In this document: positions 1 to 64,000 of the stretch, piece after piece
Layout of the letters: every line of letters starts with the position of its first letter
Position numbering within the stretch: the stretch's first letter is position 1
Source: an uncultured virus (IMG/VR IMGVR_UViG_3300029705_003489)
Lineage: Duplodnaviria; Heunggongvirae; Uroviricota; Caudoviricetes
Reading direction: 5' to 3' (one strand)
DNA length: 64,000 bases
Virus record (IMG/VR): IMGVR_UViG_3300029705_003489
Position numbers and translations under genes: made by a program
The notes under the pieces: model-generated
The model's input: only the letters and a program-made list of their open reading frames with translations
Database searches by the model: none
Told to the model about the DNA's origin: nothing

Positions 1-2
1 AA

Positions 3-128
3 ATCCTTCCCGAGAAACATGCAGGAATCGTCAGTGCAATCTTGTTAGGTGACAAGGCGGAATTGGATGCGGATACAAAAACTTTGTATCAGAAAAACGG
101 AATTGCACATATACTGGCAATCTCGGGT
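3..128 (+). pseudogene. comEC: 5' fragment of ComEC competence protein (runs in from outside the window), interrupted by the element
   Basis: Frame from base 3 reads ILPEKHAGIVSAILLGDKAELDADTKTLYQKNGIAHILAISG, matching the ComEC Competence-domain LLG and G..H..AISG motifs; it then continues into unrelated sequence and stops at TAA 198-200. Confidence 0.93.
124..127 (+). repeat. Left attachment core CGGG
   Basis: ATC TCG GG|T GTT at the left junction versus G GCG GG|C TTG CAT at the right; joining gives ATC TCG GGC TTG CAT = ISGLH. Confidence 0.8.
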
Positions 129-291
129 GTTCAATGTCGCATCTTTGGAAAAAGTGTAACTCGCAAGAATGGCTTAAAACGGGCATTTGTAGGCTGTTAA
201 AATCGAAAAGTTACAGAATTAGTGGACTTTAGTTTGTAAAAGTTTTTTGGAAAAGTGTTTCGTGAATATGTAAATATTGGTGCTTTGTACT

Positions 292-342
292 ACCTTGGCA
301 CAAAAGCAAATTTGCTTTTCAAGGGGTCAAACCTTGGCACAA
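292..342. repeat. Direct repeat ACCTTGGCACAA (292-303, 331-342) bracketing a perfect 18-bp palindrome AAAAGCAAATTTGCTTTT (302-319)
   Basis: Read directly, immediately upstream of the SymE-like ORF. Confidence 0.75.
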
Positions 343-357
343 TAATAAGGAGGAAAA

Positions 358-537
358 ATGCGTAAGAAAAAGACAAATAGACAGTTAAAAGTAATAGAGC
401 AATCTGGATATAAATACAAGCCAACACCGACTATTATTCTGAAAGGACAGTGGTTACAGGACTTTGGATTTGAGATAGGAGATATTGTGGAGGTAAAATG
501 TATGAATTCAAAAATGGAAATTATATTGCAAAAATAA
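358..537 (+). CDS. SymE-family (type I TA) toxin-like protein, 59 aa, not in the ORF track
   Basis: MRKKKTNRQLKVIEQSGYKYKPTPTIILKGQWLQDFGFEIGDIVEVKCMNSKMEIILQK; P.I.LKG.WL...GF..G..V.V SymE signature; AGGAGG RBS. Confidence 0.8.
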   Translation: MRKKKTNRQLKVIEQSGYKYKPTPTIILKGQWLQDFGFEIGDIVEVKCMNSKMEIILQK

Positions 538-565
538 TTGCATTGTGAGAAAAATGTCAAAAATC

Positions 566-593
566 TTGAAAAACTACTATTTTGTGATATACT
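566..593 (+). promoter_or_regulatory. sigma-A-like promoter of the R-M operon
   Basis: TTGAAA-16 bp-TATACT with extended -10 TG. Confidence 0.55.
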
Positions 594-627
594 AATGACA
601 GGTAAATTACAAGGAGGTTACAGGTTA

Positions 628-846
628 ATGAGTTTTAGTGAAGAAATTAAGCTAACACGTCAGAAATCATTTATGACTCAAGATCAGTTTGCGAGAGAAA
701 TTGATGTATCAGTTGCAACCATTAATCGATGGGAAACAGGAAAAGCGCGTCCAAATATAACTGCGATTAAGCGTATCAAATCTTTTTGCAATACAAATAA
801 TATGCCATTTGAAAAGTTGGAAAGTGAATGGCTTAAAGGGATATAA
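628..846 (+). CDS. XRE-family HTH regulator (possible R-M controller protein)
   Basis: MTQDQFAREIDVSVATINRWETGK HTH; AGGAGG RBS before ATG 628; heads the MTase operon. Confidence 0.8.
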   Translation: MSFSEEIKLTRQKSFMTQDQFAREIDVSVATINRWETGKARPNITAIKRIKSFCNTNNMPFEKLESEWLKGI

Positions 847-887
847 CTATAAGATAACGAATATTAAGAACAAGGAAGGACATATTC

Positions 888-2141
888 ATGGAAAAAAGGC
901 TATCAACTAATCAAAAGCCTAATTACAAAAATCTTTCGCATTATCTTAATCAGCAGCATGATGAGGAGTATGCATTACTTAGCCACTATATTCAATTACA
1001 AGGTAGCAGCGAGGCGGCTGAATACAAAAGAATACTGTTAGAACATGGGAATGAAGTTGAAAATTTGCCTTCTGCTAATAGCTTTAATAAGGAATTTGAT
1101 ATTCCCTTTGTAAGTAGTAACGAACCGAAATTCACCTTTATTGATTTGTTTGCAGGAATTGGTGGTTTTCGTATGGCTATGCAGAATCATGGGGGGAAAT
1201 GTGTGTTCTCATCTGAATGGGATGAAGCCGCAAAACAAACATATTTCGAGAACTATGGAGAAGTACCATTCGGTGATATTACTAAACCTGAGATAAAAGC
1301 ATTGATTCCTCAAAAATTTGATGTTCTTTGTGCCGGTTTCCCATGCCAACCATTTAGTTATTCTGGACAAAAGCTGGGTTTCAAAGATAAAACAAAAGGT
1401 ACTTTGTTTTTTGATGTGTGTGAAATACTGAAAGCTAGACAACCTCAAGCGTTTTTTTTGGAAAATGTTAAAGGTATTGTCTCTCATGAAAACGGAAAGA
1501 CAATAGAGACTATACGAAATATCTTGACTGATGAACTAGGTTATGATATTCACGAATGTGTTTTGAGTTCCTTGGATTTTGGATTGCCACAAAAACGAGA
1601 ACGGTGGTATTGTGTTGGGTTCAAAAAGAAAACCGAATTTGAATTTCCTAAAGGCATGGGAAAGGCTGCCGTACTCAGAGACATTATCGACCTAGATAAT
1701 AACGACCCTTCTCTGGCTCTTCCAAAGTTTGAACTGGACCGTATTAAGTATCATTTTGAGCATGCTCATGAAATTAGAGTTAAACACGATAACTCCAAGT
1801 ATGCGCCAAACACTAAAAAAGGAAAATATGGTGTGTATTCATTCCAAAAGCCTGATGGTAGTTTGCGATTTCATGTGGGAGACCCTGCAAAAACACAAAT
1901 TCAAGAGGCGTTTTATTCGTGTTTAGATTCGTATGCTTCAACAATTATAGCGAATCGTACACCAAAACTTTGGGACATTGAAAGAAAGCTATCTGTTCGT
2001 GAATCTGCTAGATTGCAGGGATTTCCGGATGATTTTAAGATACCGGTTTCTGCTGCACAAGCATACAAACAATTTGGAAATTCCGTATCGGTTCCAGTTT
2101 TAACAGAAATTGTTAAAAGAATGATTAACCATCTTGAGTAG
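888..2141 (+). CDS. DNA (cytosine-5) methyltransferase of the R-M system
   Basis: Motifs DLFAGIGG, GFPCQPFS, ENVKG, QKRER, RLQGFP, YKQFGNSV. Confidence 0.95.
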   Translation: MEKRLSTNQKPNYKNLSHYLNQQHDEEYALLSHYIQLQGSSEAAEYKRILLEHGNEVENLPSANSFNKEFDIPFVSSNEPKFTFIDLFAGIGGFRMAMQNHGGKCVFSSEWDEAAKQTYFENYGEVPFGDITKPEIKALIPQKFDVLCAGFPCQPFSYSGQKLGFKDKTKGTLFFDVCEILKARQPQAFFLENVKGIVSHENGKTIETIRNILTDELGYDIHECVLSSLDFGLPQKRERWYCVGFKKKTEFEFPKGMGKAAVLRDIIDLDNNDPSLALPKFELDRIKYHFEHAHEIRVKHDNSKYAPNTKKGKYGVYSFQKPDGSLRFHVGDPAKTQIQEAFYSCLDSYASTIIANRTPKLWDIERKLSVRESARLQGFPDDFKIPVSAAQAYKQFGNSVSVPVLTEIVKRMINHLE

Positions 2142-2152
2142 GAGGATGAATA

Positions 2153-4150
2153 GTGATGTATTATTTTACACCAGATACAATATTCCAAGCTAATAAAAAT
2201 ATTGAAGCTCTTGACCCAAAAGTAGGTGGATTGCTATGCGTTTTACACTGTTTAGTGGATGATATCGAGGAAAATATTAGTTATACCGTTGATGGTGAAC
2301 GATTACGTAAACAATTAAGTCTGGTTTTTGATAAGGAGCCTAGAGATTCTTTTGAAAATGCGAAGGCTAGTTATATTATTTTTGCAAGAAATTGGGTGCA
2401 AACTTTCTTTGATACTTGTATCAAAAATAAAATTGATTTGCTGTCATGTGCAGTATTTTTCTTGAGAAGGAATGGTTTCGAAAGAGAATATACTAAAGAG
2501 GAAATCATTGATATTTTCATTGATCGTTTTCATTTAGTAAATTATAAAGAATATTGGTTCTACGATGGTAACAAGGTTGAACTCACATACAATCAGCAAA
2601 ATGTTGAAGATAATCAAGCGGAGTTTTATAGTAAGATGAACTATACTACTGACTTTAAATCCATTCTTTTTCGTAATGTGATTCAAAAGTCAGCTGCGGA
2701 CTTAAAAGCTGCAGGTCAAATTCAAACGCTTTACTCAGGCTCCAGCATCCACACATGTTTTCTTCTGTCAGATGAATCACTTGACCAGTATTATGTTATG
2801 AGTAATTCAATTCATAGCCGAGGAAATCAATGCACTATAGAAAAATACACTGGAATTAGAAACAGCGATGATGAAAATGCAGAATTTAGAACGGGTCTTG
2901 ATATTTCATATGAACGAAATCGTATCGTTTTTGGTGCACCGGGTACAGGAAAAAGCCATTTGCTAAAAGATGATGTAAAGAAAGTTACGGATTCTTACGG
3001 TGGAACCGTAGTTGAAAGAGTAACATTCCATCCAGAATATAGTTATTCTCAGTTTGTAGGTACATATAAGCCGACAATGATTGAGGCTGAACCTACATTA
3101 CACTTGGATGCAGATAAAAAAGAGGTTCTTGCAGTATTAAGAGATAATTCTTTATCGGCACAGGAAAAATATGATCTATTATATGACAGATTTAAAGAGG
3201 AAGGAATTACAAGATTGCCACTTCTTCTTGGATTGTATTGTGATGACAGCTTCAGAACTAAAAAGCAAGACGGCACAGATGCTGTTGGTGATAACAGCGT
3301 AGAAAGAAATCATGGAAGGGCAATCCGACCATACGTTATTCTTGCAGAGAAATCAAAAGGTAAGAGTGAGATTGCGTATGAATATGTGCCTGGTCCTTTT
3401 ATGAGAATGTATGTGTCAGCATTAAAGAGCGCGAGATGTTTTGTACCACAGCCGCATATTTTAATCATTGAGGAAATCAATAGAGCAAAGGTGGCTGCCG
3501 TGTTTGGTGATGTATTCCAGTTGCTTGACCGTGATGAAAATGGTGTTAGTGAATATGATATTCAAGCATCCGAAGATATAAAGAAGTACCTCGCAAAGGA
3601 ACTTGGTGGTTCACCGGAAGACTATAGCCGTATTCGTATTCCAGACAATATGTTTATTTGGTCCACAATGAACAGTGCGGATCAGGGCGTATTTCCTATG
3701 GATACTGCCTTCAAGAGAAGATGGAATTTTGAATACCTTGGTATCGATAAAAATGAAGAAAAGATTACGGGCAAAGGAAAACTTGTTATTGAAGCCACAG
3801 GTGAGATGATTGAATGGAATCGTCTCCGGAAGGCAATTAATGCAAAAATGTCGTCAAGTGAGTTTAAGATTAACGAAGATAAGTTAATGGGGCCGTTTTT
3901 CTTATCAAAGAAGGCAATTGCATCAGATGAAAATGGTATGATTATCGACTCAAAGGCATTTGTTGATGCATTCAAGAGCAAAGTAATTATGTATTTGTAT
4001 GAGGATGCAGTAAAACAGGGTAAGCATCGTTTCTTTGACGGTTGTCCGGATACAAGCAAATATTCTGCTGTGTGTGATGCATTTGATAAGATTGGTATTA
4101 GTATTTTCGGACCTACATTCAGAGAAGATTTTTATGATAAGGAAGATTAA
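2153..4150 (+). CDS. McrB-like AAA+ GTPase restriction subunit (LlaJI.R1-like)
   Basis: Walker A GAPGTGKS, VTFHPEYSY, IIEEINRA, TMNSAD, DTAFKRRW. Confidence 0.9.
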   Translation: MMYYFTPDTIFQANKNIEALDPKVGGLLCVLHCLVDDIEENISYTVDGERLRKQLSLVFDKEPRDSFENAKASYIIFARNWVQTFFDTCIKNKIDLLSCAVFFLRRNGFEREYTKEEIIDIFIDRFHLVNYKEYWFYDGNKVELTYNQQNVEDNQAEFYSKMNYTTDFKSILFRNVIQKSAADLKAAGQIQTLYSGSSIHTCFLLSDESLDQYYVMSNSIHSRGNQCTIEKYTGIRNSDDENAEFRTGLDISYERNRIVFGAPGTGKSHLLKDDVKKVTDSYGGTVVERVTFHPEYSYSQFVGTYKPTMIEAEPTLHLDADKKEVLAVLRDNSLSAQEKYDLLYDRFKEEGITRLPLLLGLYCDDSFRTKKQDGTDAVGDNSVERNHGRAIRPYVILAEKSKGKSEIAYEYVPGPFMRMYVSALKSARCFVPQPHILIIEEINRAKVAAVFGDVFQLLDRDENGVSEYDIQASEDIKKYLAKELGGSPEDYSRIRIPDNMFIWSTMNSADQGVFPMDTAFKRRWNFEYLGIDKNEEKITGKGKLVIEATGEMIEWNRLRKAINAKMSSSEFKINEDKLMGPFFLSKKAIASDENGMIIDSKAFVDAFKSKVIMYLYEDAVKQGKHRFFDGCPDTSKYSAVCDAFDKIGISIFGPTFREDFYDKED

Positions 4151-4152
4151 GA

Positions 4153-5625
4153 ATGAAGATAGTTTCGAGTTACGTTAGGGAGCAGAAACGCTACACTAAG
4201 AACGAACTGAAGAATATTTTTTCCTTTGATGAAGCGGGGGTGGAGAAGTTCATCAAGAACCTCAAGGCCTACGGTGTGCTTAAGAGTGTAAAGAACAGCA
4301 CTGCGCAGCTTGAAATGTCCGATTTGCTTGATGAGGATATAGAGATTACCGATGAGACCGCAGAAAGCGGTGACTGCTTGTATGTGTTTACTTATGTTGG
4401 AGTCATTACTTCTGGCAGCAGAGTTATCAAGGTATATCCGAAGTATCTGCTGTCGCAGAAAGAGCCACTGGCAGAAATGAAGCAAGTGGTAAAGGTTTTG
4501 GAGAGATACAGCAATTCGGAAGAGCAGATAATAAATATCTTCAACGGTGACGGGGAGAACCGTAGTTTTAATATACTGGCTGTTATCCTGTTTCTTCTCA
4601 ACGATTATTATGAGTATGGTATCTACACAAACAGTGAGGATATTATCGAGATAAACGGAGAGGGAGAAATACTGTGGGGCAAGACCATTGATGAGAGTTT
4701 TGCCATGATTGAGGACGGCCGGCCATATTATATGGAACTTTATACCGGGAAAACCGTAGAAGATGATATGGATTATTTCAAGCGACTTCATGAGTGTGTT
4801 CTTACTGAATGCTCCAAGCAACTCCACGATGCACAATTGGATGAGTTGTTCGGCATGGATGAGTTAGTGCTTTCAGAGGAAACTGTGCTTGATTTTGGTG
4901 ACAAGGATTATATCCTTGAGCGTTTGCACAAAGAGTTAAATATACAATTTAATACTCGTAGGCAGATCCTTCTGAAGACTATCTATACATACATTTCACA
5001 GGACAGAAGAATGCTGGAGGAAAACGATGGCATCAGTATGTTTGGTACAACGGCATACTATGCGGTATGGGAAAAGGTGTGTGCGGATGTATTTGATAAT
5101 AAGCTGAACACTACACTTGGTCAGTTGAAAATGACTGTGCCTTTGGCTGATGAGTTTAAGGGTAGGAGTTCCGAGACTTTAATCAATATTATTGAAAAGC
5201 CGAAGTGGAAGGGAACTGATATGGAGGAAGTGGATGCAACAGATACGCTTATCCCGGATTTGATAAGTATTCCACAGATAAACGGTGTGGACTATTTCTT
5301 TATCTTTGATGCGAAGTATTATAATATACAGCTTGAAAAAGGTAAGTCTCTTCGTGGTAATCCAGGTGTTGGAGATGTTACAAAGCAATATCTGTATCAA
5401 TTGGCTTACAAGGATTTCATCAAGGCTCATAATATAGCAGTGGTAAAGAATTGCTTTTTGATGCCTACAGAAAAGAATGAAATTATAAAAAAGGGTACAG
5501 CAAGAATGCCTATGTTGGAGGCTTTAGGATTAGAGAATATCCAAATACGTCTGATTCCTGCAGATATGTTGTACAATTGCTATCTGAGCCGGAAGAAAAT
5601 AGAAATTGAGAAACTTGATTTATAA
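4153..5625 (+). CDS. LlaJI-family (McrC-like) restriction endonuclease subunit
   Basis: FTYVGVI, VWEKVC, LIPDLI...IFDAKYY, DVTKQYLY PD-(D/E)XK motifs; follows the McrB-like gene. Confidence 0.85.
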   Translation: MKIVSSYVREQKRYTKNELKNIFSFDEAGVEKFIKNLKAYGVLKSVKNSTAQLEMSDLLDEDIEITDETAESGDCLYVFTYVGVITSGSRVIKVYPKYLLSQKEPLAEMKQVVKVLERYSNSEEQIINIFNGDGENRSFNILAVILFLLNDYYEYGIYTNSEDIIEINGEGEILWGKTIDESFAMIEDGRPYYMELYTGKTVEDDMDYFKRLHECVLTECSKQLHDAQLDELFGMDELVLSEETVLDFGDKDYILERLHKELNIQFNTRRQILLKTIYTYISQDRRMLEENDGISMFGTTAYYAVWEKVCADVFDNKLNTTLGQLKMTVPLADEFKGRSSETLINIIEKPKWKGTDMEEVDATDTLIPDLISIPQINGVDYFFIFDAKYYNIQLEKGKSLRGNPGVGDVTKQYLYQLAYKDFIKAHNIAVVKNCFLMPTEKNEIIKKGTARMPMLEALGLENIQIRLIPADMLYNCYLSRKKIEIEKLDL

Positions 5626-5689
5626 GAGTTATCAGTTAATTATTGTACCGTTTAAGTTTTTCATTTTCTTGTATATCATGGGGGAATAA

Positions 5690-6946
5690 ATGGAATTATA
5701 TGCATTTACAAAAGTATGCGAATTGTATAATAAAAAAGCAGGTACTGAAATAGCAGAAAACAAGTTAAGAGATAAATTAACAGAAATAGTTGAGGCAGTG
5801 GGAATAGATAATGAACTCCTTAAAGGTGGTAATTCCGTTAAGGATGTAAATGGAAAAACGTTAAAAGGAAGTGCTTATGCTATTCCTAGAGAATCTGTGG
5901 GATTTTTAGCAGAGCTTATTGATATGTATACCACAAAAGATTTTCAGCTATTGAGACAAGCAGAATTTAGAGATGTTTCCGTTAAGGAACTACAATTTTT
6001 GTACAATGGTTTTAGTCGATATTTACTTGGTCGAGGTTATAGTCATGAAATAATTAATCAGCAACAGCTACAGATGGATAGAAGATTGCATTATAAAATT
6101 CGCTTGGAGGAAATTGCGTTTAAGCGCGTTTTAAACGAAGCAGAGGAACTGGCAAGTAATTGTGAGTACGATGCCTTAAATATGAATTATGATGATGCAC
6201 TTTATTTCATTCGTTATATGAAATATAAATTGCAAATTGTAAATAATGAACTTGCAAATGTTTATTACTACTACAATGATATACGTGCTGATGAAATAAC
6301 AGAGAGTGCTGTTACGGAGTGTTCGGATTCAACAAATGAGCAGAGGATTAATAAGGAGTTGCTTTTGGCAGATGCTCTTGAAAAGGATACAGAATACATC
6401 ACATTGCGGAAGCAACTAGAGGAACTTATCGCTGCACCGGGATTTGTTAAGAAAAAAGAAGGTACTTATAAAAAGATTTGCGCTCGATTGGAGTCTATTA
6501 CTCGAAAATACAGTATGGAGTTATTCGGGGAAATATTACGTTCTGATGCTGATAATACAATGATTTTTAGGCATCCATTAAGTGTTTTATCAGAGGCGAT
6601 TCGGTATGAAGCTGAAAATATTGCTGAAAAAGAAAAAGCGAAATTATCGAAGGGAAAGAAGGAACCGGAGATTGATTGGAAAAAATATGGAATTAAACAT
6701 GATGAGCCTCATTCACAAAAGGAAGAAGATGAAATTTTCCTGTTAGATAAAATGGCGGCTAAGATAAAAGGTAAGCTGAAGTTTCCCTGTTGCAATAAAG
6801 AAGTAATTGTGTATAAGGGAGCAAGTGGGAAATGTGCTGTTTTATGCGATTCATGTAATTGTTATTCGATGTTTGATTATGACGAGATGTCCGCAACAGA
6901 GGTTCGTGAACTCATCGGGACTTCACAAAAATTTAAATTGGGCTAG
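5690..6946 (+). CDS. Hypothetical protein with C-terminal Cys-rich (Zn-ribbon-like) segment
   Basis: 418-aa ORF; C-terminal FPCC...CDSC. Confidence 0.7.
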   Translation: MELYAFTKVCELYNKKAGTEIAENKLRDKLTEIVEAVGIDNELLKGGNSVKDVNGKTLKGSAYAIPRESVGFLAELIDMYTTKDFQLLRQAEFRDVSVKELQFLYNGFSRYLLGRGYSHEIINQQQLQMDRRLHYKIRLEEIAFKRVLNEAEELASNCEYDALNMNYDDALYFIRYMKYKLQIVNNELANVYYYYNDIRADEITESAVTECSDSTNEQRINKELLLADALEKDTEYITLRKQLEELIAAPGFVKKKEGTYKKICARLESITRKYSMELFGEILRSDADNTMIFRHPLSVLSEAIRYEAENIAEKEKAKLSKGKKEPEIDWKKYGIKHDEPHSQKEEDEIFLLDKMAAKIKGKLKFPCCNKEVIVYKGASGKCAVLCDSCNCYSMFDYDEMSATEVRELIGTSQKFKLG

Positions 6947-6957
6947 TCTTATTTAAG

Positions 6958-7016
6958 AAAAAATGAAACAGGCCAGAAAGCTAATTATTGGTTTTCTGGC
7001 CTGTTTCATTTTTTTT
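6958..7016. terminator. Bidirectional intrinsic terminator
   Basis: 22-bp perfect inverted repeat AAAAAATGAAACAGGCCAGAAA / TTTCTGGCCTGTTTCATTTTTT between convergent genes. Confidence 0.85.
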
Positions 7017-7100
7017 ATAAAGATGCACCCCAATTTTGTTTGAGTTTTCTGGTGTATATCTATGAAAAATAGTGTGGTATTGTAAATAAGTAGTTTGTAG

Positions 7101-7793
7101 TTAATTATTCAAGATATCATTAAGGTTGCGGTCGATAGCATCAATATATGATTCTTTTTTGATGCTACCGTTCTGATAAATGGTGTATAAGTCTACAAGC
7201 TGCCTAAGAAAAGCATTGATGGTACAATTAATGGTATTTGTATTACCTCCATGTTCAATATCTGACATATAATCTTCATACTCTTCACGAGTCAGCCCTT
7301 TACCGTCGACAGGGTCATAATTGGAGAAATATATTGCCTGATATTTGTTGAAAGGATCGGTATCGATACCGAGAACACCGCGTTTTCTATAGTAGAAGCC
7401 TGTGTCGATGCCATCGTCATCAATTGCTTCTACGTAAACAACCTCTTGACATTCGATTTCTTTAATGGATATAGCAGCATGCTTGAAAATGTCTGCTAGA
7501 CCATTACAGACTGCAATAAGTGGTGAAACATAAGGAACCTCTTCCAATGTTGTGACAGGTTCGACTTTTGGTTGGTTGCTATGGTCTTGACATAAGTAGT
7601 CCATTGTTACTCCGAAATGGTCTGCGACATCGTATAAAAAGTCAAGGGGTATGGTAGTGCTTGACTTAAGGTATTTGCAGATATTTGGCTGAGTATAGCC
7701 GAGTGTTTCGGCCAATTGATTTTGGCTGATGCGTTGTTCTTCCATTAATCGAGAAATATTTTCTCGTGGGATTTTTAAATTCAAATTAGGCAT
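7101..7793 (-). CDS. XRE-family HTH repressor with long C-terminal domain
   Basis: Start at ATG 7793 with AGGAGGAA RBS; ISQNQLAETLGYTQPNICKY HTH; divergent from early genes. Confidence 0.85.
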   Translation of the reverse strand: MPNLNLKIPRENISRLMEEQRISQNQLAETLGYTQPNICKYLKSSTTIPLDFLYDVADHFGVTMDYLCQDHSNQPKVEPVTTLEEVPYVSPLIAVCNGLADIFKHAAISIKEIECQEVVYVEAIDDDGIDTGFYYRKRGVLGIDTDPFNKYQAIYFSNYDPVDGKGLTREEYEDYMSDIEHGGNTNTINCTINAFLRQLVDLYTIYQNGSIKKESYIDAIDRNLNDILNN

Positions 7794-7942
7794 AATAGTA
7801 TTCCTCCTTGGAAATGGCATTATTCCGTAGTTGCATATAGTGTAACATAAAAGAAGGAAAAAATGAATAGGAAAAATGGAAGAATGAATTTCCATATGCG
7901 CTAAAAAAAAGGTAAAATTTGAACAGAAGGAGGTGCTGAAAA

Positions 7943-8125
7943 ATGGATGTACTAATTCCAATTCGTTGTCAGGAGAATTGTCCAATCGGGAAAAAATGTT
8001 GCTTTGGTGAAGTGTATGCAGAATCGCTTGGTGAGAGGCCGTTGAGAGAAAGACATAAATGTCATTACTCAAAAAGTACGGGGAAAGAATTTGTAGATAC
8101 TAAGACAGAAAAATCAGTTGCATAA
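7943..8125 (+). CDS. Small Cys-rich protein, divergent from the repressor
   Basis: 60 aa, AGGAGG RBS, CQENCP..CC...HKCH. Confidence 0.6.
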   Translation: MDVLIPIRCQENCPIGKKCCFGEVYAESLGERPLRERHKCHYSKSTGKEFVDTKTEKSVA

Positions 8126-8154
8126 AATTACATATCGGTCACTCGCAAAAGAAG

Positions 8155-8242
8155 CCTCTTGAAGCGCTTGAATTGCAGGACTACAAGTTATGGAAGCAAA
8201 TTACTTGTGGGCTTGAATTCAGGTGTTTCAAGGGGATTTTTT
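8155..8242 (+). terminator. Long G-U-rich RNA hairpin followed by a U-tract (attenuator or structured RNA)
   Basis: CCTCTTGAAGCGCTTGAATT pairs with AATTCAGGTGTTTCAAGGGG (4 G-U pairs), inner CTACAAGT/ACTTGTGG, then ATTTTTT. Confidence 0.65.
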
Positions 8243-8399
8243 ATTATGCTTAATTTCTTCCATATTTATCAGGGATGCTGAAAATGCGAAACGGTCAGTC
8301 ATCCTTAATTTATTAAAAAAGTTTCGTGGAAAGGTAGCATTAGGTGATACCTTTCCACGTTACGCTATAGACACCAAATGGGGAAAGGAGGCAGTTGCG

Positions 8400-8732
8400 A
8401 TGACAGAAACAGCGGACAGACGCTTGGCGATTCGAGATTATATTTCGGACAAGCGTATCACATCAATTAAAGAAATTGCTGAAGCTTTTGATGTCAGTAA
8501 AAGCACCGTCAGACGTGATTTGGATGCAATTACAGCAACTGCCCGCTTTTACATGGTGCCGGGTAATGGTGGCGGAATACATGCGGAAGAAGGATGGTAT
8601 TCGAGCGTACGTTATTTGACACCCAAGCAAGAAGAACTTTTGGAGAGATTATTACCAGAACTGCAGGCTGGTGATGCAGATACACTAAAAGGCATTCTTG
8701 CTGCATTTGGTGGCAGAAATAAAGAAAAGTAA
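8400..8732 (+). CDS. DeoR-type winged-HTH protein
   Basis: SIKEIAEAFDVSKSTVRRDLDAI; AGGAGG RBS before ATG 8400. Confidence 0.8.
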   Translation: MTETADRRLAIRDYISDKRITSIKEIAEAFDVSKSTVRRDLDAITATARFYMVPGNGGGIHAEEGWYSSVRYLTPKQEELLERLLPELQAGDADTLKGILAAFGGRNKEK

Positions 8733-8745
8733 ATGGAGGTTTTTT

Positions 8746-9216
8746 ATGAATGCGATGTTAGTGATTGGTTTAAACATGAGACTTGACCATCAGAAGTGTG
8801 AGTATTCCTATTCGAATGGATACAAGTCGAGTGCTAGAACTGGATATGTGGGTAATGGATACTTTTCTGACAACAATGGTTTCGGGTGGGGGACTACTAT
8901 GCGACCATCCAAACTTACATTAGTAGCCAATGTTGATGGTGTAATGACTGAAGTGTGGATTGACCACTTTTTCAAAGACAACTGGGGAAGACTCACGGAA
9001 AAGAGAGTTAATTCGATTCGAGCTACTATGCCACAGTTTGTTTTGCTGCATGAACATACATCATTTGCAGGAAATAGATATTACACATTGGATGAAAATT
9101 ATGCAGAAGCATGGCTGAGATGTGCTAAATGCTATCATGAATCGGGTGTAAATAGAGCTAAAGAAATAGATTTTTCCATTGCGGATGCAGTGGAAAAATT
9201 GCATGGGAATGAATAA
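8746..9216 (+). CDS. Hypothetical protein
   Basis: ORF with GGAGG RBS before ATG 8746. Confidence 0.65.
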   Translation: MNAMLVIGLNMRLDHQKCEYSYSNGYKSSARTGYVGNGYFSDNNGFGWGTTMRPSKLTLVANVDGVMTEVWIDHFFKDNWGRLTEKRVNSIRATMPQFVLLHEHTSFAGNRYYTLDENYAEAWLRCAKCYHESGVNRAKEIDFSIADAVEKLHGNE

Positions 9217-9247
9217 TGTCTGGAATGACAGAGAGGAGAGTTTTCTT

Positions 9248-9562
9248 ATGAGTAAAGGATTATTAAAAATGGCCGAAGGCTATGAACTTCTGGCAGCAGG
9301 ACTTCGTGAGATGGCAAGTGAAGAACAGCCTGCAAAGAAAGAGAAAAAGGTATCTGAAAAGGATGCGGCACAGCCACAGCCTGCTGAACCTACAGAAAAA
9401 AAGGTAACCGTGGAAATGGTTCGTGCTGTTATGGCAGATAAGTCCAGAGAGGGTAAAACGCAGGAAGTTCGTCAGCTTTTGAATGAATTCGGTGCTGACA
9501 AGTTGTCTGCAATACCGGAAGAAAAACTTCCTGCCTTGCTTCAGAAAGCAGAGGTACTTTAA
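9248..9562 (+). CDS. Conserved phage protein preceding DUF2800
   Basis: VTVEMVRAVMADKSREGK...FGADKLSAIP; stop overlaps the next start. Confidence 0.7.
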   Translation: MSKGLLKMAEGYELLAAGLREMASEEQPAKKEKKVSEKDAAQPQPAEPTEKKVTVEMVRAVMADKSREGKTQEVRQLLNEFGADKLSAIPEEKLPALLQKAEVL

Positions 9563-10689
9563 TGGCTGCCCATGCGGTGTTCTCGCCTTCGTCTGCGAAC
9601 CGTTATATGAATTGCACTCCAGCGTTACGGCTGGAGCAGCAATTTCCGGATGAACAGTCCCCTTATGCAGCAGAGGGGACTGCCGGACACGCACTGGCGG
9701 AACACCTTATTAAAAAGCATTTGAAAGTACGCAGTAAGCGTCCTACCTCTGAATTTTTCACGGATGAGTTGGTGGAAGCCGTGGAAACTTACGTGGATTA
9801 TGCCATTGAGGGCATAGAAGAAGCTAGAAAAAACTACAGTGAATCTATTATCGAAGTAGAAAGAAAAACCGACCTTTCCAAGTTTGTTGAAGGGTGCTTC
9901 GGTACTGCTGACCTTGTGATTGTTACCGACCGGAAAATCAGAATCATCGATCTAAAACTCGGTAAGGGTGTGATGGTGGATGCGGAACACAACGAGCAGT
10001 TGATGGTCTATGGTCTAGGGGTTCTGGATTATTACGAATTTCTTTATGACATCGATACGGTGGAGCTTACCATTGTTCAGCCACGGTTGGAACACATTTC
10101 TTCATGGGAGATTTCCGTAGAGGAATTAAAGCAGTGGGCAGAGGAAGAATTAGTGCCGAAGGCAAAAAGGGCACTGGCAGGTGAGGGCGATTACAAGGCG
10201 GGCAATCACTGTCGATTCTGCAAGGCGAGGTTTACCTGCAGAGCAAGGGCAGAGGAGTATCTTAAGTTGGCGCAGATGGAGTTTTCTGAACCTGCATTGC
10301 TTACGGATGAGGAAATTGCAGAGGTGCTGATAAAGGCAGATGCACTGAAAAAGTGGGCAGAAGAAATCTATGCTTATGCACAGAATGAAGCAATTACGAA
10401 TCACAGGAACTGGCCGGGATTTAAGTTGGTTCTTGGCAAAAGCAACAGAAAGTATACGGATGAAGAGGATGTGGCAGAAGCTGCAAAGAAAGCCGGATAC
10501 ACAGATATTTTCAAATCAACGCTCATTGGCATTGCCGAGATGGAGAAACTGATGGGCAAAAAGAAATTCCAAGAAATTCTCGGAAACTTTGTTTATAAGC
10601 CAGAGGGCAAAGTAACACTGGTTCCGGAATCGGATAAAAGAGAAGCAATTAGTACAGCAACCGCAGAAGCGGATTTTAAGGAGGACTAA
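9562..10689 (+). CDS. DUF2800 PD-(D/E)XK (Cas4-like) exonuclease
   Basis: SPSSANR, GTAGH, GTADLV, IIDLKLGKG, QLMVY, CRFCK. Confidence 0.85.
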   Translation: MAAHAVFSPSSANRYMNCTPALRLEQQFPDEQSPYAAEGTAGHALAEHLIKKHLKVRSKRPTSEFFTDELVEAVETYVDYAIEGIEEARKNYSESIIEVERKTDLSKFVEGCFGTADLVIVTDRKIRIIDLKLGKGVMVDAEHNEQLMVYGLGVLDYYEFLYDIDTVELTIVQPRLEHISSWEISVEELKQWAEEELVPKAKRALAGEGDYKAGNHCRFCKARFTCRARAEEYLKLAQMEFSEPALLTDEEIAEVLIKADALKKWAEEIYAYAQNEAITNHRNWPGFKLVLGKSNRKYTDEEDVAEAAKKAGYTDIFKSTLIGIAEMEKLMGKKKFQEILGNFVYKPEGKVTLVPESDKREAISTATAEADFKED

Positions 10690-10692
10690 ATT

Positions 10693-11241
10693 ATGAGTAC
10701 AGTTAACAATCCAACAAAAGTAATCGTTCCATGTCGTTTAAGCTATCTTCATGCTTTTGAGCCGGATTCCATTAACGGCAGTGAGCCAAAGTATAGCGTT
10801 TCCTGCATCATTGACAAGAACGATAAGGAAACCATTGCAAAGATTCAGAAGGCAGTCGAAATTGCCAAGGAAGAAGGTAAGGGGAAGTGGGGAGGTAAGA
10901 TTCCTGCGAATCTTAAGACTCCTCTTCGTGACGGTGATATCGACAGACCGGATGATGAGGCATATGCAGGCAGTATGTTCTTAAATGCAAACAGCCGTCA
11001 GGCTCCACAGGTGGTGGATAGCAAGGTACAGCCAATCTTGGACCAGAGCGAAGTGTATTCCGGTTGCTACGGTAGAGTATCCGTAACATTTTACGCTTAC
11101 AATTCCAACGGTAACAAGGGCGTGGCAGCAGGATTAGGCAACATTCAGAAGTTAAAGGATGGAGAACCACTTGGTTCCAGAGCAAATGCCAAGGATGAAT
11201 TCGAGGCAGTGAGTGACAATGATGATTTTCTGTATGAATAA
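10693..11241 (+). CDS. DUF2815 phage ssDNA-binding protein
   Basis: RLSYLH, PLRDGD, YSGCY, GLGNIQK.KDGEPL, acidic tail. Confidence 0.9.
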   Translation: MSTVNNPTKVIVPCRLSYLHAFEPDSINGSEPKYSVSCIIDKNDKETIAKIQKAVEIAKEEGKGKWGGKIPANLKTPLRDGDIDRPDDEAYAGSMFLNANSRQAPQVVDSKVQPILDQSEVYSGCYGRVSVTFYAYNSNGNKGVAAGLGNIQKLKDGEPLGSRANAKDEFEAVSDNDDFLYE

Positions 11242-11300
11242 ACCGTATACAGAGCAGGGGCAGTGTAATGCTGCCCTTTACATAAAAAGGAGGATTCCGT

Positions 11301-11576
11301 ATGGAAACATGGAAAGATATAGAAGGTCAGGAAAATCGATACCAGATTAGCAGTACCGGGAGAATCCGTAGAATGCCACGATATGTTCGGGGACGCAATG
11401 GCTCCTACAGAAGACTTCCAGCTCAGATACTGGAACTGACGATGGATGAAGTTTTAAACATTAAGCAGCGTTTGACGGAGGGAATACATCCGTATGTGAT
11501 AGCGGAAGATATGGGTATTTCCCGTAAAGTGGTATCAAAGATAAAGTCCGGGAGGTCGTATGCATGGCTGAAGTAA
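11301..11576 (+). CDS. NUMOD4 domain + HTH protein (no HNH domain)
   Basis: ETWKDIEG.E.RYQISSTGRIRR; C-terminal IAEDMGISRKVVSKIKSGRSY. Confidence 0.8.
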   Translation: METWKDIEGQENRYQISSTGRIRRMPRYVRGRNGSYRRLPAQILELTMDEVLNIKQRLTEGIHPYVIAEDMGISRKVVSKIKSGRSYAWLK

Positions 11577-13501
11577 TGTCTATTGATATAGAAACCTTTT
11601 CTGATGTGAGCCTTCCGGATTGCGGGGTACATAGATATGCCTCCTCGGAGCAGTTTGAAATTCTGCTGTTTGCCTACAGTGTGGACGAAGGAGAAACCAG
11701 AGTGGTAGACCTAGCATTGGGAGAAAAGATGCCGGAGGAAGCAATGGCATTATTGCAGGATGATACCGTAGTAAAAGCAGCTTTTAATGCAGCGTTTGAA
11801 CGCACCTGCATTAATCGTTATTTTGGACTTTCGTTACCACCGGAAGTGTGGCGGTGTACAGCGGTTCAGGCAGCGATGCTTGCTCTGCCATTATCTCTTG
11901 AAGGTGTCGGAGAAGCTCTGTCATTGGATAAAAAGAAAATGTCCGAAGGTAAGGAATTGATACGCTTCTTTTGCATGCCCTGCAAGCCTACGAAGAGTAA
12001 CGGAAATCGGATGCGGAATCTTCCGGGAGATGCACCGGAAAAATGGGAGATGTTTAAGTCCTATTGTAAGCGTGATGTAGATGTAGAAAAGCAGATTCGT
12101 GAAAAGTTAAAGCGATATCCGATTCCTGACAGGGAGCAGTGTTTGTATTGTATGGACCAGCGTATCAATGACAGGGGCATTTTGGTGGATACGGATATGG
12201 TAAAGCAGGCAATCTCCTGCGATTTACTTTACAAAGACACGGCTACCAGACGGGCTTACGAGTTGTCCGGATTGGAGAATCCAAACAGTGTATCACAACT
12301 TAAGGGGTGGCTTATTAGTAAAGGACTTGAAGTAGATTCTCTTGCAAAAGATACGGTAAGGGAACTGGTGGATAAGACGGAGGGAGATGTATCGGAACTG
12401 TTAAAACTCCGTCTTGCCATGTCCAAGACCAGTGTAAAAAAATATGAAGCAATCGAGCGTGCGGTCTGTGACGGAAGAGTACATGGTCTGCTGCAGTTTT
12501 ACGGTGCAAACCGAACCGGAAGATGGGCCGGCCGCCTTGTCCAGATACACAATCTTCCGCAAAACCACATGGAAGATTTGGAACTGGCGCGTTCCATTGT
12601 AAAAGAAGGTCGATTCGATTTGGTGGAACTTCTGTATGATTCCACACCGGGAGTTCTCTCGGAACTTATTAGAACTGCATTTGTAGCAAAGCCGGGATGC
12701 AGATTTATTATCAGTGACTTCTCAGCCATAGAAGCCCGTGTACTTGCGTGGATGAGCGGGGAACAGTGGCGGTTGGAGGTATTTGCCACACACGGCAAAA
12801 TATATGAAGCATCGGCATCGGCCATGTTTGGTGTTCCAATAGAGGAAATAGGGAAGACATCACCACTACGACAGAAGGGCAAGATTGCTGAACTGGCACT
12901 CGGATATGGCGGCTCGGTAGGAGCATTGGTATCCATGGGTGCGGTAAAGATGGGACTTTCGGAAGAAGAACTGCCGGAACTGGTATCTCAATGGAGAGGA
13001 GCCAATCCACATATTACGGATTTCTGGCGGAAGGTGGATGTGGCTGCATTAAAGGCGGTAAAGGAAAAAACTACGGTGCAGATGCATATGCTGACATTTG
13101 AGTATCGGGGAGGCATTTTGTTTGTCCATCTGCCATCCGGTAGAAAACTTTCTTATGTGAAACCGAGGATTGAACTTAATCGATTCGGACATGAGAGCAT
13201 CACATATGAAGGTGTAGGAGAATCCAAGAAGTGGACACGCATTGAAACTTACGGCGCAAAAATCGTGGAAAATATTGTCCAGGCGGTATCGAGAGATATA
13301 TTGGCAGAAGCTATGCTTCGCTTGGAAAAGGCAGGATTTGATATTGTGATGCACGTTCACGATGAAGTTGTTCTGGAAGTACCGGATGGTGTGTCATCAG
13401 TGGATGAAATTAATGAAATGATGGCAGTAAATCCTTCATGGGCAGTGGGACTCCCACTGAAAGCAGCGGGATTCGAGTCAGCATTTTATAAAAAAGATTA
13501 G
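11564..13501 (+). CDS. Phage family-A DNA polymerase
   Basis: DIET exonuclease motif, TGRWAG, DFSAIEAR, RQKGKIAELALGYGG, HVHDE. Confidence 0.95.
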   Translation: MAEVMSIDIETFSDVSLPDCGVHRYASSEQFEILLFAYSVDEGETRVVDLALGEKMPEEAMALLQDDTVVKAAFNAAFERTCINRYFGLSLPPEVWRCTAVQAAMLALPLSLEGVGEALSLDKKKMSEGKELIRFFCMPCKPTKSNGNRMRNLPGDAPEKWEMFKSYCKRDVDVEKQIREKLKRYPIPDREQCLYCMDQRINDRGILVDTDMVKQAISCDLLYKDTATRRAYELSGLENPNSVSQLKGWLISKGLEVDSLAKDTVRELVDKTEGDVSELLKLRLAMSKTSVKKYEAIERAVCDGRVHGLLQFYGANRTGRWAGRLVQIHNLPQNHMEDLELARSIVKEGRFDLVELLYDSTPGVLSELIRTAFVAKPGCRFIISDFSAIEARVLAWMSGEQWRLEVFATHGKIYEASASAMFGVPIEEIGKTSPLRQKGKIAELALGYGGSVGALVSMGAVKMGLSEEELPELVSQWRGANPHITDFWRKVDVAALKAVKEKTTVQMHMLTFEYRGGILFVHLPSGRKLSYVKPRIELNRFGHESITYEGVGESKKWTRIETYGAKIVENIVQAVSRDILAEAMLRLEKAGFDIVMHVHDEVVLEVPDGVSSVDEINEMMAVNPSWAVGLPLKAAGFESAFYKKD

Positions 13502-13513
13502 GAGGAGCAGGCA

Positions 13514-15874
13514 ATGAAACTGTATGTATCAACGGGTAATTCCCGTATGGATAAAAAGTGGAATGGTGCTGAGTGGGAACTCGAAGATTTTAAGAATAGG
13601 GTATCAGCCACCATTCGTACAGCAGAAACAGTGGAGCAGTATAAAAAACTGCCCAAGGTAAAGCAGGATGATATTAAAGATGTGGGTGGCTTTGTACTTG
13701 GGCGATTAAAAGGCGGTCGAAGGAAGAAAGATACTGTTATTTCCCGGTCAGCGGTTACGCTTGATATGGACTATGGAACAGAAGGAATCTTGGATGAAAT
13801 TGAGATGTTCCATGATATCCAGATGTTTTCTTACAGCACTCATAAGCATACACCGGAGAGTCCAAGACTTCGACTGATTATCCCTCTTTCAAGAGAAGTG
13901 ACACCGGATGAGTACGGTGCGGTTAGCAGAATGGTTGCAAAAGATATCGGCATCGAACTTTTTGATGATTCGACCTATGAACCGTCAAGACTTATGTATT
14001 GGCCGTCCACATCCTCGGATGGGGAATTCATCTTCCAGGAGATTAGCGGAAAAATTTTAGATCCCGATGAGGTGCTGAAGAGATACACAAATTGGAAGGA
14101 TGTTTCTTCGTGGCCGGTTAGTAACCGCCAGACGAATCTCGTGGAGCGCAGCATTAAGAAACAGGCAGACCCGCTTGCAAAAGATGGTCTGATTGGTGCT
14201 TTCAACAGGGCATATTCTATTCGTGATGCGATTGAAACCTTTCTGTCGGATGTGTATCAGCCTAGTGCGATGACCGGAAGATACGATTATGTTCCTGCAG
14301 ACTCTGCTGCCGGAGTGGTAGTTTATGAAGAAGCATTCGTGTATTCGCATCATGCCACGGACCCGGCTTGCGGTAAGCTGATGAATGCATTTGATGTGGT
14401 TCGCATCCATCTGTTTGGAGATAAGGATGCCAAAGCAGAAGAAGGAACAGAGTCTGCGAAACTCCCTTCTTTTAAGGCTATGCAGGATTTTGCATCGCAG
14501 GATGCAAAGGTCAAGGATGTGCTTGCCAAAGAACGGCAGCAGTTGGCGGTAGCCGAATTTTCTGATGAGGATGATGACTGGCAGAGTAAGCTGGAAATTG
14601 ACCGAACCGGAAAGGTAAAGGATACACTTACCAATATTACGCTCATCATCCGCATGGATAAGAATCTGCGCAGCATTGTCTACAATGAGTTTAAGGATAC
14701 CATCGATGTGATTGGAGAACTGCCGTGGAACCAGGTAAAGCCGGGATGGAATGACTCAGACCTTGCCAATGCAAAAGTGTATTTCGAGCGGGTGTATGGT
14801 ATCTGGTCACCGACAAAATTCAAAGATGCCCTGCTTGCGGTAGTGTCTGCGGAACGGCTCTACCATCCAATCAAGGAATACTTCAGTACCCTGTTATGGG
14901 ATGGAGTGGAGCGCATCGATACGCTGCTCATCGACTATTTTGGTGCTACGGATACGAAGTATGTCCGGGCTGTATGCCGTAAAACTTTAGTTGCAGCGGT
15001 AGCCCGTATTTTCGAACCGGGAATTAAGTTTGATTCCATTTTGGTACTTAGTGGACCTCAGGGACTTGGTAAATCCACATTCTTTTCCGTGCTTGGACGG
15101 CAGTGGTTCTCCGATTCACTCTCCATATCGGATATGAGAGATAAGACCGCAGCAGAAAAACTGCAGGGATACTGGATACTGGAAATTTCGGAAATGGCAG
15201 GCATCAAGAAAACTGATGTGGAAACCGTAAAGTCCTTTGTTACAAGACAGGATGACAAGTTCCGACAGGCTTATGGTGTTAATGTGGAGAGCCACCCAAG
15301 AACCTGCATTATTGTCGGCAGCACAAACTCGGAGTCTGGTTTTCTTCGTGATGTTACGGGTAACCGAAGATTCTGGCCAGTGCATGTTCCGGGAACAGGA
15401 AAGTTCCACCCATGGGAGATTACGGAAGTCGACCAGATATGGGCAGAGGCTATCGAATATTACAAGCAGGGAGAAGAACTGTTCTTAAAGGGAGAGGCAG
15501 CAGAGGAAGCGTATCGTATGCAGCAGAATGCCATGGAGTCCGATGACCGTGAAGGCATTGTTCAGGATTACCTTGACCGACTCCTTCCAACGAACTGGGA
15601 CAACTTGGACATTTATCAGAGACGTGCTTTCCTTGGTAACGGAGAATTTGAAACCAGTGGCATGGTGGGAACAGTGGAGCGTAAGCGTGTCTGCATTATG
15701 GAAATCTGGTGCGAGTGCTTTGGCAAAGAGCGACAGAATTTAAGAAAAACGGACTCCTATGAAATGGAGGCAATTTTGAATAAAATCGGTGGTTGGCAAA
15801 AGTATGCCGGGAGCGCATCCGGAAAATCCAGAATTCCCCTGTATGGAATTCAGAAAACCTTTGAGCGAATTTAG
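13514..15874 (+). CDS. Primase / VapE-type SF3 helicase
   Basis: TLDMD and STHKH primase motifs; GPQGLGKST Walker A; LRDVTGNRRF. Confidence 0.9.
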   Translation: MKLYVSTGNSRMDKKWNGAEWELEDFKNRVSATIRTAETVEQYKKLPKVKQDDIKDVGGFVLGRLKGGRRKKDTVISRSAVTLDMDYGTEGILDEIEMFHDIQMFSYSTHKHTPESPRLRLIIPLSREVTPDEYGAVSRMVAKDIGIELFDDSTYEPSRLMYWPSTSSDGEFIFQEISGKILDPDEVLKRYTNWKDVSSWPVSNRQTNLVERSIKKQADPLAKDGLIGAFNRAYSIRDAIETFLSDVYQPSAMTGRYDYVPADSAAGVVVYEEAFVYSHHATDPACGKLMNAFDVVRIHLFGDKDAKAEEGTESAKLPSFKAMQDFASQDAKVKDVLAKERQQLAVAEFSDEDDDWQSKLEIDRTGKVKDTLTNITLIIRMDKNLRSIVYNEFKDTIDVIGELPWNQVKPGWNDSDLANAKVYFERVYGIWSPTKFKDALLAVVSAERLYHPIKEYFSTLLWDGVERIDTLLIDYFGATDTKYVRAVCRKTLVAAVARIFEPGIKFDSILVLSGPQGLGKSTFFSVLGRQWFSDSLSISDMRDKTAAEKLQGYWILEISEMAGIKKTDVETVKSFVTRQDDKFRQAYGVNVESHPRTCIIVGSTNSESGFLRDVTGNRRFWPVHVPGTGKFHPWEITEVDQIWAEAIEYYKQGEELFLKGEAAEEAYRMQQNAMESDDREGIVQDYLDRLLPTNWDNLDIYQRRAFLGNGEFETSGMVGTVERKRVCIMEIWCECFGKERQNLRKTDSYEMEAILNKIGGWQKYAGSASGKSRIPLYGIQKTFERI

Positions 15875-15886
15875 CAAAGAAACAAA

Positions 15887-16101
15887 GGAAACAGATTTTA
15901 TGTTTCCCATGTTTCCTATACGATAGTGGGAAACGGTAGTAGGAAACATGGTTAGCATCAAGGAAAATAAGGGGTTGCGAGTTGTTGTTTCCCGGTTTCC
16001 CATTTTTCTATATTGAGTAATAAAAATGGGAATAAAAAGGTAACGGAAACATGTATACGCGCATAGGGGATTAAACCACCAAGGAAACAGAAATGGGAAA
16101 C
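15887..16101. repeat. Cluster of ten GGAAAC/GTTTCC hexamers (putative replication origin)
   Basis: Copies at 15887, 15902, 15911, 15929, 15942, 15987, 15995, 16045, 16083, 16096 in the gap after the primase-helicase. Confidence 0.65.
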
Positions 16102-16113
16102 GAGGTATGAGTT

Positions 16114-16395
16114 ATGCGTGAAAGTACAATTGAGAGCCACCTTCGGACAGAAGCAAAAAAGCGTGGAGGATTGGCGGTAAAGTTTGTATCTCCGGGACTG
16201 AATGGAGTCCCGGACAGACTGGTGCTGATGCCGAAAGGCAGAATGGCATTTATTGAATTGAAAGCACCCGGAAAAACTCCAAGGGTATTGCAACTTAAGA
16301 GAAAGAGACAGTTGGAGGTTCTCGGTTTTCGGGTATATGTAGTTGATGGCATGGAGCAGATAGGAGGTATTCTGGATGAGATACAAGGCACATAA
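16114..16395 (+). CDS. VRR-NUC nuclease
   Basis: GVPDRLVL...FIELKAPG...Q. Confidence 0.9.
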   Translation: MRESTIESHLRTEAKKRGGLAVKFVSPGLNGVPDRLVLMPKGRMAFIELKAPGKTPRVLQLKRKRQLEVLGFRVYVVDGMEQIGGILDEIQGT

Positions 16396-17740
16396 TTATC
16401 AGTCCTTTGCAACGGATTTCATTTTAAGGAATCCCATCAGTTGTCTGATTCTTGATATGGGACTTGGGAAGACCATCATTACACTGACGGCTCTTTGGAA
16501 TCTTCTGTTTGATTATTTTCTTGTGGCGCGGGTGCTGGTGATTGCACCGAAGCGTGTGGCGGAAAATACATGGCCGGCTGAGATTGAGAAGTGGGAGCAT
16601 TTGACAGGACTTCGGTATTCTCTGGTATCCGGCACAAGAAAACAGCGGGAAGATGCTTTGAGTCGAATGGCCGATGTTTATATCATCGGCAGGGACAACG
16701 TTTCATGGCTTGTAGACAGCGGGTGGTTTTCCTTTGATATGGTAATCGTGGATGAATTATCCAGCTTCAAGTCACCAAAGGCACAGCGGTTTAAGGCACT
16801 GAAAAAAGTACGACCGCGTGTGGCAAGGATTGTCGGGCTTACCGGAACACCGGGAAATCTTATGGATTTATGGGCTGAAATCGGTATTCTTGATATGGGG
16901 CAGCGACTTGGAAGGTTCATCGGTGCTTACCGGGAACGATTCTTTGTGCCAGATAAGCGGAATAGGGAGATTATCTTTTCCTACAAACCAAGAGAGGGAG
17001 CAGAGGAAAAAATCTATGACCTGATTTCTGATATTACGATTTCCATGAAAGCAGTGGATTACCTCGATATGCCTGAGTGTATTTACAACCGGGTGGAGGT
17101 TTCCATGTCGAAGGAAGAACAGACACTGTATGAACAGCTTCGTGAGGATATGATAATTCCAATCGGAGAAGGAGAGGATATCGATGCGGTTAATGCTGCG
17201 GCGCTTAGTAACAAACTGCAGCAGATGGCAAACGGTGCGGTGTATGATGAATCTGGCAATGTCCATCACATTCATGACAGAAAACTGGATGCTTTGGAGG
17301 ATTTGATTGAAGCCGCCAATGGCAAACCACTCCTTGTAGCATACTGGTTTAAGCATGACCGGGAAAGAATCATGAATCGTTTTTCGGTAAGGGATATCAA
17401 TACGGCAAAGGATATGAAGGATTGGAATGATGGTAATATTCCAGTGGCACTTATCCATCCGGCATCTGCGGGACACGGACTGAACCTGCAGGCTGGCGGT
17501 TCGACCATTGTGTGGTTTTCGAATATCTGGGCATTGGAACTTTATCAGCAGTTAAATGCGAGACTGTGGAGACAGGGACAGAAACACACGGTGGTAATCG
17601 AGCATTTGGTAACCAAGGGAACTGTGGATGAGGATATTCTGGTTTCTCTTGAAAAGAAGGATGTAACGCAGGAATCAATGATTGTAGCAGTAAAAGCAAG
17701 GATAGGAGGCAAGGCTGATGAGAGCGGAAAGGATGATTAG
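16376..17740 (+). CDS. SNF2-like SF2 helicase
   Basis: DMGLGKT, VDELS, LTGTP, GHGLNLQ, QLNARLWRQGQ. Confidence 0.92.
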   Translation: MRYKAHNYQSFATDFILRNPISCLILDMGLGKTIITLTALWNLLFDYFLVARVLVIAPKRVAENTWPAEIEKWEHLTGLRYSLVSGTRKQREDALSRMADVYIIGRDNVSWLVDSGWFSFDMVIVDELSSFKSPKAQRFKALKKVRPRVARIVGLTGTPGNLMDLWAEIGILDMGQRLGRFIGAYRERFFVPDKRNREIIFSYKPREGAEEKIYDLISDITISMKAVDYLDMPECIYNRVEVSMSKEEQTLYEQLREDMIIPIGEGEDIDAVNAAALSNKLQQMANGAVYDESGNVHHIHDRKLDALEDLIEAANGKPLLVAYWFKHDRERIMNRFSVRDINTAKDMKDWNDGNIPVALIHPASAGHGLNLQAGGSTIVWFSNIWALELYQQLNARLWRQGQKHTVVIEHLVTKGTVDEDILVSLEKKDVTQESMIVAVKARIGGKADESGKDD

Positions 17741-18206
17741 AGAATATGGCACATTGAAAAAAGAACTTTCTGTTCTGGAATTTCAGCTTAAGCAGTTTAA
17801 GGGTGTGGACGAGGATGACATCATCCTCTCCATGCAGCTTGCCCATCCGGAAGGCGGGGACAGGGTACAGACCAGTACTACTTCTGACAAAACTGCATCG
17901 GTGGCAATGAATTATAAAAACATAGCAGAACGGGAAAATGAAGAATGGTATAACCATTTGTGGAGCAGATATCGTTTTGTGAAAGAAGAAATAGAATTCT
18001 TCGAACATAGCGTGACTACATTACATGACAGTCTGCCGGGAATTATTATGGATTTGGTGGAGGGACGTATGACGTGGGAGAGCATGGCAGCCAAATACCA
18101 TGTTAGCACCACCATGATTTCCAAGTATAAAAAAACTGCAATAAAGGAACTGGACTTTCTGTATGAATTGCGGGATCAGCAGACAGAAACATATATATTG
18201 AGTTAG
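17718..18206 (+). CDS. Probable late-gene transcriptional activator (RinA/ArpU-like)
   Basis: RVQTS motif, C-terminal sigma4-like HTH, position at end of the replication module. Confidence 0.65.
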   Translation: MRAERMIREYGTLKKELSVLEFQLKQFKGVDEDDIILSMQLAHPEGGDRVQTSTTSDKTASVAMNYKNIAERENEEWYNHLWSRYRFVKEEIEFFEHSVTTLHDSLPGIIMDLVEGRMTWESMAAKYHVSTTMISKYKKTAIKELDFLYELRDQQTETYILS

Positions 18207-18216
18207 GAGGCATATT

Positions 18217-18588
18217 ATGGCATTTAAGCGTGGAGACATATATTTCGTGGATTTTGGAAATAACAAAAATTCTCATAAGCAGAGTGGAATTCGTCCTGCT
18301 GTGATTGTAAGTAACAATAAGGCAAATGCGAATTCTCCGGTTATAACAGTGGTACCATTGTCGGCACGAGTATGGAAGAAAAAATATCTTCCTACCCATG
18401 TTTTTATTCCGATGAGAAGAGGCTATGGATTAACAAAGCCGAGCATGGCGCTGGCGGAACAGGTGGAAACACTGGACAAGAGCCAGTTTGGAAATAAGAT
18501 AGGTAGCATCTATGATGAAAGGCTTATGGAAAAACTGACATTTGCATTGCAAGTACAGATTGGTGCGGTGGCAAAATACAATAAGTGA
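18217..18588 (+). CDS. PemK/MazF-family toxin
   Basis: KRGDIYFVDF...Q.GIRPAVIVSN...VVPLS...LAEQVETLDK. Confidence 0.9.
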   Translation: MAFKRGDIYFVDFGNNKNSHKQSGIRPAVIVSNNKANANSPVITVVPLSARVWKKKYLPTHVFIPMRRGYGLTKPSMALAEQVETLDKSQFGNKIGSIYDERLMEKLTFALQVQIGAVAKYNK

Positions 18589-18699
18589 TAGAAGGCAGTC
18601 ATGATAAATGGCTGCTTTCTTAAAATGAAAAAGTTGAATTGTATTATTCACTAGAAATGTGATATAATGACTTTATTCAAAAGAGTATGGAGGCTGTTT

Positions 18700-19398
18700 A
18701 TGAAGAAAAGGTATTTTTTATTTTTTTTATTAAGTTTTAGCTTTTTGTTTTCTGCTTGTGGTGAGATGGAAGAACAGGAAGAACCAGTTCAGATTACTAT
18801 GCCATATGATAGTTATGATTATACTGTTGGTGGAGATTGGACTATAGATGAGTTAGTCGATCATCTAGAGGAATTAGGATTTACCAAAATCGAAACAGAC
18901 ACATATTCGCTTGATGAGTATAAACCTCGTCAAATCAAAAGCATAGAGATAGATGGTGAGGATTCCTTCGATCAGGGAAAGCGTTTCTATTCCAATGATG
19001 AAGTAGAAATTCTCTACTATAATTTTGATTATGTTTTGACCCCTGATAATTGCGAAGAATTAAATGCGTTCCTTTCTGGGGAGTCAACAGATTATATGAA
19101 ATTTGCAGAAGAGTATGATGGTAGAACTGTAGCATTCGATGCTTATGTAACATATGCCGAAAGCTATATGGGTGGCACCAGTTACATTATCGAAGTAAGT
19201 GCTGGAGATTATAGTGAAGATAACGGAAATAAACCGATTATCCGAATTGATGTAGAAACTGTGACACCAACACCGTATATTGATAAGGATGTAAAAGTCG
19301 GATATAATGTTGCTGTATTCGGAAAAGTAGGAAAAGGTAAAAGTGAATATTTTAACATGCTTTGGATTGATGCATCTCGTTTAGAGATTAGAGAATAA
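18700..19398 (+). CDS. Lipoprotein moron (possible C-terminal OB-fold)
   Basis: Signal peptide with LFSAC lipobox; own promoter (TTGTAT 18639, TG-n-TATAAT 18663) and downstream hairpin; AT-rich. Confidence 0.75.
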   Translation: MKKRYFLFFLLSFSFLFSACGEMEEQEEPVQITMPYDSYDYTVGGDWTIDELVDHLEELGFTKIETDTYSLDEYKPRQIKSIEIDGEDSFDQGKRFYSNDEVEILYYNFDYVLTPDNCEELNAFLSGESTDYMKFAEEYDGRTVAFDAYVTYAESYMGGTSYIIEVSAGDYSEDNGNKPIIRIDVETVTPTPYIDKDVKVGYNVAVFGKVGKGKSEYFNMLWIDASRLEIRE

Positions 19399-19471
19399 AT
19401 ATTTCATTAGCGTTTGGAGGTAGTCGGTGTTTATGCTGGCTACCTCTTCTTTTATCCCCTTTATGTGTCAT

Positions 19472-19581
19472 GGTTGCATAAAGGTTGCATAAGTGTTTAA
19501 TGTTGGTTTAATGACAATCAGATTTTAATGTGTTAAGATTAAGATGGAAAAACTGGAAGTGGCCATAGTGCCACTTTTTTT
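19472..19581 (+). promoter_or_regulatory. Putative activator-dependent late promoter with phased repeats and a downstream terminator
   Basis: GGTTGCATAA x2 and GTTTAATG x2 at 11-12 bp spacing, extended -10 TGtTAAGAT, then AAGTGGC/GCCACTT hairpin plus T-run. Confidence 0.55.
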
Positions 19582-19602
19582 ATGCAGATTGGAGGAATGG
19601 AT

Positions 19603-19962
19603 ATGCCGATGAAACCACGAAAACCGTGCGGGCATCCAGGATGTCCTAACTTAACCTACAATTATTACTGTGAAGAACATGAAAAGCAACACCGAGGTGA
19701 CCGGGTTAGCAGTGGCAAGCGTGGTTACAACAGCAAGTGGCAGAAGCGTAAAAGCAGTTTTCTTTGTCGGCATCCATTGTGTTGTGCCTGCCTGCAACGT
19801 GATGTTTATACAAAAGCAACGGTTGTTGACCATATCATTCCACATCGTGGAGATGAACTCCTTTTTTGGGATGAAAGTAATTGGCAGCCGTTGTGTAAGC
19901 CTTGTCACGATAAAAAGACAGGAAATTATGACAGCAAACCAACCTATGATTATCGGTTTTGA
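19603..19962 (+). CDS. Packaging-associated HNH endonuclease
   Basis: RGYNSKW, HPLC, ATVVDHIIPHRGD...NWQPLCKPCHDKKT. Confidence 0.92.
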   Translation: MPMKPRKPCGHPGCPNLTYNYYCEEHEKQHRGDRVSSGKRGYNSKWQKRKSSFLCRHPLCCACLQRDVYTKATVVDHIIPHRGDELLFWDESNWQPLCKPCHDKKTGNYDSKPTYDYRF

Positions 19963-20060
19963 CCTCTTGGGGTGGGGGATATCGAATCTCTACAGCATTT
20001 AGGTGGCAAGACCGCCGCCCCCCTTTACGCGGATTTTCGCAAAATTGAAAGGGGGGTATC
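19963..20060. other. Putative cos region
   Basis: G/C-run-rich gap just after the HNH gene (ACCGCCGCCCCCCT at 20011-20024), the usual cos position in HNH/P27-terminase phages. Confidence 0.45.
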
Positions 20061-20149
20061 TGGCACTTTGTGAAAATCTATGCCGAAGGTACATTTTTAA
20101 TGGATTTTTCGGTGCTGCAGCTTTTGCGGATTTGTAAGGAGGAACGAAC

Positions 20150-20602
20150 ATGACAGAGGAACAGGGAATTCAGATAATTAAACTGCGACAGCAGGGACTT
20201 GGTTATAAGCAGATTGCTGCTATGGTTAATGTATCCCGTGACTCTGTCCGTAGTTATTGCAAGCGACGGGGACTCGGTGGCTACCAGTCAGCGGTTAAGA
20301 TAAATATGAAAGAGTTGAAACGTGGAGATGCCTGCAGTTTTTGCGGTGGCCCAATTAAGAAAGCAAAAACCGGAAGACCGAAGCGTTTTTGTTGTGATGA
20401 ATGCAGAATGAAATACTGGAAGGGACACCGGAGTGAAGTAAAGAAAAGTCCAAGTGCGATTTACATCCGGGAGTGTCCATATTGTAAAGAAACCTTTGAG
20501 GCTTATGGTAACAAGACACGGAAGTTCTGCTGCCATGACCATTATATAAAATTCCGCTTTTATAATGCGGATAGCATATGTGAAAGTGGAGGTACACCAT
20601 GA
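20150..20602 (+). CDS. HTH + Zn-finger protein (copy 1)
   Basis: GLGYKQIA HTH; CSFC, FCCDEC, CPYC, FCCHDH. Confidence 0.85.
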   Translation: MTEEQGIQIIKLRQQGLGYKQIAAMVNVSRDSVRSYCKRRGLGGYQSAVKINMKELKRGDACSFCGGPIKKAKTGRPKRFCCDECRMKYWKGHRSEVKKSPSAIYIRECPYCKETFEAYGNKTRKFCCHDHYIKFRFYNADSICESGGTP

Positions 20603-22371
20603 GCAATAATACAACTACAGAAAGAATGCTGACCCTCGGAAGCCTGTTTGATGGCTCCGGGGGTTTTCCTTTAGGTGGAGCGCTTGCAGGCATTACACCG
20701 ATATGGGCATCGGAGATTGAACCGTTCCCGGTAAGGGTAACCACGCTCAGGTTTCCAAGTATGAAACACTATGGTGATATTACTGCACTTAAAGGCAGTG
20801 AATTAGAACCCGTGGATATTATTACATTCGGAAGTCCATGTCAGGATATGTCGGTGGCAGGAAAACGGGACGGTTTGGGAGGCTCACGCTCCAATCTGTT
20901 TTTTGAAGCAATTCGTATCATAAAAGAAATGAGAGGTGCAACCAATGGAGAATATCCAAGATTTATCGTATGGGAAAACGTGCCGGGAGCATTCTCCTCA
21001 AACAAAGGAGATGACTTCCGAGCCGTCCTTGAAGAAATCTGTAAAATCAAAGAAGAACAGGTGTCAATTCCTAAATCTGAAAAATGGGAGTATGCAGGAA
21101 ATATCGTGGGCAATGGTTACTCCATCGCATGGAGACAACTCGATGCTCAATTTTGGGGAGTGCCCCAACGAAGAAAACGCATCTACCTTGTCGCAGATTT
21201 TGCAAGTGAACGTGCCGGAGAAATATTATTTGAGTCCGACGGCTTGTCTGGGTATTCTGCGGAGAGCTTCAAGTCGTGGCAAGCAGCTACCTCCTATGTT
21301 ACAGAGGGCACTGGAGAATCAGGCAAAGAGTGTTTAATGTTTGAAAACCACAGTCAGGACACTAGATACACGGGTCCGCTTGATGTGGCACAGACGGTAA
21401 GTTCCACTTACGGAACGGGAGGAAACAATCAGCCGTTTGTGGTGCAGACACCAAAGACCATGAAAATCCGGTGTGGCTGCGAGGGCGGTGGCAAGGGAGC
21501 ATTAGTGCAGGACGATTTGTCAGCTACCCTTGGATGTAATAATGACCAGACACTGTTTCAGCCGATGGCTTTTGGTATCTGCTCTAAGGATAGTAATGCC
21601 ATGAAGTCGGAAAATCCACACAGCGGATTTTATGAAGCAGAAACTTCCCGATGCTTGGATGCCAATGGAGGTAATCCTTCTTGTAATCAAGGTGGTATGG
21701 CAGTAGTGGCTTTACAAGGTTCCATGATAGGCAGACAGGACGGTAATGGTCCACAGGGGGATGGCATCAATGAAGAAGTATCCTTTACTTTAAACACCGT
21801 GGATAAGCACGCTGTTGTGTATGCGATTGACCGTGAGGCAATCAACTGCGGACAGAGATTTGAACGCACTCCGGGCATTACGGATGATGGGATTAATTCC
21901 ACGTTAAATGCACAGGGACCTGGAGCAGTGGCCGTTCCAACATATTCCTCCAGCAAGGCATCATTTTTTATGAGAGCAGAGGAGGAACTTGCAAATACGC
22001 TGGTGGCTACTGATTATAAGGACCCGCCTATTGTTAATGATGAAGCCGAGGAAGATTATATCGTAAGGCGGCTGACATCAACGGAATGTGCAAGACTGCA
22101 GGGATTTCCGGACTGGTGGTGCGCGGACCTTGGTATGGTAAATCCTACGGATGAGGATGTGGCTTACTGGAAAAATGTATTTGATGTTCATGCCAGAGCA
22201 ATCGGAAAGAATGTAAAAAGCAAAACGGATAATCAGATTCGTAAGTGGCTGATAAATCCACACTCTGATTCTGCGGAATATAAGATGTGGGGAAATGGTG
22301 TGGCACTTCCAAATGTATATTTTGTACTGTCCGGGATTGTGTATCTGGCAGAGTGTGCGAAAGGGGAATAG
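20599..22371 (+). CDS. Phage DNA (cytosine-5) methyltransferase with long multi-repeat variable region
   Basis: SLFDGSGG, GSPCQD, WENVPG, QRRKR, RRLT..ECARLQGFP, YKMWGNGV. Confidence 0.93.
   Translation: MSNNTTTERMLTLGSLFDGSGGFPLGGALAGITPIWASEIEPFPVRVTTLRFPSMKHYGDITALKGSELEPVDIITFGSPCQDMSVAGKRDGLGGSRSNLFFEAIRIIKEMRGATNGEYPRFIVWENVPGAFSSNKGDDFRAVLEEICKIKEEQVSIPKSEKWEYAGNIVGNGYSIAWRQLDAQFWGVPQRRKRIYLVADFASERAGEILFESDGLSGYSAESFKSWQAATSYVTEGTGESGKECLMFENHSQDTRYTGPLDVAQTVSSTYGTGGNNQPFVVQTPKTMKIRCGCEGGGKGALVQDDLSATLGCNNDQTLFQPMAFGICSKDSNAMKSENPHSGFYEAETSRCLDANGGNPSCNQGGMAVVALQGSMIGRQDGNGPQGDGINEEVSFTLNTVDKHAVVYAIDREAINCGQRFERTPGITDDGINSTLNAQGPGAVAVPTYSSSKASFFMRAEEELANTLVATDYKDPPIVNDEAEEDYIVRRLTSTECARLQGFPDWWCADLGMVNPTDEDVAYWKNVFDVHARAIGKNVKSKTDNQIRKWLINPHSDSAEYKMWGNGVALPNVYFVLSGIVYLAECAKGE
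20945..21337 (+). CDS. Nested alternative-frame polypeptide resembling the M.EcoHK31I beta subunit
   Basis: GAGAGGTG RBS 6 nt before ATG 20945; ECP..E..STLSQILQ..VP.KYYLSP.AC.GILRRA..RGK.LP..L. Confidence 0.75.
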   Translation: MENIQDLSYGKTCREHSPQTKEMTSEPSLKKSVKSKKNRCQFLNLKNGSMQEISWAMVTPSHGDNSMLNFGECPNEENASTLSQILQVNVPEKYYLSPTACLGILRRASSRGKQLPPMLQRALENQAKSV

Positions 22372-22373
22372 AT

Positions 22374-23609
22374 ATGGAGTTTAGGAAGATTCCGATAGCC
22401 GATTTGAAAGCGGCAGCATATAATCCGAGGAAGGCATTAAAGCCGGGAGATAAGGAATATGAAAAAATAAAAGCCAGTATCCAGGAGTTTGGTTACTGCG
22501 AACCTATTATTGTAAATGATGATATGACCATCATTGGTGGTCATCAGCGTGTGACGGTACTGCGAGACCTCGGATTTAATGAGATTGAGAGTATCGTCAT
22601 TTCTATTGATAAGACAAAGGAAAAAGCACTTAACATTGCCCTTAATAAAATTACGGGTGAGTGGAACAAGGAACTGCTGGCAGATTTGATTAAGGATTTG
22701 CAAGCCAGTGATTTTGATGTGGCTTTCACTGGTTTTGAACCACCGGAAATTGAACAGTTATTTAATGCGGTTCACGATAAGAAAATCAAAGAGGATGATT
22801 TTGATGTTGAGGCAGAACTTAAGAATCCAACCGTAGCCAAAGCGGGAGATGTCTGGCTTCTTGGTAACCACAGAGTTATCTGCGGCGATTCCACCCTTCC
22901 GGAAACGTATGAAATACTAATGGCAGGAAAGAAAGCCAACTTGGTACTGACAGACCCGCCATATAACGTGGATGTGGAGGAAACGGCCGGCAAGATTAAA
23001 AATGACAACATGGATAACGAATCCTTCTATAAGTTTTTGTTTGCAGCATTCGTTAATATGGAGCAGTCCATGGAAAATGATGCTTCCATCTATGTGTTCC
23101 ATGCAGATACCCAAGGATACAATTTCCGTAAGGCATTTCAGGATGCCGGATTTTATCTTTCCGGCTGCTGTATCTGGAAAAAGAATGCACTGGTGCTTGG
23201 AAGAAGTCCGTACCAGTGGCAGCACGAACCGTGCCTCTTTGGGTGGAAGGTCGGAGGAAAGCATCAGTGGTATTCGGACAGAAAGCAGACTACCATTTGG
23301 GAGTATGACCGTCCGAAGTCCAGTAAGGATCATCCAACGATGAAGCCGATAGCACTCATGGCTTATCCGATACAGAATTCTTCCATGAGCAACTGCATTG
23401 TACTGGACCCATTCCTTGGTTCAGGTTCTACATTGGTTGCCTGTGAGCAGACGAACCGTATCTGTTATGGTATCGAACTGGATGAGAAATTTGTGGATGT
23501 AATTGTCCGCCGCTATATTGAACAGGCGGGAGAAGACAAGGTTTCCGTTATCCGTGGTGGAGAAACCATACCATATAAGGATGTGGAAAAGCCGGAAGTG
23601 GCTGCATAA
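22374..23609 (+). CDS. ParB-N domain + N6-adenine/N4-cytosine DNA methyltransferase
   Basis: YNPR, IIGGHQR ParB; TDPPY, HPTMKP, LDPFLGSGST. Confidence 0.92.
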   Translation: MEFRKIPIADLKAAAYNPRKALKPGDKEYEKIKASIQEFGYCEPIIVNDDMTIIGGHQRVTVLRDLGFNEIESIVISIDKTKEKALNIALNKITGEWNKELLADLIKDLQASDFDVAFTGFEPPEIEQLFNAVHDKKIKEDDFDVEAELKNPTVAKAGDVWLLGNHRVICGDSTLPETYEILMAGKKANLVLTDPPYNVDVEETAGKIKNDNMDNESFYKFLFAAFVNMEQSMENDASIYVFHADTQGYNFRKAFQDAGFYLSGCCIWKKNALVLGRSPYQWQHEPCLFGWKVGGKHQWYSDRKQTTIWEYDRPKSSKDHPTMKPIALMAYPIQNSSMSNCIVLDPFLGSGSTLVACEQTNRICYGIELDEKFVDVIVRRYIEQAGEDKVSVIRGGETIPYKDVEKPEVAA

Positions 23610-23662
23610 TTTATTGTGTACATTCCACAGTTTCTGTGCCTCATCTTTGGTAGATAATGTAC

Positions 23663-23713
23663 TTGCTTTATATTGGGTTTAGAGCGAATATGTCACTACC
23701 AAAGAAAAGGAGG
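23663..23713 (+). promoter_or_regulatory. Repeated promoter cassette, copy 1
   Basis: TTGCTT-17-GAATAT within TTTAGAGCGAATATGT; AGGAGG RBS. Confidence 0.7.
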
Positions 23714-23721
23714 CGCAGAAT

Positions 23722-24513
23722 ATGATTATTCGCAGCATGATGGCAGACAGAAAACTGCTGGTTAAGGAACTTGAAAAACGATTGGGTGTACATTCCGAGT
23801 ATAAGGGAGCCCCGGCATTTACTTACAAGGTTGGGGATTACACCATTCGCCGGGACGGACACATTGAGGTTGAGGATGAAAAAGTGAATGTAGAACTTTT
23901 AAGGGCATTGAATCAAGATGGATTTGTGGATTCTTCTTGGGATACGGATAGGGAACGGATTGTGATTACCCTTCCTTATGACGGACATACGGGAGCAACG
24001 CTTACAAATCTGGTTCACATGATTGCCGGAAGGAGCAGGCTGATAAACAAGAGCATCTGCTGCGGAAACGCATTCTATATTGAGGACAGATTCTTGGAGG
24101 CACTACGGGAGAAAGAACCGGAAACGGTGGAGGATTTCCTAAGACTGGTGGAAGAGACGGAAGCCAATTATGCAAATTTGGGATTGACCTTTGAAGCAAA
24201 CGGCATTGCATTTTCCGGATTCCCGGCATTGGAGAATACGGAAAAAATAAAAGCATTCATGGATTTGGCAAGCCTTATGAATAAAATGAGCATGACTCAA
24301 AAGAGGGTGCAGGCAACAACGGTGGAAACGGACAATGAAAAGTACGCTTTCCGCGTTTGGCTGATAAGGCTTGGAATGAATGGGGTGGAATACAAAACTA
24401 CAAGAAAACTGCTGCTAGAGCATTTGAGTGGAAATTCTGCATTCCGGACGGAAGAACAGGCAGAAACCTTCAGAGAAAACCATAGAGTAAAGAGACCGGA
24501 GGTGGAAGCGTAA
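23722..24513 (+). CDS. Conserved phage protein sharing the amidoligase C-terminal motif
   Basis: NEKYAFRVWLIRLGM.G.EYK..R also seen as NPKYAMRTWLLRLGFIG.EFK..R in the 25047 ORF. Confidence 0.75.
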   Translation: MIIRSMMADRKLLVKELEKRLGVHSEYKGAPAFTYKVGDYTIRRDGHIEVEDEKVNVELLRALNQDGFVDSSWDTDRERIVITLPYDGHTGATLTNLVHMIAGRSRLINKSICCGNAFYIEDRFLEALREKEPETVEDFLRLVEETEANYANLGLTFEANGIAFSGFPALENTEKIKAFMDLASLMNKMSMTQKRVQATTVETDNEKYAFRVWLIRLGMNGVEYKTTRKLLLEHLSGNSAFRTEEQAETFRENHRVKRPEVEA

Positions 24514-24902
24514 TGTTTGGAGTGAGCAGAGAAATCGTGGAAAAATTAAGGAAAGACTATCCGGCAGGCTGCCGGGTAGAACTTCTCCATATGGATGACC
24601 CGTATACAACAATGGTTCCGGGGGAAAGGGGAACGGTACGGTGCGTGGATGACACAGGTACCATTCATGTCAATTGGGACTGCGGTTCTTCCTTGGGAAT
24701 TGTTTACGGAGAGGATTCCTGCAGACGGATTGAAGAAATTTCAATTACCTGTTATGGGCAGACCGAGGTCTGGACTTCAAGGGAAAAAGCAAAAGCATTT
24801 TACCTTAAAGCAATGGCCGGCTCAGAGGGAAGTGAGCATGAGCGGTATTCCAATATTTATATGCAGCTCTGCCTTGGACTTTGTGTGTGCGGTGACGAAT
24901 AA
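24513..24902 (+). CDS. DUF4314 protein with C-terminal extension
   Basis: YPAGCRVELLHMDDPY...GTV..VDD.GTIHVNWD.GSSLG. Confidence 0.85.
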   Translation: MFGVSREIVEKLRKDYPAGCRVELLHMDDPYTTMVPGERGTVRCVDDTGTIHVNWDCGSSLGIVYGEDSCRRIEEISITCYGQTEVWTSREKAKAFYLKAMAGSEGSEHERYSNIYMQLCLGLCVCGDE

Positions 24903-24937
24903 AAAATATTTTTTAGACCATGAGAGACGTCATAATA

Positions 24938-25040
24938 TACACAAATTTCCGTGTGTATATTTGTGTACTAATGGTATTGATAATATCTGCCTTTAGAGCG
25001 AATATGTGTGTACCGAAAGGGAAAACACATTAACGGAGGA
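24938..25040 (+). promoter_or_regulatory. Repeated promoter cassette, copy 2, with upstream inverted repeat
   Basis: TACACAAAT-12-ATTTGTGTA; TTGATA-17-GAATAT; TACCGAAAGGGAAAACA; GGAGG. Confidence 0.75.
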
Positions 25041-25046
25041 GCGACC

Positions 25047-25994
25047 ATGAACGAAAAAATGGCAAAGCAGATTGAGGAAATGAAGAAGCAGACCATCGGA
25101 GTTGAGGTGGAAATGAACAGCATCAGAAGGGATAAGGCAGCAAGGCTTGCCGCTGAATTCTTTGGCACCGGACGGTACGAGAATACCGAAGGCAGAAACG
25201 GCTACTACACCTGGTCAGCATGGGATGAGCAGAACAGGGAATGGAAATTCCAAAGGGATATCAGCATTGCGGGACCGGACATTGAAAAATGCGAAATGGT
25301 AACACCGATTCTTACCTACGCAGACATTGAGAAACTGCAGGAACTGATAAGGATTTTACGAAAAAACGGAGCCAAGAGCGACCCAACTAGAGGATGCGGG
25401 GTTCACATTCACATCGGAGCCAAGGGACATACAGCGCAGAGCCTGAGAAACCTTGCAAACATTATGGCAAGCCACGAACGGCTTTTGGCGGATGCCTTAA
25501 ACCTTGACCGGGGAAGAATGAGCCAGTATTGCAAAATGGTTGACCCACGATTTTTGGAGGAGGTCAACAAAAAGAAACCGAATTCCTTGTCAGCCTTGGC
25601 AGACATTTGGTACAATAGCCATAACGCAAGCATAGGAAGAAACCACCATTACAACGATAGCCGCTACCACATGCTGAACCTGCATGCAACTTTTACCAAA
25701 GGAACGGTGGAATTTAGACTTTTCCAGTTTGAAGCACCGTCGGGAGGAAAGCAGAACGGACTTCATGCAGGGCAGTTAAAAGCCTACATTCAGCTTTGCC
25801 TCGCACTTAGCCAACTGGCAAAGGAAGTACGGTCAGCAAGCGCAAAACCACAGCAGAATGAAAATCCAAAATACGCAATGAGAACTTGGCTCCTCCGGCT
25901 TGGATTCATCGGGGATGAATTCAAAACGGCAAGGGAACTTTATACCAAGCGACTTGCTGGGGATACGGCTTTCAGAAACGGGCGCGTGGCTTGA
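25047..25994 (+). CDS. Amidoligase_2 (COOH-NH2 ligase type 2)
   Basis: IGVEVE, DISI, CEMVTPIL, CGVHIH, RYHMLN, GTVEFR. Confidence 0.9.
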   Translation: MNEKMAKQIEEMKKQTIGVEVEMNSIRRDKAARLAAEFFGTGRYENTEGRNGYYTWSAWDEQNREWKFQRDISIAGPDIEKCEMVTPILTYADIEKLQELIRILRKNGAKSDPTRGCGVHIHIGAKGHTAQSLRNLANIMASHERLLADALNLDRGRMSQYCKMVDPRFLEEVNKKKPNSLSALADIWYNSHNASIGRNHHYNDSRYHMLNLHATFTKGTVEFRLFQFEAPSGGKQNGLHAGQLKAYIQLCLALSQLAKEVRSASAKPQQNENPKYAMRTWLLRLGFIGDEFKTARELYTKRLAGDTAFRNGRVA

Positions 25995-26078
25995 AGGGAA
26001 TAGCCACAGGCCTGCCTTGGACCGCTTAGGCGGTCTTAAGGTGGTAGGAGGGTAGACTCCGGAAAGGATGGAAAATAT

Positions 26079-26543
26079 ATGAAACGATATTATTTAGCGT
26101 ATGGCAGTAACTTGAATGTGGAGCAGATGCAATTTCGCTGCCCAACGGCAAGGGTAATCGGTACTGCGGTAATCGAGGATTACGAACTTTTATTCAAAGG
26201 CAGTAAGTCCGGTTCATACCTTACCATCGAGCCGAAGGCGGGTGCAATGGTTCCGGTTGGAGTTTGGGAAGTAACAGAACGGGATGAGGCAGCACTTGAC
26301 CGATACGAAGGATATCCAAGCTTTTATTACAAGAAAGACCTTAAGATAAAGGTAACGGGAATCAAGACCGGACGGGAAAGCATAAAGGATACATTTGTGT
26401 ATATCATGCATGAGGATAGAGAATTTGGAATACCAACGCAAAGTTATGTGGAAACCTGCGTGGCAGGATATAAAGCCTTTGGATTTGATGAGGAATTTCT
26501 TATGGAAGCTCTGAAAAAGAGCAAGGAGGCACTTGCAAAATGA
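26079..26543 (+). CDS. Gamma-glutamylcyclotransferase (GGCT/AIG2-like)
   Basis: YLAYGSNLN..QM..RCP, LDRYEGYP. Confidence 0.92.
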   Translation: MKRYYLAYGSNLNVEQMQFRCPTARVIGTAVIEDYELLFKGSKSGSYLTIEPKAGAMVPVGVWEVTERDEAALDRYEGYPSFYYKKDLKIKVTGIKTGRESIKDTFVYIMHEDREFGIPTQSYVETCVAGYKAFGFDEEFLMEALKKSKEALAK

Positions 26544-26746
26544 AAGAAGGAATTGTAAGAATTAAACGTTGCCCTTTGTGTGGGAGCGCATATCATGGGG
26601 TGCCCGCTTTATCGAGGAAGGACAATAAAACGCAAATCTGCCCGGATTGTGGCACGAGGGAGGCTCTTGAGAGCCTTGGAGTAAGCCGGGAAGAGCAGGA
26701 TTCTATATTAAAGAGCATTCATAGATGCGCTGCACGGGCCGTATAA
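26540..26746 (+). CDS. Small Zn-finger protein
   Basis: CPLCG...PALSR.DN...ICPDCG. Confidence 0.8.
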   Translation: MKEGIVRIKRCPLCGSAYHGVPALSRKDNKTQICPDCGTREALESLGVSREEQDSILKSIHRCAARAV

Positions 26747-26748
26747 AA

Positions 26749-26860
26749 TACACAATAATCTGCTTCAATCTTTGGTACATTTATGAATCGAAATAACTTG
26801 ATATAATGTGCGTTTAGAGCGAATATGTACATACCGAAAGGGAAAACAAAAAACGGAGGT
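26749..26860 (+). promoter_or_regulatory. Repeated promoter cassette, copy 3
   Basis: TTGATA(26798)-17-GAATAT; 38 bp identical to copy 4. Confidence 0.75.
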
Positions 26861-26867
26861 ACATACC

Positions 26868-27230
26868 ATGAAGAAGATTGAATTGATTGAAGAAGCCATC
26901 AGAGAGCAGGGCAGAAGCCTTAAGGAGTTGGGAATTAATCGAACCCTTTACTGGGCTTACCTTTACAGCAAGGAAGCTGAAAACGAACTCATTGACTTTG
27001 GCGAGGTTGTTTGGGATTACGACATTCCGGAGCTTGCAGCGTTTTTCAAGGAACAGGGGATTGACGAATTTACAATCAGCAGCTCCTTTTCCGGACTTCT
27101 TGAAACCTTGGCAGGCTTTGAAAAAGAAGGATTTAAGGTAGCAGCCATGACAACGGTAAGGGCAAGATACACGAATTACCTTACCGGAGAAAAAGCCATC
27201 ATTCCGGCAATCAAACTGGTAAGAAACTAG
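26868..27230 (+). CDS. Hypothetical phage protein
   Basis: GGAGG RBS, own promoter and hairpin; GIDEFTISSSFSGL. Confidence 0.75.
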   Translation: MKKIELIEEAIREQGRSLKELGINRTLYWAYLYSKEAENELIDFGEVVWDYDIPELAAFFKEQGIDEFTISSSFSGLLETLAGFEKEGFKVAAMTTVRARYTNYLTGEKAIIPAIKLVRN

Positions 27231-27280
27231 AAAACAACCCGGAAGGGAAAGGGGCGGCAGCCCTTTTTCTCGTAGTAAAT

Positions 27281-27395
27281 TGCACAAATTTCTTCCGTTA
27301 TTTTTGGTACATTTATGCTCAGATATTACTTGCTATTATGTGCATTTAGAGCGAATATGTACATACCGAAAGGGAAAACAAAGAAAAACGGAGGA
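27281..27395 (+). promoter_or_regulatory. Repeated promoter cassette, copy 4
   Basis: TTGCTA(27330)-17-GAATAT; TTTAGAGCGAATATGTACATACCGAAAGGGAAAACAAA. Confidence 0.75.
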
Positions 27396-27402
27396 ACATA
27401 CC

Positions 27403-27666
27403 ATGATTGAATTTACTACGAGGGAGCATTTAGAAGAAGATTTAAGCGGATGCTTAAATGCAGCGGTTTTAAACTACGGAGACTACGTTATCACGGTTTT
27501 GGAACACTGCTTTGAAGGAATTAAGGTAGCCATTTACGAAATGGTGGAAAGCCCGGAAGAAACCGGACTTGGACGGTGCGAATGCCGCCTTATGAAGATT
27601 GAGGAAAAAAGCGGATTTAAGGATACCGGACACGGAGTCGCTTGGGCATTTGCTAAATTGCAGTAA
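27403..27666 (+). CDS. Hypothetical phage protein
   Basis: GGAGG RBS, own promoter, followed by two hairpins. Confidence 0.7.
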   Translation: MIEFTTREHLEEDLSGCLNAAVLNYGDYVITVLEHCFEGIKVAIYEMVESPEETGLGRCECRLMKIEEKSGFKDTGHGVAWAFAKLQ

Positions 27667-27774
27667 GCGATATAACAGAAAATAATAGGAAACGGAGCCA
27701 AGAGGCTCTTTTCCTCGTATATGACGATGATACAGACCGAAAGGTCTTTTTTTATACAGAAAGGGGAGAAAACA

Positions 27775-28251
27775 ATGGCGCAGAAGGGAAGAAAACCAAA
27801 GCCAACAGCAATAAAGGTACTTGAAGGCAATCCCGGAAAGCGGCCTTTAAATAAAAGGGAACCAGTGCCGGAGAAGAAGGCTCCTGCCTGCCCTGAGTGG
27901 CTCACGGGGGAAGCAAAGGCAGAATGGGAGCGGTTGGCCGATAAGATGGTCAACCTTGGAACACTGACAGAAATGGATATGGCTGCTTTTGCAGGCTATT
28001 GCCAGTCCTACGCACGATGGAAGGAAGCAGAAGAATTTATAGAGCAGCATGGTACGATTGTAAAAACTCCGAGTGGATATTGGCAGCAGGTTCCACAGGT
28101 ATCCATTGCACAGACAAACTTAAAAACAATGCTTAAATTTTGTAGTGAGTTTGGGTTGACTCCATCCTCCCGAAGCAGGATGATTGCCGGAGAAGCAGTG
28201 GAGGCAGAAGTGGATGAGTTGGAACTTTTGCTTATGACCGGAGGTAAGTAA
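27775..28251 (+). CDS. terS: Terminase small subunit, P27 family
   Basis: GRKPKPT.IK.LEGNPGKR; FGLTPSSRSR. Confidence 0.92.
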   Translation: MAQKGRKPKPTAIKVLEGNPGKRPLNKREPVPEKKAPACPEWLTGEAKAEWERLADKMVNLGTLTEMDMAAFAGYCQSYARWKEAEEFIEQHGTIVKTPSGYWQQVPQVSIAQTNLKTMLKFCSEFGLTPSSRSRMIAGEAVEAEVDELELLLMTGGK

Positions 28252-29873
28252 TGGAGAAAACCAGACCGAAGGGATATCCGAAACTTAAAAATTATCAGCC
28301 TTCCAAATTTATGCTGCCGACTTCACACTATGATAAAGCTAAGGCTGACCATGCAGTGAAGTTTATTGAAAATCTCTGTCACACCAAAGGTAAGTGGGCA
28401 GAGAAACGGTTCTGGCTGTTACCGTGGCAGGAGCAGATAATCCGGGATGTGTTTGGAATCGTTAAGGAGGATGGTACAAGGCAGTTTCGCACTGCCTACA
28501 CGGAAATTGGAAAAAAGAATGGCAAGTCAGAATTGGCAGCAGCCGTAGCACTGTATCTTCTTTATGCTGATAACGAACCATCAGCAGAAGTATATGGTGC
28601 CGCCGCTGACAGACAACAGGCAAGTATTGTATTCGATGTTGCGAAACAGATGGTGCAGATGGCTCCGGCTCTTATGAAACGTAGCAAAATCATGGGTGCA
28701 ACAAAAAGAATCGTTAATTATAACAATCAGGGATTTTACCAAGTGCTTAGTGCGGAAGTTGAAACCAAGCATGGTCTTAATGTTTCCGGTCTGGTACTTG
28801 ATGAAGTCCATGCCCAGCCAAACCGTAAGCTTTATGATGTCTTAACAAAAGGCTCCGGTGATGCTCGTGAACAGCCGTTGTTTTTTCTAATTACAACAGC
28901 GGGAACGGATAAGAAAAGTATTTGTTATGAACTGCATATGAAAAGTCTTGATATCCTTGCGGGGAGAAAAGTAGACCCTACGTTTTATCCGGTGGTTTAC
29001 GGCCTTACTGATGAGGAAGATTGGCATGATGAGGCAAACTGGTATAAAGCAAATCCATCCCTTGGGCAGACGATTCAGATTGATCGAGTCCGGGATGCAT
29101 ATCAGGAAGCGTTACAGAATCCGGCAGAGGAAAACGTGTTCAAGCAGCTTCGCCTTAATATGTGGGTATCATCGCTGACACAGTTTATTCCGGAGCAGAT
29201 ATATGAACTTGGAAATGTGCCGATTGATGAAGATGCCCTTTTCGGAAGGGAGTGTTATGCCGGACTTGATTTATCAAGCACCGGGGATATTACTGCATTT
29301 GTACTGGTGTTTCCACCAAGGACAGATACAGAGAAGTATATTGTGCTTCCGTTCTTTTGGGTGCCGGAGGATACAATTCCAATCCGTGTAAGGAGGGGCA
29401 ATGTTCCATACGATGTATGGGCAAGACAAGGTTATATCATGGCAACGGAAGGGAATGTTATTCACTACGATGCCATTGAAAAGAAAATAGAGGAACTTGG
29501 TAAAAAGTATCACATTTTAGAAATAGCCGTGGACAGATGGAATGCCACTCATGTGATTCAGAACCTTGAAGGGGAAGGATACACCATGGTGCCATTCGGA
29601 CAGGGATATAAGGATATGTCCCCGCCAACGAAGGAGTTTTATAAACTTCTCATGGAAGGAAACATCATTCACGGAGGTCATCCGGTTCTTAGGTGGATGG
29701 CAGGAAATGTGGTTGTGGAAACGGATGCTGCAGAAAATATTAAGGTGACAAAGGCAAAATCACCGGAGAAAATTGATGGTATTGTGGCAACGATTATGGC
29801 TCTTGACAGGGCTATCAGAAATCAGGGTAATAATTCCAGCGTTTACGATGAACGAGGGATTATTTATTTTTAG
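28251..29873 (+). CDS. terL: Terminase large subunit
   Basis: KKNGKSE, LDEVH, ITTAG, GLDLS, KIDG. Confidence 0.95.
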   Translation: MEKTRPKGYPKLKNYQPSKFMLPTSHYDKAKADHAVKFIENLCHTKGKWAEKRFWLLPWQEQIIRDVFGIVKEDGTRQFRTAYTEIGKKNGKSELAAAVALYLLYADNEPSAEVYGAAADRQQASIVFDVAKQMVQMAPALMKRSKIMGATKRIVNYNNQGFYQVLSAEVETKHGLNVSGLVLDEVHAQPNRKLYDVLTKGSGDAREQPLFFLITTAGTDKKSICYELHMKSLDILAGRKVDPTFYPVVYGLTDEEDWHDEANWYKANPSLGQTIQIDRVRDAYQEALQNPAEENVFKQLRLNMWVSSLTQFIPEQIYELGNVPIDEDALFGRECYAGLDLSSTGDITAFVLVFPPRTDTEKYIVLPFFWVPEDTIPIRVRRGNVPYDVWARQGYIMATEGNVIHYDAIEKKIEELGKKYHILEIAVDRWNATHVIQNLEGEGYTMVPFGQGYKDMSPPTKEFYKLLMEGNIIHGGHPVLRWMAGNVVVETDAAENIKVTKAKSPEKIDGIVATIMALDRAIRNQGNNSSVYDERGIIYF

Positions 29874-29999
29874 CACTTCGAAAGAGGTGTATTTTTTATG
29901 CGCATAAAAAGGTGGTGGTGTTTATGATTGTGTAAGCGCAAACCAAAAGTAACCCGTAGTTTTAGCACAAAGAAAAAGAATTTATGGAGGTAAAGAATT

Positions 30000-30539
30000 A
30001 TGGCAGTTGGTGGTTGGAGAATCAACTTATCCGGTGAAAATATCCCGGTGTATGAAGAAGTGTATGGTTCTACTGGTAGCAATCAGGTAGGAACTATTCA
30101 GAAAAATGAGTGTTTCGCAGAAGGTACGGTAATGGGTAGCACTGGTTACGAAGGTGACGGTGTTCCGGTAGAATTCATCAATGCAGACCATGAAATGACT
30201 TGGGGTGCATGTGAAGAGTACTTCGATTATGGTGATTTTGCGGATTACGCATCTAATGGTACTTCTTGGGAAGAGGTAGATACTTTAGAGCGTGTGGTTA
30301 AGTATACCACGTATGCGTACTATGCAGATGGCAGCAGATGCTGTAAGTTGGCAGCGGGCTCCCGTGTATGGTTAACTCGTAACTGTACTAAGGGCGCAAG
30401 TAAGCCAAATTATGTGGCTGTTACTGCGGTACAGACTGCGGCTGGTAAGAAGTATACCTTCAGCGGCAATGGCTTCGTAGACTTAGTTTACGGTGGCAAG
30501 TGGCTGAGACCAGGTAATATTCTTCTTAGAAAGGCCTAA
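30000..30539 (+). CDS. Hypothetical protein inserted between terL and portal
   Basis: GGAGG RBS, flanking hairpins, beta-rich sequence. Confidence 0.75.
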   Translation: MAVGGWRINLSGENIPVYEEVYGSTGSNQVGTIQKNECFAEGTVMGSTGYEGDGVPVEFINADHEMTWGACEEYFDYGDFADYASNGTSWEEVDTLERVVKYTTYAYYADGSRCCKLAAGSRVWLTRNCTKGASKPNYVAVTAVQTAAGKKYTFSGNGFVDLVYGGKWLRPGNILLRKA

Positions 30540-30603
30540 GAAAAAGGAGGCAGGAGTCATGGTGGATTCCTGCCTCTATTTCCCAAGTTAGGAGGTTTCG
30601 TTC

Positions 30604-31920
30604 ATGGGAATCATGAGTATGTTTGGCAAAAAGAGAACTGCCACGGATGTTGTTGCGGGTTCCGGGTATTCTTTTTTGTTTGGACGTTCCACTGCAGGAA
30701 AACCAGTTAATGAAAATACAGCTATGCAGACCACAGCGGTATATGCATGCGTGAGAATATTAGCAGAAACCATTGCATCCCTTCCTTTGCATGTATATCA
30801 GTACAAAGAGGGCGGTGGCAAAGAACTTCTGATAGACCATCCTTTATATCATGTGCTTCATGATGAACCTAATTCAGAGATGACTTCATTTGTGTTTCGG
30901 GAAACACTCATGAGTCATCTTTTAATTTGGGGAAATGCATATGCACAGATAATCCGAAATGGTGCCGGGCGGGTAATAGGTATGTATCCGTTGTTACCAA
31001 ACAGGGTATCTGTGGAGCGTAATGAAAAAGGGGAGATTTGCTATGTGTATTCCAAAAGCAAAGAAGAGAATCCGAACTTTAAGGATTCCGGAGATGTTGT
31101 ACTGAAAAAAGAGGATGTGCTGCATATTCCGGGGTTGGGATTCGATGGTCTGATAGGCTATAGTCCGATTGCCATGGCAAAAAATGCTGTGGGAATGACG
31201 CTTGCCTGTGAGGAATACGGTGCGAGTTTCTTTGCCAACGGTGCAAATCCCGGTGGTGTGTTGGAACATCCGGGAGTATTAAAAGACCCGGCAAAAGTAA
31301 GGGAATCTTGGAACGCTGTGTATCGTGGCAGTAATAATGCCGGGAAAGTTGCAGTTTTGGAAGAAGGAATGCACTACACACAGATTGGCATTCCACCAGA
31401 AGAAGCACAGTTTCTGGAAACACGTAAATTCCAGCTTAATGAAATTGCCAGACTTTACCGGATTCCGCCGCACATGGTAGGAGATTTGGAGAAAAGTTCT
31501 TTTAATAACATCGAGCAGCAGTCACTCGAATTTGTGAAATACACACTGGACCCATGGGTAATCCGTTGGGAGCAGTCCTTGCAGAAAGCATTGCTTCTTT
31601 CCAGTGAGAAGGGAAAGGTAATAATCAAATTCAATGTGGATGGTTTGCTCCGAGGGGATTATGCCTCAAGAATGAGTGGATATGCTACCGGAAGACAGAA
31701 CGGATGGTTCTCTGCCAATGATATCAGAGAAATGGAAAACATGAATCCTATTCCCGATGAAGAAGGCGGCAACCTGTATCTGGTAAACGGTTCCATGACT
31801 AAGTTAAAGGATGCAGGAGCGTTTTCTGAAACAGCACCGGAACAGGAAGAAGAACCGGAAACCGAAGAAAGTCCACCGGAAGAAAAGGAACAGAAAAATA
31901 TAAGGAGGAAACCAAAGTAA
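30604..31920 (+). CDS. HK97-family portal protein
   Basis: AVYACV.ILAETIASLP, WGNAY, FFANGA.PGG, NNIEQQ. Confidence 0.95.
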   Translation: MGIMSMFGKKRTATDVVAGSGYSFLFGRSTAGKPVNENTAMQTTAVYACVRILAETIASLPLHVYQYKEGGGKELLIDHPLYHVLHDEPNSEMTSFVFRETLMSHLLIWGNAYAQIIRNGAGRVIGMYPLLPNRVSVERNEKGEICYVYSKSKEENPNFKDSGDVVLKKEDVLHIPGLGFDGLIGYSPIAMAKNAVGMTLACEEYGASFFANGANPGGVLEHPGVLKDPAKVRESWNAVYRGSNNAGKVAVLEEGMHYTQIGIPPEEAQFLETRKFQLNEIARLYRIPPHMVGDLEKSSFNNIEQQSLEFVKYTLDPWVIRWEQSLQKALLLSSEKGKVIIKFNVDGLLRGDYASRMSGYATGRQNGWFSANDIREMENMNPIPDEEGGNLYLVNGSMTKLKDAGAFSETAPEQEEEPETEESPPEEKEQKNIRRKPK

Positions 31921-32693
31921 TGAAACAGAAGTTTTGGAACTGGGTAAAAAATGAGGGCACTCTTGAGGAAAGAACGCTCTTTTTAAATGGGGAAATTTCG
32001 GATGAAACGTGGTACGGGGATGAAGTTACTCCAAAATTGTTTAGTGATGAACTGAATGCCGGGAACGGCAACATTACCGTTTGGATTAACTCTCCGGGAG
32101 GGGATGTGTTCGCAGCGGCTCAGATTTATAACATGTTAAGAGCCTATAAGGGCAAGGTTACCGTCCGTATCGACAGCTTGGCTGCATCGGCTGCATCCAT
32201 GATTGCCATGGCGGGAGACACCGTGGAAATGAGTCCGGTGGCAATGATGATGATTCATAATCCGTCCACTATTGCAGCGGGGAACACGGCGGATATGCAG
32301 GCTGCCATTGGAATGCTGAATGAAGTAAAGGAAGCAATCCTTAATGCGTATGAGGGTAAAACCGGAATGCGCAGAAGCAAGTTGGCAACGATGATGGATG
32401 AGGAAACATGGATCAATGCAAAGAAAGCATTGGAACTTGGTTTCTGTGACCGCATTCTGTTTTCGGATGGTGTGGTGGAAGCGAAGGAAGAACCGGAAGA
32501 CGGGGAGCAGGAGGAAAAGGAAAACGATGCAAAGTTTACGCTGAAGGCAGTGTATCCGTTCCCACTGACTTCCATGATGTATTCCCGTAAGAGCATGGAG
32601 GATTCCTTTATTTCCAAGGTAACAAAAGAAGCTCCGAAGGATGGAGTTTCCATAGAACGGTTGAGGGAGAGACTCAATCTCATAGCACATTAA
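31920..32693 (+). CDS. ClpP-type prohead protease
   Basis: INSPGGDV, AASAAS, MMIHNP, ETW. Confidence 0.93.
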   Translation: MKQKFWNWVKNEGTLEERTLFLNGEISDETWYGDEVTPKLFSDELNAGNGNITVWINSPGGDVFAAAQIYNMLRAYKGKVTVRIDSLAASAASMIAMAGDTVEMSPVAMMMIHNPSTIAAGNTADMQAAIGMLNEVKEAILNAYEGKTGMRRSKLATMMDEETWINAKKALELGFCDRILFSDGVVEAKEEPEDGEQEEKENDAKFTLKAVYPFPLTSMMYSRKSMEDSFISKVTKEAPKDGVSIERLRERLNLIAH

Positions 32694-32707
32694 AGGAGGA
32701 TTTTTTT

Positions 32708-33907
32708 ATGAGCAAGACATTAGAATTGCGCGAAAAGCGTGCGAAAGCGTGGGAAGCCGCTAAAAGTTTCCTTGATGCAAAAGCAGAAAACGGTATGTTT
32801 GTAAATGCAGAAGATGCTGCTACTTATGACAAGATGGAAAAGGAAGTAGTGGACCTTGGAGCCCAGATTGACCGCTTGGAGCGTCAGGCTGCAATTGATG
32901 CAGAAATGGCAAAGGCAGTGAATGTACCGATTACAAACAAGCCGACCACCGGAATGTTTGAAGATGAGAAAAAGGGAAGAGCATCGGATGAATATAAGAA
33001 GGCATTCTGGAACTCCATGAGAAACCGTAATTCTTATGAAGTGATGAATGCCCTTTCTATTGGTACGGATTCCGAAGGTGGTTACCTTGTACCGGATGAA
33101 TATGAAAAGAAGTTGGTGGAGGCACTTGGAGATGAAGTATTCTTCCGTTCCCTTGCAACCGTTATTAAGACTTCCTCCGGTGACAGAAAGATTCCGATTG
33201 TTACTTCCAAGGGCGAGGCGGCATGGATTGATGAAGGCGGTGCTTTCCCAGAGTCTGATGACAGCTTCGGTCAGACTTCCATCGGTGCTTATAAGTTAGC
33301 AACCATGATTAAGGTATCTGACGAACTTTTAAATGATTCTGTGTTCAGTATTGAGAATTATATTTCTAAGGAATTTGGCCGCAGAATTGGTGCAAAGGAA
33401 GAAGAGGCATTTTTCGTAGGTGACGGTAAGGGTAAGCCAACCGGATTATTCCCATCTGCGGATGTAGGAGTAACCGTGGCAACCACAAGCATTACCTTTG
33501 ACGATGTGATGGACTTATATTACAGCCTTCGTGCGCCTTACAGAAACAAGGCTTCTTGGCTGCTTAATGATTCCACGGTAAAGGCAATCAGAAAATTAAA
33601 GGATGGTAACGGCAATTATATCTGGCAGCCATCCGTAAGAGAGGGAGAACCGGACCGTATTTTAAACCGTCCGTACAGAACTTCCATTTATGTGCCGGAA
33701 CTTGCAGCGGGCAATAAGGTATTTGCTTTCGGTGATTTCTCTTATTATTGGATTGCTGACCGTCAGGGCAGAAGTTTCAAGAGATTAAATGAGCTTTATG
33801 CAACTACCGGACAGGTTGGTTTCCTTGCATCCGAGCGTGTGGATGGTAAGCTGATTCTTTCCGAAGCAGTAAAGACCATGGAAATCAAGGCGAAAACAAC
33901 CGCCTAA
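32708..33907 (+). CDS. HK97-family major capsid protein
   Basis: GGYLVP, VSDELLND, LKDGNGNYIWQP, FGDFS. Confidence 0.95.
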   Translation: MSKTLELREKRAKAWEAAKSFLDAKAENGMFVNAEDAATYDKMEKEVVDLGAQIDRLERQAAIDAEMAKAVNVPITNKPTTGMFEDEKKGRASDEYKKAFWNSMRNRNSYEVMNALSIGTDSEGGYLVPDEYEKKLVEALGDEVFFRSLATVIKTSSGDRKIPIVTSKGEAAWIDEGGAFPESDDSFGQTSIGAYKLATMIKVSDELLNDSVFSIENYISKEFGRRIGAKEEEAFFVGDGKGKPTGLFPSADVGVTVATTSITFDDVMDLYYSLRAPYRNKASWLLNDSTVKAIRKLKDGNGNYIWQPSVREGEPDRILNRPYRTSIYVPELAAGNKVFAFGDFSYYWIADRQGRSFKRLNELYATTGQVGFLASERVDGKLILSEAVKTMEIKAKTTA

Positions 33908-33961
33908 GATATGATGAGCCTTCCGGGATGACCGGGAGGCTCTCCTTTTGGAGGTGAGTGT

Positions 33962-34237
33962 GTGGTTATTAGTCTTGAAGAAGCAAAACTGTATTTAAGG
34001 CTGGATTCTAATGAGGAAGATGCCTTTGTTGAAAAACTGATACTGGCAGCAGAATCCCTGTGCAGGGACATTGCGAGAATTGATGAAGAGGAACTGAAAG
34101 CCAATGCTGCCACCACAAGGATTGCCGTACTGTATGCCGTGGCATTTTTATATGAGCATAGGGAAGATGCAAACCAAGTGGAACTGGTGGGAATGCTTAA
34201 GGCTTTATTATTTGGTATCCGGAAGGCGGTGTTCTAA
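33962..34237 (+). CDS. Head-tail connector (gp6-like)
   Basis: SLEEAKLYLRLD...LYEHRE. Confidence 0.88.
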   Translation: MVISLEEAKLYLRLDSNEEDAFVEKLILAAESLCRDIARIDEEELKANAATTRIAVLYAVAFLYEHREDANQVELVGMLKALLFGIRKAVF

Positions 34238-34551
34238 TGAAGTTAGGACGAATGCGATACCGGATACAGATTAAGGTTTATTCTGCAGGAAAAGATAAGG
34301 ACGGCTTTGTTATAAAGGATTGGAAAACGGTAGCAAGCGTGTGGGCAGATATGGTTCCGGTTACCGGGAGTGAATATATGTCCATGGATACAGAAATGTC
34401 CTCCGTGACATGGAAAGTGTATATCCGCTATCGTGAGGATGTCACCGCTGACATGCGGATTTTTTATGGTGACCGAACTTTGGAAATTGTATCGGTGCTT
34501 GGAGATAAGCGTGGAGGTATGCTTACCATTATGGCAAAGGAGGTATCGTAG
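34237..34551 (+). CDS. Head-closure / head-tail adaptor
   Basis: RIQI...W..VASVWA...IRYR...MRI. Confidence 0.85.
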   Translation: MKLGRMRYRIQIKVYSAGKDKDGFVIKDWKTVASVWADMVPVTGSEYMSMDTEMSSVTWKVYIRYREDVTADMRIFYGDRTLEIVSVLGDKRGGMLTIMAKEVS

Positions 34552-34982
34552 TGGCAAAAATGAGTTATGAAATGCCGGACGATATGATACGGAAACTGTC
34601 AGCGCTTCGTAGCAATTACGATGAAGTGGTGGATAAGGTGTTACAGGAGGGTGTTGTTCCTTTGGAAGAGGAAATGAGAAAAAATCTCTCCGGTGCGATT
34701 GGTAAAGGTACCAAGCATCCATCGGAATCCACAGGTGAGTTGCTCGACTCCCTTCGAGTGACCAGACCATATCAGACTGCGGATGGGGACTGGAATATCA
34801 AGGTGGGTTGTATCGGATATGATTCAAAGGGAGTACCGAACCCTTTAAAGGCGGCTGTACTTGAAAAGGGTAAGTCAAACCAAAGGGCAAAACCATGGGC
34901 AAAGCCGGCGGCAAGGGCAGCAAAGGATAAGTGCATACAGAAAATGCAGGAAACATTGGATGCGGAGGTAAAGCGGTTATGA
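34551..34982 (+). CDS. HK97 gp10-like neck protein
   Basis: TGELLDS...LEKGKS.Q.AKPW; position. Confidence 0.8.
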   Translation: MAKMSYEMPDDMIRKLSALRSNYDEVVDKVLQEGVVPLEEEMRKNLSGAIGKGTKHPSESTGELLDSLRVTRPYQTADGDWNIKVGCIGYDSKGVPNPLKAAVLEKGKSNQRAKPWAKPAARAAKDKCIQKMQETLDAEVKRL

Positions 34983-35350
34983 GTATTAATGAACTGGTAA
35001 TTCAGACATTATCCGACTTAGTGCAGGATATTTCTGTTGCAGAAAATCCTACCAATGATGATAAAGGAAGAAAAAAGCAGCCGGATACTTTTCTTGTGAT
35101 ACTTCCGATTTTTGATAAACTGCTTCTTTCTGCCGATGATCAGCCAACAATGCAGAGTGAAGAAATTGTACTGGCACTGTATACGAGAGGAAACTATCTG
35201 TCTTTAAGAGACCGCATCACAAAGCGGCTTCTTGGGGCGGGTATTTCTATTTTACAGCGGAAGTATGAAGAGTATGAGGATGACACGGGCTATCATCATT
35301 ATACCTTTGATTTGGAACTGGCCCAAGAAATAGAAATGGAGGAAGAATAG
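34979..35350 (+). CDS. Tail terminator (putative)
   Basis: YEDDTGYHHY motif; position before major tail gene. Confidence 0.75.
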   Translation: MSINELVIQTLSDLVQDISVAENPTNDDKGRKKQPDTFLVILPIFDKLLLSADDQPTMQSEEIVLALYTRGNYLSLRDRITKRLLGAGISILQRKYEEYEDDTGYHHYTFDLELAQEIEMEEE

Positions 35351-35351
35351 C

Positions 35352-35942
35352 ATGGCAACGATTGGTTTGGATAAATTATTCTATGCGAAAATTACGGAAG
35401 ATGCCAATGGTAATGAAACCTATGATAAGCCGAAGTCTTTAGCAAAGGCTATGAATGCGGAACTGTCGGTGGATTTGGCGGAAGCTACGCTGTATGCAGA
35501 TGACGGTGCTGCTGAGATTGTAAAGGAATTCAAAAGCGGTAAACTGACCCTCGGTGTGAATGACATCGGACAGGAAGTTGCGGAAGATTTGACCGGAGCA
35601 ACCATTGACGGTAACAAGGTGTTAATCTCTGCATCGGAAGATAATGCCAGTCCGGTGGCAGTAGGTTTCAGGGCAAAGAAATCCAATGGTAAGTACCGTT
35701 ACTTCTGGTTATACCGTGTAAAGTTTGGTATTCCTGCAACAAATCTTACTACCAAGGGAGATTCCATCGAATTTTCCACACCATCCATTGAGGGTACGGT
35801 TCTTCGCAGAAACAAGGTGGATGGTCTTAATAATCATCCGTGGAAGGCAGAAGTTTCCGAAGACGATGATGGTGTAACAGCAGAGGTTATTTCCGGCTGG
35901 TATGATGAAGTTTATGAGCCGTCTTATACCAGTGTAGGTTAG
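35352..35942 (+). CDS. Major tail protein, phi13 family
   Basis: IGLDKLFYA, LYADDG, WLYRVKF, TKGDSIEF. Confidence 0.9.
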   Translation: MATIGLDKLFYAKITEDANGNETYDKPKSLAKAMNAELSVDLAEATLYADDGAAEIVKEFKSGKLTLGVNDIGQEVAEDLTGATIDGNKVLISASEDNASPVAVGFRAKKSNGKYRYFWLYRVKFGIPATNLTTKGDSIEFSTPSIEGTVLRRNKVDGLNNHPWKAEVSEDDDGVTAEVISGWYDEVYEPSYTSVG

Positions 35943-35954
35943 GAGGAGTAGCAG

Positions 35955-36335
35955 ATGGAAGACAGAACAGCGGTAATTAATATTGGTGGGAAGGACTATA
36001 AGTTACTTCTTACCACGAGAGCGACAAAGGAGATTGCAGCAAGATACGGCGGTATCCAGAACCTTGGAGAGAAGCTGATGAAGGCAGAAAACTTTGAGAT
36101 GGCATTGGATGAGATTGTGTGGCTGATTGTCCTTTTAGTAAATCAGACCATTCTGGTGCATAACTTACAGCATCCGGATGACAAGCAGCCGGAAGTGACT
36201 CCGGAAGAAGTCGAACTCTTAACTTCTCCATTCCAGTTGGCAGAATATAAATCTGCTATCATGGAGACCATGGTTAAGGGAACAAAAAGAAATGTGGAAA
36301 GTGAACCGGATGTAAAAAACACAGTGGCCGAGTAA
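35955..36335 (+). CDS. Tail assembly chaperone (G)
   Basis: Between major tail and tape measure genes; slippery heptamer near 3' end. Confidence 0.85.
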   Translation: MEDRTAVINIGGKDYKLLLTTRATKEIAARYGGIQNLGEKLMKAENFEMALDEIVWLIVLLVNQTILVHNLQHPDDKQPEVTPEEVELLTSPFQLAEYKSAIMETMVKGTKRNVESEPDVKNTVAE

Positions 36336-36523
36336 GCAATGAAGAATTGTTTACCCGGCTTTTGTATTACGGCATCGCACATCTTCATCTGTCTCAGGAG
36401 GAAGTGTGGCTGATGCCGTTTGGTTTACTGCTCGATTTGTGGGAGTGCCACAAGCAATATCATGGAATTTCAAAACCAAAGCGGGAGTTATCCATTGATG
36501 AGGTAATTCCATTTGGAATCTGA
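36314..36523 (+). CDS. Tail assembly chaperone GT extension via -1 frameshift at A AAA AAC
   Basis: In-frame heptamer 36314-36320; -1 frame open to TGA 36521-36523 (HSGRVSNEELFTRLLYYGIAHLHLSQEEVWLMPFGLLLDLWE...). Confidence 0.8.
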   Translation, partial: KKHSGRVSNEELFTRLLYYGIAHLHLSQEEVWLMPFGLLLDLWECHKQYHGISKPKRELSIDEVIPFGI

Positions 36524-36543
36524 CGAAGGGAGGTTAATGGCGC

Positions 36544-39162
36544 ATGGCAGAGAGTTTTGGTGTAAAAATGGGTGTTGAAGGCGAAAAGGAGTTTAAGGCT
36601 GCCCTTTCTGATATCAATCAGGCATTTAAGGTGTTAGGCTCTGAAATGAAACTGGCAGAGTCCCAATTTGCTAAAAATGATACTTCTATAGGCGCATTGA
36701 CCGCCCGCAATCAGGTTCTTAATAAAGAGATTGAAGAACAGAAGAAAAAAGTGGATTTATTACGCTCTGCTCTGGATAATGCATCAGCATCGTTTGGAGA
36801 AAATGATAAGCGTACACAGAATTGGAAAATTCAGCTTAATAATGCTACAGCTACTTTGAACGATATGGAGAGGGAACTGAAGCAGAATGAGCAGACAATA
36901 GATGAATTAGGGGATGAGTTTACCCAATCCGGGAAAAAGGCAGATAAATTTGGTGATGAATTGGAAGGTGCTGCTAAAGATGCGGATGATGCATCCTCTA
37001 AATTCGAGAAGGTGGGTTCTACCTTAAAGGGTCTTGGAGTTGCACTAGGCAGTGCACTTGTAGCTGCAGGTACAGCATTAGCCGGAATAACAAAGGGATT
37101 CCTTGATTTGGCAGAATCTACAAGGGAATACAGAGAAGACCAAGCTAAACTGGATGCTGCTTTTATTACGGCAGGTTTTACCGCTGATCAGGCGGGAGAT
37201 GCATATAAATCCTTTTATGCGATATTGGGAGAAGAAGACCGAAGCGTAGAAGCAGTAAATCACTTAGCAAAATTGTGTGAAACAGAAAAAGAACTTACAC
37301 AATGGGCTGATATAGCGGCAGGTGTTTGGGCAACTTTTGGTGACAGCCTTCCAATTGAAGGATTAACGGAAGCGGCAAATGAAACGGCAAAAACAGGGCA
37401 GTTGACAGGTGTTCTTGCCGATGCATTGAATTGGGCAGGATATTCGGAAGATGCATTTCAAGCAGCCTTAGATTCCTGTGTATCGGAACAGGAAAGGGCA
37501 GCACTGATTACAGAAACATTAAATGGCCTGTATGAAGATGCAGCCAATAATTACAAAGAATTAAATGGAAGTGTAATGGATGCCCAGCGTGCGCAGGCTG
37601 AATTAACGGATACTTATGCGGAATTGGGTGCGATTGCAGAGCCTATTATGACTACGTTGAAGTTCATGGCTTCGGATGTATTAAATGCAATGATACCGTT
37701 TGTTGCAATGATGGGGGAAGGATTACAGGGTGTTCTTTCCGGTTCGGCTGATTCGGCAGAAACTTTTGCAGAAGGAATTAAGGGGATTGTTGAAGTTTTA
37801 TTGGAGCAGGTATCAACCATTATTCCTGTGATAGGAAAAGCAATATTAGCAAGTATTCCGGTGCTACTGAATGCGGGTGTGGATATTATTATGACATTGC
37901 TTAACGGCATTATTACCGCATTACCGGAAATTACTAATGCAGCCGTGATTGTTGTTATGGAACTGATAAATGGACTGTTATCCATGCTGCCGCAGATTAT
38001 CGAGGCTTCCGTGCAGATGATTGCAACATTGGCCACGGGAATTGCAGAAGCACTTCCACAGCTTATTCCTACGGTTGTACAGATTTTGACCACGATAATT
38101 TCAACACTGATTGAAAATTTGCCACTGGTGTTGGAGGCAGCCCTTCAGTTGATTACCGGACTTGCACAGGGACTGCTTGATGCCATCCCGGTATTGATTG
38201 CAGCTTTGCCGGAAATCATCAACTCCATCATCAATTTTATCGTTGCAGCAATACCACAGATAATCGAGGCAGGAATACAGCTTCTTACTTCTCTGGTACA
38301 GGCTTTGCCAGAGATTATTGTTGCTATTGTGGAGGCAATCCCTCTGATTATTGATGGAATCGTAACAGCGGTAGTGGAGGCGATTCCTTTAATTATACAG
38401 GCTGGTATGGACTTGTTAGTGTCCTTAATTCAGAACCTGCCAATGATTATTGAAACGATAGTCACGGCATTACCTCAGATTGTAACGGCAATCGTTGAGG
38501 CTCTGACCGGAAACATTGATAAGATCATCATGGCAGGAGCGCAGCTTTTTATGGCATTGATTGAAAATTTACCGACCATTATTGTGGAACTGGTAAAAGC
38601 AGTACCGAAGATTATTACTGCTTTAGTGGAGGGATTTGCGGAAGGTTTCTCCTCCATGACAGAAGTAGGACTTAATTTGATTAAGGGTATTTGGGACGGT
38701 ATTGGTGATGCTACTTCATGGCTCTATGATAAAATCAGTGGATTTTGTGGCGGTGTCATGGATAAGATTAAAGACTTGTTTGGCATCCACTCTCCATCCA
38801 GAGAAATGGCATGGGTTGGTGAAATGTTAGTGGACGGTCTGTCCGGTTCGATTGAAGATAACAGTGACAGTGCTGTAAGAGCTGCCGCTGAGATGTCTGC
38901 CGGAATTCTTGGCGTGATGAACGGTTTGTCGGAGGATTTGGAGACAAGCATACCGACTGATTTTGCCATGAATACCACGGCATCCGTGGATGCGATTACC
39001 GGAGGAGCAACCGGAGCCGGGGCATCCAACTTTGGCTCTATGATAACCATTCAGGAAATGATTGTCCGAAGTGAGGACGATATCAGAAAAGTATCACAGG
39101 AATTATACAATCTGCTGCAAACAAGTTCGAGAGCAGCAGGTGGAAGAATTGTAACTGCGTAG
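36544..39162 (+). CDS. Tape measure protein
   Basis: 872 aa, coiled-coil N-terminus, LP.I repeats, FGIHSPS. Confidence 0.93.
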   Translation: MAESFGVKMGVEGEKEFKAALSDINQAFKVLGSEMKLAESQFAKNDTSIGALTARNQVLNKEIEEQKKKVDLLRSALDNASASFGENDKRTQNWKIQLNNATATLNDMERELKQNEQTIDELGDEFTQSGKKADKFGDELEGAAKDADDASSKFEKVGSTLKGLGVALGSALVAAGTALAGITKGFLDLAESTREYREDQAKLDAAFITAGFTADQAGDAYKSFYAILGEEDRSVEAVNHLAKLCETEKELTQWADIAAGVWATFGDSLPIEGLTEAANETAKTGQLTGVLADALNWAGYSEDAFQAALDSCVSEQERAALITETLNGLYEDAANNYKELNGSVMDAQRAQAELTDTYAELGAIAEPIMTTLKFMASDVLNAMIPFVAMMGEGLQGVLSGSADSAETFAEGIKGIVEVLLEQVSTIIPVIGKAILASIPVLLNAGVDIIMTLLNGIITALPEITNAAVIVVMELINGLLSMLPQIIEASVQMIATLATGIAEALPQLIPTVVQILTTIISTLIENLPLVLEAALQLITGLAQGLLDAIPVLIAALPEIINSIINFIVAAIPQIIEAGIQLLTSLVQALPEIIVAIVEAIPLIIDGIVTAVVEAIPLIIQAGMDLLVSLIQNLPMIIETIVTALPQIVTAIVEALTGNIDKIIMAGAQLFMALIENLPTIIVELVKAVPKIITALVEGFAEGFSSMTEVGLNLIKGIWDGIGDATSWLYDKISGFCGGVMDKIKDLFGIHSPSREMAWVGEMLVDGLSGSIEDNSDSAVRAAAEMSAGILGVMNGLSEDLETSIPTDFAMNTTASVDAITGGATGAGASNFGSMITIQEMIVRSEDDIRKVSQELYNLLQTSSRAAGGRIVTA

Positions 39163-39171
39163 GAGGTTTGT

Positions 39172-39948
39172 ATGGGATTTGTTTTTGATGGAGTGTCTTC
39201 CGGGAATATGAAAATAAAAGCCAGATTAACCTCTTGGCAAATGCTCCCGGATATTCAGAATAATACACAGATGATTTCCGGAAAAGCAGGAGTGGCGGAT
39301 TATGGATGCATCAGCAAGGAGCGGATAATAAAGGTAAGCTGTAACGTATATCCGCAGAAAAATTTCAAAGCGCTGGTTAATATCCTAGATGATGTAGTGG
39401 AATGGTTAGACCCGGAAAAGGGAACCAGGCAACTAATCTTTGATGAGATACCGGACAGATACTTTATGGCAAGGCTCTATAGCAAAGTGGACTGCGAGAG
39501 AATCCTACGGTCTGCGGGTTCTTTTGAACTGACCTTTATCTGTCCAGACCCATATGCTTATGCCACTTACGAGGAAACGTATACCGTGGATGTGGCAGGT
39601 GTTACCTCGGTGTACCGCATCTTTGGAAATACAGAGTCCTATCCGGTATATCGTCTGTCCGGTGTGATTCCATCTGGGAGTGATGCCAGTATCAGTATAG
39701 GAACCAATGGTTCGATACTTCCGATTATAGGACCTCTTTCGGAAGGGGAAACACTGGTGGTGGATACCGCACTTATGGTAGCAAAAGTGGTGGATAGTGA
39801 GGGAGCAACATTAAGAAATGGACTCCCCTTGCTAAAAGCAATCAATTTCCCAGTATTAAAGAAAGAAGAGAACGAGATAACGGTTACCTGTAGCGGAGAA
39901 GTGACTTTTTCCGGATTGGTAATTGAAGCTAAGAGCAGATGGAGGTAG
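39172..39948 (+). CDS. Distal tail protein (Dit)
   Basis: LIFDEIPDRYF, F.CPDPYAY; position after tape measure gene. Confidence 0.85.
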   Translation: MGFVFDGVSSGNMKIKARLTSWQMLPDIQNNTQMISGKAGVADYGCISKERIIKVSCNVYPQKNFKALVNILDDVVEWLDPEKGTRQLIFDEIPDRYFMARLYSKVDCERILRSAGSFELTFICPDPYAYATYEETYTVDVAGVTSVYRIFGNTESYPVYRLSGVIPSGSDASISIGTNGSILPIIGPLSEGETLVVDTALMVAKVVDSEGATLRNGLPLLKAINFPVLKKEENEITVTCSGEVTFSGLVIEAKSRWR

Positions 39949-39951
39949 CGT

Positions 39952-42471
39952 ATGGCAGTAAAAAGTGTTTTGACAGACCAGACGGATTTTACGGGTGAGT
40001 TTCCTTTGTCTGTTACTATGGCAGGGCTTTGGAGATTTAACGATGCAGTCAGTGAGGAACATTATGTTAGTGATTCCTCTGCCCATGGCAGAAATATGAA
40101 GATAGTCAATTATGAAGGAACAACGGCTGCTGTTCGGGACGGAAAGATGGGAGGCTATGTCCGGTTTAATACTACAGACCCTGCAACAGAAAAGAGTTAT
40201 CTATATGTAGAAAATGACGGAAGTATCTTTAATGGCATCGGTGACACGATTGTGTGTGGAGGCTGGATAAATCCGACTACTTATGCGGTAGGCAGTACCT
40301 ATGTGCCGATTTTTAACACAAGACAGGGACCGGGAAATCCTATTTTTTATATATCTTTACTTAGAAACAAGCCGAGAATTAACCTTTATAATTCTTCCGG
40401 TACACTCATCCTTGATAAGAGTTTCACACCATCCTTTTCCATGGTAAATGGGGGATGGTATTTTATTGCCTGCGTTATCGATAAGAAAGCAAAAAAAGCG
40501 CAGTTTATCTTGGGAGATAGAAGTAATGGAGCCTGTTGGCTTTCTGATGTAGCATCATTTACCGGAACGCTAAATGAAAGTTGTACGGCAGACATTGTCA
40601 TGGGAATGCATTCAAATTCTTACTGGTGGGCAGGTGGATTTGATGATTGGTTTCTGGACTGCGATTCTTCACTTACCATAGAGGATTTAAGGCTCTATTT
40701 CTTAAAGTCAATTTGCGCCAATGGTGGAGATACCAGTGGGGCAGTGGATGCCATAATCGAGCCGGGAGTGGTTACACTAAGAACGGTGGATGGTGCTAAT
40801 TATACAAGCGGTCAGCTTACCACTATTCCTGTTCTGTTTGCGTTTACAGGAAGTGGCAGAGTTTCCATCGACTGTGAATACCGTGTAGGTGTAACTTCGG
40901 TATCCATGATAGAAACTGCATCCTCTGATGACATGCTTGTGTGGTCTGATTGGCAGATACTTGAAGGAAACGGAGAGATTGCTTCTCCAAATAAGAAGTA
41001 TGTGAAGTTCCGGATTACACTTACCAGTACAAGCAATGCTATTTCTCCGCAGCTTTTGGAAGTAAAGCTGCATGAGGTGGCAAAGTCAAACACACACAGC
41101 CTTGGCTTTGCAGTGCCTCATGTGTTGGACGGAGAAGGGAAATTGGAGGCAATTCTTGAAAATGCCTATGATGTGGTTGTTACTGGGGAGGTAAACGGTG
41201 CAGATACATTGGAATTAAAACTACCATTCCATGACCATAAGCGGGAGTATTTGGAGAATGAGAAGCAGATAAGAATTGGTGATGATTTGTACCGTATTCG
41301 TACTGTTACGGATACTAAGGAAAGCAATGGTGCTACGGTGACAGAAGTGTATGCGGAAGCAGCATTTTACGATCTTGCATTTTCTGTGGAAAAAGAGTCG
41401 GTTTCTTTTGAAGCAGCAAGGGCAGAAGATGCCATGGAATATGCCCTAAAGGACACCAACTGGAACGTTGGTACGGTTAATATCGTAACAAAGCGTACAT
41501 GGAAGTGTTCGGAGAAAAATGCGCTTGCAATCCTACGGAAAGTGCAGACTATCCATGGTGGTGATTTAGTATTTGACTGTGTAAATAAACTGGTGCATTT
41601 GTATGCGTTCTCCGGGGAAAACTCCGGTGTGCTTTTCTGCTATCAGAAGAATATGAAATCCATAAAGAAGATTGTGGATACACGAAGTCTGATTACAAGG
41701 CTTTATGCTTATGGCAGTGAGGGCAGAACCTTTGCAAGCATCAACGGTGGCAAGCCTTATGTGGAAGATTATAGCTTTACCAGTGAACTTCGAATTAACA
41801 CACTGGATTGCTCCGGCTTTACCAATCTGTATCAGATGTTTGAGTATACGAAGTCAAAACTGGAGGAGTATTCCAAACCACGAATTTCCTATGTTATGAC
41901 GGCCATGGATTTATCGGTGCTTACCGGATATGAGCATGAAACATGGAATTTGGGAGATGTAGTAACCGTGGATGATAAGGAACTTGGATTGTCCGTCCAG
42001 ACCCGCATTGTTCGTAGAAAGTATAACCTTAGAGAACCGTGGAATACGGTACTGGAACTTTCCACTACACTTAGGGAACTTGGAGATTCCACGGCTCAGT
42101 GGGATGATGCGGTGGATGCACTTGCTGCAACGAGCCTCATTAACTCACAGGACATCAAGAATATGGTTCCATTCAATCATCTTCGAAATTCCCGTGCTGA
42201 TAATGATATGGCATATTGGGAGAACTGTGGATTTGAAGTGGATACCACAAAAGGTAATTCCGGCAGTGCTTCTTTTAAATGTACAGGGGTGGCAGGAAGG
42301 ACACTCAGCATGGCGCAGACGGTCACTCCTGCCAACAGGGACTGCTATACCTTTTCCGCAGAAATTTCCACGAATGAACTGATAAAGGGTGATGCCGGAC
42401 AGGTGGGTGTGGAAATTACGATTGAATATGAGGATGGAACTACAGAAACAAGATTTGTTGATTTGTGTTAG
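39952..42471 (+). CDS. Tail spike/Tal: LamG-like N-terminus, phage tail endopeptidase-like core, partial CBM-like C-terminus
   Basis: GLWRFN, CGGWINP, WYFIAC, GGFDD; ITRLYAYG, LGDVVTV.D. Confidence 0.82.
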   Translation: MAVKSVLTDQTDFTGEFPLSVTMAGLWRFNDAVSEEHYVSDSSAHGRNMKIVNYEGTTAAVRDGKMGGYVRFNTTDPATEKSYLYVENDGSIFNGIGDTIVCGGWINPTTYAVGSTYVPIFNTRQGPGNPIFYISLLRNKPRINLYNSSGTLILDKSFTPSFSMVNGGWYFIACVIDKKAKKAQFILGDRSNGACWLSDVASFTGTLNESCTADIVMGMHSNSYWWAGGFDDWFLDCDSSLTIEDLRLYFLKSICANGGDTSGAVDAIIEPGVVTLRTVDGANYTSGQLTTIPVLFAFTGSGRVSIDCEYRVGVTSVSMIETASSDDMLVWSDWQILEGNGEIASPNKKYVKFRITLTSTSNAISPQLLEVKLHEVAKSNTHSLGFAVPHVLDGEGKLEAILENAYDVVVTGEVNGADTLELKLPFHDHKREYLENEKQIRIGDDLYRIRTVTDTKESNGATVTEVYAEAAFYDLAFSVEKESVSFEAARAEDAMEYALKDTNWNVGTVNIVTKRTWKCSEKNALAILRKVQTIHGGDLVFDCVNKLVHLYAFSGENSGVLFCYQKNMKSIKKIVDTRSLITRLYAYGSEGRTFASINGGKPYVEDYSFTSELRINTLDCSGFTNLYQMFEYTKSKLEEYSKPRISYVMTAMDLSVLTGYEHETWNLGDVVTVDDKELGLSVQTRIVRRKYNLREPWNTVLELSTTLRELGDSTAQWDDAVDALAATSLINSQDIKNMVPFNHLRNSRADNDMAYWENCGFEVDTTKGNSGSASFKCTGVAGRTLSMAQTVTPANRDCYTFSAEISTNELIKGDAGQVGVEITIEYEDGTTETRFVDLC

Positions 42472-42480
42472 GAGGCAGCT

Positions 42481-42675
42481 ATGGCAGCATTTTCTAATGT
42501 GTACCGAAAGATTGACCCATCCGTGAGAAAACGGGTAGTGTCAATCAAAATCCGAGTCTGTGTTACGGATTGTACCGGGGAATTTTATATTACGGATATG
42601 CAACTGCAGGGTGGCTCACTTCCAACCGGATGGGTAGGTCATGCAAGTGAAATACCATGGACACTGGACGGGTAG
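42481..42675 (+). CDS. Small tail protein (second half of a CBM-like beta-sandwich)
   Basis: KRVVSIKIR...DCTGEFYITDMQLQGG..PTGW; in frame with the upstream gene past its TAG. Confidence 0.7.
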   Translation: MAAFSNVYRKIDPSVRKRVVSIKIRVCVTDCTGEFYITDMQLQGGSLPTGWVGHASEIPWTLDG

Positions 42676-42682
42676 GTGGATT

Positions 42683-43258
42683 ATGGAGTTTGAACGTTAC
42701 TCGGAGTGTATCACGAAAAAAGAAGATAAGAGAGTGGTCAGCGTGACGATAAAACTGGTCATGGATGACTGCTCCGGGGAACTGTGGATTACGGACATGG
42801 CACTGACAGAGGGAGATTGCGTGTCAGGATACAGTATTAATACAAGAGAGATGCTTGAGATTTATTCCGGGGATGAAGCAGTGGAGGGTAAGCGGTTCTT
42901 TAACGGAGTTATCCGTGGAACAGATACTATTATTGTTCCGAATCTTGGTAAAACCAGTACGGGAATGGACTTTAAGGTATATCCCAAGGATGCCATGAAG
43001 GCAGGGAGCATTACCCTTGCAACCGGAACTGGAGCCCACACAGCAACTTTTACTAAGGCGGTAAATGCAGATGATACATTGGAACTTCTGGCATCCACAC
43101 GGGAGTGTTTAAAAAACGGAAAAACCACGGAGAAGAAAGGGTTCTTTCAGTATTGTGCTGCCTGCGACAGCAAACACACTGTTACAGTGGAACCGGGTAA
43201 GTCAGCAAGAATACTGGTGGAATTTCAGGAAATGCAGAATGGGAGCGAATTGGTATGA
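42683..43258 (+). CDS. Tail protein whose N-terminus is paralogous to the 42481 ORF
   Basis: KRVVSVTIK...DCSGELWITDMALTEG. Confidence 0.75.
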   Translation: MEFERYSECITKKEDKRVVSVTIKLVMDDCSGELWITDMALTEGDCVSGYSINTREMLEIYSGDEAVEGKRFFNGVIRGTDTIIVPNLGKTSTGMDFKVYPKDAMKAGSITLATGTGAHTATFTKAVNADDTLELLASTRECLKNGKTTEKKGFFQYCAACDSKHTVTVEPGKSARILVEFQEMQNGSELV

Positions 43259-45900
43259 GAGATTATTTGCAGGGTAAGAAATGCATGGTGTGGACTTTTA
43301 TGTGCAATACAAGAATGTATCAGGCACTGGAAAAGTACGGTGACCGCTTTGATACAGTAGGAGTATTTTGCTTTAAGGTAGATAAGACCGGAACCATTAC
43401 AGCAGATACCACGAACATCAATCGGATTTCTTCCTACGTGGAAAAGTGGCCACATATCAGATGGCTGCTTACCGTAGCAAATGATGGTTATGCTTCCATT
43501 TTTACTGCACTAAGGGAAAATACAGATGGCGCACAGGATATGTTTATTTCAGAAATTGTGCGCATTATGGAAGAATACCCATGGGCATCCGGTGTGGACA
43601 TCGACCTTGAAAAAGGCGGGCCTTATGAAAACAGAGAAAAAGCCAATGCGCTTTTTAAACGGATTTATGAAACCGTGAAGGAATACGATGGAGAAAAAGA
43701 AATGAATATCTGTCTGCCGGGAATGACTGGGGAGCAGGGTTCAGTTGGTGGAGAAAACTGGTGTGTATACGGTAACCTTGATGCTTACTGCGATAGTGCA
43801 GCGATTATGAGTTATGGTATGGCATGGGCAGGAAGTGCACCGGGACCGGTATCACCAAAGGACTGGCTCGATGGTATTTATGATTATGCTTCTTCGGTCA
43901 TGACACCGGGAAAGATATTTCTCGGGATGCCGGCCTACGGGTGGAACTGGAGAATACACCAAAGCCTTGAGGAGATGGGACGCTCTTACCGGGCAACATC
44001 ACAGACTTACTATGCAGCAAAGAACTGGCTGAATGGTGTGTATAATTTCACGGATGATGCACCACCGCAGCCGTTTATTCCCTTTGTCGCATATTGGGAT
44101 GATTATGACCATGTGCCATGGGCACTGCCTCATGTGTATGACTACATGGAGGGGCAGGATGCCATAGAATATGATAGTCCGATTGTTACGGATACCTACA
44201 ACAGACGAAGGTATCTTACTGTATATGCTAAAAAGCAGAAGGTAGAATTCAGTGGTGTTTATTACGAAGTAAGCGGTGGAGAGCCAACGGATAAATCCGG
44301 TTCTGTCAGTCTGGAACACACCTACGCATCCATGGGAGCAAAAGGAAAACTGGAATATGAATTTACCATTGAAGAAGATGGATGTTATGATATTCCGTTT
44401 AAGATTTGTTTTCCGTTCTGGGATAAGAACGCAATCAAATTGTCCTTGTTTGAAGTTCCACCGGAAGAGGAGGAAACCGAAGAGGGAACGGAGGATTCCG
44501 AAACGGATGGCACGGAGGAAGATGTTACCGTAGAAGAAACTGAAGAAAGCACTGATACGGAATCCGGGGAAACTACAGAAGAAGGAGCAGAAGGAGAAAT
44601 GGAAGAGGAGGAAGAACTGCCGCTTCATACCATGACTTATACGGAGGAGCGTTTGTGGTGGCCGTATTGGAGAAGTTCCTGTTGGATGTTGTTTGCTGAA
44701 TGGATTGAATTAAAAGCCGGAACATATCGTTTGGAAGTGGAAACTGTAGCAGAAGGTGTGTTGTTTTATGGATTTAAGGTTTGCGATTTCTTTTCTGAAA
44801 AAAGATACGGTGGGGAAGCAGTGTATAAACTGTCTCCAAGAAGTTTTGTTGATGTAGATGGAAATAGCTGCAAGCCTGACAAAGGTTTTCGTCTGACACC
44901 GGAAGTTCTTCGAAGAGAGCCGGATTCTGCTTTGATATGGTATGAGGATTTCAGAGACACACCGTACCTGCCACGAAGTTACTGGACTACTTATTCCGGG
45001 GAATTTAGGGTGTGGAGAAACATGGAGTCCACAAGTTCCAGACCATATTCCCAACTTGATGGTATGGGAAGAGTGGGATGGGCATATTCAAACTTTAAGG
45101 ATGTCCATATCCGGTGCAGAATAGCTTTCCCGGAAGATGGTGGCGGCAGGGCAGGGGTCTTTGTCGGTGATTTGTTTTTGTGTATCAATTATGACAGTCA
45201 GCGCTTGGAACTATATCAGGGAGAGGATTTGCTTGGTTCTTATGCAAGCACCTATGTAATGACTACGGATGATATGCTACGGGATGACCCGTCCACATAT
45301 ACTTTTGAGATGCGTATCCGTGGGGATAAGGTAAGAGTGTATTCTGGCACTGCCTACACACCACGATTTACAGCTTATGCAAATAATTTCACAGGTGGTG
45401 CAGCCGGATTCCGATCCGAGCAGCGTGCTATTTGTGAATTGCTCCGTATTGGGGATTCATGGACTTATGAACCATATGAGAGGTTTGATATCCGTTTTCC
45501 GGACGGAACAACTAAAGTGTACGGAAGAGTGGAGCGTAGCAACGTGGTCTGGGATTATGATTTTCAAGTGTTTACCGTAACAAGGGATATTGAGGAAAGT
45601 GATACACGGACGGAAGCAATCTCCATGGATTACGATTTCGTTCATTCGGACATCATGGAACTGGAATGTGGCAAAAACTACACAGTAACCGTAAAGCCAG
45701 TGGATATCAATGTGTGGATTGCAAGGCTGTTTCTTGGAGATGCAGACGGATTTTCCATTCTGTATTACCAGGATGTGGATTCCTTGGTGTACTGGTCGAA
45801 TCAAGCAGCATATAAGTGGCAGCTTAGAGGAATGGCAGTGTGGTCCTTGGGACAGGAGGATATGAGGCTTTGGGAGGCACTGCCAAAGCAAACAGAATAA
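43255..45900 (+). CDS. Glycoside hydrolase family 18 tail-associated protein with large insertions
   Basis: GVDIDLE catalytic motif, IMSYG, PGPVSP, LGMPAYG, GMAVWSLGQED. Confidence 0.87.
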   Translation: MRDYLQGKKCMVWTFMCNTRMYQALEKYGDRFDTVGVFCFKVDKTGTITADTTNINRISSYVEKWPHIRWLLTVANDGYASIFTALRENTDGAQDMFISEIVRIMEEYPWASGVDIDLEKGGPYENREKANALFKRIYETVKEYDGEKEMNICLPGMTGEQGSVGGENWCVYGNLDAYCDSAAIMSYGMAWAGSAPGPVSPKDWLDGIYDYASSVMTPGKIFLGMPAYGWNWRIHQSLEEMGRSYRATSQTYYAAKNWLNGVYNFTDDAPPQPFIPFVAYWDDYDHVPWALPHVYDYMEGQDAIEYDSPIVTDTYNRRRYLTVYAKKQKVEFSGVYYEVSGGEPTDKSGSVSLEHTYASMGAKGKLEYEFTIEEDGCYDIPFKICFPFWDKNAIKLSLFEVPPEEEETEEGTEDSETDGTEEDVTVEETEESTDTESGETTEEGAEGEMEEEEELPLHTMTYTEERLWWPYWRSSCWMLFAEWIELKAGTYRLEVETVAEGVLFYGFKVCDFFSEKRYGGEAVYKLSPRSFVDVDGNSCKPDKGFRLTPEVLRREPDSALIWYEDFRDTPYLPRSYWTTYSGEFRVWRNMESTSSRPYSQLDGMGRVGWAYSNFKDVHIRCRIAFPEDGGGRAGVFVGDLFLCINYDSQRLELYQGEDLLGSYASTYVMTTDDMLRDDPSTYTFEMRIRGDKVRVYSGTAYTPRFTAYANNFTGGAAGFRSEQRAICELLRIGDSWTYEPYERFDIRFPDGTTKVYGRVERSNVVWDYDFQVFTVTRDIEESDTRTEAISMDYDFVHSDIMELECGKNYTVTVKPVDINVWIARLFLGDADGFSILYYQDVDSLVYWSNQAAYKWQLRGMAVWSLGQEDMRLWEALPKQTE

Positions 45901-45969
45901 GAACGGGTGGAATGGATAGCTTTTGTGGCTGTCTTTTTTTCATACAAACAAAGAAGGAGGAAACGCATC

Positions 45970-46374
45970 ATGAAGAGTATTTGGAACACGGTACAGTTGG
46001 TATTTTCCGGCATCGGTGGATGGCTTGGATACTTCATGGGTGGCTATGATGGATTTCTTTACGCACTGGTGCTTTTTGTGGTTGCTGACTATATCACGGG
46101 TGTGCTTGTTGCAATTTTTGAAAAGCGGCTTTCCAGTGAAGTCGGCTTTAAGGGAATCTGCAGGAAAGCACTCATTTTCATGTTAGTGGGAATTGCAAAT
46201 GTGTTGGATATGTCGGTAATCGGTACGGGCAGTGTGCTTCGTACAGCGATTATCTTTTTTTATATTTCCAACGAGGGTGTTTCCCTGCTTGAAAATGCAG
46301 CAAAACTCGGACTGCCTATTCCGGAGAAGATTAAGGCAGTACTTGAGCAGTTAAAAGATAAGGGGGAAGAGTAG
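45970..46374 (+). CDS. Holin (toxin secretion/phage lysis family)
   Basis: DYITG...LSS.VG.KGI.RK...NEG.SLLEN...G.P.P. Confidence 0.92.
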   Translation: MKSIWNTVQLVFSGIGGWLGYFMGGYDGFLYALVLFVVADYITGVLVAIFEKRLSSEVGFKGICRKALIFMLVGIANVLDMSVIGTGSVLRTAIIFFYISNEGVSLLENAAKLGLPIPEKIKAVLEQLKDKGEE

Positions 46375-47322
46375 ATGAAGTTGGTAGAATCCATTTTAGA
46401 AAAGAATCCGTGCTATACGGCAGGAAGGAAAATTGAGGTTAAAGGTTTGATGCTTCACTCGGTTGGGTGTTCCCAGCCGAAAGCCTCTGTTTTCATTAAA
46501 TCTTGGAACAAGGAATCTTACGGACGTGCCTGCGTTCATGCTTTTATTGACGGAAACGATGGAACGGTATACCAGACACTTCCATGGAATCACAGAGGCT
46601 GGCATGGCGGCGGCGCAAGCAATAACACACATATTGGTGTGGAAATGTGTGAGCCGGCCTGTATCGATTATACAGGAAGTTTTACCATTGCCTGTTCCGA
46701 CTGGGCAAAAGCGAAGGCTGTATCTAAAAGAACCTATGATGCAGCAGTGGAGCTGTTTGCTATGCTCTGTAAGGAGTACAATTTAGACCCGCTTGCAGAT
46801 GGTGTGATTATCAGCCACACGGAAGGCTATAAGCGCGGTATTGCATCCAATCATTCTGATCCGGAACATTTATGGAAGCAACTTGAAATGGGATATACCA
46901 TGGATGGTTTTCGTGCAGATGTGGCAGAAGCAATGGCGGAAACAGCAGATGAACCAAAGCAGTGGTACCGGGTGCGTAGTTCTTGGGAGGATGCCAAGAG
47001 CCAGAAGGGAGCATATCGCATTTTGGAAAACGCCAAGAAATGTGCTGACAAGAATCCGGGATATTCTGTTTACGATGAGGAAGGAACTGTAATTTACAGT
47101 GTGGCAGCAGAACTGGAGAGCCACCTGCCGTATCTGGTGCGGGTATCGATTAAGAACCTGAACATCCGTAAGGGCCCGGGAACGGACTTCCTTCGGTATC
47201 AGTACATTCCGGTCGGTGTTTATACCATCGTGGAAGAATCGGATGGAAAGGGAGCAAGCAAGTGGGGAAAATTGAAGTCCGGTGTAGGTTGGATTTCTCT
47301 TGATCATGTAACCAAGATGTAA
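46375..47322 (+). CDS. Endolysin: N-acetylmuramoyl-L-alanine amidase + SH3b
   Basis: MLHSVG, HAFID, GWHGG, IGVEMCE, HSDP; LNIRKGPGT...WGKLKSG.GWI. Confidence 0.92.
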   Translation: MKLVESILEKNPCYTAGRKIEVKGLMLHSVGCSQPKASVFIKSWNKESYGRACVHAFIDGNDGTVYQTLPWNHRGWHGGGASNNTHIGVEMCEPACIDYTGSFTIACSDWAKAKAVSKRTYDAAVELFAMLCKEYNLDPLADGVIISHTEGYKRGIASNHSDPEHLWKQLEMGYTMDGFRADVAEAMAETADEPKQWYRVRSSWEDAKSQKGAYRILENAKKCADKNPGYSVYDEEGTVIYSVAAELESHLPYLVRVSIKNLNIRKGPGTDFLRYQYIPVGVYTIVEESDGKGASKWGKLKSGVGWISLDHVTKM

Positions 47323-47458
47323 AGCATTTTACATTGAATTACAGTAAGACAATATGATATTGTTAGGATGGAACAAGGCTCAGTAGATAAAGATTTACTG
47401 GGTCTTGTTTTTTTGACCATTTATTCCAAAGATTGTGCTTTGTACGGTCAGAAATGAC

Positions 47459-47510
47459 TTGCTATCTTTGGAATAGTATTTTAATATGTCACTACCAAAA
47501 AGGAAGGAGG
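47459..47510 (+). promoter_or_regulatory. Repeated promoter cassette, copy 5 (recombinase operon)
   Basis: TTGCTA-17-TAATAT; AATATGTCACTACCAAA shared with copy 1. Confidence 0.65.
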
Positions 47511-47518
47511 CAGATTGC

Positions 47519-49009
47519 ATGGAAATTCAAGTGATAAAACCGAGCCGGGATATTATAAAGAAGATGCGGGTATGCGCTTATGCAAGAGTATCCACATCTG
47601 ATGATGAACAGGAAAATTCACTGGAGAACCAAATGGAACATTACATGGATTTAATTAAGAGCAATCCAATGTATGAGTATGTAAAAGTGTACTATGATTT
47701 TGGTATCTCCGGTTTTAAAGAAAAACGTTCCGGCTTCCAAGAAATGATGCAGGATGCACGGAATGGAAAAATAGATTTAATTATTGTAAAGTCCATATCG
47801 AGATTTGCACGAAATACCGTCACCGTTCTGAAGGCTGCACGAGAGCTTAAAGAACTGGGTGTCGGTATTTTTTTTGAAATTCAAAACATCAATACACTGA
47901 CAGAAGCAGGGGAATTGATGCTTACGATATTATCTGCATTTGCACAGGCAGAGAGTGACAACTACAGCCAACTGACTAGAATGGGTATTCAACGCAAGTA
48001 TGAAAAGGGAGAACCGATTCGGAGGTTGGAACGCAGCTTTGGATACCGAAAGAATGAGTGTGGGGAATATGAAAAAGAGCCTGCAGAGGCACGATGGATA
48101 AAGCGTATGTATGAAATGATTGCTGACGGGTATTCTCCGGCAGAAGTAAAACGCTATCTGAATGACAATGGAGTACGGACGGTTCAGGGAAAAGAATTCT
48201 TGGATTGTACGGTTATCCGCATTATTGAAAATGAAATTTACAAGGGTGATTTTGTTATGCATAAGCACTTTGTGAATGCAGACCGAAAAGAAGTGAGGAA
48301 TAGGGGCGAAGTGGATTCTTGGTACATTCGTGATGACCATCAGCCTATCGTAAGCAGAAAACTTTGGCAGAAGGCACAGGATGCTTTGGCAGAGAAACGC
48401 GCCTATCTTGCGGAAGGCTCTGTGGTAGGAGAGAATACAGAAGAAATATACCCTTATAAAAATAAAATCTACTGCGCTACTTGTGGCCATCCGCTTTATC
48501 GCCGGGTGCATAGTTACGGAAACAGAGTAAATTGGGGATGCAGCGGGCAAAAGCGTTATAATAAAGAATTCTGTTCCGGCATTAACGTTCCGGATGCCGT
48601 TATCCGCTCTTGGGGAGAATTTGAAGGGAATATTTATATCAGCAAGGAAGAGGATTCTCTTGGGAAGGCTGAGTTTGCATTCCAAAAGGAAAGTGCATGG
48701 AAGAGGAAACACACCAAGAAAGAAATACCGGCCGTGCCTGCACTTAGCGAGGAGAATTATCCGTATTGCAAGAAAATTTTTTGCAAGAAATGTGGCAGCA
48801 GACTTACCAGAACATTTAATACTTCGGGGCAAGTGAGATGGGCTTGCCTCGGTGCCACAAAAAAAGGAATTTCATTTTGCACCGGGGTGAGGGTTCCTGA
48901 TGAAGTAGTCCGAACATGGAAATTTGAAACAGAAATACTAATTGAAGGAAAGGAAGAGAAAAATGGCAAGAAAAGTTACAGTTATACCCGCAAAACAAGC
49001 CGGAAGTAA
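47519..49009 (+). CDS. Large serine recombinase 1 (duplicated Zn-ribbon)
   Basis: YARVST, KSISRFARN, FAQAES; two YPY..KI.C..CG repeats. Confidence 0.93.
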   Translation: MEIQVIKPSRDIIKKMRVCAYARVSTSDDEQENSLENQMEHYMDLIKSNPMYEYVKVYYDFGISGFKEKRSGFQEMMQDARNGKIDLIIVKSISRFARNTVTVLKAARELKELGVGIFFEIQNINTLTEAGELMLTILSAFAQAESDNYSQLTRMGIQRKYEKGEPIRRLERSFGYRKNECGEYEKEPAEARWIKRMYEMIADGYSPAEVKRYLNDNGVRTVQGKEFLDCTVIRIIENEIYKGDFVMHKHFVNADRKEVRNRGEVDSWYIRDDHQPIVSRKLWQKAQDALAEKRAYLAEGSVVGENTEEIYPYKNKIYCATCGHPLYRRVHSYGNRVNWGCSGQKRYNKEFCSGINVPDAVIRSWGEFEGNIYISKEEDSLGKAEFAFQKESAWKRKHTKKEIPAVPALSEENYPYCKKIFCKKCGSRLTRTFNTSGQVRWACLGATKKGISFCTGVRVPDEVVRTWKFETEILIEGKEEKNGKKSYSYTRKTSRK

Positions 49010-50336
49010 AACTGGCAAGAAAGCAACTGAGGTAAGGAAAACCCGAGTGGCTGCATACTGTAGAGTCTCTACGGATGAGGATGAACAGTTAAATTCCTTT
49101 GAAAACCAAGTGGAATACTATACTCGATATATTACGGGAAATCCGGCATATGAATTGGTAGATATTTATGCGGATGAAGGAATATCCGGTACGAACACAA
49201 GAAAGAGAAAAGAATTTCAACGCATGATTGCTGACTGCGAGGCGGGAAAAATTGATATGGTAATTGTAAAATCGATTTCACGTTTTGCAAGAAACACGCA
49301 GGACTGCTTAATGTATTCACGACAGCTTAAAAATTTAGGAATAGGTATAATTTTTGAAAAGGAGAACATCAACACGCTAGATGCGAGTGGTGAACTCCTT
49401 TTTACTATTTTAAGCTCCCTCGCACAGGATGAGTCAAGAAACATTTCTGAAAACTGCAAGTGGGGAATCCGTAGCAAATTTCAAAAAGGAATACCGCACA
49501 TCAATACCTTTAAATTCATGGGATATGACAAGGATAAAGAAGGGCGTTTGGTAATCAATGCAAAGGAAGCAAAATTGGTTAAAAGGATTTTTAAAGAATT
49601 TTTAGAGGGTTTCAATCCGGCAGATATAGCAAGGCGATTAAATGAAGAAGGAATTCCGGGAGTAACCGGAAAGCCACAATGGAGCAGGCAGACGATACGT
49701 GGTATGCTGCAGCAGGAAAAATATATGGGTGACAGCATATTGCAGAAATGGGTAACCACGGATTATCTGAACCATAGCCTACGGAAGAACAACGGAATAG
49801 TAGAGCAATATTATGTGGAAAAATCGCATCCAGCAATTATTGATAAGGAAACATGGACAGCGGTGCAGGAAGAATTTGAGCGCCGGGAGGCTTATTGCAA
49901 AGCTCATCATTTGGCTGCATACTCATACCGAGCTGACATAAATGCATTCAATAGCAAGGTTATTTGCGGAAAGTGCAATCTTGCCTTTGCTAGAAAATCA
50001 TGGACCAGAAAAGGCTTTGTGGGATGGGAATGCAAGAGCGAGGATTTTGGCGGTTATGTAAAAGAAGAAACTTTAATGCAGGCTTTTATAATGGCATGGA
50101 ATTATACCGTGAAAAACAGGGATAAATTCATGGGGCATTGGGAAGAACAGGCTGACGGAAAGGAACCGCTTAAGAAAATCCGTGCAAAGCAGATGATGGA
50201 ACTTACTAACGAAGGAACGATTACCACATTTTTGCCGGAACTGGTGCAGATGGTACTTGAGAAGGTTGTGGTGCATGGCAAGGAACACTTTACGGTTTGT
50301 TTCTTGGATGGCTCGGAAAGAGAAATTTTATTATAA
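48963..50336 (+). CDS. Large serine recombinase 2
   Basis: YCRVST, YADEGISG, KSISRFARN, LAQDES, SHPAII. Confidence 0.93.
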   Translation: MARKVTVIPAKQAGSKTGKKATEVRKTRVAAYCRVSTDEDEQLNSFENQVEYYTRYITGNPAYELVDIYADEGISGTNTRKRKEFQRMIADCEAGKIDMVIVKSISRFARNTQDCLMYSRQLKNLGIGIIFEKENINTLDASGELLFTILSSLAQDESRNISENCKWGIRSKFQKGIPHINTFKFMGYDKDKEGRLVINAKEAKLVKRIFKEFLEGFNPADIARRLNEEGIPGVTGKPQWSRQTIRGMLQQEKYMGDSILQKWVTTDYLNHSLRKNNGIVEQYYVEKSHPAIIDKETWTAVQEEFERREAYCKAHHLAAYSYRADINAFNSKVICGKCNLAFARKSWTRKGFVGWECKSEDFGGYVKEETLMQAFIMAWNYTVKNRDKFMGHWEEQADGKEPLKKIRAKQMMELTNEGTITTFLPELVQMVLEKVVVHGKEHFTVCFLDGSEREILL

Positions 50337-50359
50337 GAGCGAGTGAACAAAAGGAAGGG

Positions 50360-50394
50360 TGCAGAGCAGGATTGTATTACTGTTGCACCCTTCC
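50360..50394. terminator. Hairpin between convergent operons
   Basis: GGAAGGGTGCA / TGCACCCTTCC inverted repeat. Confidence 0.65.
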
Positions 50395-50411
50395 ATAAGA
50401 TATATCATTTT

Positions 50412-51344
50412 TTATTCTGATGCAACGATTGAAGTCTCATCACTTTGGAACAGAGCAATCTGCTCGTTTTCATCCGGAATGGAGTCTGGCACTGGAACTT
50501 CTTCGACATCTTCTTTTTCTATTTTATCCTTTGCCTTTGCACCTTTATGGGAATACAATTTATTGAATTGGAGTGGTCGCTGGCATTTCTTGTTGTATGC
50601 GATGAGCATGGCTTCGGAATATCCGAGGGAGCCGGCACGGCGGTCTCTTGCAGTGCGGCTAAGTTCCTTTATGGAAAGGCGGCCAAGTTTTTCAATGAAT
50701 GTACTGTCTTTTAACTCATCTCCGTAACAGTGAAGGAGTCTGGCAACACCGTTTATCATATTGGCACTGAAAGATTTCTGCTCACCTTCCCAAGTTCCGA
50801 TGATAAGTCGAATGGAGTGATCAAGAATATGGTATCCATATTTTTCGTATACGCTTTCCAAAGTGGAAACCGCACAAATTCCACCGGGCTGAGCTTTGCC
50901 GGATACTACCATATCATAAGATTCGACCAGTGATTTTATAATAAGCTGTTTATTGTTTCCTGCTTCAATGTTTGCCATGAAAATCTCATATGGCTGTAGT
51001 GCTTTGGTATATTTCATCTGATTGGCAAAAATATCTGCTTCTTGCGTGTATTCCAAATCGTCATAAATCATGCACCATACTGGGGTTTCACGAGAGCCGG
51101 ATACTAATGCAATGATTTCTATGGTATGCTGTCCGTTAAATACATAGTTTACGTTATCTCTACGGCTGACCTTTACAGGATTGATTTGATATAAATCAAA
51201 ATTGGCAGCAGCATTTTGTACGTGTTTTACGGAAACGTTACGCTGATAATCCTGATTGGACACAAGATTTTTAATGGGGATTAATTCATAATGTACTTGG
51301 GGGATAAATTGCTTTAAATATTCTTCATCTGTTGTTTCACTCAT
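50412..51344 (-). CDS. ParB/Srx-like domain protein
   Basis: DYQR...NPVKVSRR...YVFNGQHT. Confidence 0.75.
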   Translation of the reverse strand: MSETTDEEYLKQFIPQVHYELIPIKNLVSNQDYQRNVSVKHVQNAAANFDLYQINPVKVSRRDNVNYVFNGQHTIEIIALVSGSRETPVWCMIYDDLEYTQEADIFANQMKYTKALQPYEIFMANIEAGNNKQLIIKSLVESYDMVVSGKAQPGGICAVSTLESVYEKYGYHILDHSIRLIIGTWEGEQKSFSANMINGVARLLHCYGDELKDSTFIEKLGRLSIKELSRTARDRRAGSLGYSEAMLIAYNKKCQRPLQFNKLYSHKGAKAKDKIEKEDVEEVPVPDSIPDENEQIALFQSDETSIVASE

Positions 51345-52287
51345 GATATTCCTCCCGGATAATTTTTTGTAGTGTATTGATTTGATCTTCAAGTGCAGCT
51401 AATTGGTTATCTAATTTGTATAGGGCTTCTGTTGTAGCATCACCAAATTTTGCGAGTGACATGGTTCGTTTCATTGAACTAATCCACATCGGGATTGTTA
51501 AAGTGAGGCTAGATAATTCTGCATCAGGGTCATACTTTGGCATCTGCTTAATTACAGGCTTAGGTAAATTCCGGTTTTCCTTTTTGATACGTTCCTTATC
51601 TCGTTGTACGCTTTTCTGCATTTCAGTGGGAAGTAAGCGTTGCCCTTTGCCGTTTTTAAAACGTGTATGAATTACGCGGATTTCCTCGGCAGACAATTTA
51701 CTTAGTTCCACAGTATTTGTATGCCGGATATGAAAATTTCCAAGTAAGATATCATCCACGATTTCTGGTGCTTTTTTATCGAGTTCATCCAGTGCTTCAG
51801 AATAAGTTTTATATTTACAGATAGAACCTTCGGACATAGGATAATACTTTTCGATTAGGGTAGCAGTAAGGTTTTTGGTGGATGTAAAATTAGGCCTGCG
51901 AAGTTCAGCAGGAGTATATTGATTCTGCACCGGGTATTTTTCATGAAATAACCGTTTTTGAGCATTATATAATTTACCAACACAGTAATGCATTTGTTCT
52001 TCCACGAGTTCTGCATTTTTTAAGGACAATAGGCAAATGTGAGAGATGGCCTCATTACGGGAAACAAAGTCTATTTCCTCGATGTGGAATGGTATGGATA
52101 ACTTATGGTATAATCCGTAAAGCGTGAGTCCCTCAATAACAATTTTATTCCAAACAACGATAGGTTTTTGGTATGCTTCATATAGGATTTTACGCTCCAA
52201 TTTTGCATATTCTTCCGGTGTGGCAGCAGGAGTAAGTTTGGCAAATTCTCTATCAATTATTAAGTTATAAAGATGTTTTTCATTCAT
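51337..52287 (-). CDS. Degenerate ParB-N-like protein
   Basis: IDREF..L.P...EEY..LE..I...PIVVW...IEG. Confidence 0.65.
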   Translation of the reverse strand: MNEKHLYNLIIDREFAKLTPAATPEEYAKLERKILYEAYQKPIVVWNKIVIEGLTLYGLYHKLSIPFHIEEIDFVSRNEAISHICLLSLKNAELVEEQMHYCVGKLYNAQKRLFHEKYPVQNQYTPAELRRPNFTSTKNLTATLIEKYYPMSEGSICKYKTYSEALDELDKKAPEIVDDILLGNFHIRHTNTVELSKLSAEEIRVIHTRFKNGKGQRLLPTEMQKSVQRDKERIKKENRNLPKPVIKQMPKYDPDAELSSLTLTIPMWISSMKRTMSLAKFGDATTEALYKLDNQLAALEDQINTLQKIIREEYHE

Positions 52288-52290
52288 ATG

Positions 52291-52689
52291 TTATTCCTCA
52301 ATATTTTCTTCTAGCAGAATGGAATCTGCCATACAAAATGTAACCAGTTTTTCAGCTTCTATTAAGCGTCCTTCGATGTGATAACAGTGTCCGTCCTTCC
52401 AGTTGAAACCATCGGCAATACTACGAAGTTTCAAGATAAGGTAGGTACTGTATAATTCACAGCATTGTTTTCCACCGACCAATGACCACTTGATTTTTTC
52501 AGAATACATATCATTGGCACCGCAGCTCCGAAAGGCAAGAGTGGAAGTATTTGGGTTTACGAGAATCTGTATGTATTTTGGATTGCCAAGGAGATGCAGT
52601 GTTGTTTTATGAATACGGATTCTGCATTTCTTTAGGTCCATTAGCAGAGAAGGACGGATTGAGGGTGAGTTGCTCATAAGGTTGTTCAT
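52291..52689 (-). CDS. Small protein paralogous to the recombinase-3 C-terminal domain
   Basis: YIQILVNP....LAFR...W....YHIEG...F; GAGGA RBS before ATG 52689. Confidence 0.75.
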   Translation of the reverse strand: MNNLMSNSPSIRPSLLMDLKKCRIRIHKTTLHLLGNPKYIQILVNPNTSTLAFRSCGANDMYSEKIKWSLVGGKQCCELYSTYLILKLRSIADGFNWKDGHCYHIEGRLIEAEKLVTFCMADSILLEENIEE

Positions 52690-53344
52690 TGTTTGGTTCC
52701 TCACTTTCTGTTAGGGTGATTATTGCTTCTGGAGTGGTCTGTTGAGTATCAGCTTCTAAACCAAATACAGCGTATCCATTAAAGAGATTAATCTGCATGG
52801 CGGCACGGTGTTCAGCCACTGGCACACCAAACTGATTTTTCCAATCCTCTGGATAGGCTGGGGTGCGGGCAGTGGATGTTTTTCCATCTTCTTTTACGGT
52901 ACGTTTATAAATTTCCGGTGCATTTAAATCAAACACAAATAATAATTCATCACCGGACTTGATTAACTTACCCAATAATTTATAGCGGTAGTCAGGATTC
53001 CATTCCATAAGGGAAAGAACCTTTGCAAAAAACATTCTGCAAGTAATCTGCTTTGGAGAGCGTTTGTTGGTGGCAGAGCACCACCGGAAAGAATCTTTCT
53101 CATCTTCCTTACATGGACGAACGGCTAATTTCTTGTTTTCCGGGTTTACAAGAATCTGAACATAGTCAAATTCAGGAAGCTTTTTGATACATGCGGTGTT
53201 GACAGACACCTTGTAGTTATTAAAGGTAAATGATGGTTCATAAACATGTGCGAAAAATTCTCCTCGAACAACTTGGTAGCCTTCGTAGCTAAAGGCATCA
53301 TCCTCGATGATTTCAATTTCATTTGTCATAGGGTCTCTACTCAT
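52607..53344 (-). CDS. Protein paralogous to the recombinase-3 C-terminal domain
   Basis: GYQVVRGEFF...YVQILVNP....LAVRP...W....RYKLLG...FDL; AGGAGG RBS. Confidence 0.8.
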   Translation of the reverse strand: MSRDPMTNEIEIIEDDAFSYEGYQVVRGEFFAHVYEPSFTFNNYKVSVNTACIKKLPEFDYVQILVNPENKKLAVRPCKEDEKDSFRWCSATNKRSPKQITCRMFFAKVLSLMEWNPDYRYKLLGKLIKSGDELLFVFDLNAPEIYKRTVKEDGKTSTARTPAYPEDWKNQFGVPVAEHRAAMQINLFNGYAVFGLEADTQQTTPEAIITLTESEEPNNEQPYEQLTLNPSFSANGPKEMQNPYS

Positions 53345-55214
53345 TTTGTTCCTCCTGTCGTATTCCTTCAATTATGATTTCAATATTTCTTTCTAGTTCG
53401 TCCGGACTTGTGGTTTGGAGAGGATTTGGATTGAAGGTTGTTCCTTCATTTTGTGTATTCCAGTTTCCGGTTCTTGAAAATGTGGCTAATTCTTTGGCTT
53501 GAGACTGTCTGTAATAGTCATTGCCAAAGGAATGCATCCAGTTCTCAGGAAAAGCCCGGATGCTAGATTTTGTTCCTAGTGGCTTTATGTTTTCATCGAA
53601 TGGTGGAAGAACAGTTTCTCCGTTTTCCTCCGTATCAATGGAAGTGTGGGGAATGAGAACTTCAATGTCTGTTAAGTTAAAAACAATGACGGTTTCACCG
53701 GGACTCTGCATTTTGACTCCAATTATTCGGTATTTGCATTCGGTTTTCCAACCAAATAAATCGTATAGATTCGGCAGAAAGGCCGCACCGGAAATTTGTC
53801 TTGGAATAAGTAAACCGTTGTGAAGTTTGGAACACTGGACAGCGTGCTTGTTTTCCTTCATGGATGGTCGCAGAGCAAAAAAATGCTCACCGGGATGTAC
53901 CAACATCTCAACATACTGGGTATCGAATTTTCTTACGCATTCGGTACTGAAATTGATGTGGTCAATGGAAAAAGTGGCACATATTTTATTTGCAGTATCG
54001 AAGAATTGAGCTCTGGCAACTTCAAATCCACGTAAGTCAAAGTCACCAGTATTTCTTTCTACGGGTTTTAGCTTGGGCATCGCTAAGGCGTCATAAACAC
54101 TTTCTGAGGCAAGCATATAATCACTGGCTTTAAAACCAGCCCAACGAGGATTGATGGAAACATAACCTCGTAGGGCTCCCTGTGTAATAACATGGAGTTC
54201 AGGCAGCATTCCCTTGTTTCCATACTTCGCATTACTGATTAAGTGCTGCACGGCAATAAAATCATCTCTGCTTATGATGGCCTCATGGTGATTACGCTGA
54301 CGATATTGGTTACGGTCTTGACGGTTCTTTTTGGACTTATGGTCAAGGTAACTGGGAGTCCAAGTTTTACGTGCAAGTACATCACCACAATGTCTCTCAT
54401 TTTGGAGGACACCAAGGACTGAACCGGGAGACCATTGCGTGTTTCCTTTCTTTGTTCTTCTGCCGAGTGTGGTCAGCGTATCTGCGATTTTTTGACAGGT
54501 ATAACCGTATAGATACATGAAGAAGATGAGTCGGACGGTTTTTGCTTCCTCTTCATTGATAATCAAATTACCGTCTTCGTCTTGGTCATAACCAAGAAGT
54601 GGGGGAGTCAGAAAAATACCTCTACGAAAGCGCATCTCAACGGAAGCATTCATAATTTCACTTTTATTATGGCTTTCTTCCTGTGCCAAAGTAGAAATAA
54701 ATGAGAGGCTCATTTCACTATTGGCATCTAATGTGTAGATGTTTTCCGTTTCAAAGAACACACCTATAGGTGGTTGCATGGCTGCAAGCTGTCGGACATA
54801 TCCGATGCAGTCCAATACATTTCTTGCGAATCTTGACACACTCTTGGTAACGATTAAATCGATTTTTCCGGCACGGCAATCCGCAATCATGCGAACGAAA
54901 GAGTCCCGGTGCTGGAGGGATGTTCCAGAGATGCCTTCGTCTGCATAGATTTCAATAAGTTTCCATCCGGGGTGTCGGCTGACAACATCTTGGTAGTGGT
55001 TCTTTTGAAGTTCGTAAGAGGAAGTCTGTCTTGGGTCATCGGTAGAAACTCTGGCATAGACTGCGACACGTTTCTCACGGTCATCTTCATAGAAATTGGT
55101 CTGGGGGAGAGCAGGAATGACATCCAACTCATCAGCATTTAGTCCCTTGTAACGTTCACGAATTTTTTCTTTTTGACTGGCTGCATTTCGAAGCTTTCCT
55201 TCATTCTCTTTCAT
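53337..55214 (-). CDS. Large serine recombinase 3 with atypical C-terminal domain
   Basis: YARVSTD, YADEGISG, KSVSRFARN, LAQEES, HEAII; no Zn-ribbon, instead GFEVARAQFF...YVEMLVHP. Confidence 0.93.
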   Translation of the reverse strand: MKENEGKLRNAASQKEKIRERYKGLNADELDVIPALPQTNFYEDDREKRVAVYARVSTDDPRQTSSYELQKNHYQDVVSRHPGWKLIEIYADEGISGTSLQHRDSFVRMIADCRAGKIDLIVTKSVSRFARNVLDCIGYVRQLAAMQPPIGVFFETENIYTLDANSEMSLSFISTLAQEESHNKSEIMNASVEMRFRRGIFLTPPLLGYDQDEDGNLIINEEEAKTVRLIFFMYLYGYTCQKIADTLTTLGRRTKKGNTQWSPGSVLGVLQNERHCGDVLARKTWTPSYLDHKSKKNRQDRNQYRQRNHHEAIISRDDFIAVQHLISNAKYGNKGMLPELHVITQGALRGYVSINPRWAGFKASDYMLASESVYDALAMPKLKPVERNTGDFDLRGFEVARAQFFDTANKICATFSIDHINFSTECVRKFDTQYVEMLVHPGEHFFALRPSMKENKHAVQCSKLHNGLLIPRQISGAAFLPNLYDLFGWKTECKYRIIGVKMQSPGETVIVFNLTDIEVLIPHTSIDTEENGETVLPPFDENIKPLGTKSSIRAFPENWMHSFGNDYYRQSQAKELATFSRTGNWNTQNEGTTFNPNPLQTTSPDELERNIEIIIEGIRQEEQNE

Positions 55215-55291
55215 GCAGAATAACTCCTTTCTGCGGTGTTTCTATTACACCCTGACGTTATAAAAAATTATATTTGTCGAATAAATAAAAT

Positions 55292-55333
55292 AAAAGCGAC
55301 TGTGGGTTTACCTATCAACCTACAGTCGCTTTT
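55292..55333 (-). terminator. Intrinsic terminator between the XRE gene and recombinase 3
   Basis: AAAAGCGACTGT / ACAGTCGCTTTT inverted repeat. Confidence 0.75.
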
Positions 55334-55364
55334 CAATGAAAAATATTTGTATTTAAATGAGTTA

Positions 55365-55709
55365 TTATTGTTCTTTTGCTTTTCGGAGAGCATCCTTCAT
55401 ATCACGAACCATTTTCGTGATGGCATGGGTTTCGTCAGCAGTGCAGTCAGATAATATATCGCTGATTTCTCGACTTTGGATGGCACTCACTTGTGGAATA
55501 TCTGTACGGAGCAACCAGTCAGCAGAAACTTGAAGCGCTTCTGTCAAGCGCATAAAGATATCTAAACCGATATTTGTTTTTCCGTTTTCAATATCGCTAA
55601 TATGAGTAATGGAAACTTGGGCCTTTTCTGCCAAATCAGCTTGACTGAGCCTTTGTTGTTTTCTTGCTTCACGTATGCGATAACCAATGTCTTTTATTTT
55701 GCTGTCCAT
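55365..55709 (-). CDS. XRE-family HTH regulator
   Basis: IGYRIREAR...LSQADLAE...HISDIENGK. Confidence 0.9.
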   Translation of the reverse strand: MDSKIKDIGYRIREARKQQRLSQADLAEKAQVSITHISDIENGKTNIGLDIFMRLTEALQVSADWLLRTDIPQVSAIQSREISDILSDCTADETHAITKMVRDMKDALRKAKEQ

Positions 55710-55847
55710 AGAACACCTCATCGTTTATCGTGTATGTTTTTTGTTATTTTATACACAATAGACGAAGAATAAAATAGTCTACGGTTGAAGTTATCGCCTA
55801 TCGGCTATATATTTAGCAAGAAAATTTTCAAAGGAGGTAACTTTTTT

Positions 55848-56210
55848 ATGTCAGTGAATTACAAAATCATTGGTAAACGAGTTAAGGAGGTGCGAAAAAG
55901 AAAACAGCTTTCACAGGCAGAATTAGCTGAAATGTCAAATTTATCTACACAATATGTAAGTCAGATTGAGACGGCAAAAAAACAAGCCAGCCTGCAGTCG
56001 TTGGTAAGCATATCTAAAGCGTTGGAGATTTCACTTGATGAATTGCTGGCCGGTAATCAGATAAATCGTCCTACAGAGTACATAAAGGAAGTAGATGATG
56101 TGTTCCGAGACTGCAGCAGATTTGAGAAAAGAGTCCTGTATGAAGTGATGAATGAAATCAAACGTATTTTACGTGAAAATGAAAGTCTGGTTGAGAAAAA
56201 AGAGTCATAA
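55848..56210 (+). CDS. XRE-family HTH regulator (divergent paralogue)
   Basis: IGKRVKEVR...LSQAELAE...YVSQIETAK. Confidence 0.9.
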   Translation: MSVNYKIIGKRVKEVRKRKQLSQAELAEMSNLSTQYVSQIETAKKQASLQSLVSISKALEISLDELLAGNQINRPTEYIKEVDDVFRDCSRFEKRVLYEVMNEIKRILRENESLVEKKES

Positions 56211-56358
56211 TTGGTCTGGGTTGAAAAGATTGGTCACGCACAGTCTTTTCAACCGTTTATGTAATGAAATTAAGGGAAGAATTTGGCATTTTATCTTGCA
56301 TAAGAAAGAAAATATTGTTATTCTGTAAACAGATATTTTAATAACGTGGAGGACAGAT

Positions 56359-57057
56359 ATGAGCATCGAGGAATTCGTAGAAAAATACAAAGATTTTTTT
56401 ATGGCAACGGAGTTGGATGTAGCTAAATCAATTAAGGGAAAGTGGTATCTGTCTGCATATAACGAAGAATATTCTTATTACGATTGTTTTGTGGAATTTG
56501 AAACTGTGGAAGAACTTGTTGACTTAGTGACGAGAGAATGGGCATTCCTTGTGAATTGTGCCATTGATTACGAAACGGATGTTCCAGTATTTGAAAAGAG
56601 TATTGTAGACCAGTTGGAATCCTATACGAAACCGAGTATTGAATATGAGGAATTGCTTTATAACTTAAAAGCTATTGTGAATAGTGAACTTGGAAATATT
56701 GAAATGTTTAAATATTTGGATTCTTTTATTAAACTGAAGCAAAAATTGGGAAATTCAGCCTCAAAAACTTTTCATGATGAAAATGACGAAGCTTGCATTC
56801 GAGTCGGAGAAGAAAACGATGCAAAAGGTAGTGTGGTGTATTATTATTTGCCAGATATAGATGTTTTAGGTTTGATGATAGGTACAGTTAGTTACATTTA
56901 TCGAAATGATGATATGTGGGAACCGGACTTTAATAACTGGATTCTTGACCGGATACATGGGTGTATGGATTATGGAGCTGATGAAAAGTTGTTTAGGGCA
57001 GATCCGGTTAGCAAAGAAGAAGCTAAGAAAATCATGACTGAACTGAAAAATCGATAG
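56359..57057 (+). CDS. Hypothetical protein
   Basis: 232-aa ORF, GGAGG RBS. Confidence 0.7.
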   Translation: MSIEEFVEKYKDFFMATELDVAKSIKGKWYLSAYNEEYSYYDCFVEFETVEELVDLVTREWAFLVNCAIDYETDVPVFEKSIVDQLESYTKPSIEYEELLYNLKAIVNSELGNIEMFKYLDSFIKLKQKLGNSASKTFHDENDEACIRVGEENDAKGSVVYYYLPDIDVLGLMIGTVSYIYRNDDMWEPDFNNWILDRIHGCMDYGADEKLFRADPVSKEEAKKIMTELKNR

Positions 57058-57068
57058 AGAGGTATAGC

Positions 57069-57680
57069 ATGGGATTAGTGTATACATTTTATTCTCCAAA
57101 GGAGGATTGGGAAACAATATCGTTGGTAAAAAATATAGTAAATGCCTTGGGAGGGAAAATAAAAAGCGAGAAAGGACATATTATTAAAGCATCATGGCGT
57201 AGTAAATGTTTTATTACTGTGTTTCCAACCAAGTATACATTTTACATCGGAAAAGATATGGTCAGGGTGGTTACAGGTAGTAGAAGTGCGGGAAACGGTA
57301 CTATGCCGATTACCATGCAGGTTACAAATAAAGGTGTGCAGGCAATTTGGGAAGAATTTATTCTTAAGTTAAGTGAGATGTATCCGAGTGAAGAATTTTG
57401 TCTAAAACCGGGAATCGCAACAATTGATTCGATAAAACTGATGTCTGATGGTGTGGAAAAGGTTTATACTTCATCTACTTGGCACACTGGCACAATTGGA
57501 GTTGGTTCGTTGTTCTATGGAGGAGTATCTGTTGGAACTACATCTTCAGATTCGAAATTTTCTAATAAGTTTTTAGCACAAGTCCGGTATACCAATGGCC
57601 TCACATATGAAGGTGAATTACATAAAAACAGTCCGGCCTATCATGAAATTATGGCAAATTTAAGTTTATACGAAAAATAG
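57069..57680 (+). CDS. Hypothetical protein
   Basis: 203-aa ORF, GAGG RBS. Confidence 0.7.
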   Translation: MGLVYTFYSPKEDWETISLVKNIVNALGGKIKSEKGHIIKASWRSKCFITVFPTKYTFYIGKDMVRVVTGSRSAGNGTMPITMQVTNKGVQAIWEEFILKLSEMYPSEEFCLKPGIATIDSIKLMSDGVEKVYTSSTWHTGTIGVGSLFYGGVSVGTTSSDSKFSNKFLAQVRYTNGLTYEGELHKNSPAYHEIMANLSLYEK

Positions 57681-57697
57681 ATTGATGGAGGCAATGT

Positions 57698-59044
57698 ATG
57701 ATTGATTCTGATAAATTATATAAAATTGCGGCAGCAAACATAGCAAATCCATATGCGGATATAATTCCATTTGCTCTGCAAGTGGGATATCCAATTATAT
57801 ATTACAGAGGCGTTGCTCTTCAGAAAGATGAAGTGATTTTGTATGTCTTACCGGCCAATGTTTATGATGACAAAGAGAAGGTAGTCGGATATACAGGAAG
57901 TTCTGCCGGAGTTAGTGTGCGAGTTGCTAAGGGAGTAAGTGTAAGAACCGGAGCAAATAAGGGCAGACCAGTACGTGGAAATGTACGTGAGTATGCATCA
58001 GGTGATTTGGTAATTACAAATAAACGATTGATTTTTGTTGCCCAGAAAAAAGGATTCGATATTAGTGTTAGTAAAATAACGGCTGCAAAAATACTCGATA
58101 AGCAGAGCTTTATGGTACAGACAGGCGGCGTAGCAAAAAATATTATTGTTGATGAAGCATTGACTGCATACGCATTGGCACTGATTGATCATGCTGTGAG
58201 TTCATATACTAACGGAAAAGATTTGTATAACGGTTATCAGCTTGTGCAAAATAATATGACGGTAGAGCAAAAGCAGATGTGTGCAGATGTGAAAAAAAGT
58301 GCAGAATCCGTAAAAATAAAAAAGAAGAGAGCAAAGAAGGGTGGTTGTTTAATTCCTGTACTGTGCGTTATTGCAATTTTTGCAGTATGCGTGGTTGTCG
58401 GTATTACTTCTTCATCTAAAAATAAAGAAAAGGAACAGCCAGAGGAATCTGTACAATTATCTGCCCGAACAGATGAGGAACTGATACTTTTGGAAAATCA
58501 TCCAAGGATATGTGATGAGTTATCGGTGGCTAAGGAATTTGTGGACGGACTATGTGATGACCGAGTTTGTATTGTGTATACAGAGGCAGGAAAGACAGCG
58601 ACCATTGATGAGGAAGAACCGTATGAGGATGCAGTTGTTACGTACCATAGAGATGCCTCAACAAATAAACACATAGGTTGGTTCGAGATAGAAATAAAGG
58701 ATAGTGAATTTGCAACTAATATGACTGTAGAGCAGGCAGTGGAAATTGCAATGTCATATTTACCAGAGAATTTTAAGGAAATTTATCAATGCGATGAATC
58801 ATATATCCGAGATGGAGAAAAGTCGATTGTGTATACTTATGCCATGAGATTGCACCCTGCCGGAATTGAATTTCATAATAACGGCAATCAGCATTATCCG
58901 AATTATTTGAGTTTTTATATTGTGGATTATACAGAAGAAAATAAGTGGACAATAAAATGTGACTTCAGTGCAAACGGTGGTAAAGGAATAGGTTGGATTG
59001 AAAAATATGCTGAACCGTGGAATATTACAATTATTGAAGAATAA
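57698..59044 (+). CDS. Membrane protein (cytoplasmic PH-like N-terminus, single TM, extracellular domain)
   Basis: GVSVRVAKGVS, GDLVITNKRLIF; TM LIPVLCVIAIFAVCVVVGI. Confidence 0.7.
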   Translation: MIDSDKLYKIAAANIANPYADIIPFALQVGYPIIYYRGVALQKDEVILYVLPANVYDDKEKVVGYTGSSAGVSVRVAKGVSVRTGANKGRPVRGNVREYASGDLVITNKRLIFVAQKKGFDISVSKITAAKILDKQSFMVQTGGVAKNIIVDEALTAYALALIDHAVSSYTNGKDLYNGYQLVQNNMTVEQKQMCADVKKSAESVKIKKKRAKKGGCLIPVLCVIAIFAVCVVVGITSSSKNKEKEQPEESVQLSARTDEELILLENHPRICDELSVAKEFVDGLCDDRVCIVYTEAGKTATIDEEEPYEDAVVTYHRDASTNKHIGWFEIEIKDSEFATNMTVEQAVEIAMSYLPENFKEIYQCDESYIRDGEKSIVYTYAMRLHPAGIEFHNNGNQHYPNYLSFYIVDYTEENKWTIKCDFSANGGKGIGWIEKYAEPWNITIIEE

Positions 59045-59053
59045 GGAAAATGT

Positions 59054-59452
59054 ATGGAAAATACGCAGATAAAATTAATAGGTTCATCTTTATCGACACG
59101 TACAGCGACTATTTTGTGGAGAAACGGAATCTCATATTTACATGAACTCACTAATTACTGTGAAGAAACATTAGTGGAGTTACGGAATATTGGTCCCAAT
59201 GCAGTGGAAGAAATTAAGGAGTTTTGTTTCAAATATGGGGTACATATCTTTAACCGAGAAGCACTACTTTGTGAGGAGATTGGAATTGAGTTGACTCCGG
59301 CAGAGTATGCAAAGGTCTTCAAGTATGGTATATCTGATAAACAGGATTTGTTTGATACAGATGGTGTTTTACTGGAACGCGAGTTTGGTGCAAATTCGGT
59401 TCTGTGCAAAAAACTAAAAAAAATAAAATTGCATATGTATGAAGGACTTTGA
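59054..59452 (+). CDS. RNA polymerase alpha-CTD-like protein
   Basis: LSTRT...L.RNGI..L.EL....EE.L..LRNIG..A..EI. Confidence 0.75.
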   Translation: MENTQIKLIGSSLSTRTATILWRNGISYLHELTNYCEETLVELRNIGPNAVEEIKEFCFKYGVHIFNREALLCEEIGIELTPAEYAKVFKYGISDKQDLFDTDGVLLEREFGANSVLCKKLKKIKLHMYEGL

Positions 59453-59487
59453 AGTTAAATATTGAGAATAGGCGAGGAATATTGACA

Positions 59488-60396
59488 ATGAAAAACAAGA
59501 TTAAAATTATAGCAGTTTCTGTGCTTTTTGTACTAGGATTAGTTGGAATGATAGCTTGCGGTACTGATTCAAATAAAACACTACATAATATTGATTTTAT
59601 TGAGGGCAAGTTGATTAACTACAATGATACGGAATATGCAGCAGCTTTCTTTAATTATACAAATGCTAGTGAAGCAACTGCCATGCCTTGTGATTTTATT
59701 GATGTAAAGGCTTTCCAGAATGGTATTGAGCTTACAATTAACGTATATACTGGACAAAGGATAGAGGATGCTATCCAATGTGATACATCAGTCCAATCTG
59801 ATACAACTGCAAAGGTAATATGGCTTTATGAAATTAGGGATTATTCTATAGTAACCTTAGAAATTTCTGATGGAAGCACCTATACATTTGAACTGACGCA
59901 GCCGGAGCCAACGGAAATTCCTGTAGAGATAACAGAAGAACCAGAAGTAGACCCAGTTGTCGTATTTATGGAAGAAATAGTTGCTGCATTTAATGCACAA
60001 GCAAATGAGCAATTAGTTTTTACGGAAGATTTTACACCGTCGGATAAAGAAAATGGGCATTACAGAACGGAATTTCGTTTAAATGCATATAAGGATGCTC
60101 TTGGCAAATCTTACCTTTTAGGGGATAAGGTGGTTGATTTTGTTGCCTCAAAGGATTTCTTTGGAGATATTTCTTTTAGGGTATATACAAATGATACATC
60201 TTGGGAGCAGGTTATATCACTTGTACAGATTATTTCTCCATTAGTAGATAAGGAACTTTCCGGTGAGGAACTGGAAGCAACGATAAATAAAATCACAGAA
60301 AGTAAGTCTGCGAATGGTTTATACTTTGGCAAACTTGGTATGGTTCTGTCTGGCAGTGATGATAAGGGATACGAATTAATGTTAAAGAACGATTAA
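59488..60396 (+). CDS. Lipoprotein (DUF5067-like Ig fold plus second domain)
   Basis: MIAC lipobox; FNYTN...KAFQNGIEL. Confidence 0.7.
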   Translation: MKNKIKIIAVSVLFVLGLVGMIACGTDSNKTLHNIDFIEGKLINYNDTEYAAAFFNYTNASEATAMPCDFIDVKAFQNGIELTINVYTGQRIEDAIQCDTSVQSDTTAKVIWLYEIRDYSIVTLEISDGSTYTFELTQPEPTEIPVEITEEPEVDPVVVFMEEIVAAFNAQANEQLVFTEDFTPSDKENGHYRTEFRLNAYKDALGKSYLLGDKVVDFVASKDFFGDISFRVYTNDTSWEQVISLVQIISPLVDKELSGEELEATINKITESKSANGLYFGKLGMVLSGSDDKGYELMLKND

Positions 60397-60406
60397 GAGG
60401 CGGATT

Positions 60407-62539
60407 ATGAAAAAAGGAAAGAAACTTTGGTGGATATTATTTGGTTTTACAGCAGTAATGACACTATTTTCATTTTCAATAACACCGGATTATGAGGCAA
60501 GTGCAAAGGATTTATTTTTGTATCGCTTTAGTGGCGCTCTTTTATTTGGTGTATTTGCAATAGCTTTTCTCATTCAGACCGATATAGGCGGAATAAAGCA
60601 AAAGTTAGGCTTAGAATCCATAAAGAAGAAAGTATTGTTTTGGATTGCTACGGTTGCAGTAAGCATAACAGCTTTTGGCGTTGTTGATGGTATGACAAGT
60701 GAGGAATTTCGGAATGCAAGAATGTCGCTTACTGTTACGCCGGCTCCAACCGCTGAACCTACGATTACAGAAATAGCAGTAAACGTTGATAAAGCGATGC
60801 CTACGGATGTTCCAGAACCTACAGGAACGGTAACACCAACGGAAGTTCCTACTCCGATTAGTGAGCCGACACCAACCAGTGTTGTGAAGGTTGCTACACC
60901 AACTCCGACACTTGCTCCGGAAGAGACCGATATTGATGGTTATGTCTTTAATTTTGATAATGCAGTATTCGAAGTAAACGGATTGGAAATTACTTTCTAT
61001 TCTGTAGAATTTGAAAAAGAGCTTTCCGTGGGTGGCTATTCTACGATATTTGAATATTCTGTAAAGAATACTGGTACTACAGAAGCAACTTTAAAATTTG
61101 CTACTACAAATCAGTTATATTTTAGTGATGGGGATTTAGCAGTACTTGCAGTACAGGCAATAAATTCTTCTAAGCAAGGATATGAAACCAGTTACCGTTT
61201 ACAACCGGGAGAAGAAACAGAAAAGACTAAAATTCTTTTGACGGCAACTTCCAGTACTACGGATGCACGCATTGATGGTATTGATTATCCTAAGATTACT
61301 ATCGAAAATATTATGTCCACGGAGCCTGTAACGATAGGAATTACTTTTACAGGCTGGGTAAATGATAATCAAGAATCTACAAAAGTAACTTTCAATGTCA
61401 ATGGTGGAGTAGAAGTAAGTCCGATAGATACACCAACTCCTACACCGGAACCTACCAATACACCAACACCAATGCCAACGGTGGCTCCAACGAATACTCC
61501 GGTTCCAGAACCGGAAGTGTCATTAGAAGATAGCTGGTTCTCGGTTATATATTTTAATGTGGGCCAAGGAGATGCTGCATTGGTTGAATGTGACGGTCAT
61601 TATATGTTAATTGATGGTGGAACTTCGTCATATTCCAGTACATTATATTCCTACTTGAAAGAACAGAAAATTGATACTTTGGATATTGTGGTTGCGTCTC
61701 ATGCACATAATGACCATGTAGGTGGACTTGCAGGTGCTTTAAATTATGCTAAGGCTGATTTGGTATTGTGTCCGGTAACGGAATACGACACGGATGAGTT
61801 CCGAGCATTTAAGAAATATGCAGAGAAGAATGGTCCCGGTATTACAGTACCGGAAGTCGGAGATACATATCGGCTAAGTAATGCTACGGTTACAATCAAT
61901 GGTGTAAATGCCGGTGCTGATAATGATACATCGATTGTTATGACTGTTGAATACAGAGGAGAAAAATTTGTATTCACAGGTGATGCAGAGTATGCTGCAG
62001 AAGTGGCTGCGGTAAAGAATATCGAAGGTCCTGTAATGGCATTAAAGGTAAGCCATCACGGAAGTGATACATCATCTACATATCAGTTTTTACGTGAAGT
62101 TGCTCCGATTTATGCTGTAATTTCATGTGGTTATGGAAATGAGTATGGCCATCCAACAGAAACGGTGTTGAGCCGACTTGATGATGCAGATGCTGAAATA
62201 TTAAGAACTGATTTACAGGGAGATATTTATTTCGAATATACCGAAGGTGAGTGGTATTACGGATATGAAACGGAAGTGGATTATGCACTTATTTTAACAC
62301 CGGGTAGTTCATTTGTGGCTGATACAGGAGACACTGATACAGAAACCACTGTCGATAGAAACAACACATCTACTTCTGGTGCAGATTATATCGGCAATGC
62401 AAACAGTATGGTATTTCATTATCCGGGATGTTCCAGTGTAAAGCGGATGAAGGAATCTAATAAGCGCTATTACGAAAATGTAACAAGAGAAGATATGATA
62501 AATAAGGGTTATAAGCCATGTGGTAATTGTAATCCGTAA
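60407..62539 (+). CDS. Membrane-anchored ComEC/Rec2-like metallo-beta-lactamase hydrolase with PT-rich linkers and C-terminal Ada-like Zn site
   Basis: 3 N-terminal TMs; VGQGDA, SHAHNDHVGG, TGDAE, SHHGS, ISCG..N.YGHP; FHYPGC...GYKPCGNCNP. Confidence 0.88.
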   Translation: MKKGKKLWWILFGFTAVMTLFSFSITPDYEASAKDLFLYRFSGALLFGVFAIAFLIQTDIGGIKQKLGLESIKKKVLFWIATVAVSITAFGVVDGMTSEEFRNARMSLTVTPAPTAEPTITEIAVNVDKAMPTDVPEPTGTVTPTEVPTPISEPTPTSVVKVATPTPTLAPEETDIDGYVFNFDNAVFEVNGLEITFYSVEFEKELSVGGYSTIFEYSVKNTGTTEATLKFATTNQLYFSDGDLAVLAVQAINSSKQGYETSYRLQPGEETEKTKILLTATSSTTDARIDGIDYPKITIENIMSTEPVTIGITFTGWVNDNQESTKVTFNVNGGVEVSPIDTPTPTPEPTNTPTPMPTVAPTNTPVPEPEVSLEDSWFSVIYFNVGQGDAALVECDGHYMLIDGGTSSYSSTLYSYLKEQKIDTLDIVVASHAHNDHVGGLAGALNYAKADLVLCPVTEYDTDEFRAFKKYAEKNGPGITVPEVGDTYRLSNATVTINGVNAGADNDTSIVMTVEYRGEKFVFTGDAEYAAEVAAVKNIEGPVMALKVSHHGSDTSSTYQFLREVAPIYAVISCGYGNEYGHPTETVLSRLDDADAEILRTDLQGDIYFEYTEGEWYYGYETEVDYALILTPGSSFVADTGDTDTETTVDRNNTSTSGADYIGNANSMVFHYPGCSSVKRMKESNKRYYENVTREDMINKGYKPCGNCNP

Positions 62540-62562
62540 CTAACCAAGAGGGAGAAACAAAA

Positions 62563-62898
62563 ATGAAAAGAATTTATGTAATTTTAGTATCAGTATTATT
62601 AGTCATGACTTTGGTAGCGTGTGGAGGTCAGAAAATAACAGTGGATTTTGAAAATGAGGTGGACTTCGAAGTTGCGCTTAATGCCGGAGAAGATGTAACT
62701 GGAAAAGTTGTGACATTTACTGTTAAGGAACTTGTACCCAATAGTGCATTTGGATATAATCTTCAAGCAGGAGAGCATTTGAATTTTTGCTCGGAAAAAA
62801 ATCCAGGTGCAAAGGCGGGAGAGGTCGTAACAGCTAGGGTAACAGAGGTGTCATCTATGCTTGGTTCATACATAATTACATATGAAATAGTTGATTAA
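62563..62898 (+). CDS. Small lipoprotein (possible OB-fold)
   Basis: LVAC lipobox; GKVVTFTV...GEVVTARV. Confidence 0.7.
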   Translation: MKRIYVILVSVLLVMTLVACGGQKITVDFENEVDFEVALNAGEDVTGKVVTFTVKELVPNSAFGYNLQAGEHLNFCSEKNPGAKAGEVVTARVTEVSSMLGSYIITYEIVD

Positions 62899-62989
62899 AA
62901 AGTGTTTTACTGCGAATATAACTTGATATTTTCGTTGGATTGAGCGTTACTATGAATACCTAATGATAGGTAAGAAAGGAGTATGCTCT

Positions 62990-63415
62990 ATGACAGAAAT
63001 TCAAGGAATGCAGATTTTGAGTTTACGCAAACAAGGACTTGGTTATAAGCAGATTGCTTCGATGGTTAGTGTCTCTCGTGATTCTGTTCGCAGTTATTGT
63101 AAATGCAGAGGATTGGGAGGATATCAGGCAGCAACACAAGTCAATATGAAAGAACTATTGAAGCGAGGCGAAGCCTGTAGTTTCTGTGGAGGGACTATCA
63201 AGAAAGCAACAACAGGCAGACCAAAGCGATTCTGCTGCGATGAATGCAGAATGAGATATTGGAAAGGACACCGAAGTGAAGTGAAAAGAAGTCCCAGTGC
63301 GATTTATATCCGGGAATGCCCTTACTGTAAGGAGATATTTGAAGTGTATGGTAATAAAACGCAGAAATATTGCTGCCATGACCATTATATAAAGGACAGA
63401 TTTTATCAAGAATAA
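62990..63415 (+). CDS. HTH + Zn-finger protein (copy 2, paralogue of 20150)
   Basis: About 80% identical to 20150..20602 by manual alignment. Confidence 0.88.
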   Translation: MTEIQGMQILSLRKQGLGYKQIASMVSVSRDSVRSYCKCRGLGGYQAATQVNMKELLKRGEACSFCGGTIKKATTGRPKRFCCDECRMRYWKGHRSEVKRSPSAIYIRECPYCKEIFEVYGNKTQKYCCHDHYIKDRFYQE

Positions 63416-63437
63416 AACAGAATAATTCCAATTACGA

Positions 63438-63474
63438 GAAGATGGAACCCCCATTTTTGGGGGTATCCATCTTT
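63438..63474 (+). terminator. Intrinsic terminator shielding the right junction
   Basis: AAGATGGAACCCCCA / TGGGGGTATCCATCTT hairpin then T-rich tract. Confidence 0.7.
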
Positions 63475-63581
63475 ATCTTTATATCTTTCGTTCTCAGGTG
63501 CATAATTCGGGGGAATGTTGTCATATGAACATATATTGCAGAATATCGGAGAAGTAAAAGGGTAAATATAAAGGAATTAGG

Positions 63582-63585
63582 CGGG
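63582..63585 (+). repeat. Right attachment core CGGG
   Basis: Directly precedes C TTG CAT ATT TCG (GLHIS) of comEC. Confidence 0.8.
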
Positions 63586-64000
63586 CTTGCATATTTCGAT
63601 GCTGTGCATGGGATTGTTCCGGATGCTTCGGAAAATGACGGTACCGCTTCGGTTATCTGTGGCGATAGCTTCGATATTTTTAATGTTCTATGTAATCTTC
63701 ACCGGAGCAAGTACTTCGTCGGTCAGAGCGGCAATTATGTGCCTGGTTACTTTTGGTGCCGTGCTACTGCGAAGGAGCTACGATTTGCTTTCTTCTCTTT
63801 CTTTTGCTGCTATTGTAGTTACTGTGAGATGGCCTGCAGAAGTAGACTCAGCCGGCTTTCTTCTTTCTTTTGGGGCAGTGCTTGGGATAGCTTTGGCGCA
63901 GGAGATAGAATATGTGGTGCTTCAGACGCGGGAAGGAAAACGTCCGTGGTGGTGTATATTTTTGTTCAGCGGCATGATACAGTGTGTTACTATGCCGGTA
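63584..64000 (+). pseudogene. comEC: 3' fragment of ComEC (runs out of the window)
   Basis: GLHISMLCMGLF...FTGASTSSVRAAIM...RRSYDLLSSL...AGFLLSFGAV; in-frame TAG at 63578-63580 just upstream. Confidence 0.93.

Follow-up and report, generated by a model that had tools for sequence, protein, structure and literature searches.

The window, the whole 64,000-nucleotide stretch that was analysed, holds two pieces of a comEC gene with a prophage between them (Table 1). At the left edge, frame 3 reads as comEC, ILPEKHAGIVSAILLGDKAELDADTKTLYQKNGIAHILAISG, with the codons ATC TCG GG at 120-127, and the frame then continues for 24 codons into foreign DNA before a stop at 198-200. At the right edge comEC resumes with GGC TTG CAT (63584-92), and in-frame stops lie immediately upstream of this fragment, within the insert. 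Translation found both visible fragments free of stops, as the original prediction had stated.

Table 1. Features of the window, with positions, strand and the basis or content of each assignment
Feature	Position	Strand	Basis or content
comEC 5' fragment, its 3' end (...GIAHILAISG)	3..127	+	Translation, alignment to intact relatives; window begins within the gene
attL core CGGG	124..127		Probable crossover dinucleotide GG at 126-127; only GG common to relatives
Prophage	128..63585	nearly all genes +	63,458 bp core to core; Pfam scan of 70 ORFs; collinear with PV036443.1 and MN270268.1
SymE/AbrB-like small gene adjoining attL	358..537	+	Dorea phage counterpart in same position, 55% aa
Left-arm LlaJI-type restriction-modification system	888..5625	+	Pfam; PADLOC MTase_II/REase_II, E down to 0; 5mC methylase 888-2141, AAA_5 subunit 2153-4150, RE_LlaJI 4153-5625
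HTH repressor-like gene	7101..7796	-	Divergent from early operon starting near 8223
Early region	8223..27666	+	71-86% aa identity to Dorea phage; DUF2800 nuclease, Enc34-type ssDNA-binding protein, family A polymerase, VapE primase, SNF2 helicase, MazF-like toxin, HNH, two methylases, amidoligase/GGACT/Nmad4 cluster
Packaging, head, tail and lysis region	27721..47322	+	Pfam scan; TerS, TerL, portal, ClpP protease, capsid, connectors, tape measure 36544-39162, Dit, tail endopeptidase, GH18 fibre-like protein, holin 45907-46374, amidase 46375-47322
LSR1, large serine recombinase, 507 aa	47486..49009	+	Resolvase, recombinase and zinc-ribbon domains; catalytic YARVST motif; proposed site-determining integrase
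LSR2, large serine recombinase, tandem with LSR1	48942..50336	+	True start probably near 49008
LSR3 module	50412..55721	-	Also occurs in other contexts; HTH 55365-55721, LSR3 (625 aa) 53337-55214, DUF6551 50412-51392, 254-aa paralogue of LSR3 C-terminal domain, 137-aa and 316-aa proteins
HTH gene divergent from LSR3 module	55785..56210	+	Pfam scan
Right-arm cargo, eight ORFs	56359..63415	+	No counterpart in relatives
710-aa protein with metallo-beta-lactamase-fold domain	60407-62539		Within right-arm cargo; matches defence-system MBL models
attR core CGGG	63582..63585		GG at 63584-85; contigs of four metagenome runs stop exactly at 63585
comEC 3' fragment start (GLHISMLCMG...)	63584..64000	+	Translation; no stop up to window end, 138 codons

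A prophage splits comEC at the ISGLH motif

A search for comEC relatives returned nine genome loci, of which eight Lachnospiraceae MAG loci (L004-L011) were examined; the ninth, L012, was an actinomycete match (43% over 44 residues) and was left out. The eight are 59-83% identical to the window's right comEC fragment, and every one carries a single open comEC of 830-878 codons that reads ...GISHILAIS/GLHISMLCMG.... Because all eight are uninterrupted at this point, the window fragments join base for base: nothing is missing, and only the core is duplicated. The insertion that splits comEC is not a chance pattern, and the predicted split exactly at ISG/LH is borne out. PF03772 spans residues 244-507 of one relative's ComEC, which places the split motif within the Competence domain as proposed, and the closest comEC relatives belong to Lachnospiraceae, so the host is clostridial, again in agreement with the prediction.

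The original prediction took the CGGG at both ends as the shared core. These four bases are indeed present 63,458 bp apart, but across nine attR and six attL junctions, the window's own included, attL and attR have only GG in common. The crossover therefore most likely lies at this GG, and CGGG is probably local micro-homology rather than the exchanged core. The crossover is short and non-palindromic and leaves no target duplication, and the core alone is common to attL and attR, as in serine integrase systems. The strings predicted earlier for the empty site and the circle junction equal the arms as read here.

Gene content and relatives of the phage

All standard phage modules are long open frames and a full lytic set is present; the scan of 70 ORFs showed no phage gene with a frameshift or truncation. 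Defence cargo lies near both ends of the insert. The right-arm cargo includes a 150-aa paralogue of the ORF at 20150-20602, and in relatives attR follows about 1.4 kb past the HTH pair. The 710-aa protein was considered as a phage-borne ComEC substitute and rejected, since it has no Competence domain and matches defence-associated MBL models; it was likewise rejected as a resistance gene, as the name of the fold is no evidence of antibiotic resistance. The idea that elements are nested or lie in tandem, with att copies between them, was also rejected, as no internal copy of either att arm was found within the insert. GC content is 0.36 at the arms vs 0.44 in the core; this difference, two repressor/anti-repressor-like gene pairs and the variable right-arm contigs would allow a mosaic origin.

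Of the 46 window proteins queried, 29 have counterparts that follow one another in unchanged order in Dorea phage NatCom_31361 (PV036443.1, labelled Ca. Heliusvirales), with identities of 81% for portal, 83% for capsid, 78% for primase and 86% for the ssDNA-binding protein. The two phages also have in common the comEC codon, the three-recombinase layout, the SymE-like end gene and the LlaJI-type left-arm enzyme (restriction enzyme 80% identical). They differ in their att arms outside ...CG GG TGTTnA and in about 6 kb of extra right-arm cargo in the window phage, whose TerL is 65% identical to that of PV036443.1 vs 77% to those of streptococcal phages. De Jonge et al. (2024, PMC11283538) used nine marker genes together with placement in a TerL tree for Ca. 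Heliusvirales. By Pfam, the window has a DUF2800 nuclease, ssDNA-binding protein, polymerase, primase, helicase and methylase. The words "comEC" and "recombinase" are both absent from the main text of that paper, and literature searches turned up no article that describes comEC as a target in Lachnospiraceae or of Heliusvirales.

Recurrent use of the comEC site

ComEC is present in 394 of 401 sampled Lachnospiraceae species genomes according to a survey with the full-length protein. The survey for lysogens used 120 residues centred on the junction. The same codon-level junction occurs in six viral records and in at least six, and up to nine, of the 401 genomes, showing that the comEC site is used recurrently. 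In six genomes (G019, G265, G080, G109, G134, G186) phage arms can be read at the comEC codon, and in three more (G259, G232, G278) contigs break there. Relatives are assigned to Dorea, Agathobacter, Coprococcus and Blautia. The left end of PV036443.1 carries a ...GHLLAISG/VKT junction and its last bases are ...CCCTAGACG GG A, so both junctions lie within this record. PV036418.1 and four IMG/VR contigs (L031, L037, L040, L044) show attR followed by comEC from residue 277. The far end of G002 stops short of attL.

Aligned across these junctions, the arms follow the consensus ...RACG GG + host for attR and host ...TCN GG + TGTT(A/C)A for attL. Megablast of both window arms against the phage collection gave nothing, or one 4% match. 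The comEC halves are open in other lysogens too, with 3' halves of 536-596 codons and 5' halves of 216-263.

Serine recombinases

PF00239 and PF07508 are found in all three recombinases of the phage, and the serine motif Y(A/C)RVST is intact in each, while at E <= 0.001 LSR1 alone gave a match to the PF13408 zinc ribbon. Full-length LSR1 is 59-61% identical in all five same-site relatives in which both genes of the pair are visible. In eight phages from hosts with intact comEC, the first recombinase of the pair is 38-49% identical, mostly over ~340-370 residues. LSR2 gives no clean separation, at 53-58% for same-site relatives (57-58% in the five with both genes visible) vs 48-54% for other sites. 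The LSR1 pattern points to the LSR1-LSR2 pair behind the lysis genes as the likely recogniser of the comEC site, with LSR1 as the putative main determinant of specificity. The closest LSR1/LSR2 relative, L014, ends in McrBC cargo ahead of any junction, and LSR1 was not readable in the five lysogenic MAGs where it was sought, as the phage contigs are absent from those MAGs.

In this sub-lineage LSR3 lies closer to attR than LSR1 and LSR2 do, at a distance of 1.9 kb in relatives and 8.4 kb in the window, a point against assigning the site to the pair. LSR3 is disfavoured as the comEC integrase, as its identity pattern is the opposite one (77% in G362, where comEC is intact, vs 60-63% in same-site phages) and comEC is nearby at only 2 of 20 LSR3-bearing places, the full 14 kb being inspectable at 10 of the 20. 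The C-terminal domain of LSR3 is paralogous to the next ORF. The LSR3 module is also found without the rest of the phage, and within a different element, one that is 98-99.9% identical across five species genomes; the operon looks like a portable accessory module.

Excision and alternative explanations

Nine sequencing runs were listed, all of them DNA in the form of assembled contigs with no RNA run among them, and four faecal runs were compared with the window. In all four, a Logan contig ends exactly at 63585. The sole host flank in run X4 is a variant that begins 30 bases before the junction, and the assembly graph therefore forks at base 63586. Three MAG contigs likewise end at the GG or within one base of it. 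These contig breaks at the crossover are the sole hints of excision, and the fork would arise just as well if the same phage resided in several host strains with different third bases in the Gly codon. The window flank and the variant flank differ by 13 synonymous vs 5 non-synonymous codons. Mean word depth is 11.5-16.1 for phage right-end contigs vs 2.7-6.6 for host-flank contigs, figures that are contig depths and not copy numbers.

Neither the empty site nor the circular junction of the window phage occurs in any read, contig or record searched, where the metagenome material consisted of assembled contigs from four runs, from which rare forms escape. Exact-stretch scans of viral and metagenome contigs with 26 bases of the right phage arm and 20 bases of the left gave 0 matches each, and the same scans found no second lysogen of the exact window phage. 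Three joints inside LSR3 were set aside as other recombinase genes, their sides being only 20-32 letters long at 90% likeness.

We conclude with high confidence that the insert is one temperate siphophage, to all appearances intact, from the lineage that GenBank files as Ca. Heliusvirales, and that it entered a Lachnospiraceae comEC gene through conservative serine-recombinase exchange at GG. The exchange would take place at a GG dinucleotide that spans the Ser and Gly codons of the invariant ISGLH. While integrated, the phage truncates ComEC inside its channel (Competence) domain, so that any ComEC-dependent DNA uptake would be lost, and the host is probably unable to take up DNA while lysogenic. 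As serine recombinases neither add nor remove bases, recombination of attL with attR would rebuild the exact reading frame. The in-frame restoration of comEC that the original prediction foresaw is thus what the junctions, read with the chemistry of these enzymes, would give. We infer that excision occurs, normally with prophage induction rather than as a host-controlled switch, and that the loss of comEC matters to host or phage.

The original prediction went further and proposed a reversible switch, in which regulated non-lytic excision under defined conditions restores comEC and competence, possibly followed by re-integration. Restoration that is seamless by sequence, comEC halves that are stop-free in the window lysogen and at least five others, flank codon differences that are mostly silent and a graph that forks exactly at the crossover all agree with this idea, but each would be expected just as much if the population were mixed and the prophage an ordinary one, recently acquired or inducible, and the silent substitutions are probably older than the integration. 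Nothing visible places the recombinases under control by the host, and the phage has its full lytic gene set. Natural transformation is undocumented for the host group in the literature found, and nothing in the evidence supports either the switch or a naturally transformable host. The competence switch is speculation, and we regard it as very improbable. Somewhat less remote, though still improbable, is a dead end in which a defective or locked prophage has cost the strain its comEC permanently. Excision was not observed and no candidate recombination directionality factor was identified in the window, as a dead end would predict, but the absence of any broken phage gene from the scan, the catalytic motif kept in all three recombinases and the two open comEC halves argue against it, as does the greater depth of the phage right-end contigs, a weak figure.

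It is also unlikely, if less so than either of these, that the insert is a composite of a phage and one or more elements that entered it, or the same site, separately, namely the LSR3 module, the restriction-modification arm and the right-arm cargo; these need not then leave together. The presence of three recombinases, two HTH gene pairs and lower-GC arms is consistent with a composite, as are the occurrence of the LSR3 module in a different element, the right arm at 56.3-63.4 kb that has no counterpart in relatives, and the fragmenting metagenome contigs, which have loose ends at 57747 and 62539/62556 and vary in the right arm. Against this, holin, amidase, LSR1 and LSR2 facing the LSR3 module form an arrangement that is fixed among the relative loci listed, both outer ends carry arms typical of the lineage, no att arm recurs internally, the SymE-like end gene is conserved, and the Dorea phage has the left-arm restriction enzyme. 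The fixed layout, the typical arms and the lack of internal att copies mean that these pieces are cargo within one phage genome, whatever their origin.

Significance and comparison with known systems

A prophage in comEC, with the gene restored on excision, is a principle already known from streptococci. For a phage lineage described as widespread in the human gut, the comEC codon is a standard landing site, occupied in at least six of the 401 species genomes sampled. Transformation in the gut anaerobes of the Lachnospiraceae is essentially unexplored despite the near-universal presence of ComEC, and the prophage and its restored site would form a natural, precise knock-out/knock-in pair of comEC for testing it. 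With this site, the known conflict of mobile elements with competence gains a case from the gut. Recombinases with a 2-bp core and family-conserved flanks could serve as integration tools in hard-to-engineer gut Firmicutes.

Among other known systems, the Listeria comK prophage (A118/phi10403S type) and the skin and SPbeta elements of Bacillus subtilis are serine-recombinase elements whose insertion splits a host gene and whose excision can put it back together precisely, and experiments have demonstrated that they excise without lysis, at times set by development or infection. Like them, the window phage is a large serine-recombinase element in a gene that, by sequence, can be rebuilt in frame. 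It differs in its target gene and phage lineage.

Competence genes are a broader target of mobile elements: according to a review (PMC12378983), prophages lie in comFA, comGA and pilQ, comEC of pneumococci can hold a genomic island, and comM is disrupted by many elements. Neither gut Lachnospiraceae nor the ISG/LH comEC site is named in the passages of that review on this subject.

The likeness to Phi1207.3 drawn in the original prediction is one of true homology, but not of the attachment site. The streptococcal comEC prophages compared are Phi1207.3 and Phi10394.4 of S. pyogenes and phi-SsuHCJ31_comEC of S. suis. When the window TerL is compared with the phage collection, streptococcal phages rank first, among them members of the _comEC and _rum series. 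By tblastn, S. suis phi-SsuHCJ31_comEC (MN270268.1) is identical to the window phage at 77% in TerL, 71% in portal, 60% in capsid, 53% in the family A polymerase, 54% in the SNF2 helicase and 60% in the ssDNA-binding protein. According to PMC4260502, Phi1207.3 has three serine recombinases, with a tandem pair after the lysis genes, a cytosine-methylation system and attachment at a GA dinucleotide. The window phage has the same number of recombinases, two of them in tandem immediately after the holin and lysin genes, and cytosine-methylation systems are common to both groups. It is not at the GA site of the Phi1207.3 type, and macrolide-efflux genes were not detected in the window by the Pfam scan.

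The S. suis phage cuts comEC in the metallo-beta-lactamase domain, between ...LVLTHT and DADHVG... (the LVLTHT(D)ADH motif, of the HxHxDH type) at about residue 559, with the shared core CCCATACCGA, unlike the window phage, which cuts at GG in the ISG/LH of the Competence domain, at about residue 278. Their tandem recombinases are only 33-43% identical. In MN270268.1 the tandem pair is 0.5 kb from attR and a third, shorter recombinase lies near attL, whereas in the window phage the 5-kb LSR3 operon and cargo separate the tandem pair from attR. Streptococcal and window phages both integrate within comEC, and the core that is exchanged is very short in each. One tentative reading, which we consider possible but doubtful, is that a single widespread lineage has aimed tandem integrases at comEC at least twice, at SGLH of the channel domain in gut Lachnospiraceae and, in streptococci, at the motif with which the nuclease domain binds metal, under selection to knock out uptake. 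If so, selection would act on the loss of DNA uptake itself and not merely on a conserved landing pad, one possible reason being to keep transformation from deleting the prophage, and lysogeny would reversibly set, strain by strain, which gut commensals can take up DNA.

Phage insertion at a conserved comEC motif

The window holds 125 bases of comEC to the left of the insert and 415 bases to the right. On the left the comEC frame ends ...LLGDKAELDADTKTLYQKNGIAHILAISG and continues through 24 codons of foreign sequence to a stop, and on the right it opens with GLHISMLCMGLFRML... at 63584 and meets no stop before the window ends. Nine comEC loci came from a scan that took one genome per species; one of them, an actinomycete match over 44 residues, was left out of the comparison. 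The other eight come from Lachnospiraceae MAGs, share 59-83% identity with the right fragment, and each contain a single open comEC of 830-878 codons reading ...GISHILAIS/GLHISMLCMG... (slash, junction). Because this motif is unbroken in all eight, the window's fragments can be joined to the base, which bears out the original prediction that the insert splits comEC exactly at ISG/LH. The same prediction took CGGG as the recombined core. CGGG does occur at both ends, at a spacing of 63,458 bp, but GG is all that attL and attR have in common across all junctions, making GG the predicted exchanged core and the window's CGGG a probable local micro-homology. A short core of this type is expected for a serine recombinase.

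Recurrent use of the site in Lachnospiraceae

When a relative's ComEC was compared with 110 viral loci, matches starting at residue 277 were found in L031, L037, L040 and L044, with comEC beginning ~1.4 kb past the HTH pair. Dorea phage NatCom_31361 (PV036443.1) has both junctions, with ...GMGHLLAISG/VKT... close to the beginning and ...CCCTAGACG GG A as the final bases, and the same comEC junction is present in PV036418.1.

Among 401 Lachnospiraceae species genomes, ComEC was present in 394, and a junction-centered 120-residue ComEC query matched 389. In nine genomes the query matched twice. Seven of these, with weak scores, are split at this position; G143 and G352, which scored strongly, lay outside the split-comEC check. 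Phage arms were found at attR in G019, G265 and G186 and at both attL and attR in G080, G109 and G134, contigs end at GG or at most one base away in G259, G186 and G232, and G278 carries a different-looking arm. Five single weak matches were also checked: G232 and G278 are 5' halves at contig ends, and G399, G041 and G116 span the junction. Occupancy is 6 to 9 of 401, a lower bound because the other weak single matches and G143 and G352 fell outside the check. The arms share a consensus (attR, ...RACG GG + host; attL, host ...TCN GG + TGTT(A/C)A), and by these sequence comparisons the comEC site is a habit of the phage lineage.

A probable single phage with cargo in both arms

When 70 ORFs were scanned against Pfam, the insert proved to hold a full temperate siphophage gene set, and the catalytic serine motif is present in all three large serine recombinases (LSR1, LSR2 and LSR3).

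Features of the prophage and its junctions
Feature	Position	Strand	Content
attL core	124-127		CGGG
SymE-family small protein	358-537		extreme left end of phage
Left arm			LlaJI-type restriction-modification system
Early genes (Pfam)			DUF2800 nuclease, Enc34-type ssDNA-binding protein, family A polymerase, VapE primase, SNF2 helicase
MazF/PemK-type toxin	18217-18588		no obvious antitoxin ORF called next to it
150-aa paralogue	20150-20602		precedes methylases
Modification genes (Pfam)			methylases, nucleotide-modification-like cluster
Amidoligase cluster	25008-27666		amidoligase, gamma-glutamyl cyclotransferase-like, DUF7698, Nmad4; between methylases and terminase
Structural and lysis genes (Pfam)			TerS/TerL, portal, ClpP protease, capsid, connectors, tape measure, tail proteins, holin, amidase
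LSR1 (Pfam)	47486-49009		in tandem with LSR2, behind lysis genes
LSR2 (Pfam)	48942-50336		in tandem with LSR1
LSR3 operon, facing LSR1-LSR2	50412-55721	-	HTH, LSR3, three unknown proteins (254, 137 and 316 aa), DUF6551
254-aa ORF	52607-53371	-	next to LSR3
LSR3	53337-55214	-	
Right arm	56.3-63.4 kb		eight poorly known genes, including the 710-aa protein
710-aa protein	60407-62539		metallo-beta-lactamase fold
150-aa paralogue	62963-63415		final gene ahead of attR
attR core	63582-63585		CGGG

Lower GC at both arms and the presence of three recombinases in one insert suggested that several elements might be nested here. However, neither att arm is repeated inside the insert, the holin-amidase-LSR1-LSR2 block and the LSR3 operon face each other in every relative among the loci listed, and the whole genome is collinear with PV036443.1, with in-order matches for 29 of 46 queried proteins that include the left-arm restriction enzyme (80%) and the small SymE-like gene adjoining attL. 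PV036443.1 and its sister records are moreover filed as Ca. Heliusvirales, a lineage described by de Jonge et al. 2024 (PMC11283538). From these comparisons we conclude that the insert is probably a single phage whose cargo lies toward its two ends.

The right arm is the sole part private to the window phage, and metagenome contigs fragment within it. Contigs from four faecal runs (X1-X4) continue into unlike sequence at 57747, 62539 and 62556, and their depth falls from ~18-24 (54-60.7 kb) to ~12-16 (61-63.6 kb); phage variants seem to co-exist with different right-arm cargo. Two IMG/VR contigs are 100% identical to the window (~13334-48734 and 48608-59642), and their 127-base overlap inside LSR1 (48608-48734) is more likely to reflect a break in the assembly of a single metagenome than a biological feature.

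The 710-aa protein was considered as ComEC-like and rejected, as its matches are defence-system models, not ComEC. Its metallo-beta-lactamase-fold domain matches LmuA, Avs1a and RT-associated MBL (PADLOC) as well as a functionally unassigned PHROG, its seven neighbors are without any family match, and together they form a candidate defence cassette. The two 150-aa paralogues (PHROG 2308, HTH-like N-terminus) share 76% DNA identity. The amidoligase cluster, which may encode a pathway for modifying DNA or nucleotides, is kept in the Dorea phage (amidoligase 79%), as are the MazF/PemK-type toxin and SymE-family genes.

Which recombinase sets the site

Five same-site relatives carry LSR1 at 59-61% identity over its full length and LSR2 at 57-58%. 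In eight phages that have a homologous pair but whose hosts' comEC is whole (by a junction-spanning match for six and inferred from score for G132 and G293), identity of the first recombinase is 38-49% and is mostly confined to the N-terminal 340-370 residues. LSR3 does the opposite: it is 77% identical in G362, where comEC is intact and an otherwise collinear phage adjoins a rumA-like methyltransferase gene, and comEC is nearby in only 2 of 20 LSR3-bearing places. Because LSR1 identity tracks the site, and LSR3 neither tracks it nor is often near comEC, we lean toward assigning comEC specificity to LSR1, with LSR2, and treat the LSR3 operon as a putative portable accessory module.

The Pfam scan detected no zinc ribbon in LSR3. 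The next, 254-aa ORF is a paralogue of LSR3 residues 392-564 (26% identity, E 1e-18), so that an unnamed C-terminal domain is duplicated as a stand-alone gene, which is kept in relatives. The LSR3 operon also occurs at L152-L156 and at G304:C1:48811-54105 (L170). In the G304-type element LSR3 is ~60% identical to the window's and other window-phage genes are absent; at least 14 kb is 98-99.9% identical across five species-level genomes (G304, G275, G107, G167, G355), which looks like a recently spreading mobile element.

In G362:C309 (L164-L167; 10812-12194 and 12424-19254), the collinear phage has diverged LSR1 and LSR2, and beyond the intact rumA-like uracil-methyltransferase gene that it adjoins lies cargo comprising GmrSD and AlwI-type restriction-modification. 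Streptococcal relatives carry the names '_rum' and '_comEC' after their sites, and this two-site pattern may be repeated in Lachnospiraceae.

Excision and the proposed competence switch

Restoration of comEC on excision would be exact. No empty site or circular form was seen, and scans of viral and metagenome contigs for both phage arms gave no match. Four faecal metagenomes from 2018 were compared as Logan contigs. Each of these runs has a contig whose end falls precisely at 63585, and in X4 the sole matching host flank is a variant starting 30 bases ahead of the junction; therefore the graph forks at base 63586. The second branch may come either from the circular form or from hosts that carry this phage but have another base in the third position of the Gly codon. 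MAG contigs ending on GG, as in mixed populations with and without phage at the site, are equally ambiguous.

Both comEC halves are stop-free in the window lysogen and at least five others, and differences between two host flanks are silent in 13 of 18 differing codons, a pattern as compatible with recent or mobile insertion as with a switch. In a relative, comEC has a comEA-like gene ahead of it and holA immediately behind. Neither our analysis nor the literature search gave any sign that these bacteria transform, and nothing ties excision to host physiology; the proposed reversible competence switch has no support here.

Relationship to streptococcal comEC phages

A full-text literature search found no comEC targeting in Lachnospiraceae or by Heliusvirales; supplements, outside that search, may bear on the point. 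The term comEC is absent from the main text of the Heliusvirales paper (PMC11283538) and from a 2026 preprint on gut prophage activity, which reports that Heliusvirales sub-lineages are active. Mobile elements in competence genes are covered in general reviews (PMC12378983).

According to PMC4260502, the Phi1207.3 prophage occupies a GA dinucleotide site within comEC; its 52.5 kb encode three serine recombinases, a holin-lysin cassette and two systems for C-methylation. The predicted parallel to this phage proved closer than the sequence alone could tell. The best matches of the window TerL in the phage collection are streptococcal phages, and S. suis phi-SsuHCJ31_comEC (MN270268.1, a record including flanks) is a true homologue, with TerL at 77%, portal at 71% and capsid at 60%. 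In contrast, its junction lies in the metallo-beta-lactamase domain (...LVLTHT/DADHVG..., ~residue 559), its core differs from the window's, and its tandem recombinases are only 33-43% identical. By sequence, then, the streptococcal and window phages share a target gene and a phage stock, both already known, but use different motifs; what is new is the conserved motif, the host family and the recurrence across gut Lachnospiraceae.

Follow-up and report, generated by a model that had tools for sequence, protein, structure and literature searches.

A C5 methyltransferase gene and its nested reading frame

The window analyzed here is the whole stretch of 64,000 nucleotides from an uncultured virus of the class Caudoviricetes (IMG/VR record IMGVR_UViG_3300029705_003489). 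It carries a gene coding for a 590-aa C5-cytosine DNA methyltransferase (Table 1), whose product matches Pfam PF00145 in three stretches (E = 4.3e-43) as well as TIGR00675 (E = 1.3e-39), and whose translation displays motifs I, IV, VI, VIII, IX and X in canonical order. Positions ~161-247 of the PF00145 HMM find no match in a near-identical copy of the enzyme (G001). The gene lies within the replication/packaging region of the phage, where its neighbours code for a packaging-type phage HNH endonuclease, an HTH/Zn protein and a ParB-N6 methyltransferase. It is an orphan: a PHROGs search of these neighbours found no restriction enzyme near the methyltransferase gene, which is thus not part of a restriction-modification pair. 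A promoter scan within the gene returned 6 sites compared to 4.4 ± 1.8 in shuffled sequence, that is, no excess.

A preliminary description of this DNA had pointed to a 130-codon open reading frame (ORF) in the +1 frame of the methyltransferase gene, spanning motifs VI to VIII and provided with its own ribosome-binding site. These features are present as described. The offset between the two starts, (20945-20599) mod 3 = 1, places the ORF in the +1 frame; it extends over the main-frame sequence from ENV of motif VI through QRRKR of motif VIII, and its translation is identical to the peptide that had been quoted. The Shine-Dalgarno (SD)-like sequence GAGAGGTG is separated by 6 nt from the nested ATG and overlaps an in-frame TGA that shuts the +1 frame directly upstream of the nested start. 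Initiation at a GTG at position 20936 would give a variant of 133 aa.

The nested product falls into two parts, a Ser/Lys/Thr-rich leader encoded over motifs VI-VIII and a conserved module. In the AlphaFold2 prediction, pLDDT block means are 46-56 for residues 1-80, and pLDDT reaches 90-97 for residues 91-130, with predicted helices at residues 78-85, 98-111 and 117-128. Foldseek retrieved no match to the predicted structure in the PDB at E ≤ 0.001, searches of the peptide against Pfam (E ≤ 1 and E ≤ 10) and NCBIfam gave no match, and sequence searches of the PDB using the nested peptide, a 77-sequence profile or ORF14 of phage MM1 (see below) returned no methyltransferase. PHROGs gave one weak match, to phrog_16143 ‘DNA methyltransferase’ (E = 1.2e-4), and the matches in the ESM Atlas were all to ‘hypothetical protein’ clusters.

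Table 1. Features of the methyltransferase gene and of the nested reading frame (positions are those of the window).
Feature	Position	Strand	Details
C5-cytosine DNA methyltransferase, main frame	20599..22371	+	590 aa; PF00145, TIGR00675, motifs
Main-frame motif I			FDGSGG
Main-frame motif IV	20836-20844		PCQ
+1-frame TGA (20930-20932) overlapping SD-like sequence (20931-20938)	20930..20938	+	GAGAGGTG
Nested +1-frame gene, beta-like small protein	20945..21337	+	130 codons + stop; ATG 20945, TAA 21335-21337
Nested leader, codons 1-77	20945..21175	+	Ser/Lys/Thr-rich, over main-frame motifs VI-VIII; predicted disordered
Main-frame motif VI	20974-20982		ENV
Main-frame motif VIII	21166-21180		QRRKR
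Nested conserved helical module, codons 78-130	21176..21334	+	TLSQIL...PEKYYLS...ACLGILRRA..RGK.LP..L..AL
Main-frame linker, ~residues 203-247	21205..21339	+	SDGLSGYSAESFKSWQ...GESGKECL; nested-module bases read in frame 0
Main-frame motif IX	22066-22110		RRLTSTECARLQGFP
Main-frame motif X	22291-22311		GNGVALP

Conservation and selection in the +1 frame

In this single sequence, an open frame of this kind would arise by chance with a probability of about 2-4%, which is not negligible: when the main frame was redrawn with synonymous codons, the nested region was free of stops in 384 of 20,000 redraws, and a +1 run of at least 134 codons occurred somewhere in the gene in 786 of 20,000. The preliminary description had suggested looking in homologues for interruptions of the +1 frame and for suppressed synonymous variation, and both analyses came out in favour of a gene. 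In the 43 loci aligned first, the +1 frame is open from the same first ATG in every case, over 133-142 codons, as opposed to 23-152 codons, mostly ~40, for the +2 frame. The nested motif was found in the +1 frame at 151 of 156 IMG/VR loci, and 102 of the 111 distinct nested copies that these yielded span 127-144 codons. In total, 3354 cluster representatives are homologous to the nested ORF at E ≤ 1e-3. The start context GAAATGAG and the ATG are unchanged in 65/65 distinct homologues; the Arg codon of this context is always AGR and the Asn/Asp codon that creates the nested ATG has T as its third base in all 65 sequences, while neighbouring third positions vary. The frame was computed for eight nested cases and is +1 in all eight.

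Substitution patterns were analyzed in 65 distinct sequences (400 of 429 pairs at 2-30% divergence) against three control regions of the gene. Over nested codons 81-130, divergence at changes that are synonymous in the main frame and nonsynonymous in the +1 frame is 0.153, compared to 1.03, 1.39 and 1.51 in the controls, and divergence at changes that are nonsynonymous in the main frame and synonymous in the +1 frame is 0.44, compared to 0.14-0.17. The resulting dN/dS is 0.22 (0.14-0.33) in the +1 frame and 0.63 in the main frame, the latter value contrasting with main-frame values of 0.08-0.09 in the control regions. Substitutions are phased to +1 codons, in which third positions vary (0.44) and first and second positions are held (0.10-0.15). 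For nested codons 1-80, the +1 dN/dS is 0.56 against a control baseline of 0.69-0.82, and main-frame synonymous divergence is 0.63 against 1.03-1.51. No comparable coding signal was detected in the +2 frame. Because all 43 loci are open, the start context is invariant in 65/65 sequences and the substitutions follow a coding-type pattern, the open frame lies far beyond chance and, judged by this comparative evidence, the nested ORF is a genuine conserved coding gene.

These observations bear on two other ways of accounting for the frame. In the first, it would be a relic of an EcoHK31I-like ancestor or a by-effect of constraint on the nucleic acid, for instance from RNA structure, and would code for no functional protein; the ~2% of synonymous redraws in which the main-frame amino acids alone leave the region open are compatible with this idea. 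We nevertheless regard it as highly improbable given the codon-phased +1 substitutions and the conservation of both start and stop, and given that the pattern is kept at the protein level across the differing nucleotide modules of P1-like phages and is common to phages of Bacillota and Proteobacteria. In the second, a +1 ribosomal frameshift after motif VIII would yield a truncated product made of motifs I-VIII and the module, with no start of its own. This is consistent with the restriction of strong constraint to the last 50 nested codons and with the existence of database proteins of ~240 aa that join the methyltransferase N-terminus to the module. However, these proteins change frame at varied points upstream of motif VIII, as expected from random indels, and inspection by eye showed no conserved site prone to shifting and associated with a stop or pause in frame 0. 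Moreover, the +1 frame is open in every locus from a conserved ATG with an SD sequence, which a frameshift product would not need and which therefore argues for independent initiation. We consider a frameshift product quite improbable.

Some database entries had the appearance of alternative architectures and were rejected. Proteins of 400-620 aa that begin with the nested domain (P0005, P0020 and P0118) and proteins of ~240 aa (P0273, P0297 and P0314) looked at first sight split or fused by design. Their frame changes occur at places that differ from protein to protein, an integrase is attached to one of them and a DNA polymerase to another, and such a fusion is seen at none of the 151 motif-carrying IMG/VR loci. 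A locus picked out as a fused form by motif scan (L069) has a main frame broken further downstream and an intact nested ORF. A seemingly non-overlapping version (P0118 and P0018) corresponds, at locus L161, to a methyltransferase that is circularly permuted and frameshifted, with the domain once more in the +1 frame of motifs VI-VIII.

Relation to the beta subunit of M.EcoHK31I and proposed role

M.EcoHK31I is a two-chain alpha/beta enzyme of E. coli HK31 with specificity YGGCCR (Lee, Kam and Shaw 1995, as described in PMC2836561), and the introduction of PMC2836561 gives motif IX as the one role of beta. A search of 5426 E. coli genomes with a primer from the supplement of this paper found the alpha/beta locus in 80. 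The beta sequence was taken from an identical or near-identical locus in one of these, E. coli AR_0017 (L267), in which a 176-aa +1 ORF lies within a 309-aa alpha gene. The likeness to the N-terminal part of beta, which the preliminary description had put forward from recall, is borne out by alignment of nested residues 5-130 to beta residues 10-116 (hhalign 98.8%, E = 1.2e-16) and by BLASTP (E = 7e-10). Over the same 150 nt of the conserved module, 17 of 41 residues are identical between the +1 frames (E = 2e-9), and the similarity of the main frame to EcoHK31I-type alpha ends after ...LFE. The likeness of the leader to beta is partly forced by the conserved main-frame motifs VI-VIII.

The two systems have in common a small +1 ORF that lies wholly inside a C5 methyltransferase gene, from upstream of motif VI to past motif VIII, and a TLSQ(I/V)L...RA..RG..LP module placed directly after the motif VIII overlap. 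The start codon of the small chain occupies different main-frame positions, codon 104 in M.EcoHK31I and codon 116 in the phage gene. The two systems also differ in the fate of motif IX, which the last 60 residues of the 176-aa beta carry and which alpha lacks; the 130-codon nested ORF has no counterpart to beta residues 117-176, and motif IX is found in the phage main frame. It had been proposed that the main frame retains motif IX and that the nested peptide is no donor of this motif. Both points agree with the sequences: the main frame carries RRLTSTECARLQGFP and the nested ORF has no such motif, nor does any of 204 short homologues (85 + 119) contain a motif IX-like pattern. Since the ORF stops before the motif IX part of beta and motif IX is encoded in the main frame, the nested ORF cannot donate it. 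The EcoHK31I-type locus L267 is also paired with a convergent ‘NotI family’ endonuclease gene, unlike the orphan phage gene.

Progressive N-terminal deletions of beta weaken its association with alpha (Kd of 2.4 µM for Δ41, 5.3 µM for Δ46 and 7.1 µM for Δ50) and abolish activity in vitro (PMC2836561, citing its ref. 17). These deletions reveal the hold of the N-terminal part on alpha, and we therefore lean towards reading the nested protein as a trans-acting partner chain of the methyltransferase, likely supplying the segment that follows motif VIII. The nested gene would be translated from its own SD sequence and ATG within the methyltransferase mRNA, giving a ~77-residue disordered leader, the sequence of which would be largely set by main-frame motifs VI-VIII, followed by a helical module of ~50 residues. 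As a homologue of the N-terminal two-thirds of M.EcoHK31I beta, the part that holds beta on alpha, this product may act in trans as a small chain bound to the phage methyltransferase. It would most likely provide the segment that Dcm-like single-chain enzymes carry in frame directly after motif VIII. At this point the main-frame protein, in which these bases are translated in a different frame, has a linker of low conservation instead. We infer that the small chain is independently translated, binds the methyltransferase and is needed for its activity. On the other side, motif IX is kept in cis, so that the motif IX role of beta does not apply here, and the main protein might act alone.

A bolder proposal, which we put forward tentatively, is that the large phage and mobile-element clade including this gene and Dmt of phage P1 consists of obligate two-chain enzymes, with their canonical fold encoded in interleaved frames. 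Motifs I-VIII would be read in frame 0, the post-VIII segment in the +1 frame and the remainder in frame 0 again, and EcoHK31I would add one further switch to the +1 frame for motif IX. Methylation would then depend on the nested chain, which may determine target recognition.

The nested protein could also be real without being structural, carried within a gene whose expression is suitably timed and regulating the methyltransferase (its timing, specificity or inhibition) or another target, such as host restriction or defence. With all ten motifs, IX among them, in the main frame, there is no obvious catalytic gap; the module is predicted to form a small helical hairpin and has no fold match, and the context is that of an orphan methyltransferase and anti-restriction, with no restriction endonuclease nearby. 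We still find such a non-structural role unlikely, because the homology is to the very region of EcoHK31I beta in which deletions lower the affinity for alpha, because the domain always lies inside C5 methyltransferase genes and is never free-standing among the cases examined, and because its position matches that of the post-motif VIII segment of Dcm.

Comparison with known methyltransferases

Outside M.EcoHK31I, a comparable layout is annotated in Streptococcus phage MM1 (NC_003050, ORF13/ORF14), in which ORF14 bears the note ‘DNA methylation’. In the annotation of record DQ113772.1 (MM1 1998), the two genes are labelled ‘C5 methyltransferase alpha subunit’ and ‘beta subunit’. In both MM1 and the present phage, an orphan C5 methyltransferase keeps motif IX in its main frame and harbours a nested +1 ORF. 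The preliminary description had called the arrangement a distinct split architecture, which is accurate relative to M.EcoHK31I but not in the sense of being unprecedented, as the MM1 records annotate the same layout. The MM1 nested ORF, of 141 aa, ends in ...SLSDILEEEVDERYFLS..., and the LS.IL...(K/R)Y(Y/F)LS segment that ends MM1-type nested ORFs is present in that of our phage. The host enzyme of MM1 belongs to a different, shorter subfamily (385 aa versus 590 aa), and the RRA..RGK.LP..L..AL helices are absent from its nested ORF, which begins at main codon 51.

The dmt gene of phage P1 (AF234172.1) contains the same +1 ORF in its N-terminal C5 domain (162 aa; L081, 2219-2707), ending in ...LLSQVLEQTSIPQRYFLSSKACAGILRR..K.LPPLLQMAL and without annotation in the record. 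Compared to the present phage, the leader is longer and shows no sequence relationship, and the methyltransferase is bifunctional through fusion with a Dam-like domain. The nested +1 ORF is open in 79 of 80 P1-like loci, which exhibit three different tail modules, all retaining RRAE.R..LP..L. We found no account, in the literature searched, of phage methyltransferases with a nested beta-like gene that lacks motif IX.

To our knowledge, bacteria and their viruses have few long genes overlapping on the same strand for which the evidence of selection is strong, and M.EcoHK31I is usually presented as the one oddity encoded in two frames among methyltransferases. Here, all relatives examined of this common gut-phage methyltransferase conserve a beta-like nested gene that lacks motif IX, and the textbook phage P1 has it as well. 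If activity or specificity depends on the small chain, methylome prediction, heterologous expression and engineering of such enzymes would have to include a gene that gene finders would systematically miss and that codon optimization would destroy. Should the two-chain reading be true, every cloning or annotation of these enzymes has silently relied on an unannotated gene.

Division of a C5 methyltransferase into two polypeptides can take other forms. In enzymes of the M.AquI type the division falls in the variable region, and the two ORFs are arranged end to end with a short overlap rather than nested. Dcm of E. coli is a single chain in which VTLAQLLDPMVEAKYILTP... follows motif VIII immediately in the main frame; in the +1 frame of dcm, stops leave runs of 76, 58, 1, 17 and 15 codons. 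The profile of the nested family aligns weakly to Dcm residues 283-339 (E = 7.5e-4 to 2.6e-3, hhalign probability 12-25%, BLASTP E = 0.009), and gives no match to its own main-frame family (E = 0.53); apart from this weak match to Dcm, every other homologue of the nested ORF examined is itself nested. If the in-frame match to Dcm is real, the nested ORF would be an old enzyme segment moved out of frame and not a gene overprinted de novo. Dcm, the phage enzyme and M.EcoHK31I could then form a natural series, from a single chain to an enzyme with one segment detached and finally to one with both this segment and motif IX detached, which would show how an enzyme segment can be moved to another frame and yet be kept in trans.

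The nested frame and its surroundings

The preliminary description of a 130-codon ORF in the +1 frame of the methyltransferase gene, lying over motifs VI-VIII, is exact, and the ribosome-binding site that it assigned to this ORF is present. The nested ORF covers the main frame from motif VI (ENV) to motif VIII (QRRKR) plus the next 45-50 residues; motif IX is located in the main frame of the window methyltransferase, as had also been claimed.

Features of the methyltransferase gene and its nested ORF
Feature	Window position	Strand and frame	Basis or remark
C5-cytosine methyltransferase, 590 aa	20599-22371	+	Pfam PF00145, E 4.3e-43; TIGR00675, E 1.3e-39
+1-frame TGA	20930-20932	+	closes the nested frame four codons upstream of the ATG
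GAGAGGTG, Shine-Dalgarno-like	20931-20938	+	6 nt between the site and the nested ATG
Nested ORF, 130 codons	ATG 20945 to TAA 21335-21337	+, +1 frame of the methyltransferase	ORF reading

When main-frame synonymous codons were redrawn in the window sequence, the region was free of stops in 384 of 20000 trials, and 786 of 20000 gave a +1 run of at least 134 codons at some point in the gene. From the window sequence alone the ORF is only modestly more than chance would give; the comparative evidence that it exceeds chance we judge decisive.

The surrounding genome is of siphophage type. Genes for DNA polymerase, primase-helicase, helicase, a regulator, a MazF-like protein, an HNH protein and an HTH/Zn protein precede the methyltransferase, and a ParB-N6 methyltransferase, amidoligase and gamma-glutamyl cyclotransferase genes, then terminase, portal and protease, follow it. 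No restriction enzyme adjoining the methyltransferase was found among the neighbouring genes inspected, so it is an orphan phage methyltransferase. The nearest record, an IMG/VR contig, carries a locus (L001) that is 100% identical to the window across the gene. The start of the C5 gene forms an ATGA overlap (20599-20602) with the stop of the upstream HTH/Zn gene, and its 3′ end (to 22371) is overlapped by 85 nt by the ParB-N6 methyltransferase ORF from its listed GTG start at 22287, the real start of which may lie downstream. At 17718-18588, just upstream of the genes for HNH and the methyltransferase, lie a transcriptional-regulator-like ORF (phrog_36) and then a MazF-like growth-inhibitor ORF (phrog_1936, E 8e-35); a MazF-like gene likewise adjoins the methyltransferase of phage Nyseid. 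Between the methyltransferases and terminase, the stretch 23722-26543 contains a pair of amidoligase-like ORFs (phrog_2443) together with one gamma-glutamyl cyclotransferase-like ORF (phrog_2520).

Conservation and selection among homologues

Interruption of the +1 frame was looked for in 80 IMG/VR loci with 44-100% main-frame identity, 43 of which passed a motif filter with a complete ORF. The frame was open for 133-142 codons in 43/43, with the first nested ATG four codons past the upstream stop and the terminal stop at the same aligned position; around the same point the +2 frame was open for only 23-152 codons, mostly about 40. A wider survey covered 156 loci from two IMG/VR sets that share some contigs. 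The +1 ORF accompanied a complete main frame in 118 loci; it was present in a further 31 where the motif VIII pattern was missed (about 133 codons where covered) and in two whose main frame is broken or cut off downstream. Five loci lacked the +1 motif, and the region falls outside the four that were checked (L043, L052, L084, L119). Fusion of the +1 frame to the C-terminal half was seen in 0/156. Among 111 distinct nested-frame copies, 102 have 127-144 codons, and each of the nine shorter copies that was checked begins at the end of its locus.

Suppressed synonymous variation, proposed earlier as a test of the nested gene, was found. From the 80 loci and the window we retained 65 distinct full-length genes (ORFs of at least 450 aa containing ENV and RRL[TV], identical sequences removed) and sorted every difference by what it changes in each of the two frames, much as OLGenie does, for 400 random pairs of 429 at 2-30% divergence. 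Divergence that is synonymous in the main frame and nonsynonymous in +1 was 1.03, 1.39 and 1.51 in three control parts of the gene, 0.63 in nested codons 1-80 and 0.153 in codons 81-130, where the converse class rose to 0.44 (0.14-0.17 in controls). The +1 dN/dS was 0.22 (0.14-0.33) in codons 81-130 and 0.56 (0.42-0.74) in codons 1-80, against a method baseline of 0.69-0.82 in controls; the pairs are phylogenetically related and the bootstrap resamples codons, so that these intervals understate the uncertainty. Main-frame dN/dS was 0.63 in codons 81-130 and 0.08-0.09 in controls, and +2 ratios were 1.0-1.8 throughout. Over the last 50 codons, therefore, the +1 reading is conserved better than the main frame, which runs through as a tolerant linker.

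Around the nested ATG, GAAATGAG, which supplies the +1 TGA as well as a Shine-Dalgarno-like sequence, GAGG(T/G)G, is invariant in 65/65 sequences. The Arg codon there is AGR without exception and the Asn/Asp codon giving rise to the ATG ends in T in 65/65, while neighbouring third positions vary freely. This conservation argues for independent initiation over frameshifting.

Relation to M.EcoHK31I beta and to Dcm

PMC2836561 agrees with the known split of M.EcoHK31I: beta is encoded entirely in another frame of alpha and carries motif IX, and alpha carries motifs I-VIII, motif X and the target-recognition domain. Parts of beta can be read from the primers tabulated in its supplement, and we used these primers to locate the locus. 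One whole primer had a 31/31-nt match in 80 of 5426 complete E. coli genomes, lying within a gene annotated as "DNA cytosine methyltransferase". In NZ_CP024886.1, the one record opened, a 309-aa gene with the alpha-primer start faces a convergent "NotI family" endonuclease and contains a 176-aa +1 ORF (L267 2324-2854) whose start and end match the beta primers; only alpha is annotated.

The resemblance of the nested protein to the N-terminal part of beta, stated previously, was borne out by comparison of the nested family with beta 10-116 (hhalign 98.8%, E 1.2e-16; BLASTP E 7e-10, 38% over 60 aa), the similarity over the leader (nested codons 1 to about 77) being partly forced by conserved main-frame motifs. 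Over the 150 nt after motif VIII, the +1 readings of the window and EcoHK31I-type genes share 17/41 residues (E 2e-9), whereas alignment of the two main-frame readings ends at ...LFE (17 residues, E 2e-4). Beta 117-176, which carries motif IX (VRRMLPSEYERLQGFPENWT), has no counterpart in the window ORF, and a motif IX-like pattern was found in 0 of 85 + 119 short homologues; the nested peptide thus, just as had been concluded earlier, cannot be a motif IX donor.

According to PMC2836561, which cites its ref. 17, progressive N-terminal deletions of beta lower its association with alpha, with Kd values of 2.4, 5.3 and 7.1 uM when 41, 46 and 50 residues are removed, and abolish in vitro activity, and in vivo protection drops from delta-37 onwards. 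On these data, the part of beta homologous to the nested protein is its alpha-binding part.

A second, weaker line on function comes from the single-chain enzyme Dcm of E. coli, which has VTLAQLLDPMVEAKYILTP... in frame immediately past motif VIII. The nested profile aligns to Dcm 283-339, directly after motif VIII, with probabilities of 12-25% (E 2.6e-3 when Dcm is used by itself, 1.1e-3 when 94 of its homologues are included, and 7.5e-4 once beta, P1, MM1 and two ORFs from Streptococcus phages are brought in as well; BLASTP, E 0.009). The same profile found nothing in the main-frame family of the window gene (E 0.53), and stops are abundant in the +1 frame of dcm. Together, the beta deletions and the Dcm alignment suggest that the module (about codons 78-130) would be an ordinary enzyme segment shifted into the +1 frame and supplied in trans.

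The nested family and its known counterparts

An exhaustive HMMER search returned 3354 cluster representatives at E<=1e-3 (1065 at E<=1e-10), and a word-index search 469 proteins of 71-228 aa, every one unnamed or "hypothetical". AlphaFold2 (77 homologues) leaves residues 1-80 disordered (pLDDT block means 46-56) and predicts a C-terminal module with pLDDT 90-97 over residues 91-130 and helices at 78-85, 98-111 and 117-128; no solved fold matching the predicted protein was found.

Longer database proteins containing the nested domain were rejected as a designed architecture: they switch frame by accident, at positions that vary, or are rearranged. In P0298 and P0301 the nested ORF continues in frame from an integrase in one case and from a family A DNA polymerase in the other, with the junction two residues ahead of the nested Met, which suggests rearrangement junctions at the conserved start site or chimeric assemblies. 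Three variants (P0076, P0107, P0120) have the GE.P...LSQIL segment duplicated internally. A circularly permuted methyltransferase relative (L161 2808-4874) begins MKHLGDIT, after motif II, and carries motifs I-II (MASLFDGIGGFPL...IRFP) C-terminally, past motif X; this copy is also frameshifted, and database proteins P0018 and P0118 share the permutation.

A tblastn search of 50,697 phage records matched 191, and in 44 of these the match covers 80% or more of the peptide; the hosts are as varied as Bacillota, Vibrio, Mycobacterium and Escherichia. Matches in +1 include Javan618, phiJH1301-2, a Latilactobacillus phage, Lactobacillus phage Nyseid and dmt of phage P1, in which a 162-codon ORF (L081 2219-2707, AF234172.1 66630-67118) ending ...LLSQVLEQTSIPQRYFLSSKACAGILRR..K.LPPLLQMAL is a homologue of the window nested gene without annotation in the P1 record. 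P1-like loci keep the ORF open (163-166 codons) in 79/80, with three different tail modules that have RRAE.R..LP..L in common; these alternative modules track the methyltransferase variable region. A "hypothetical protein" of an archaeal virus, Methanobacterium virus Drs3 (MH674343.1 8455-8598), has a match of 46% over 48 aa (E 1e-6) to the C-terminal module encoded by the nested ORF of a Streptococcus phage.

As judged from sequence, the nested gene is real, strongly conserved and a homologue of the part of M.EcoHK31I beta that binds alpha, without motif IX, and is missing from the annotation of most phages, P1 included. On the likeliest reading, towards which we lean, its product would act in trans as a partner chain for the phage enzyme. 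A full-text literature search, outside which the MM1 paper of 2003 lay, found no description or test of the nested layout.

All 8 nested cases checked for frame, including MM1 ORF14, EcoHK31I-type beta and the window ORF, are in +1. EcoHK31I has both the post-motif-VIII segment and motif IX in that frame, whereas the window has the segment only. The records of Streptococcus phage MM1 annotate a nested +1 ORF14 within methyltransferase ORF13, with the note "DNA methylation" on ORF14 in NC_003050 and the names "C5 methyltransferase alpha subunit" and "beta subunit" in DQ113772.1; the main frame retains motif IX and ORF14 ends ...SLSDILEEEVDERYFLS... Annotators had thus already noted the nested layout, in another and shorter methyltransferase subfamily. 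The window layout extends the EcoHK31I kind, and it is the same layout as the one annotated beforehand in MM1.

Follow-up and report, generated by a model that had tools for sequence, protein, structure and literature searches.

A block of five genes in the genome of an uncultured virus of the Caudoviricetes (IMG/VR record IMGVR_UViG_3300029705_003489) raises the question of whether a serine recombinase (LSR3), two free copies of its C-terminal domain, here called X (ORF2 and ORF3), and two ParB-like proteins (ORF4 and ORF5) form a single recombination system. The window, that is, the whole 64,000-nucleotide stretch that was analyzed, carries the five ORFs on the minus strand from 55214 to 50412 (Table 1), with neighbors overlapping or abutting, as the preliminary description of the module had claimed. 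We found that the cassette is a real, widespread and uncharacterized variant of serine-recombinase modules, and we place at about 0.5 the probability that the five genes constitute one recombination cassette of a mobile-element family that is widespread in gut Bacillota. The earlier interpretation as a whole, a heteromeric recombination machine coupled to ParB-type partners, was partly supported.

Table 1. Features of the five-gene cassette and its surroundings in the window.
Feature	Position	Strand	Basis or remark
LSR3, serine recombinase, 625 aa	53337..55214	-	catalytic, recombinase and X domains plus tail
LSR3 catalytic (Resolvase) domain, residues 50-199	54618..55067	-	Pfam
LSR3 Recombinase domain, residues 221-327	54234..54554	-	Pfam
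LSR3 X domain and conserved tail, residues 385-586	53457..54062	-	hhalign, BLASTP
LSR3 tail motif P556..W559..F563-G564	53523..53549	-	invariant in 16/16 LSR3 homologues (alignment)
ORF2, free X-domain protein, 254 aa	52607..53371	-	BLASTP; AlphaFold2
ORF3, minimal free X-domain protein, 137 aa	52291..52704	-	hhalign
ORF4, ParB-like, 316 aa	51337..52287	-	AlphaFold2, Foldseek
ORF5, DUF6551 (ParB-CTPase fold family), 326 aa	50412..51392	-	Pfam
Hairpin, 11-bp stems, between convergent stops of LSR2 and ORF5	50353..50394	.	read from sequence
Hairpin, 17-bp arms, 94% complementary, between XRE gene and LSR3 start	55292..55333	.	repeat search
XRE-type regulator upstream of LSR3, same strand	55365..55721	-	PHROG 8 and 3 (transcriptional regulator/repressor)
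Divergent XRE-type regulator	55785..56210	+	homologue next to cassette in most related loci
LSR1 (47486-49009) and LSR2 (48942-50336), overlapping zinc-ribbon serine recombinase pair	47486..50336	+	Pfam
Host comEC, C-terminal part	63581..64000	+	Pfam Competence, E 5.6e-26, from profile position 30

Genomic context of the cassette in the window

The window prophage is inserted in comEC, with the prophage/host junction at approximately 63582-63590, and contigs of run X7 run leftwards into an uninterrupted comEC ('GISHILAISG'). This junction places the cassette 8.4 kb inside the prophage and therefore not at its end. The LSR1/LSR2 pair lies downstream of the lysis genes and is convergent on the cassette, and LSR2 shares 49-50% identity with the terminal pair of recombinases in Streptococcus Phi-m46.1 and Javan-type phages. 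The convergent region was spanned by one contig of run X1 (48575-51257), and the hairpin between the two stop codons is likely to be a two-way terminator. Homologues of the upstream XRE-type regulator adjoin the cassette in some of the surveyed related loci.

LSR3 carries an X domain in place of the zinc ribbon and coiled coil

LSR3 matched the Pfam families Resolvase (E 8.9e-26) and Recombinase (E 4.2e-24) and the integrases of PHROG 95 (E 2.9e-89). The catalytic Ser57, in the context ARVST, was invariant in all 16 aligned homologues, and the serine-recombinase core is shown to be intact at the level of sequence. Whereas the Pfam scan matched Zn_ribbon_recom in both LSR1 and LSR2, it detected no zinc ribbon in LSR3 at E<=0.1, and no coiled coil was detected either, which agrees with the earlier reading of this protein. 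The β-rich X domain of LSR3 occupies the place of these elements and is shown to replace the zinc-ribbon/coiled-coil part that large serine recombinases ordinarily have.

The preliminary description had aligned the C-terminus of LSR3 by eye with the two following ORFs, and these three segments proved to be homologous. BLASTP aligned LSR3 residues 392-564 with ORF2 residues 27-182 (E 1e-18), LSR3 with ORF3 (1e-4) and ORF2 with ORF3 (3e-7), and hhalign matched the ORF2-family profile (65 members) to LSR3 residues 385-586 (Prob 99.7, E 2.9e-26) and to ORF3 (Prob 96.2, E 2.5e-9). By these sequence comparisons, the recurrence of X in the three proteins is far beyond chance. In a tree of the X copies, the LSR3 C-termini (96/89), ORF2 (100/93) and ORF3 (100/100) formed distinct clades, with those of LSR3 and ORF2 as sisters (100/98), and ORF2 and ORF3 are shown to be old, separately conserved paralogues of X.

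ORF2 is the best conserved of the three, with 61-74% identity and the shortest branches. It likely starts at the ATG at 53344 (Met10, as in the cluster representative), overlapping the LSR3 stop, and its X domain is followed by the same tail motif as in LSR3, in which F181 is nearly invariant and G182 invariant across the ORF2 family. In the AlphaFold2 model, residues 20-190 had a pLDDT >90, and the acidic C-terminus was of low confidence. In ORF3, X spans residues 23-127, and the true start may lie further downstream.

X had no Pfam or PDB sequence match. Its AlphaFold2 model is β-rich and consists of two β-β-α-β-β-like halves, in which it resembles the swapped-hairpin barrels of MraZ and AbrB, a fold that had been proposed for X; no internal repeat is detectable. 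MraZ indeed ranked first in two structural searches, but the Z scores of 3.5-4.0 (1n0e, Z 3.9, rmsd 4.4 over 97 aligned residues; 9r4j/9sz7, Z 4.0; 9qlg, Z 3.5) are well below the level that the structural search tool treats as meaningful, and the X profile matched five MraZ sequences with a Prob of only 0.06 in hhalign. An AbrB/MraZ-like barrel is therefore a tentative reading. B3 domains gave Z scores of 2.3-2.5, and DNA binding by X is only suggested, by these weak structural matches to MraZ and B3 domains.

X is either fused to or encoded next to the recombinase

Residues 1-358 of LSR3 are 40-44% identical to recombinases of 370-404 aa from Phi1207.3, phi-SsuHCJ31_comEC, phiNJ3 and Heliusvirales phages. 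The shorter relatives without a zinc ribbon (Phi1207.3 orf2 and those of three gut phages) lack X altogether, and in all four that were tested the next gene encodes a free X protein of ~140 aa (X-profile Prob 95.8, 95.9, 98.0 and 97.4). That X occurs in either fused or separate form speaks for a working partnership with this recombinase clade, and there is good genomic evidence that LSR3-type recombinases and free X copies would work together.

Two ParB-like proteins follow the X paralogues

The assignment of the last two genes as ParB-like was confirmed for both, and their products showed no similarity to each other detectable by BLASTP. ORF4 had no Pfam match, but its AlphaFold2 model (pLDDT 83.8) best matched the N-domain of pNOB8 ParB in Foldseek (5k5d, E 1e-4, prob 1.0), followed by ParB, Noc, Spo0J and KorB, and the ESM Atlas gave a ParB_N lead. 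The protein comprises a ParB N-domain, a helical DNA-binding-like part and a long C-terminal helix, and it carries the conserved motif 'KQMPKYDPDAE..LTIP.W'. ORF5, which likely starts at the ATG at 51344, belongs to DUF6551 (Pfam, E 7.1e-33), a family assigned to the ParB-CTPase fold in a preprint. We saw neither a ParA partner nor centromere-like repeats for the pair. ORF5 also showed a weak match to TIGR04172 DGQHR (E 0.0019), and its NGQHT motif is, in our reading, similar to DGQHR in DndB-type proteins.

The cassette travels as a unit in prophages and small islands

The gene order, which the earlier proposal took to be conserved, was kept in 48/48 related genome loci over the stretch that each contig covers, and likewise in phage record PV036410. 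ORF3 was undetected in three of the 47 loci spanning its position (L044, L045 and L049). The cassette occurs in Heliusvirales/Phi1207.3-like prophages, which also carry the zinc-ribbon recombinase pair, and in small islands without phage genes; it is shown to travel as a unit in both. In L049, an XRE gene, LSR3, ORF2, ORF4 and ORF5 fill ~4.8 kb between host-type genes, and relatives yielded no empty site that would mark the ends of this minimal unit. In L044, FtsH, UvrC and HPr kinase follow ORF5 directly.

In G003, LSR3 is the only serine-recombinase match in the genome, at one place, within a 19.4-kb insert interrupting a CpaF-like ATPase gene. The insert lies at the same point in G002 and G004, and its junction was identical in 9 of 10 aligned loci. 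The 20-kb islands carry three tyrosine recombinases, DUF6262 and TnpV at the far end, and every well-delimited element that bears the cassette has another candidate integrase, namely LSR1/LSR2 in the phages and the tyrosine recombinases in the 20-kb islands.

Comparison with known systems

By gene content, Phi1207.3 (Tn1207.3), Phi10394.4 and Tn1207.1 belong to the same phage lineage as the window prophage, sharing polymerase A, a D5-type primase-helicase, an SNF2-type helicase and an LlaJI-like restriction system, and Phi1207.3 is also reported to integrate in comEC (PMC4260502). Like the window, Phi1207.3 has three serine recombinases: two zinc-ribbon enzymes that follow the lysis genes as a pair, and a third without a zinc ribbon, which lies at the prophage end opposite the pair. 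This third recombinase (orf2) shares 40.7% identity with residues 14-358 of LSR3, and Orf3 matched the X profile (Prob 95.9). Unlike in the window, however, the third recombinase has a short chain of 370 aa, X is encoded separately as a protein of 138 aa, and both an ORF2-type copy and the ParB-like pair are absent. In the part of the report that names these genes, orf2 is called a resolvase by homology only and Orf3 is given no function (PMC4260502).

The serine-integrase triplets of streptococcal ICEs also resemble the window prophage, with three recombinase genes near one element end and a disrupted host gene; 2-8-bp repeats are described at the junctions, and 10/42 ICE integrases lack the zinc-ribbon domain (Ambroset et al. 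2016, PMC4701971). In contrast to the window, all members of a triplet have the same orientation, and X or ParB-like companions are not described in the section on triplets (PMC4701971). The statement that no characterized system has this architecture held in that we found no characterization, but unannotated relatives are present in described elements, namely Phi1207.3 orf2-orf3 and the ICE triplets.

LSR3 shares the catalytic and recombinase domains, including the catalytic serine, with the phiC31, Bxb1 and Listeria A118/LI integrases. Canonical large serine recombinases are described as distinguishing attP from attB through the zinc-ribbon domain, with direction controlled through the coiled coil and a separate factor, whereas LSR3 has neither element and is associated with X and free X copies instead. 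The best NCBIfam matches of the LSR3 core were CcrA and CcrB of SCCmec (CcrB, E 1e-27, 97 bits against a cut-off of 900), which, like LSR1/LSR2, are recombinases that function in a pair. Unlike LSR3, the Ccr proteins have C-terminal parts of the zinc-ribbon type, and we know of no X or ParB-like partners for them.

Possible functions of the cassette

If the five genes form one recombination cassette, X would do the job of the zinc-ribbon domain, binding the outer recombination site and/or controlling site pairing, either in cis when fused or in trans when free. The fast evolution of fused X across relatives (34-59% identity, compared with 67-89% for the recombinase core) fits a target-recognition role, and the slow evolution of ORF2, together with the P..W...FG tail that it has in common with LSR3, is consistent with a constant partner surface, which the ParB-like pair perhaps contacts. 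ORF2 and ORF3 may serve as accessory subunits by completing or gating the synaptic complex, and ORF4 and ORF5 may be nucleotide-switched DNA clamps or organizers linking recombination to the element's state. Islands without another serine recombinase probably use the cassette as their integrase; in the phage, it may act beside, or together with, the LSR1/LSR2 pair. The triplicated X and the ParB-like partners point to an uncharacterized way of building and controlling serine recombinases.

It is conceivable, if rather unlikely, that the cassette is instead a selfish mini-element of ~5-7 kb (the XRE genes and LSR3 to ORF5) lodged in the phage and in islands, with five genes that serve only its own movement and upkeep and with LSR1/LSR2 integrating the phage into comEC. 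Consistent with this, some Heliusvirales phages have the long cassette and others lack it, its G+C content of 0.40 is intermediate between the phage body (0.43-0.46) and the flanks, it can adjoin host-type genes without phage genes, and a ~7.2-kb block at 87-99% identity is common to islands with differing neighboring cargo; LSR2 homologues at the very end of Streptococcus prophage records also fit the pair as phage integrase. However, neither ends nor a target duplication were found in the window, and all comEC-inserted relatives examined (the window, G005, PV036410 and Phi1207.3) have a third recombinase with X. In PV036444, moreover, the short form (recombinase and X) is in line with LSR1-LSR2 at the prophage end, which looks like one three-recombinase module.

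Improbable, in our judgment, is a role other than integration, in which the cassette would resolve, invert or segregate element DNA, as a resolvase whose ParB-type companions act in partition or silencing, or would defend against or exclude related elements. Two ParB-fold proteins are unusual partners of an integrase, phage DUF6551 proteins bind ATP or CTP according to a preprint, and the Heliusvirales paper labels a common recombinase 'DNA invertase', by annotation only. Anti-phage cargo is repeatedly found beside the cassette, comprising type I and MmeI-like restriction systems, AAA_15/21 ATPases, a RES toxin domain and a reverse transcriptase that carries a nitrilase domain. On the other hand, inverted target sites are not conspicuous around the cassette, the closest named relatives of LSR3 are Ccr- and phage-type integrases, and plasmid-type partition is not obviously needed because the elements are chromosomally integrated. 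We consider it still more doubtful that ORF2 and ORF3 are antagonists which, being free versions of LSR3's own DNA-binding or pairing domain, compete with the enzyme and keep it inactive until induction. They would then act as an internal inhibitor or directionality switch, substituting for a classical recombination directionality factor. Dominant-negative regulators commonly arise as free paralogues of a functional domain, and the cassette sits under XRE-type regulators. Classical directionality factors are described to act through a coiled coil, which LSR3 also lacks. In the short-form systems, however, the free X is the only X and must therefore complement rather than compete, and the tail motif that ORF2 shares with LSR3 suggests binding of a shared partner rather than simple competition for sites.

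Gene organization and domain composition of the cassette

The region 50412..55214 was found to hold the five-gene module that the preliminary description had placed there, headed by a serine recombinase without a zinc ribbon. The five ORFs (LSR3 and ORF2 to ORF5) overlap or abut their neighbors in an operon-like packing. LSR3 contains an N-terminal Resolvase catalytic domain (PF00239, E 8.9e-26), in which the nucleophilic Ser57 (ARVST) is unchanged in 16 of 16 homologues, and a Recombinase domain at residues 221-327 (PF07508, E 4.2e-24); at the level of sequence, the recombinase core is intact. In the textbook model, the direction of large serine recombinases is controlled via a zinc-ribbon coiled coil, the coiled coil being embedded in the zinc ribbon. 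In contrast, LSR3 gave no PF13408 match at E<=0.1 in a Pfam scan in which the convergent LSR1 and LSR2 were both positive, and among the three recombinases of 47486-55214 the zinc ribbon was absent from LSR3 only. In LSR3, the zinc-ribbon region is replaced by a C-terminal domain homologous to ORF2, and the shared unit is here called the X domain. ORF2, ORF3 and ORF4 had no match in Pfam, PHROGs or NCBIfam.

The gap between LSR2 and ORF5 contains a hairpin with an 11-bp stem and is spanned by one metagenome contig from the probable source run (48575-51257); an inverted-repeat scan of 50250-57000 revealed nothing beyond two hairpins. Twelve contig 'skips' within the cassette (e.g. 53497>55154 and 54269>55627) were considered as rearrangements and none was accepted as evidence, since such joints usually stem from other organisms; the short side was below 30 letters at 90% likeness in all but two of the 12.

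Features of the window and of a related genomic island
Feature	Coordinates	Strand	Remarks
Methyltransferase, AAA_5 ATPase and LlaJI-like restriction endonuclease	888-5625	+	
Repressor-like gene	7.1-8.1 kb		
Replication genes	9.5-22 kb		
Terminase to tail genes	28-46 kb		
Holin and amidase	45.9-47.3 kb		followed by LSR1, LSR2 and the cassette
LSR1	47486-49009	+	zinc-ribbon recombinase (Zn_ribbon_recom, E 6.7e-13)
LSR2	48942-50336	+	zinc-ribbon recombinase (Zn_ribbon_recom, E 0.0063)
ORF5	50412-51392	-	326 aa
ORF4	51337-52287	-	316 aa
ORF3	52291-52704	-	137 aa
ORF2	52607-53371	-	254 aa
LSR3	53337-55214	-	625 aa, serine recombinase
XRE regulator	55365-55721	-	
XRE regulator	55785-56210	+	
Genes without known function	after the XRE regulators, to 63.4 kb	+	
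ComEC Competence domain	63581-64000 (last 420 bases)	+	from profile position 30, E 5.6e-26
Island in the CpaF-like gene (L010/L054/L055)	G002:C12 410359-432182; G003:C1 457552-476999		

Homology, phylogeny and predicted fold of the X domain

Comparison of LSR3 392-564 with ORF2 27-182 by BLASTP yielded an E-value of 1e-18, while ORF3 matched LSR3 at 1e-4 and ORF2 at 3e-7. A profile of the ORF2 family (A1, 65 diverse members) aligned in hhalign to LSR3 385-586 (Prob 99.7, E 2.9e-26) and to ORF3 23-127 (Prob 96.2, E 2.5e-9); the homology of the three segments, first proposed from an alignment by eye, is upheld by both kinds of comparison. An invariant P..W...FG tail is common to ORF2 and LSR3. 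We inferred a maximum-likelihood phylogeny from 40 X segments (13 LSR3 C-termini, 13 ORF2, 10 ORF3 and four free X proteins from short-form systems, in which the LSR3 relative has no X), with the rows picked to span locus diversity and the near-identical copies of L011-L034 excluded. The LSR3 C-termini (support 96/89), ORF2 (100/93) and ORF3 (100/100) each formed their own clade, the first two being sisters (100/98), and the shortest branches were those of ORF2. These separate clades argue that the triplication of X is old and that every copy has been kept.

The AlphaFold2 model of ORF2 (mean pLDDT 82.7, above 90 over residues 20-190) shows the order beta-beta-alpha-beta-beta, followed by a helix and long hairpins, with no long helices within X. 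This order suggests two halves, between which hhalign detected no relation. Foldseek returned nothing from the PDB at E<=0.001 for the X model, the best rows being sliding clamps with a TM of about 0.1, and an hmmsearch with the X profile found 0 matches among PDB sequences at E<=10. Against structure representatives, MraZ (1n0e) ranked first with a Z-score of 3.9 and an rmsd of 4.4 over 97 residues, and plant B3 DNA-binding domains scored 2.3-2.5; a second search placed three MraZ entries on top with Z-scores of 4.0, 4.0 and 3.5. All of these values lie under the tool's meaningful level. Regarding the AbrB/MraZ-like barrel of the preliminary description, MraZ did emerge as the top-ranked structural match (Z 3.5-4.0, rmsd 4.0-4.8, 97-101 residues overall), but the comparison of A1 with a profile of five MraZ sequences from related genomes (A5) failed to support it (Prob 0.06, E 0.74), and Pfam gave no match for X. 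The AbrB/MraZ fold is the best available structural lead from the model and is not established.

In the viral structure library BFVD, the matches were exclusively small unnamed phage proteins, many of them predicted to have the X fold, the best being KSY1 Gp105 (E 5.6e-5), and the ESM Atlas returned for ORF2 only clusters automatically named hypothetical protein or 'putative integrase'. Long, apparently fused matches of the ORF2 search were discarded after 12 had been checked: they carried unrelated neighbor domains (tail protein, GATase, CysS) and have the appearance of read-throughs in gene calling. A Resolvase domain is present in one of the long matches, a protein of 359 aa.

ParB-like proteins ORF4 and ORF5

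Both ParB-like genes expected after ORF3 were recovered, ORF5 by its match to DUF6551 (E 7.1e-33, above the Pfam cut-off) and ORF4 by structural modeling and Foldseek; BLASTP revealed no similarity between the two. Excerpts of a recent preprint treat DUF6551 as a family with the ParB-CTPase fold and report a screen in which phage members showed CTP or ATP binding (bioRxiv 10.1101/2025.10.10.680097). The AlphaFold2 model of ORF4 (pLDDT 83.8) was built on an alignment of 16 sequences only, from related loci. The top Foldseek match was the N-domain of pNOB8 ParB (5k5d/5k5a; E 1e-4 to 9e-4, prob 1.0), followed by ParB, Noc, Spo0J and KorB; TM values were 0.33-0.41. In this 16-sequence model, ORF4 is predicted to have the fold of the ParB N-terminal domain and then a helical DNA-binding domain; the ESM Atlas also gave a ParB lead.

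Fused and separately encoded X domains

Over its residues 1-358, LSR3 shares 40-44% identity with shorter recombinases (370-404 aa) that stop just after the recombinase domain. Such short forms are present in Streptococcus phage Phi1207.3 (orf2), phi-SsuHCJ31_comEC, phiNJ3 and several Heliusvirales phages. Directly downstream of the short recombinase, a protein of ~140 aa matched the X profile in 4 of 4 tested cases: Phi1207.3 Orf3 (Prob 95.9, E 6.5e-9) and the downstream genes in the phage records PV036428 (95.8, 7.6e-9), PV036413 (98.0, 1.5e-13) and PV036444 (97.4, 1.4e-11; all hhalign). ORF3 belongs to the same size class as these free X proteins. The four downstream genes indicate that, in this recombinase clade, X is either part of the recombinase or the product of the very next gene. 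A fused-or-adjacent gene pattern is a classic genomic sign of functional partnership, and the predicted functional coupling of X and the recombinase is well founded on genomic grounds.

The gene order in PV036444 is lysis, LSR1, LSR2, short LSR3, X and prophage end; this is a three-recombinase module at the extremity of the element. According to excerpts of the Phi1207.3 paper, the phage has three serine 'resolvases' and inserts into comEC at a GA dinucleotide; orf2 is given a function by homology only and Orf3 is given none (PMC4260502). Streptococcal ICEs carry triplets of serine integrases, and 10 of 42 integrases lack the zinc ribbon in the excerpted text (PMC4701971). The window resembles both systems in that a single element combines three serine recombinases, of which one lacks a zinc ribbon. 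An in-line arrangement of all three genes at the extremity, as in PV036444, is not seen in the window: LSR3 is convergent on LSR1 and LSR2, and the cassette lies 8.4 kb inside the junction with comEC.

Prophage in the window and its insertion in comEC

The prophage in the window is of the siphovirus type and of the Phi1207.3/Heliusvirales kind, and its LlaJI-like system is of the same kind as the SpyI cassette of Phi1207.3. In an independent gut metagenome (run X7), two uninterrupted comEC alleles matched the window from 63584 and 63588 onwards, and their contigs run on leftwards into 'GISHILAISG'. Together with the ComEC domain match, these alleles place the prophage end at about 63582-63590 within comEC, between the codons for '..ISG' and those for 'LH..'; the left prophage end is outside the window. 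The site-specific splitting of a host gene is thus shared with Phi1207.3, which also uses comEC.

In a related 58-kb prophage (genome G005), comEC is split at the same profile position, with 2.8 kb between the junction and the start of the cassette. The Heliusvirales record PV036410 begins with about 49 nt of comEC, split at the same profile position. An 8-bp identity, TGCACCTG, was present at both G005 comEC junctions and did not serve to assign the crossover, as sister prophages vary within this stretch. Motifs from the ends of related elements occurred in the window at chance level (1 match against 1.35 expected and 1 against 1.05), the flanks of the window had no megablast match in the phage collection, and no wrap-around of the window was detected.

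Distribution and conservation

The ORF2 family comprises 1,888 clusters at 90% identity (E<=0.001; 2,071 candidates); at 50% identity it has 1,518 representatives, of which 892 reach E<=1e-10. A few members carry the name 'integrase' in their sources, and a Pfam domain was found in none. Gut Bacillota very commonly carry this uncharacterised, X-containing variant of the serine-recombinase module; in a literature search with subscription journals outside its coverage, we found no description of the X domain or of the five-gene cassette.

We compared 48 loci from species-representative genomes, mostly of Lachnospiraceae, with one Gastranaerophilales MAG and one Anaerovoracaceae MAG. The order LSR3-ORF2-(ORF3)-ORF4-ORF5 was kept in all 48 as far as the contigs reach, so the gene order drawn in the preliminary description is a conserved one within contig limits; ORF3 was absent in 3 of the 47 loci spanning its position. 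Identity to the window proteins was 67-89% for the LSR3 core and mostly 58-74% for ORF2 (43-52% in L048 and L049, the two most distant loci), and was only 34-59% for the X domain of LSR3 and 31-54% for ORF3. In L048 (Anaerovoracaceae MAG, 8001-11235), the matches to ORF2, ORF4 and LSR2 are each broken up into several fragments, and this cassette looks like a decaying copy.

Among 50,697 phage records, ORF2 was found in 19, of which 16 belong to 'Ca. Heliusvirales'. PV036410 has the seven-gene layout of the window, consisting of the endolysin, LSR1, LSR2 and the convergent cassette. Excerpts of the Heliusvirales paper mention only a common 'DNA invertase' (PMC11283538).

The cassette outside phages

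An element with 87-99% DNA identity over about 7.2 kb was found, near-identical, in many Lachnospiraceae genera. It forms an insert of 19.4-21.8 kb, which in three genomes splits the gene of a CpaF-like secretion ATPase at the same point; the junction, about 480 bp beyond ORF5, is common to 9 of 10 aligned loci. A short inverted repeat is found at the island ends, and the interior has interchangeable restriction systems (type I or MmeI-like). The cassette occupies one end, and the opposite end carries three tyrosine recombinases with DUF6262 and TnpV. LSR3 is the sole serine-recombinase match in genome G003; owing to the tyrosine recombinase trio in the same island, the insertion is not attributable to LSR3, and the junctions in comEC point to no single recombinase.

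In L049 (Roseburia MAG), the XRE gene, LSR3, ORF2, ORF4 and ORF5 occupy about 4.8 kb flanked by host-type genes. No empty site for this minimal unit was found among 81 genomes of the genus; the left flank was matched in 55 of them over the first ~700 of 1,261 bases only, and the MCP gene of the right flank was not adjacent in the five loci inspected. In L044 (Gastranaerophilales MAG), FtsH, UvrC and HPr kinase lie directly past ORF5, and in L002 the distance between BirA and the XRE gene is about 600 bp. Upstream of the L044 cassette (40-2469), a reverse transcriptase is fused to a nitrilase-type domain and looks like defence cargo.

Possible roles of the cassette

We consider the cassette to be an integration/excision machine with X as a working subunit at a probability of about 0.5; the specific roles of its members are much less certain. 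In such a machine, binding of the sites and/or control of synapsis would fall to X. The target would be read by the fused X of LSR3, which evolves fast, and the slow-evolving ORF2 would act as a constant adaptor that perhaps connects to the ParB-like pair. The CpaF-gene islands and the contexts of L049, L044 and L002 indicate that the cassette behaves as a portable unit near element ends, beside defence-type cargo. One main rival takes it to be a lodger mini-element in a phage that integrates by LSR1 and LSR2. Another assigns the cassette, with its ParB-like pair, a role other than integration, namely resolution, segregation, silencing or defence. In the third main rival, the free X copies would act as inhibitors.

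A more specific version of the integration/excision reading, which we regard as rather unlikely, is a modular ('split') serine integrase with a constant core, in which exchangeable X subunits, fused or free, would determine site choice and direction, and two ParB-type nucleotide switches would replace the coiled coil and the directionality factor. If this were true, a swap of X could alter the target specificity, and the direction would depend on the X paralogue present and on the nucleotide state. To our knowledge, such control logic is undescribed for serine recombinases.

A very common clade has given up the zinc-ribbon/coiled-coil part for an undescribed domain that can be supplied as a separate protein, and its long form adds two further X copies and two ParB-fold proteins. 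The function of X would show how sites are found and paired without the known apparatus. Large serine recombinases are highly valued for genome engineering, and X might yield recombinases with a separate, swappable targeting subunit. Knowledge of the function of X would also provide a first functional lead for genes so far unexplained, namely orf2 and Orf3 of Phi1207.3, the third member of serine-integrase triplets and a core block within a widespread order of gut phages.

Additional features of the prophage

A 710-aa phage protein (60407-62539, plus strand) contains a metallo-beta-lactamase (MBL) domain that shares 28-33% identity with the MBL portion of the host ComEC proteins of related loci; this ComEC-like nuclease domain lies about 1 kb from the comEC gene disrupted by the same phage. 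Two copies of a 150-aa HNH-associated gene (phrog_2308; 76% DNA identity) were found at 20150-20563, before a methyltransferase, and at 62990-63406, adjoining the prophage end. Repeats of ~75-107 nt with 80-87% identity (24977-25051, 26768-26872 and 27300-27406) surround two amidoligase-like genes (23722-24513 and 25008-25994). Finally, a small phage protein (59054-59452, plus strand) contains a region resembling the C-terminal domain of the RNA polymerase alpha subunit (PF03118, E 1.4e-7).
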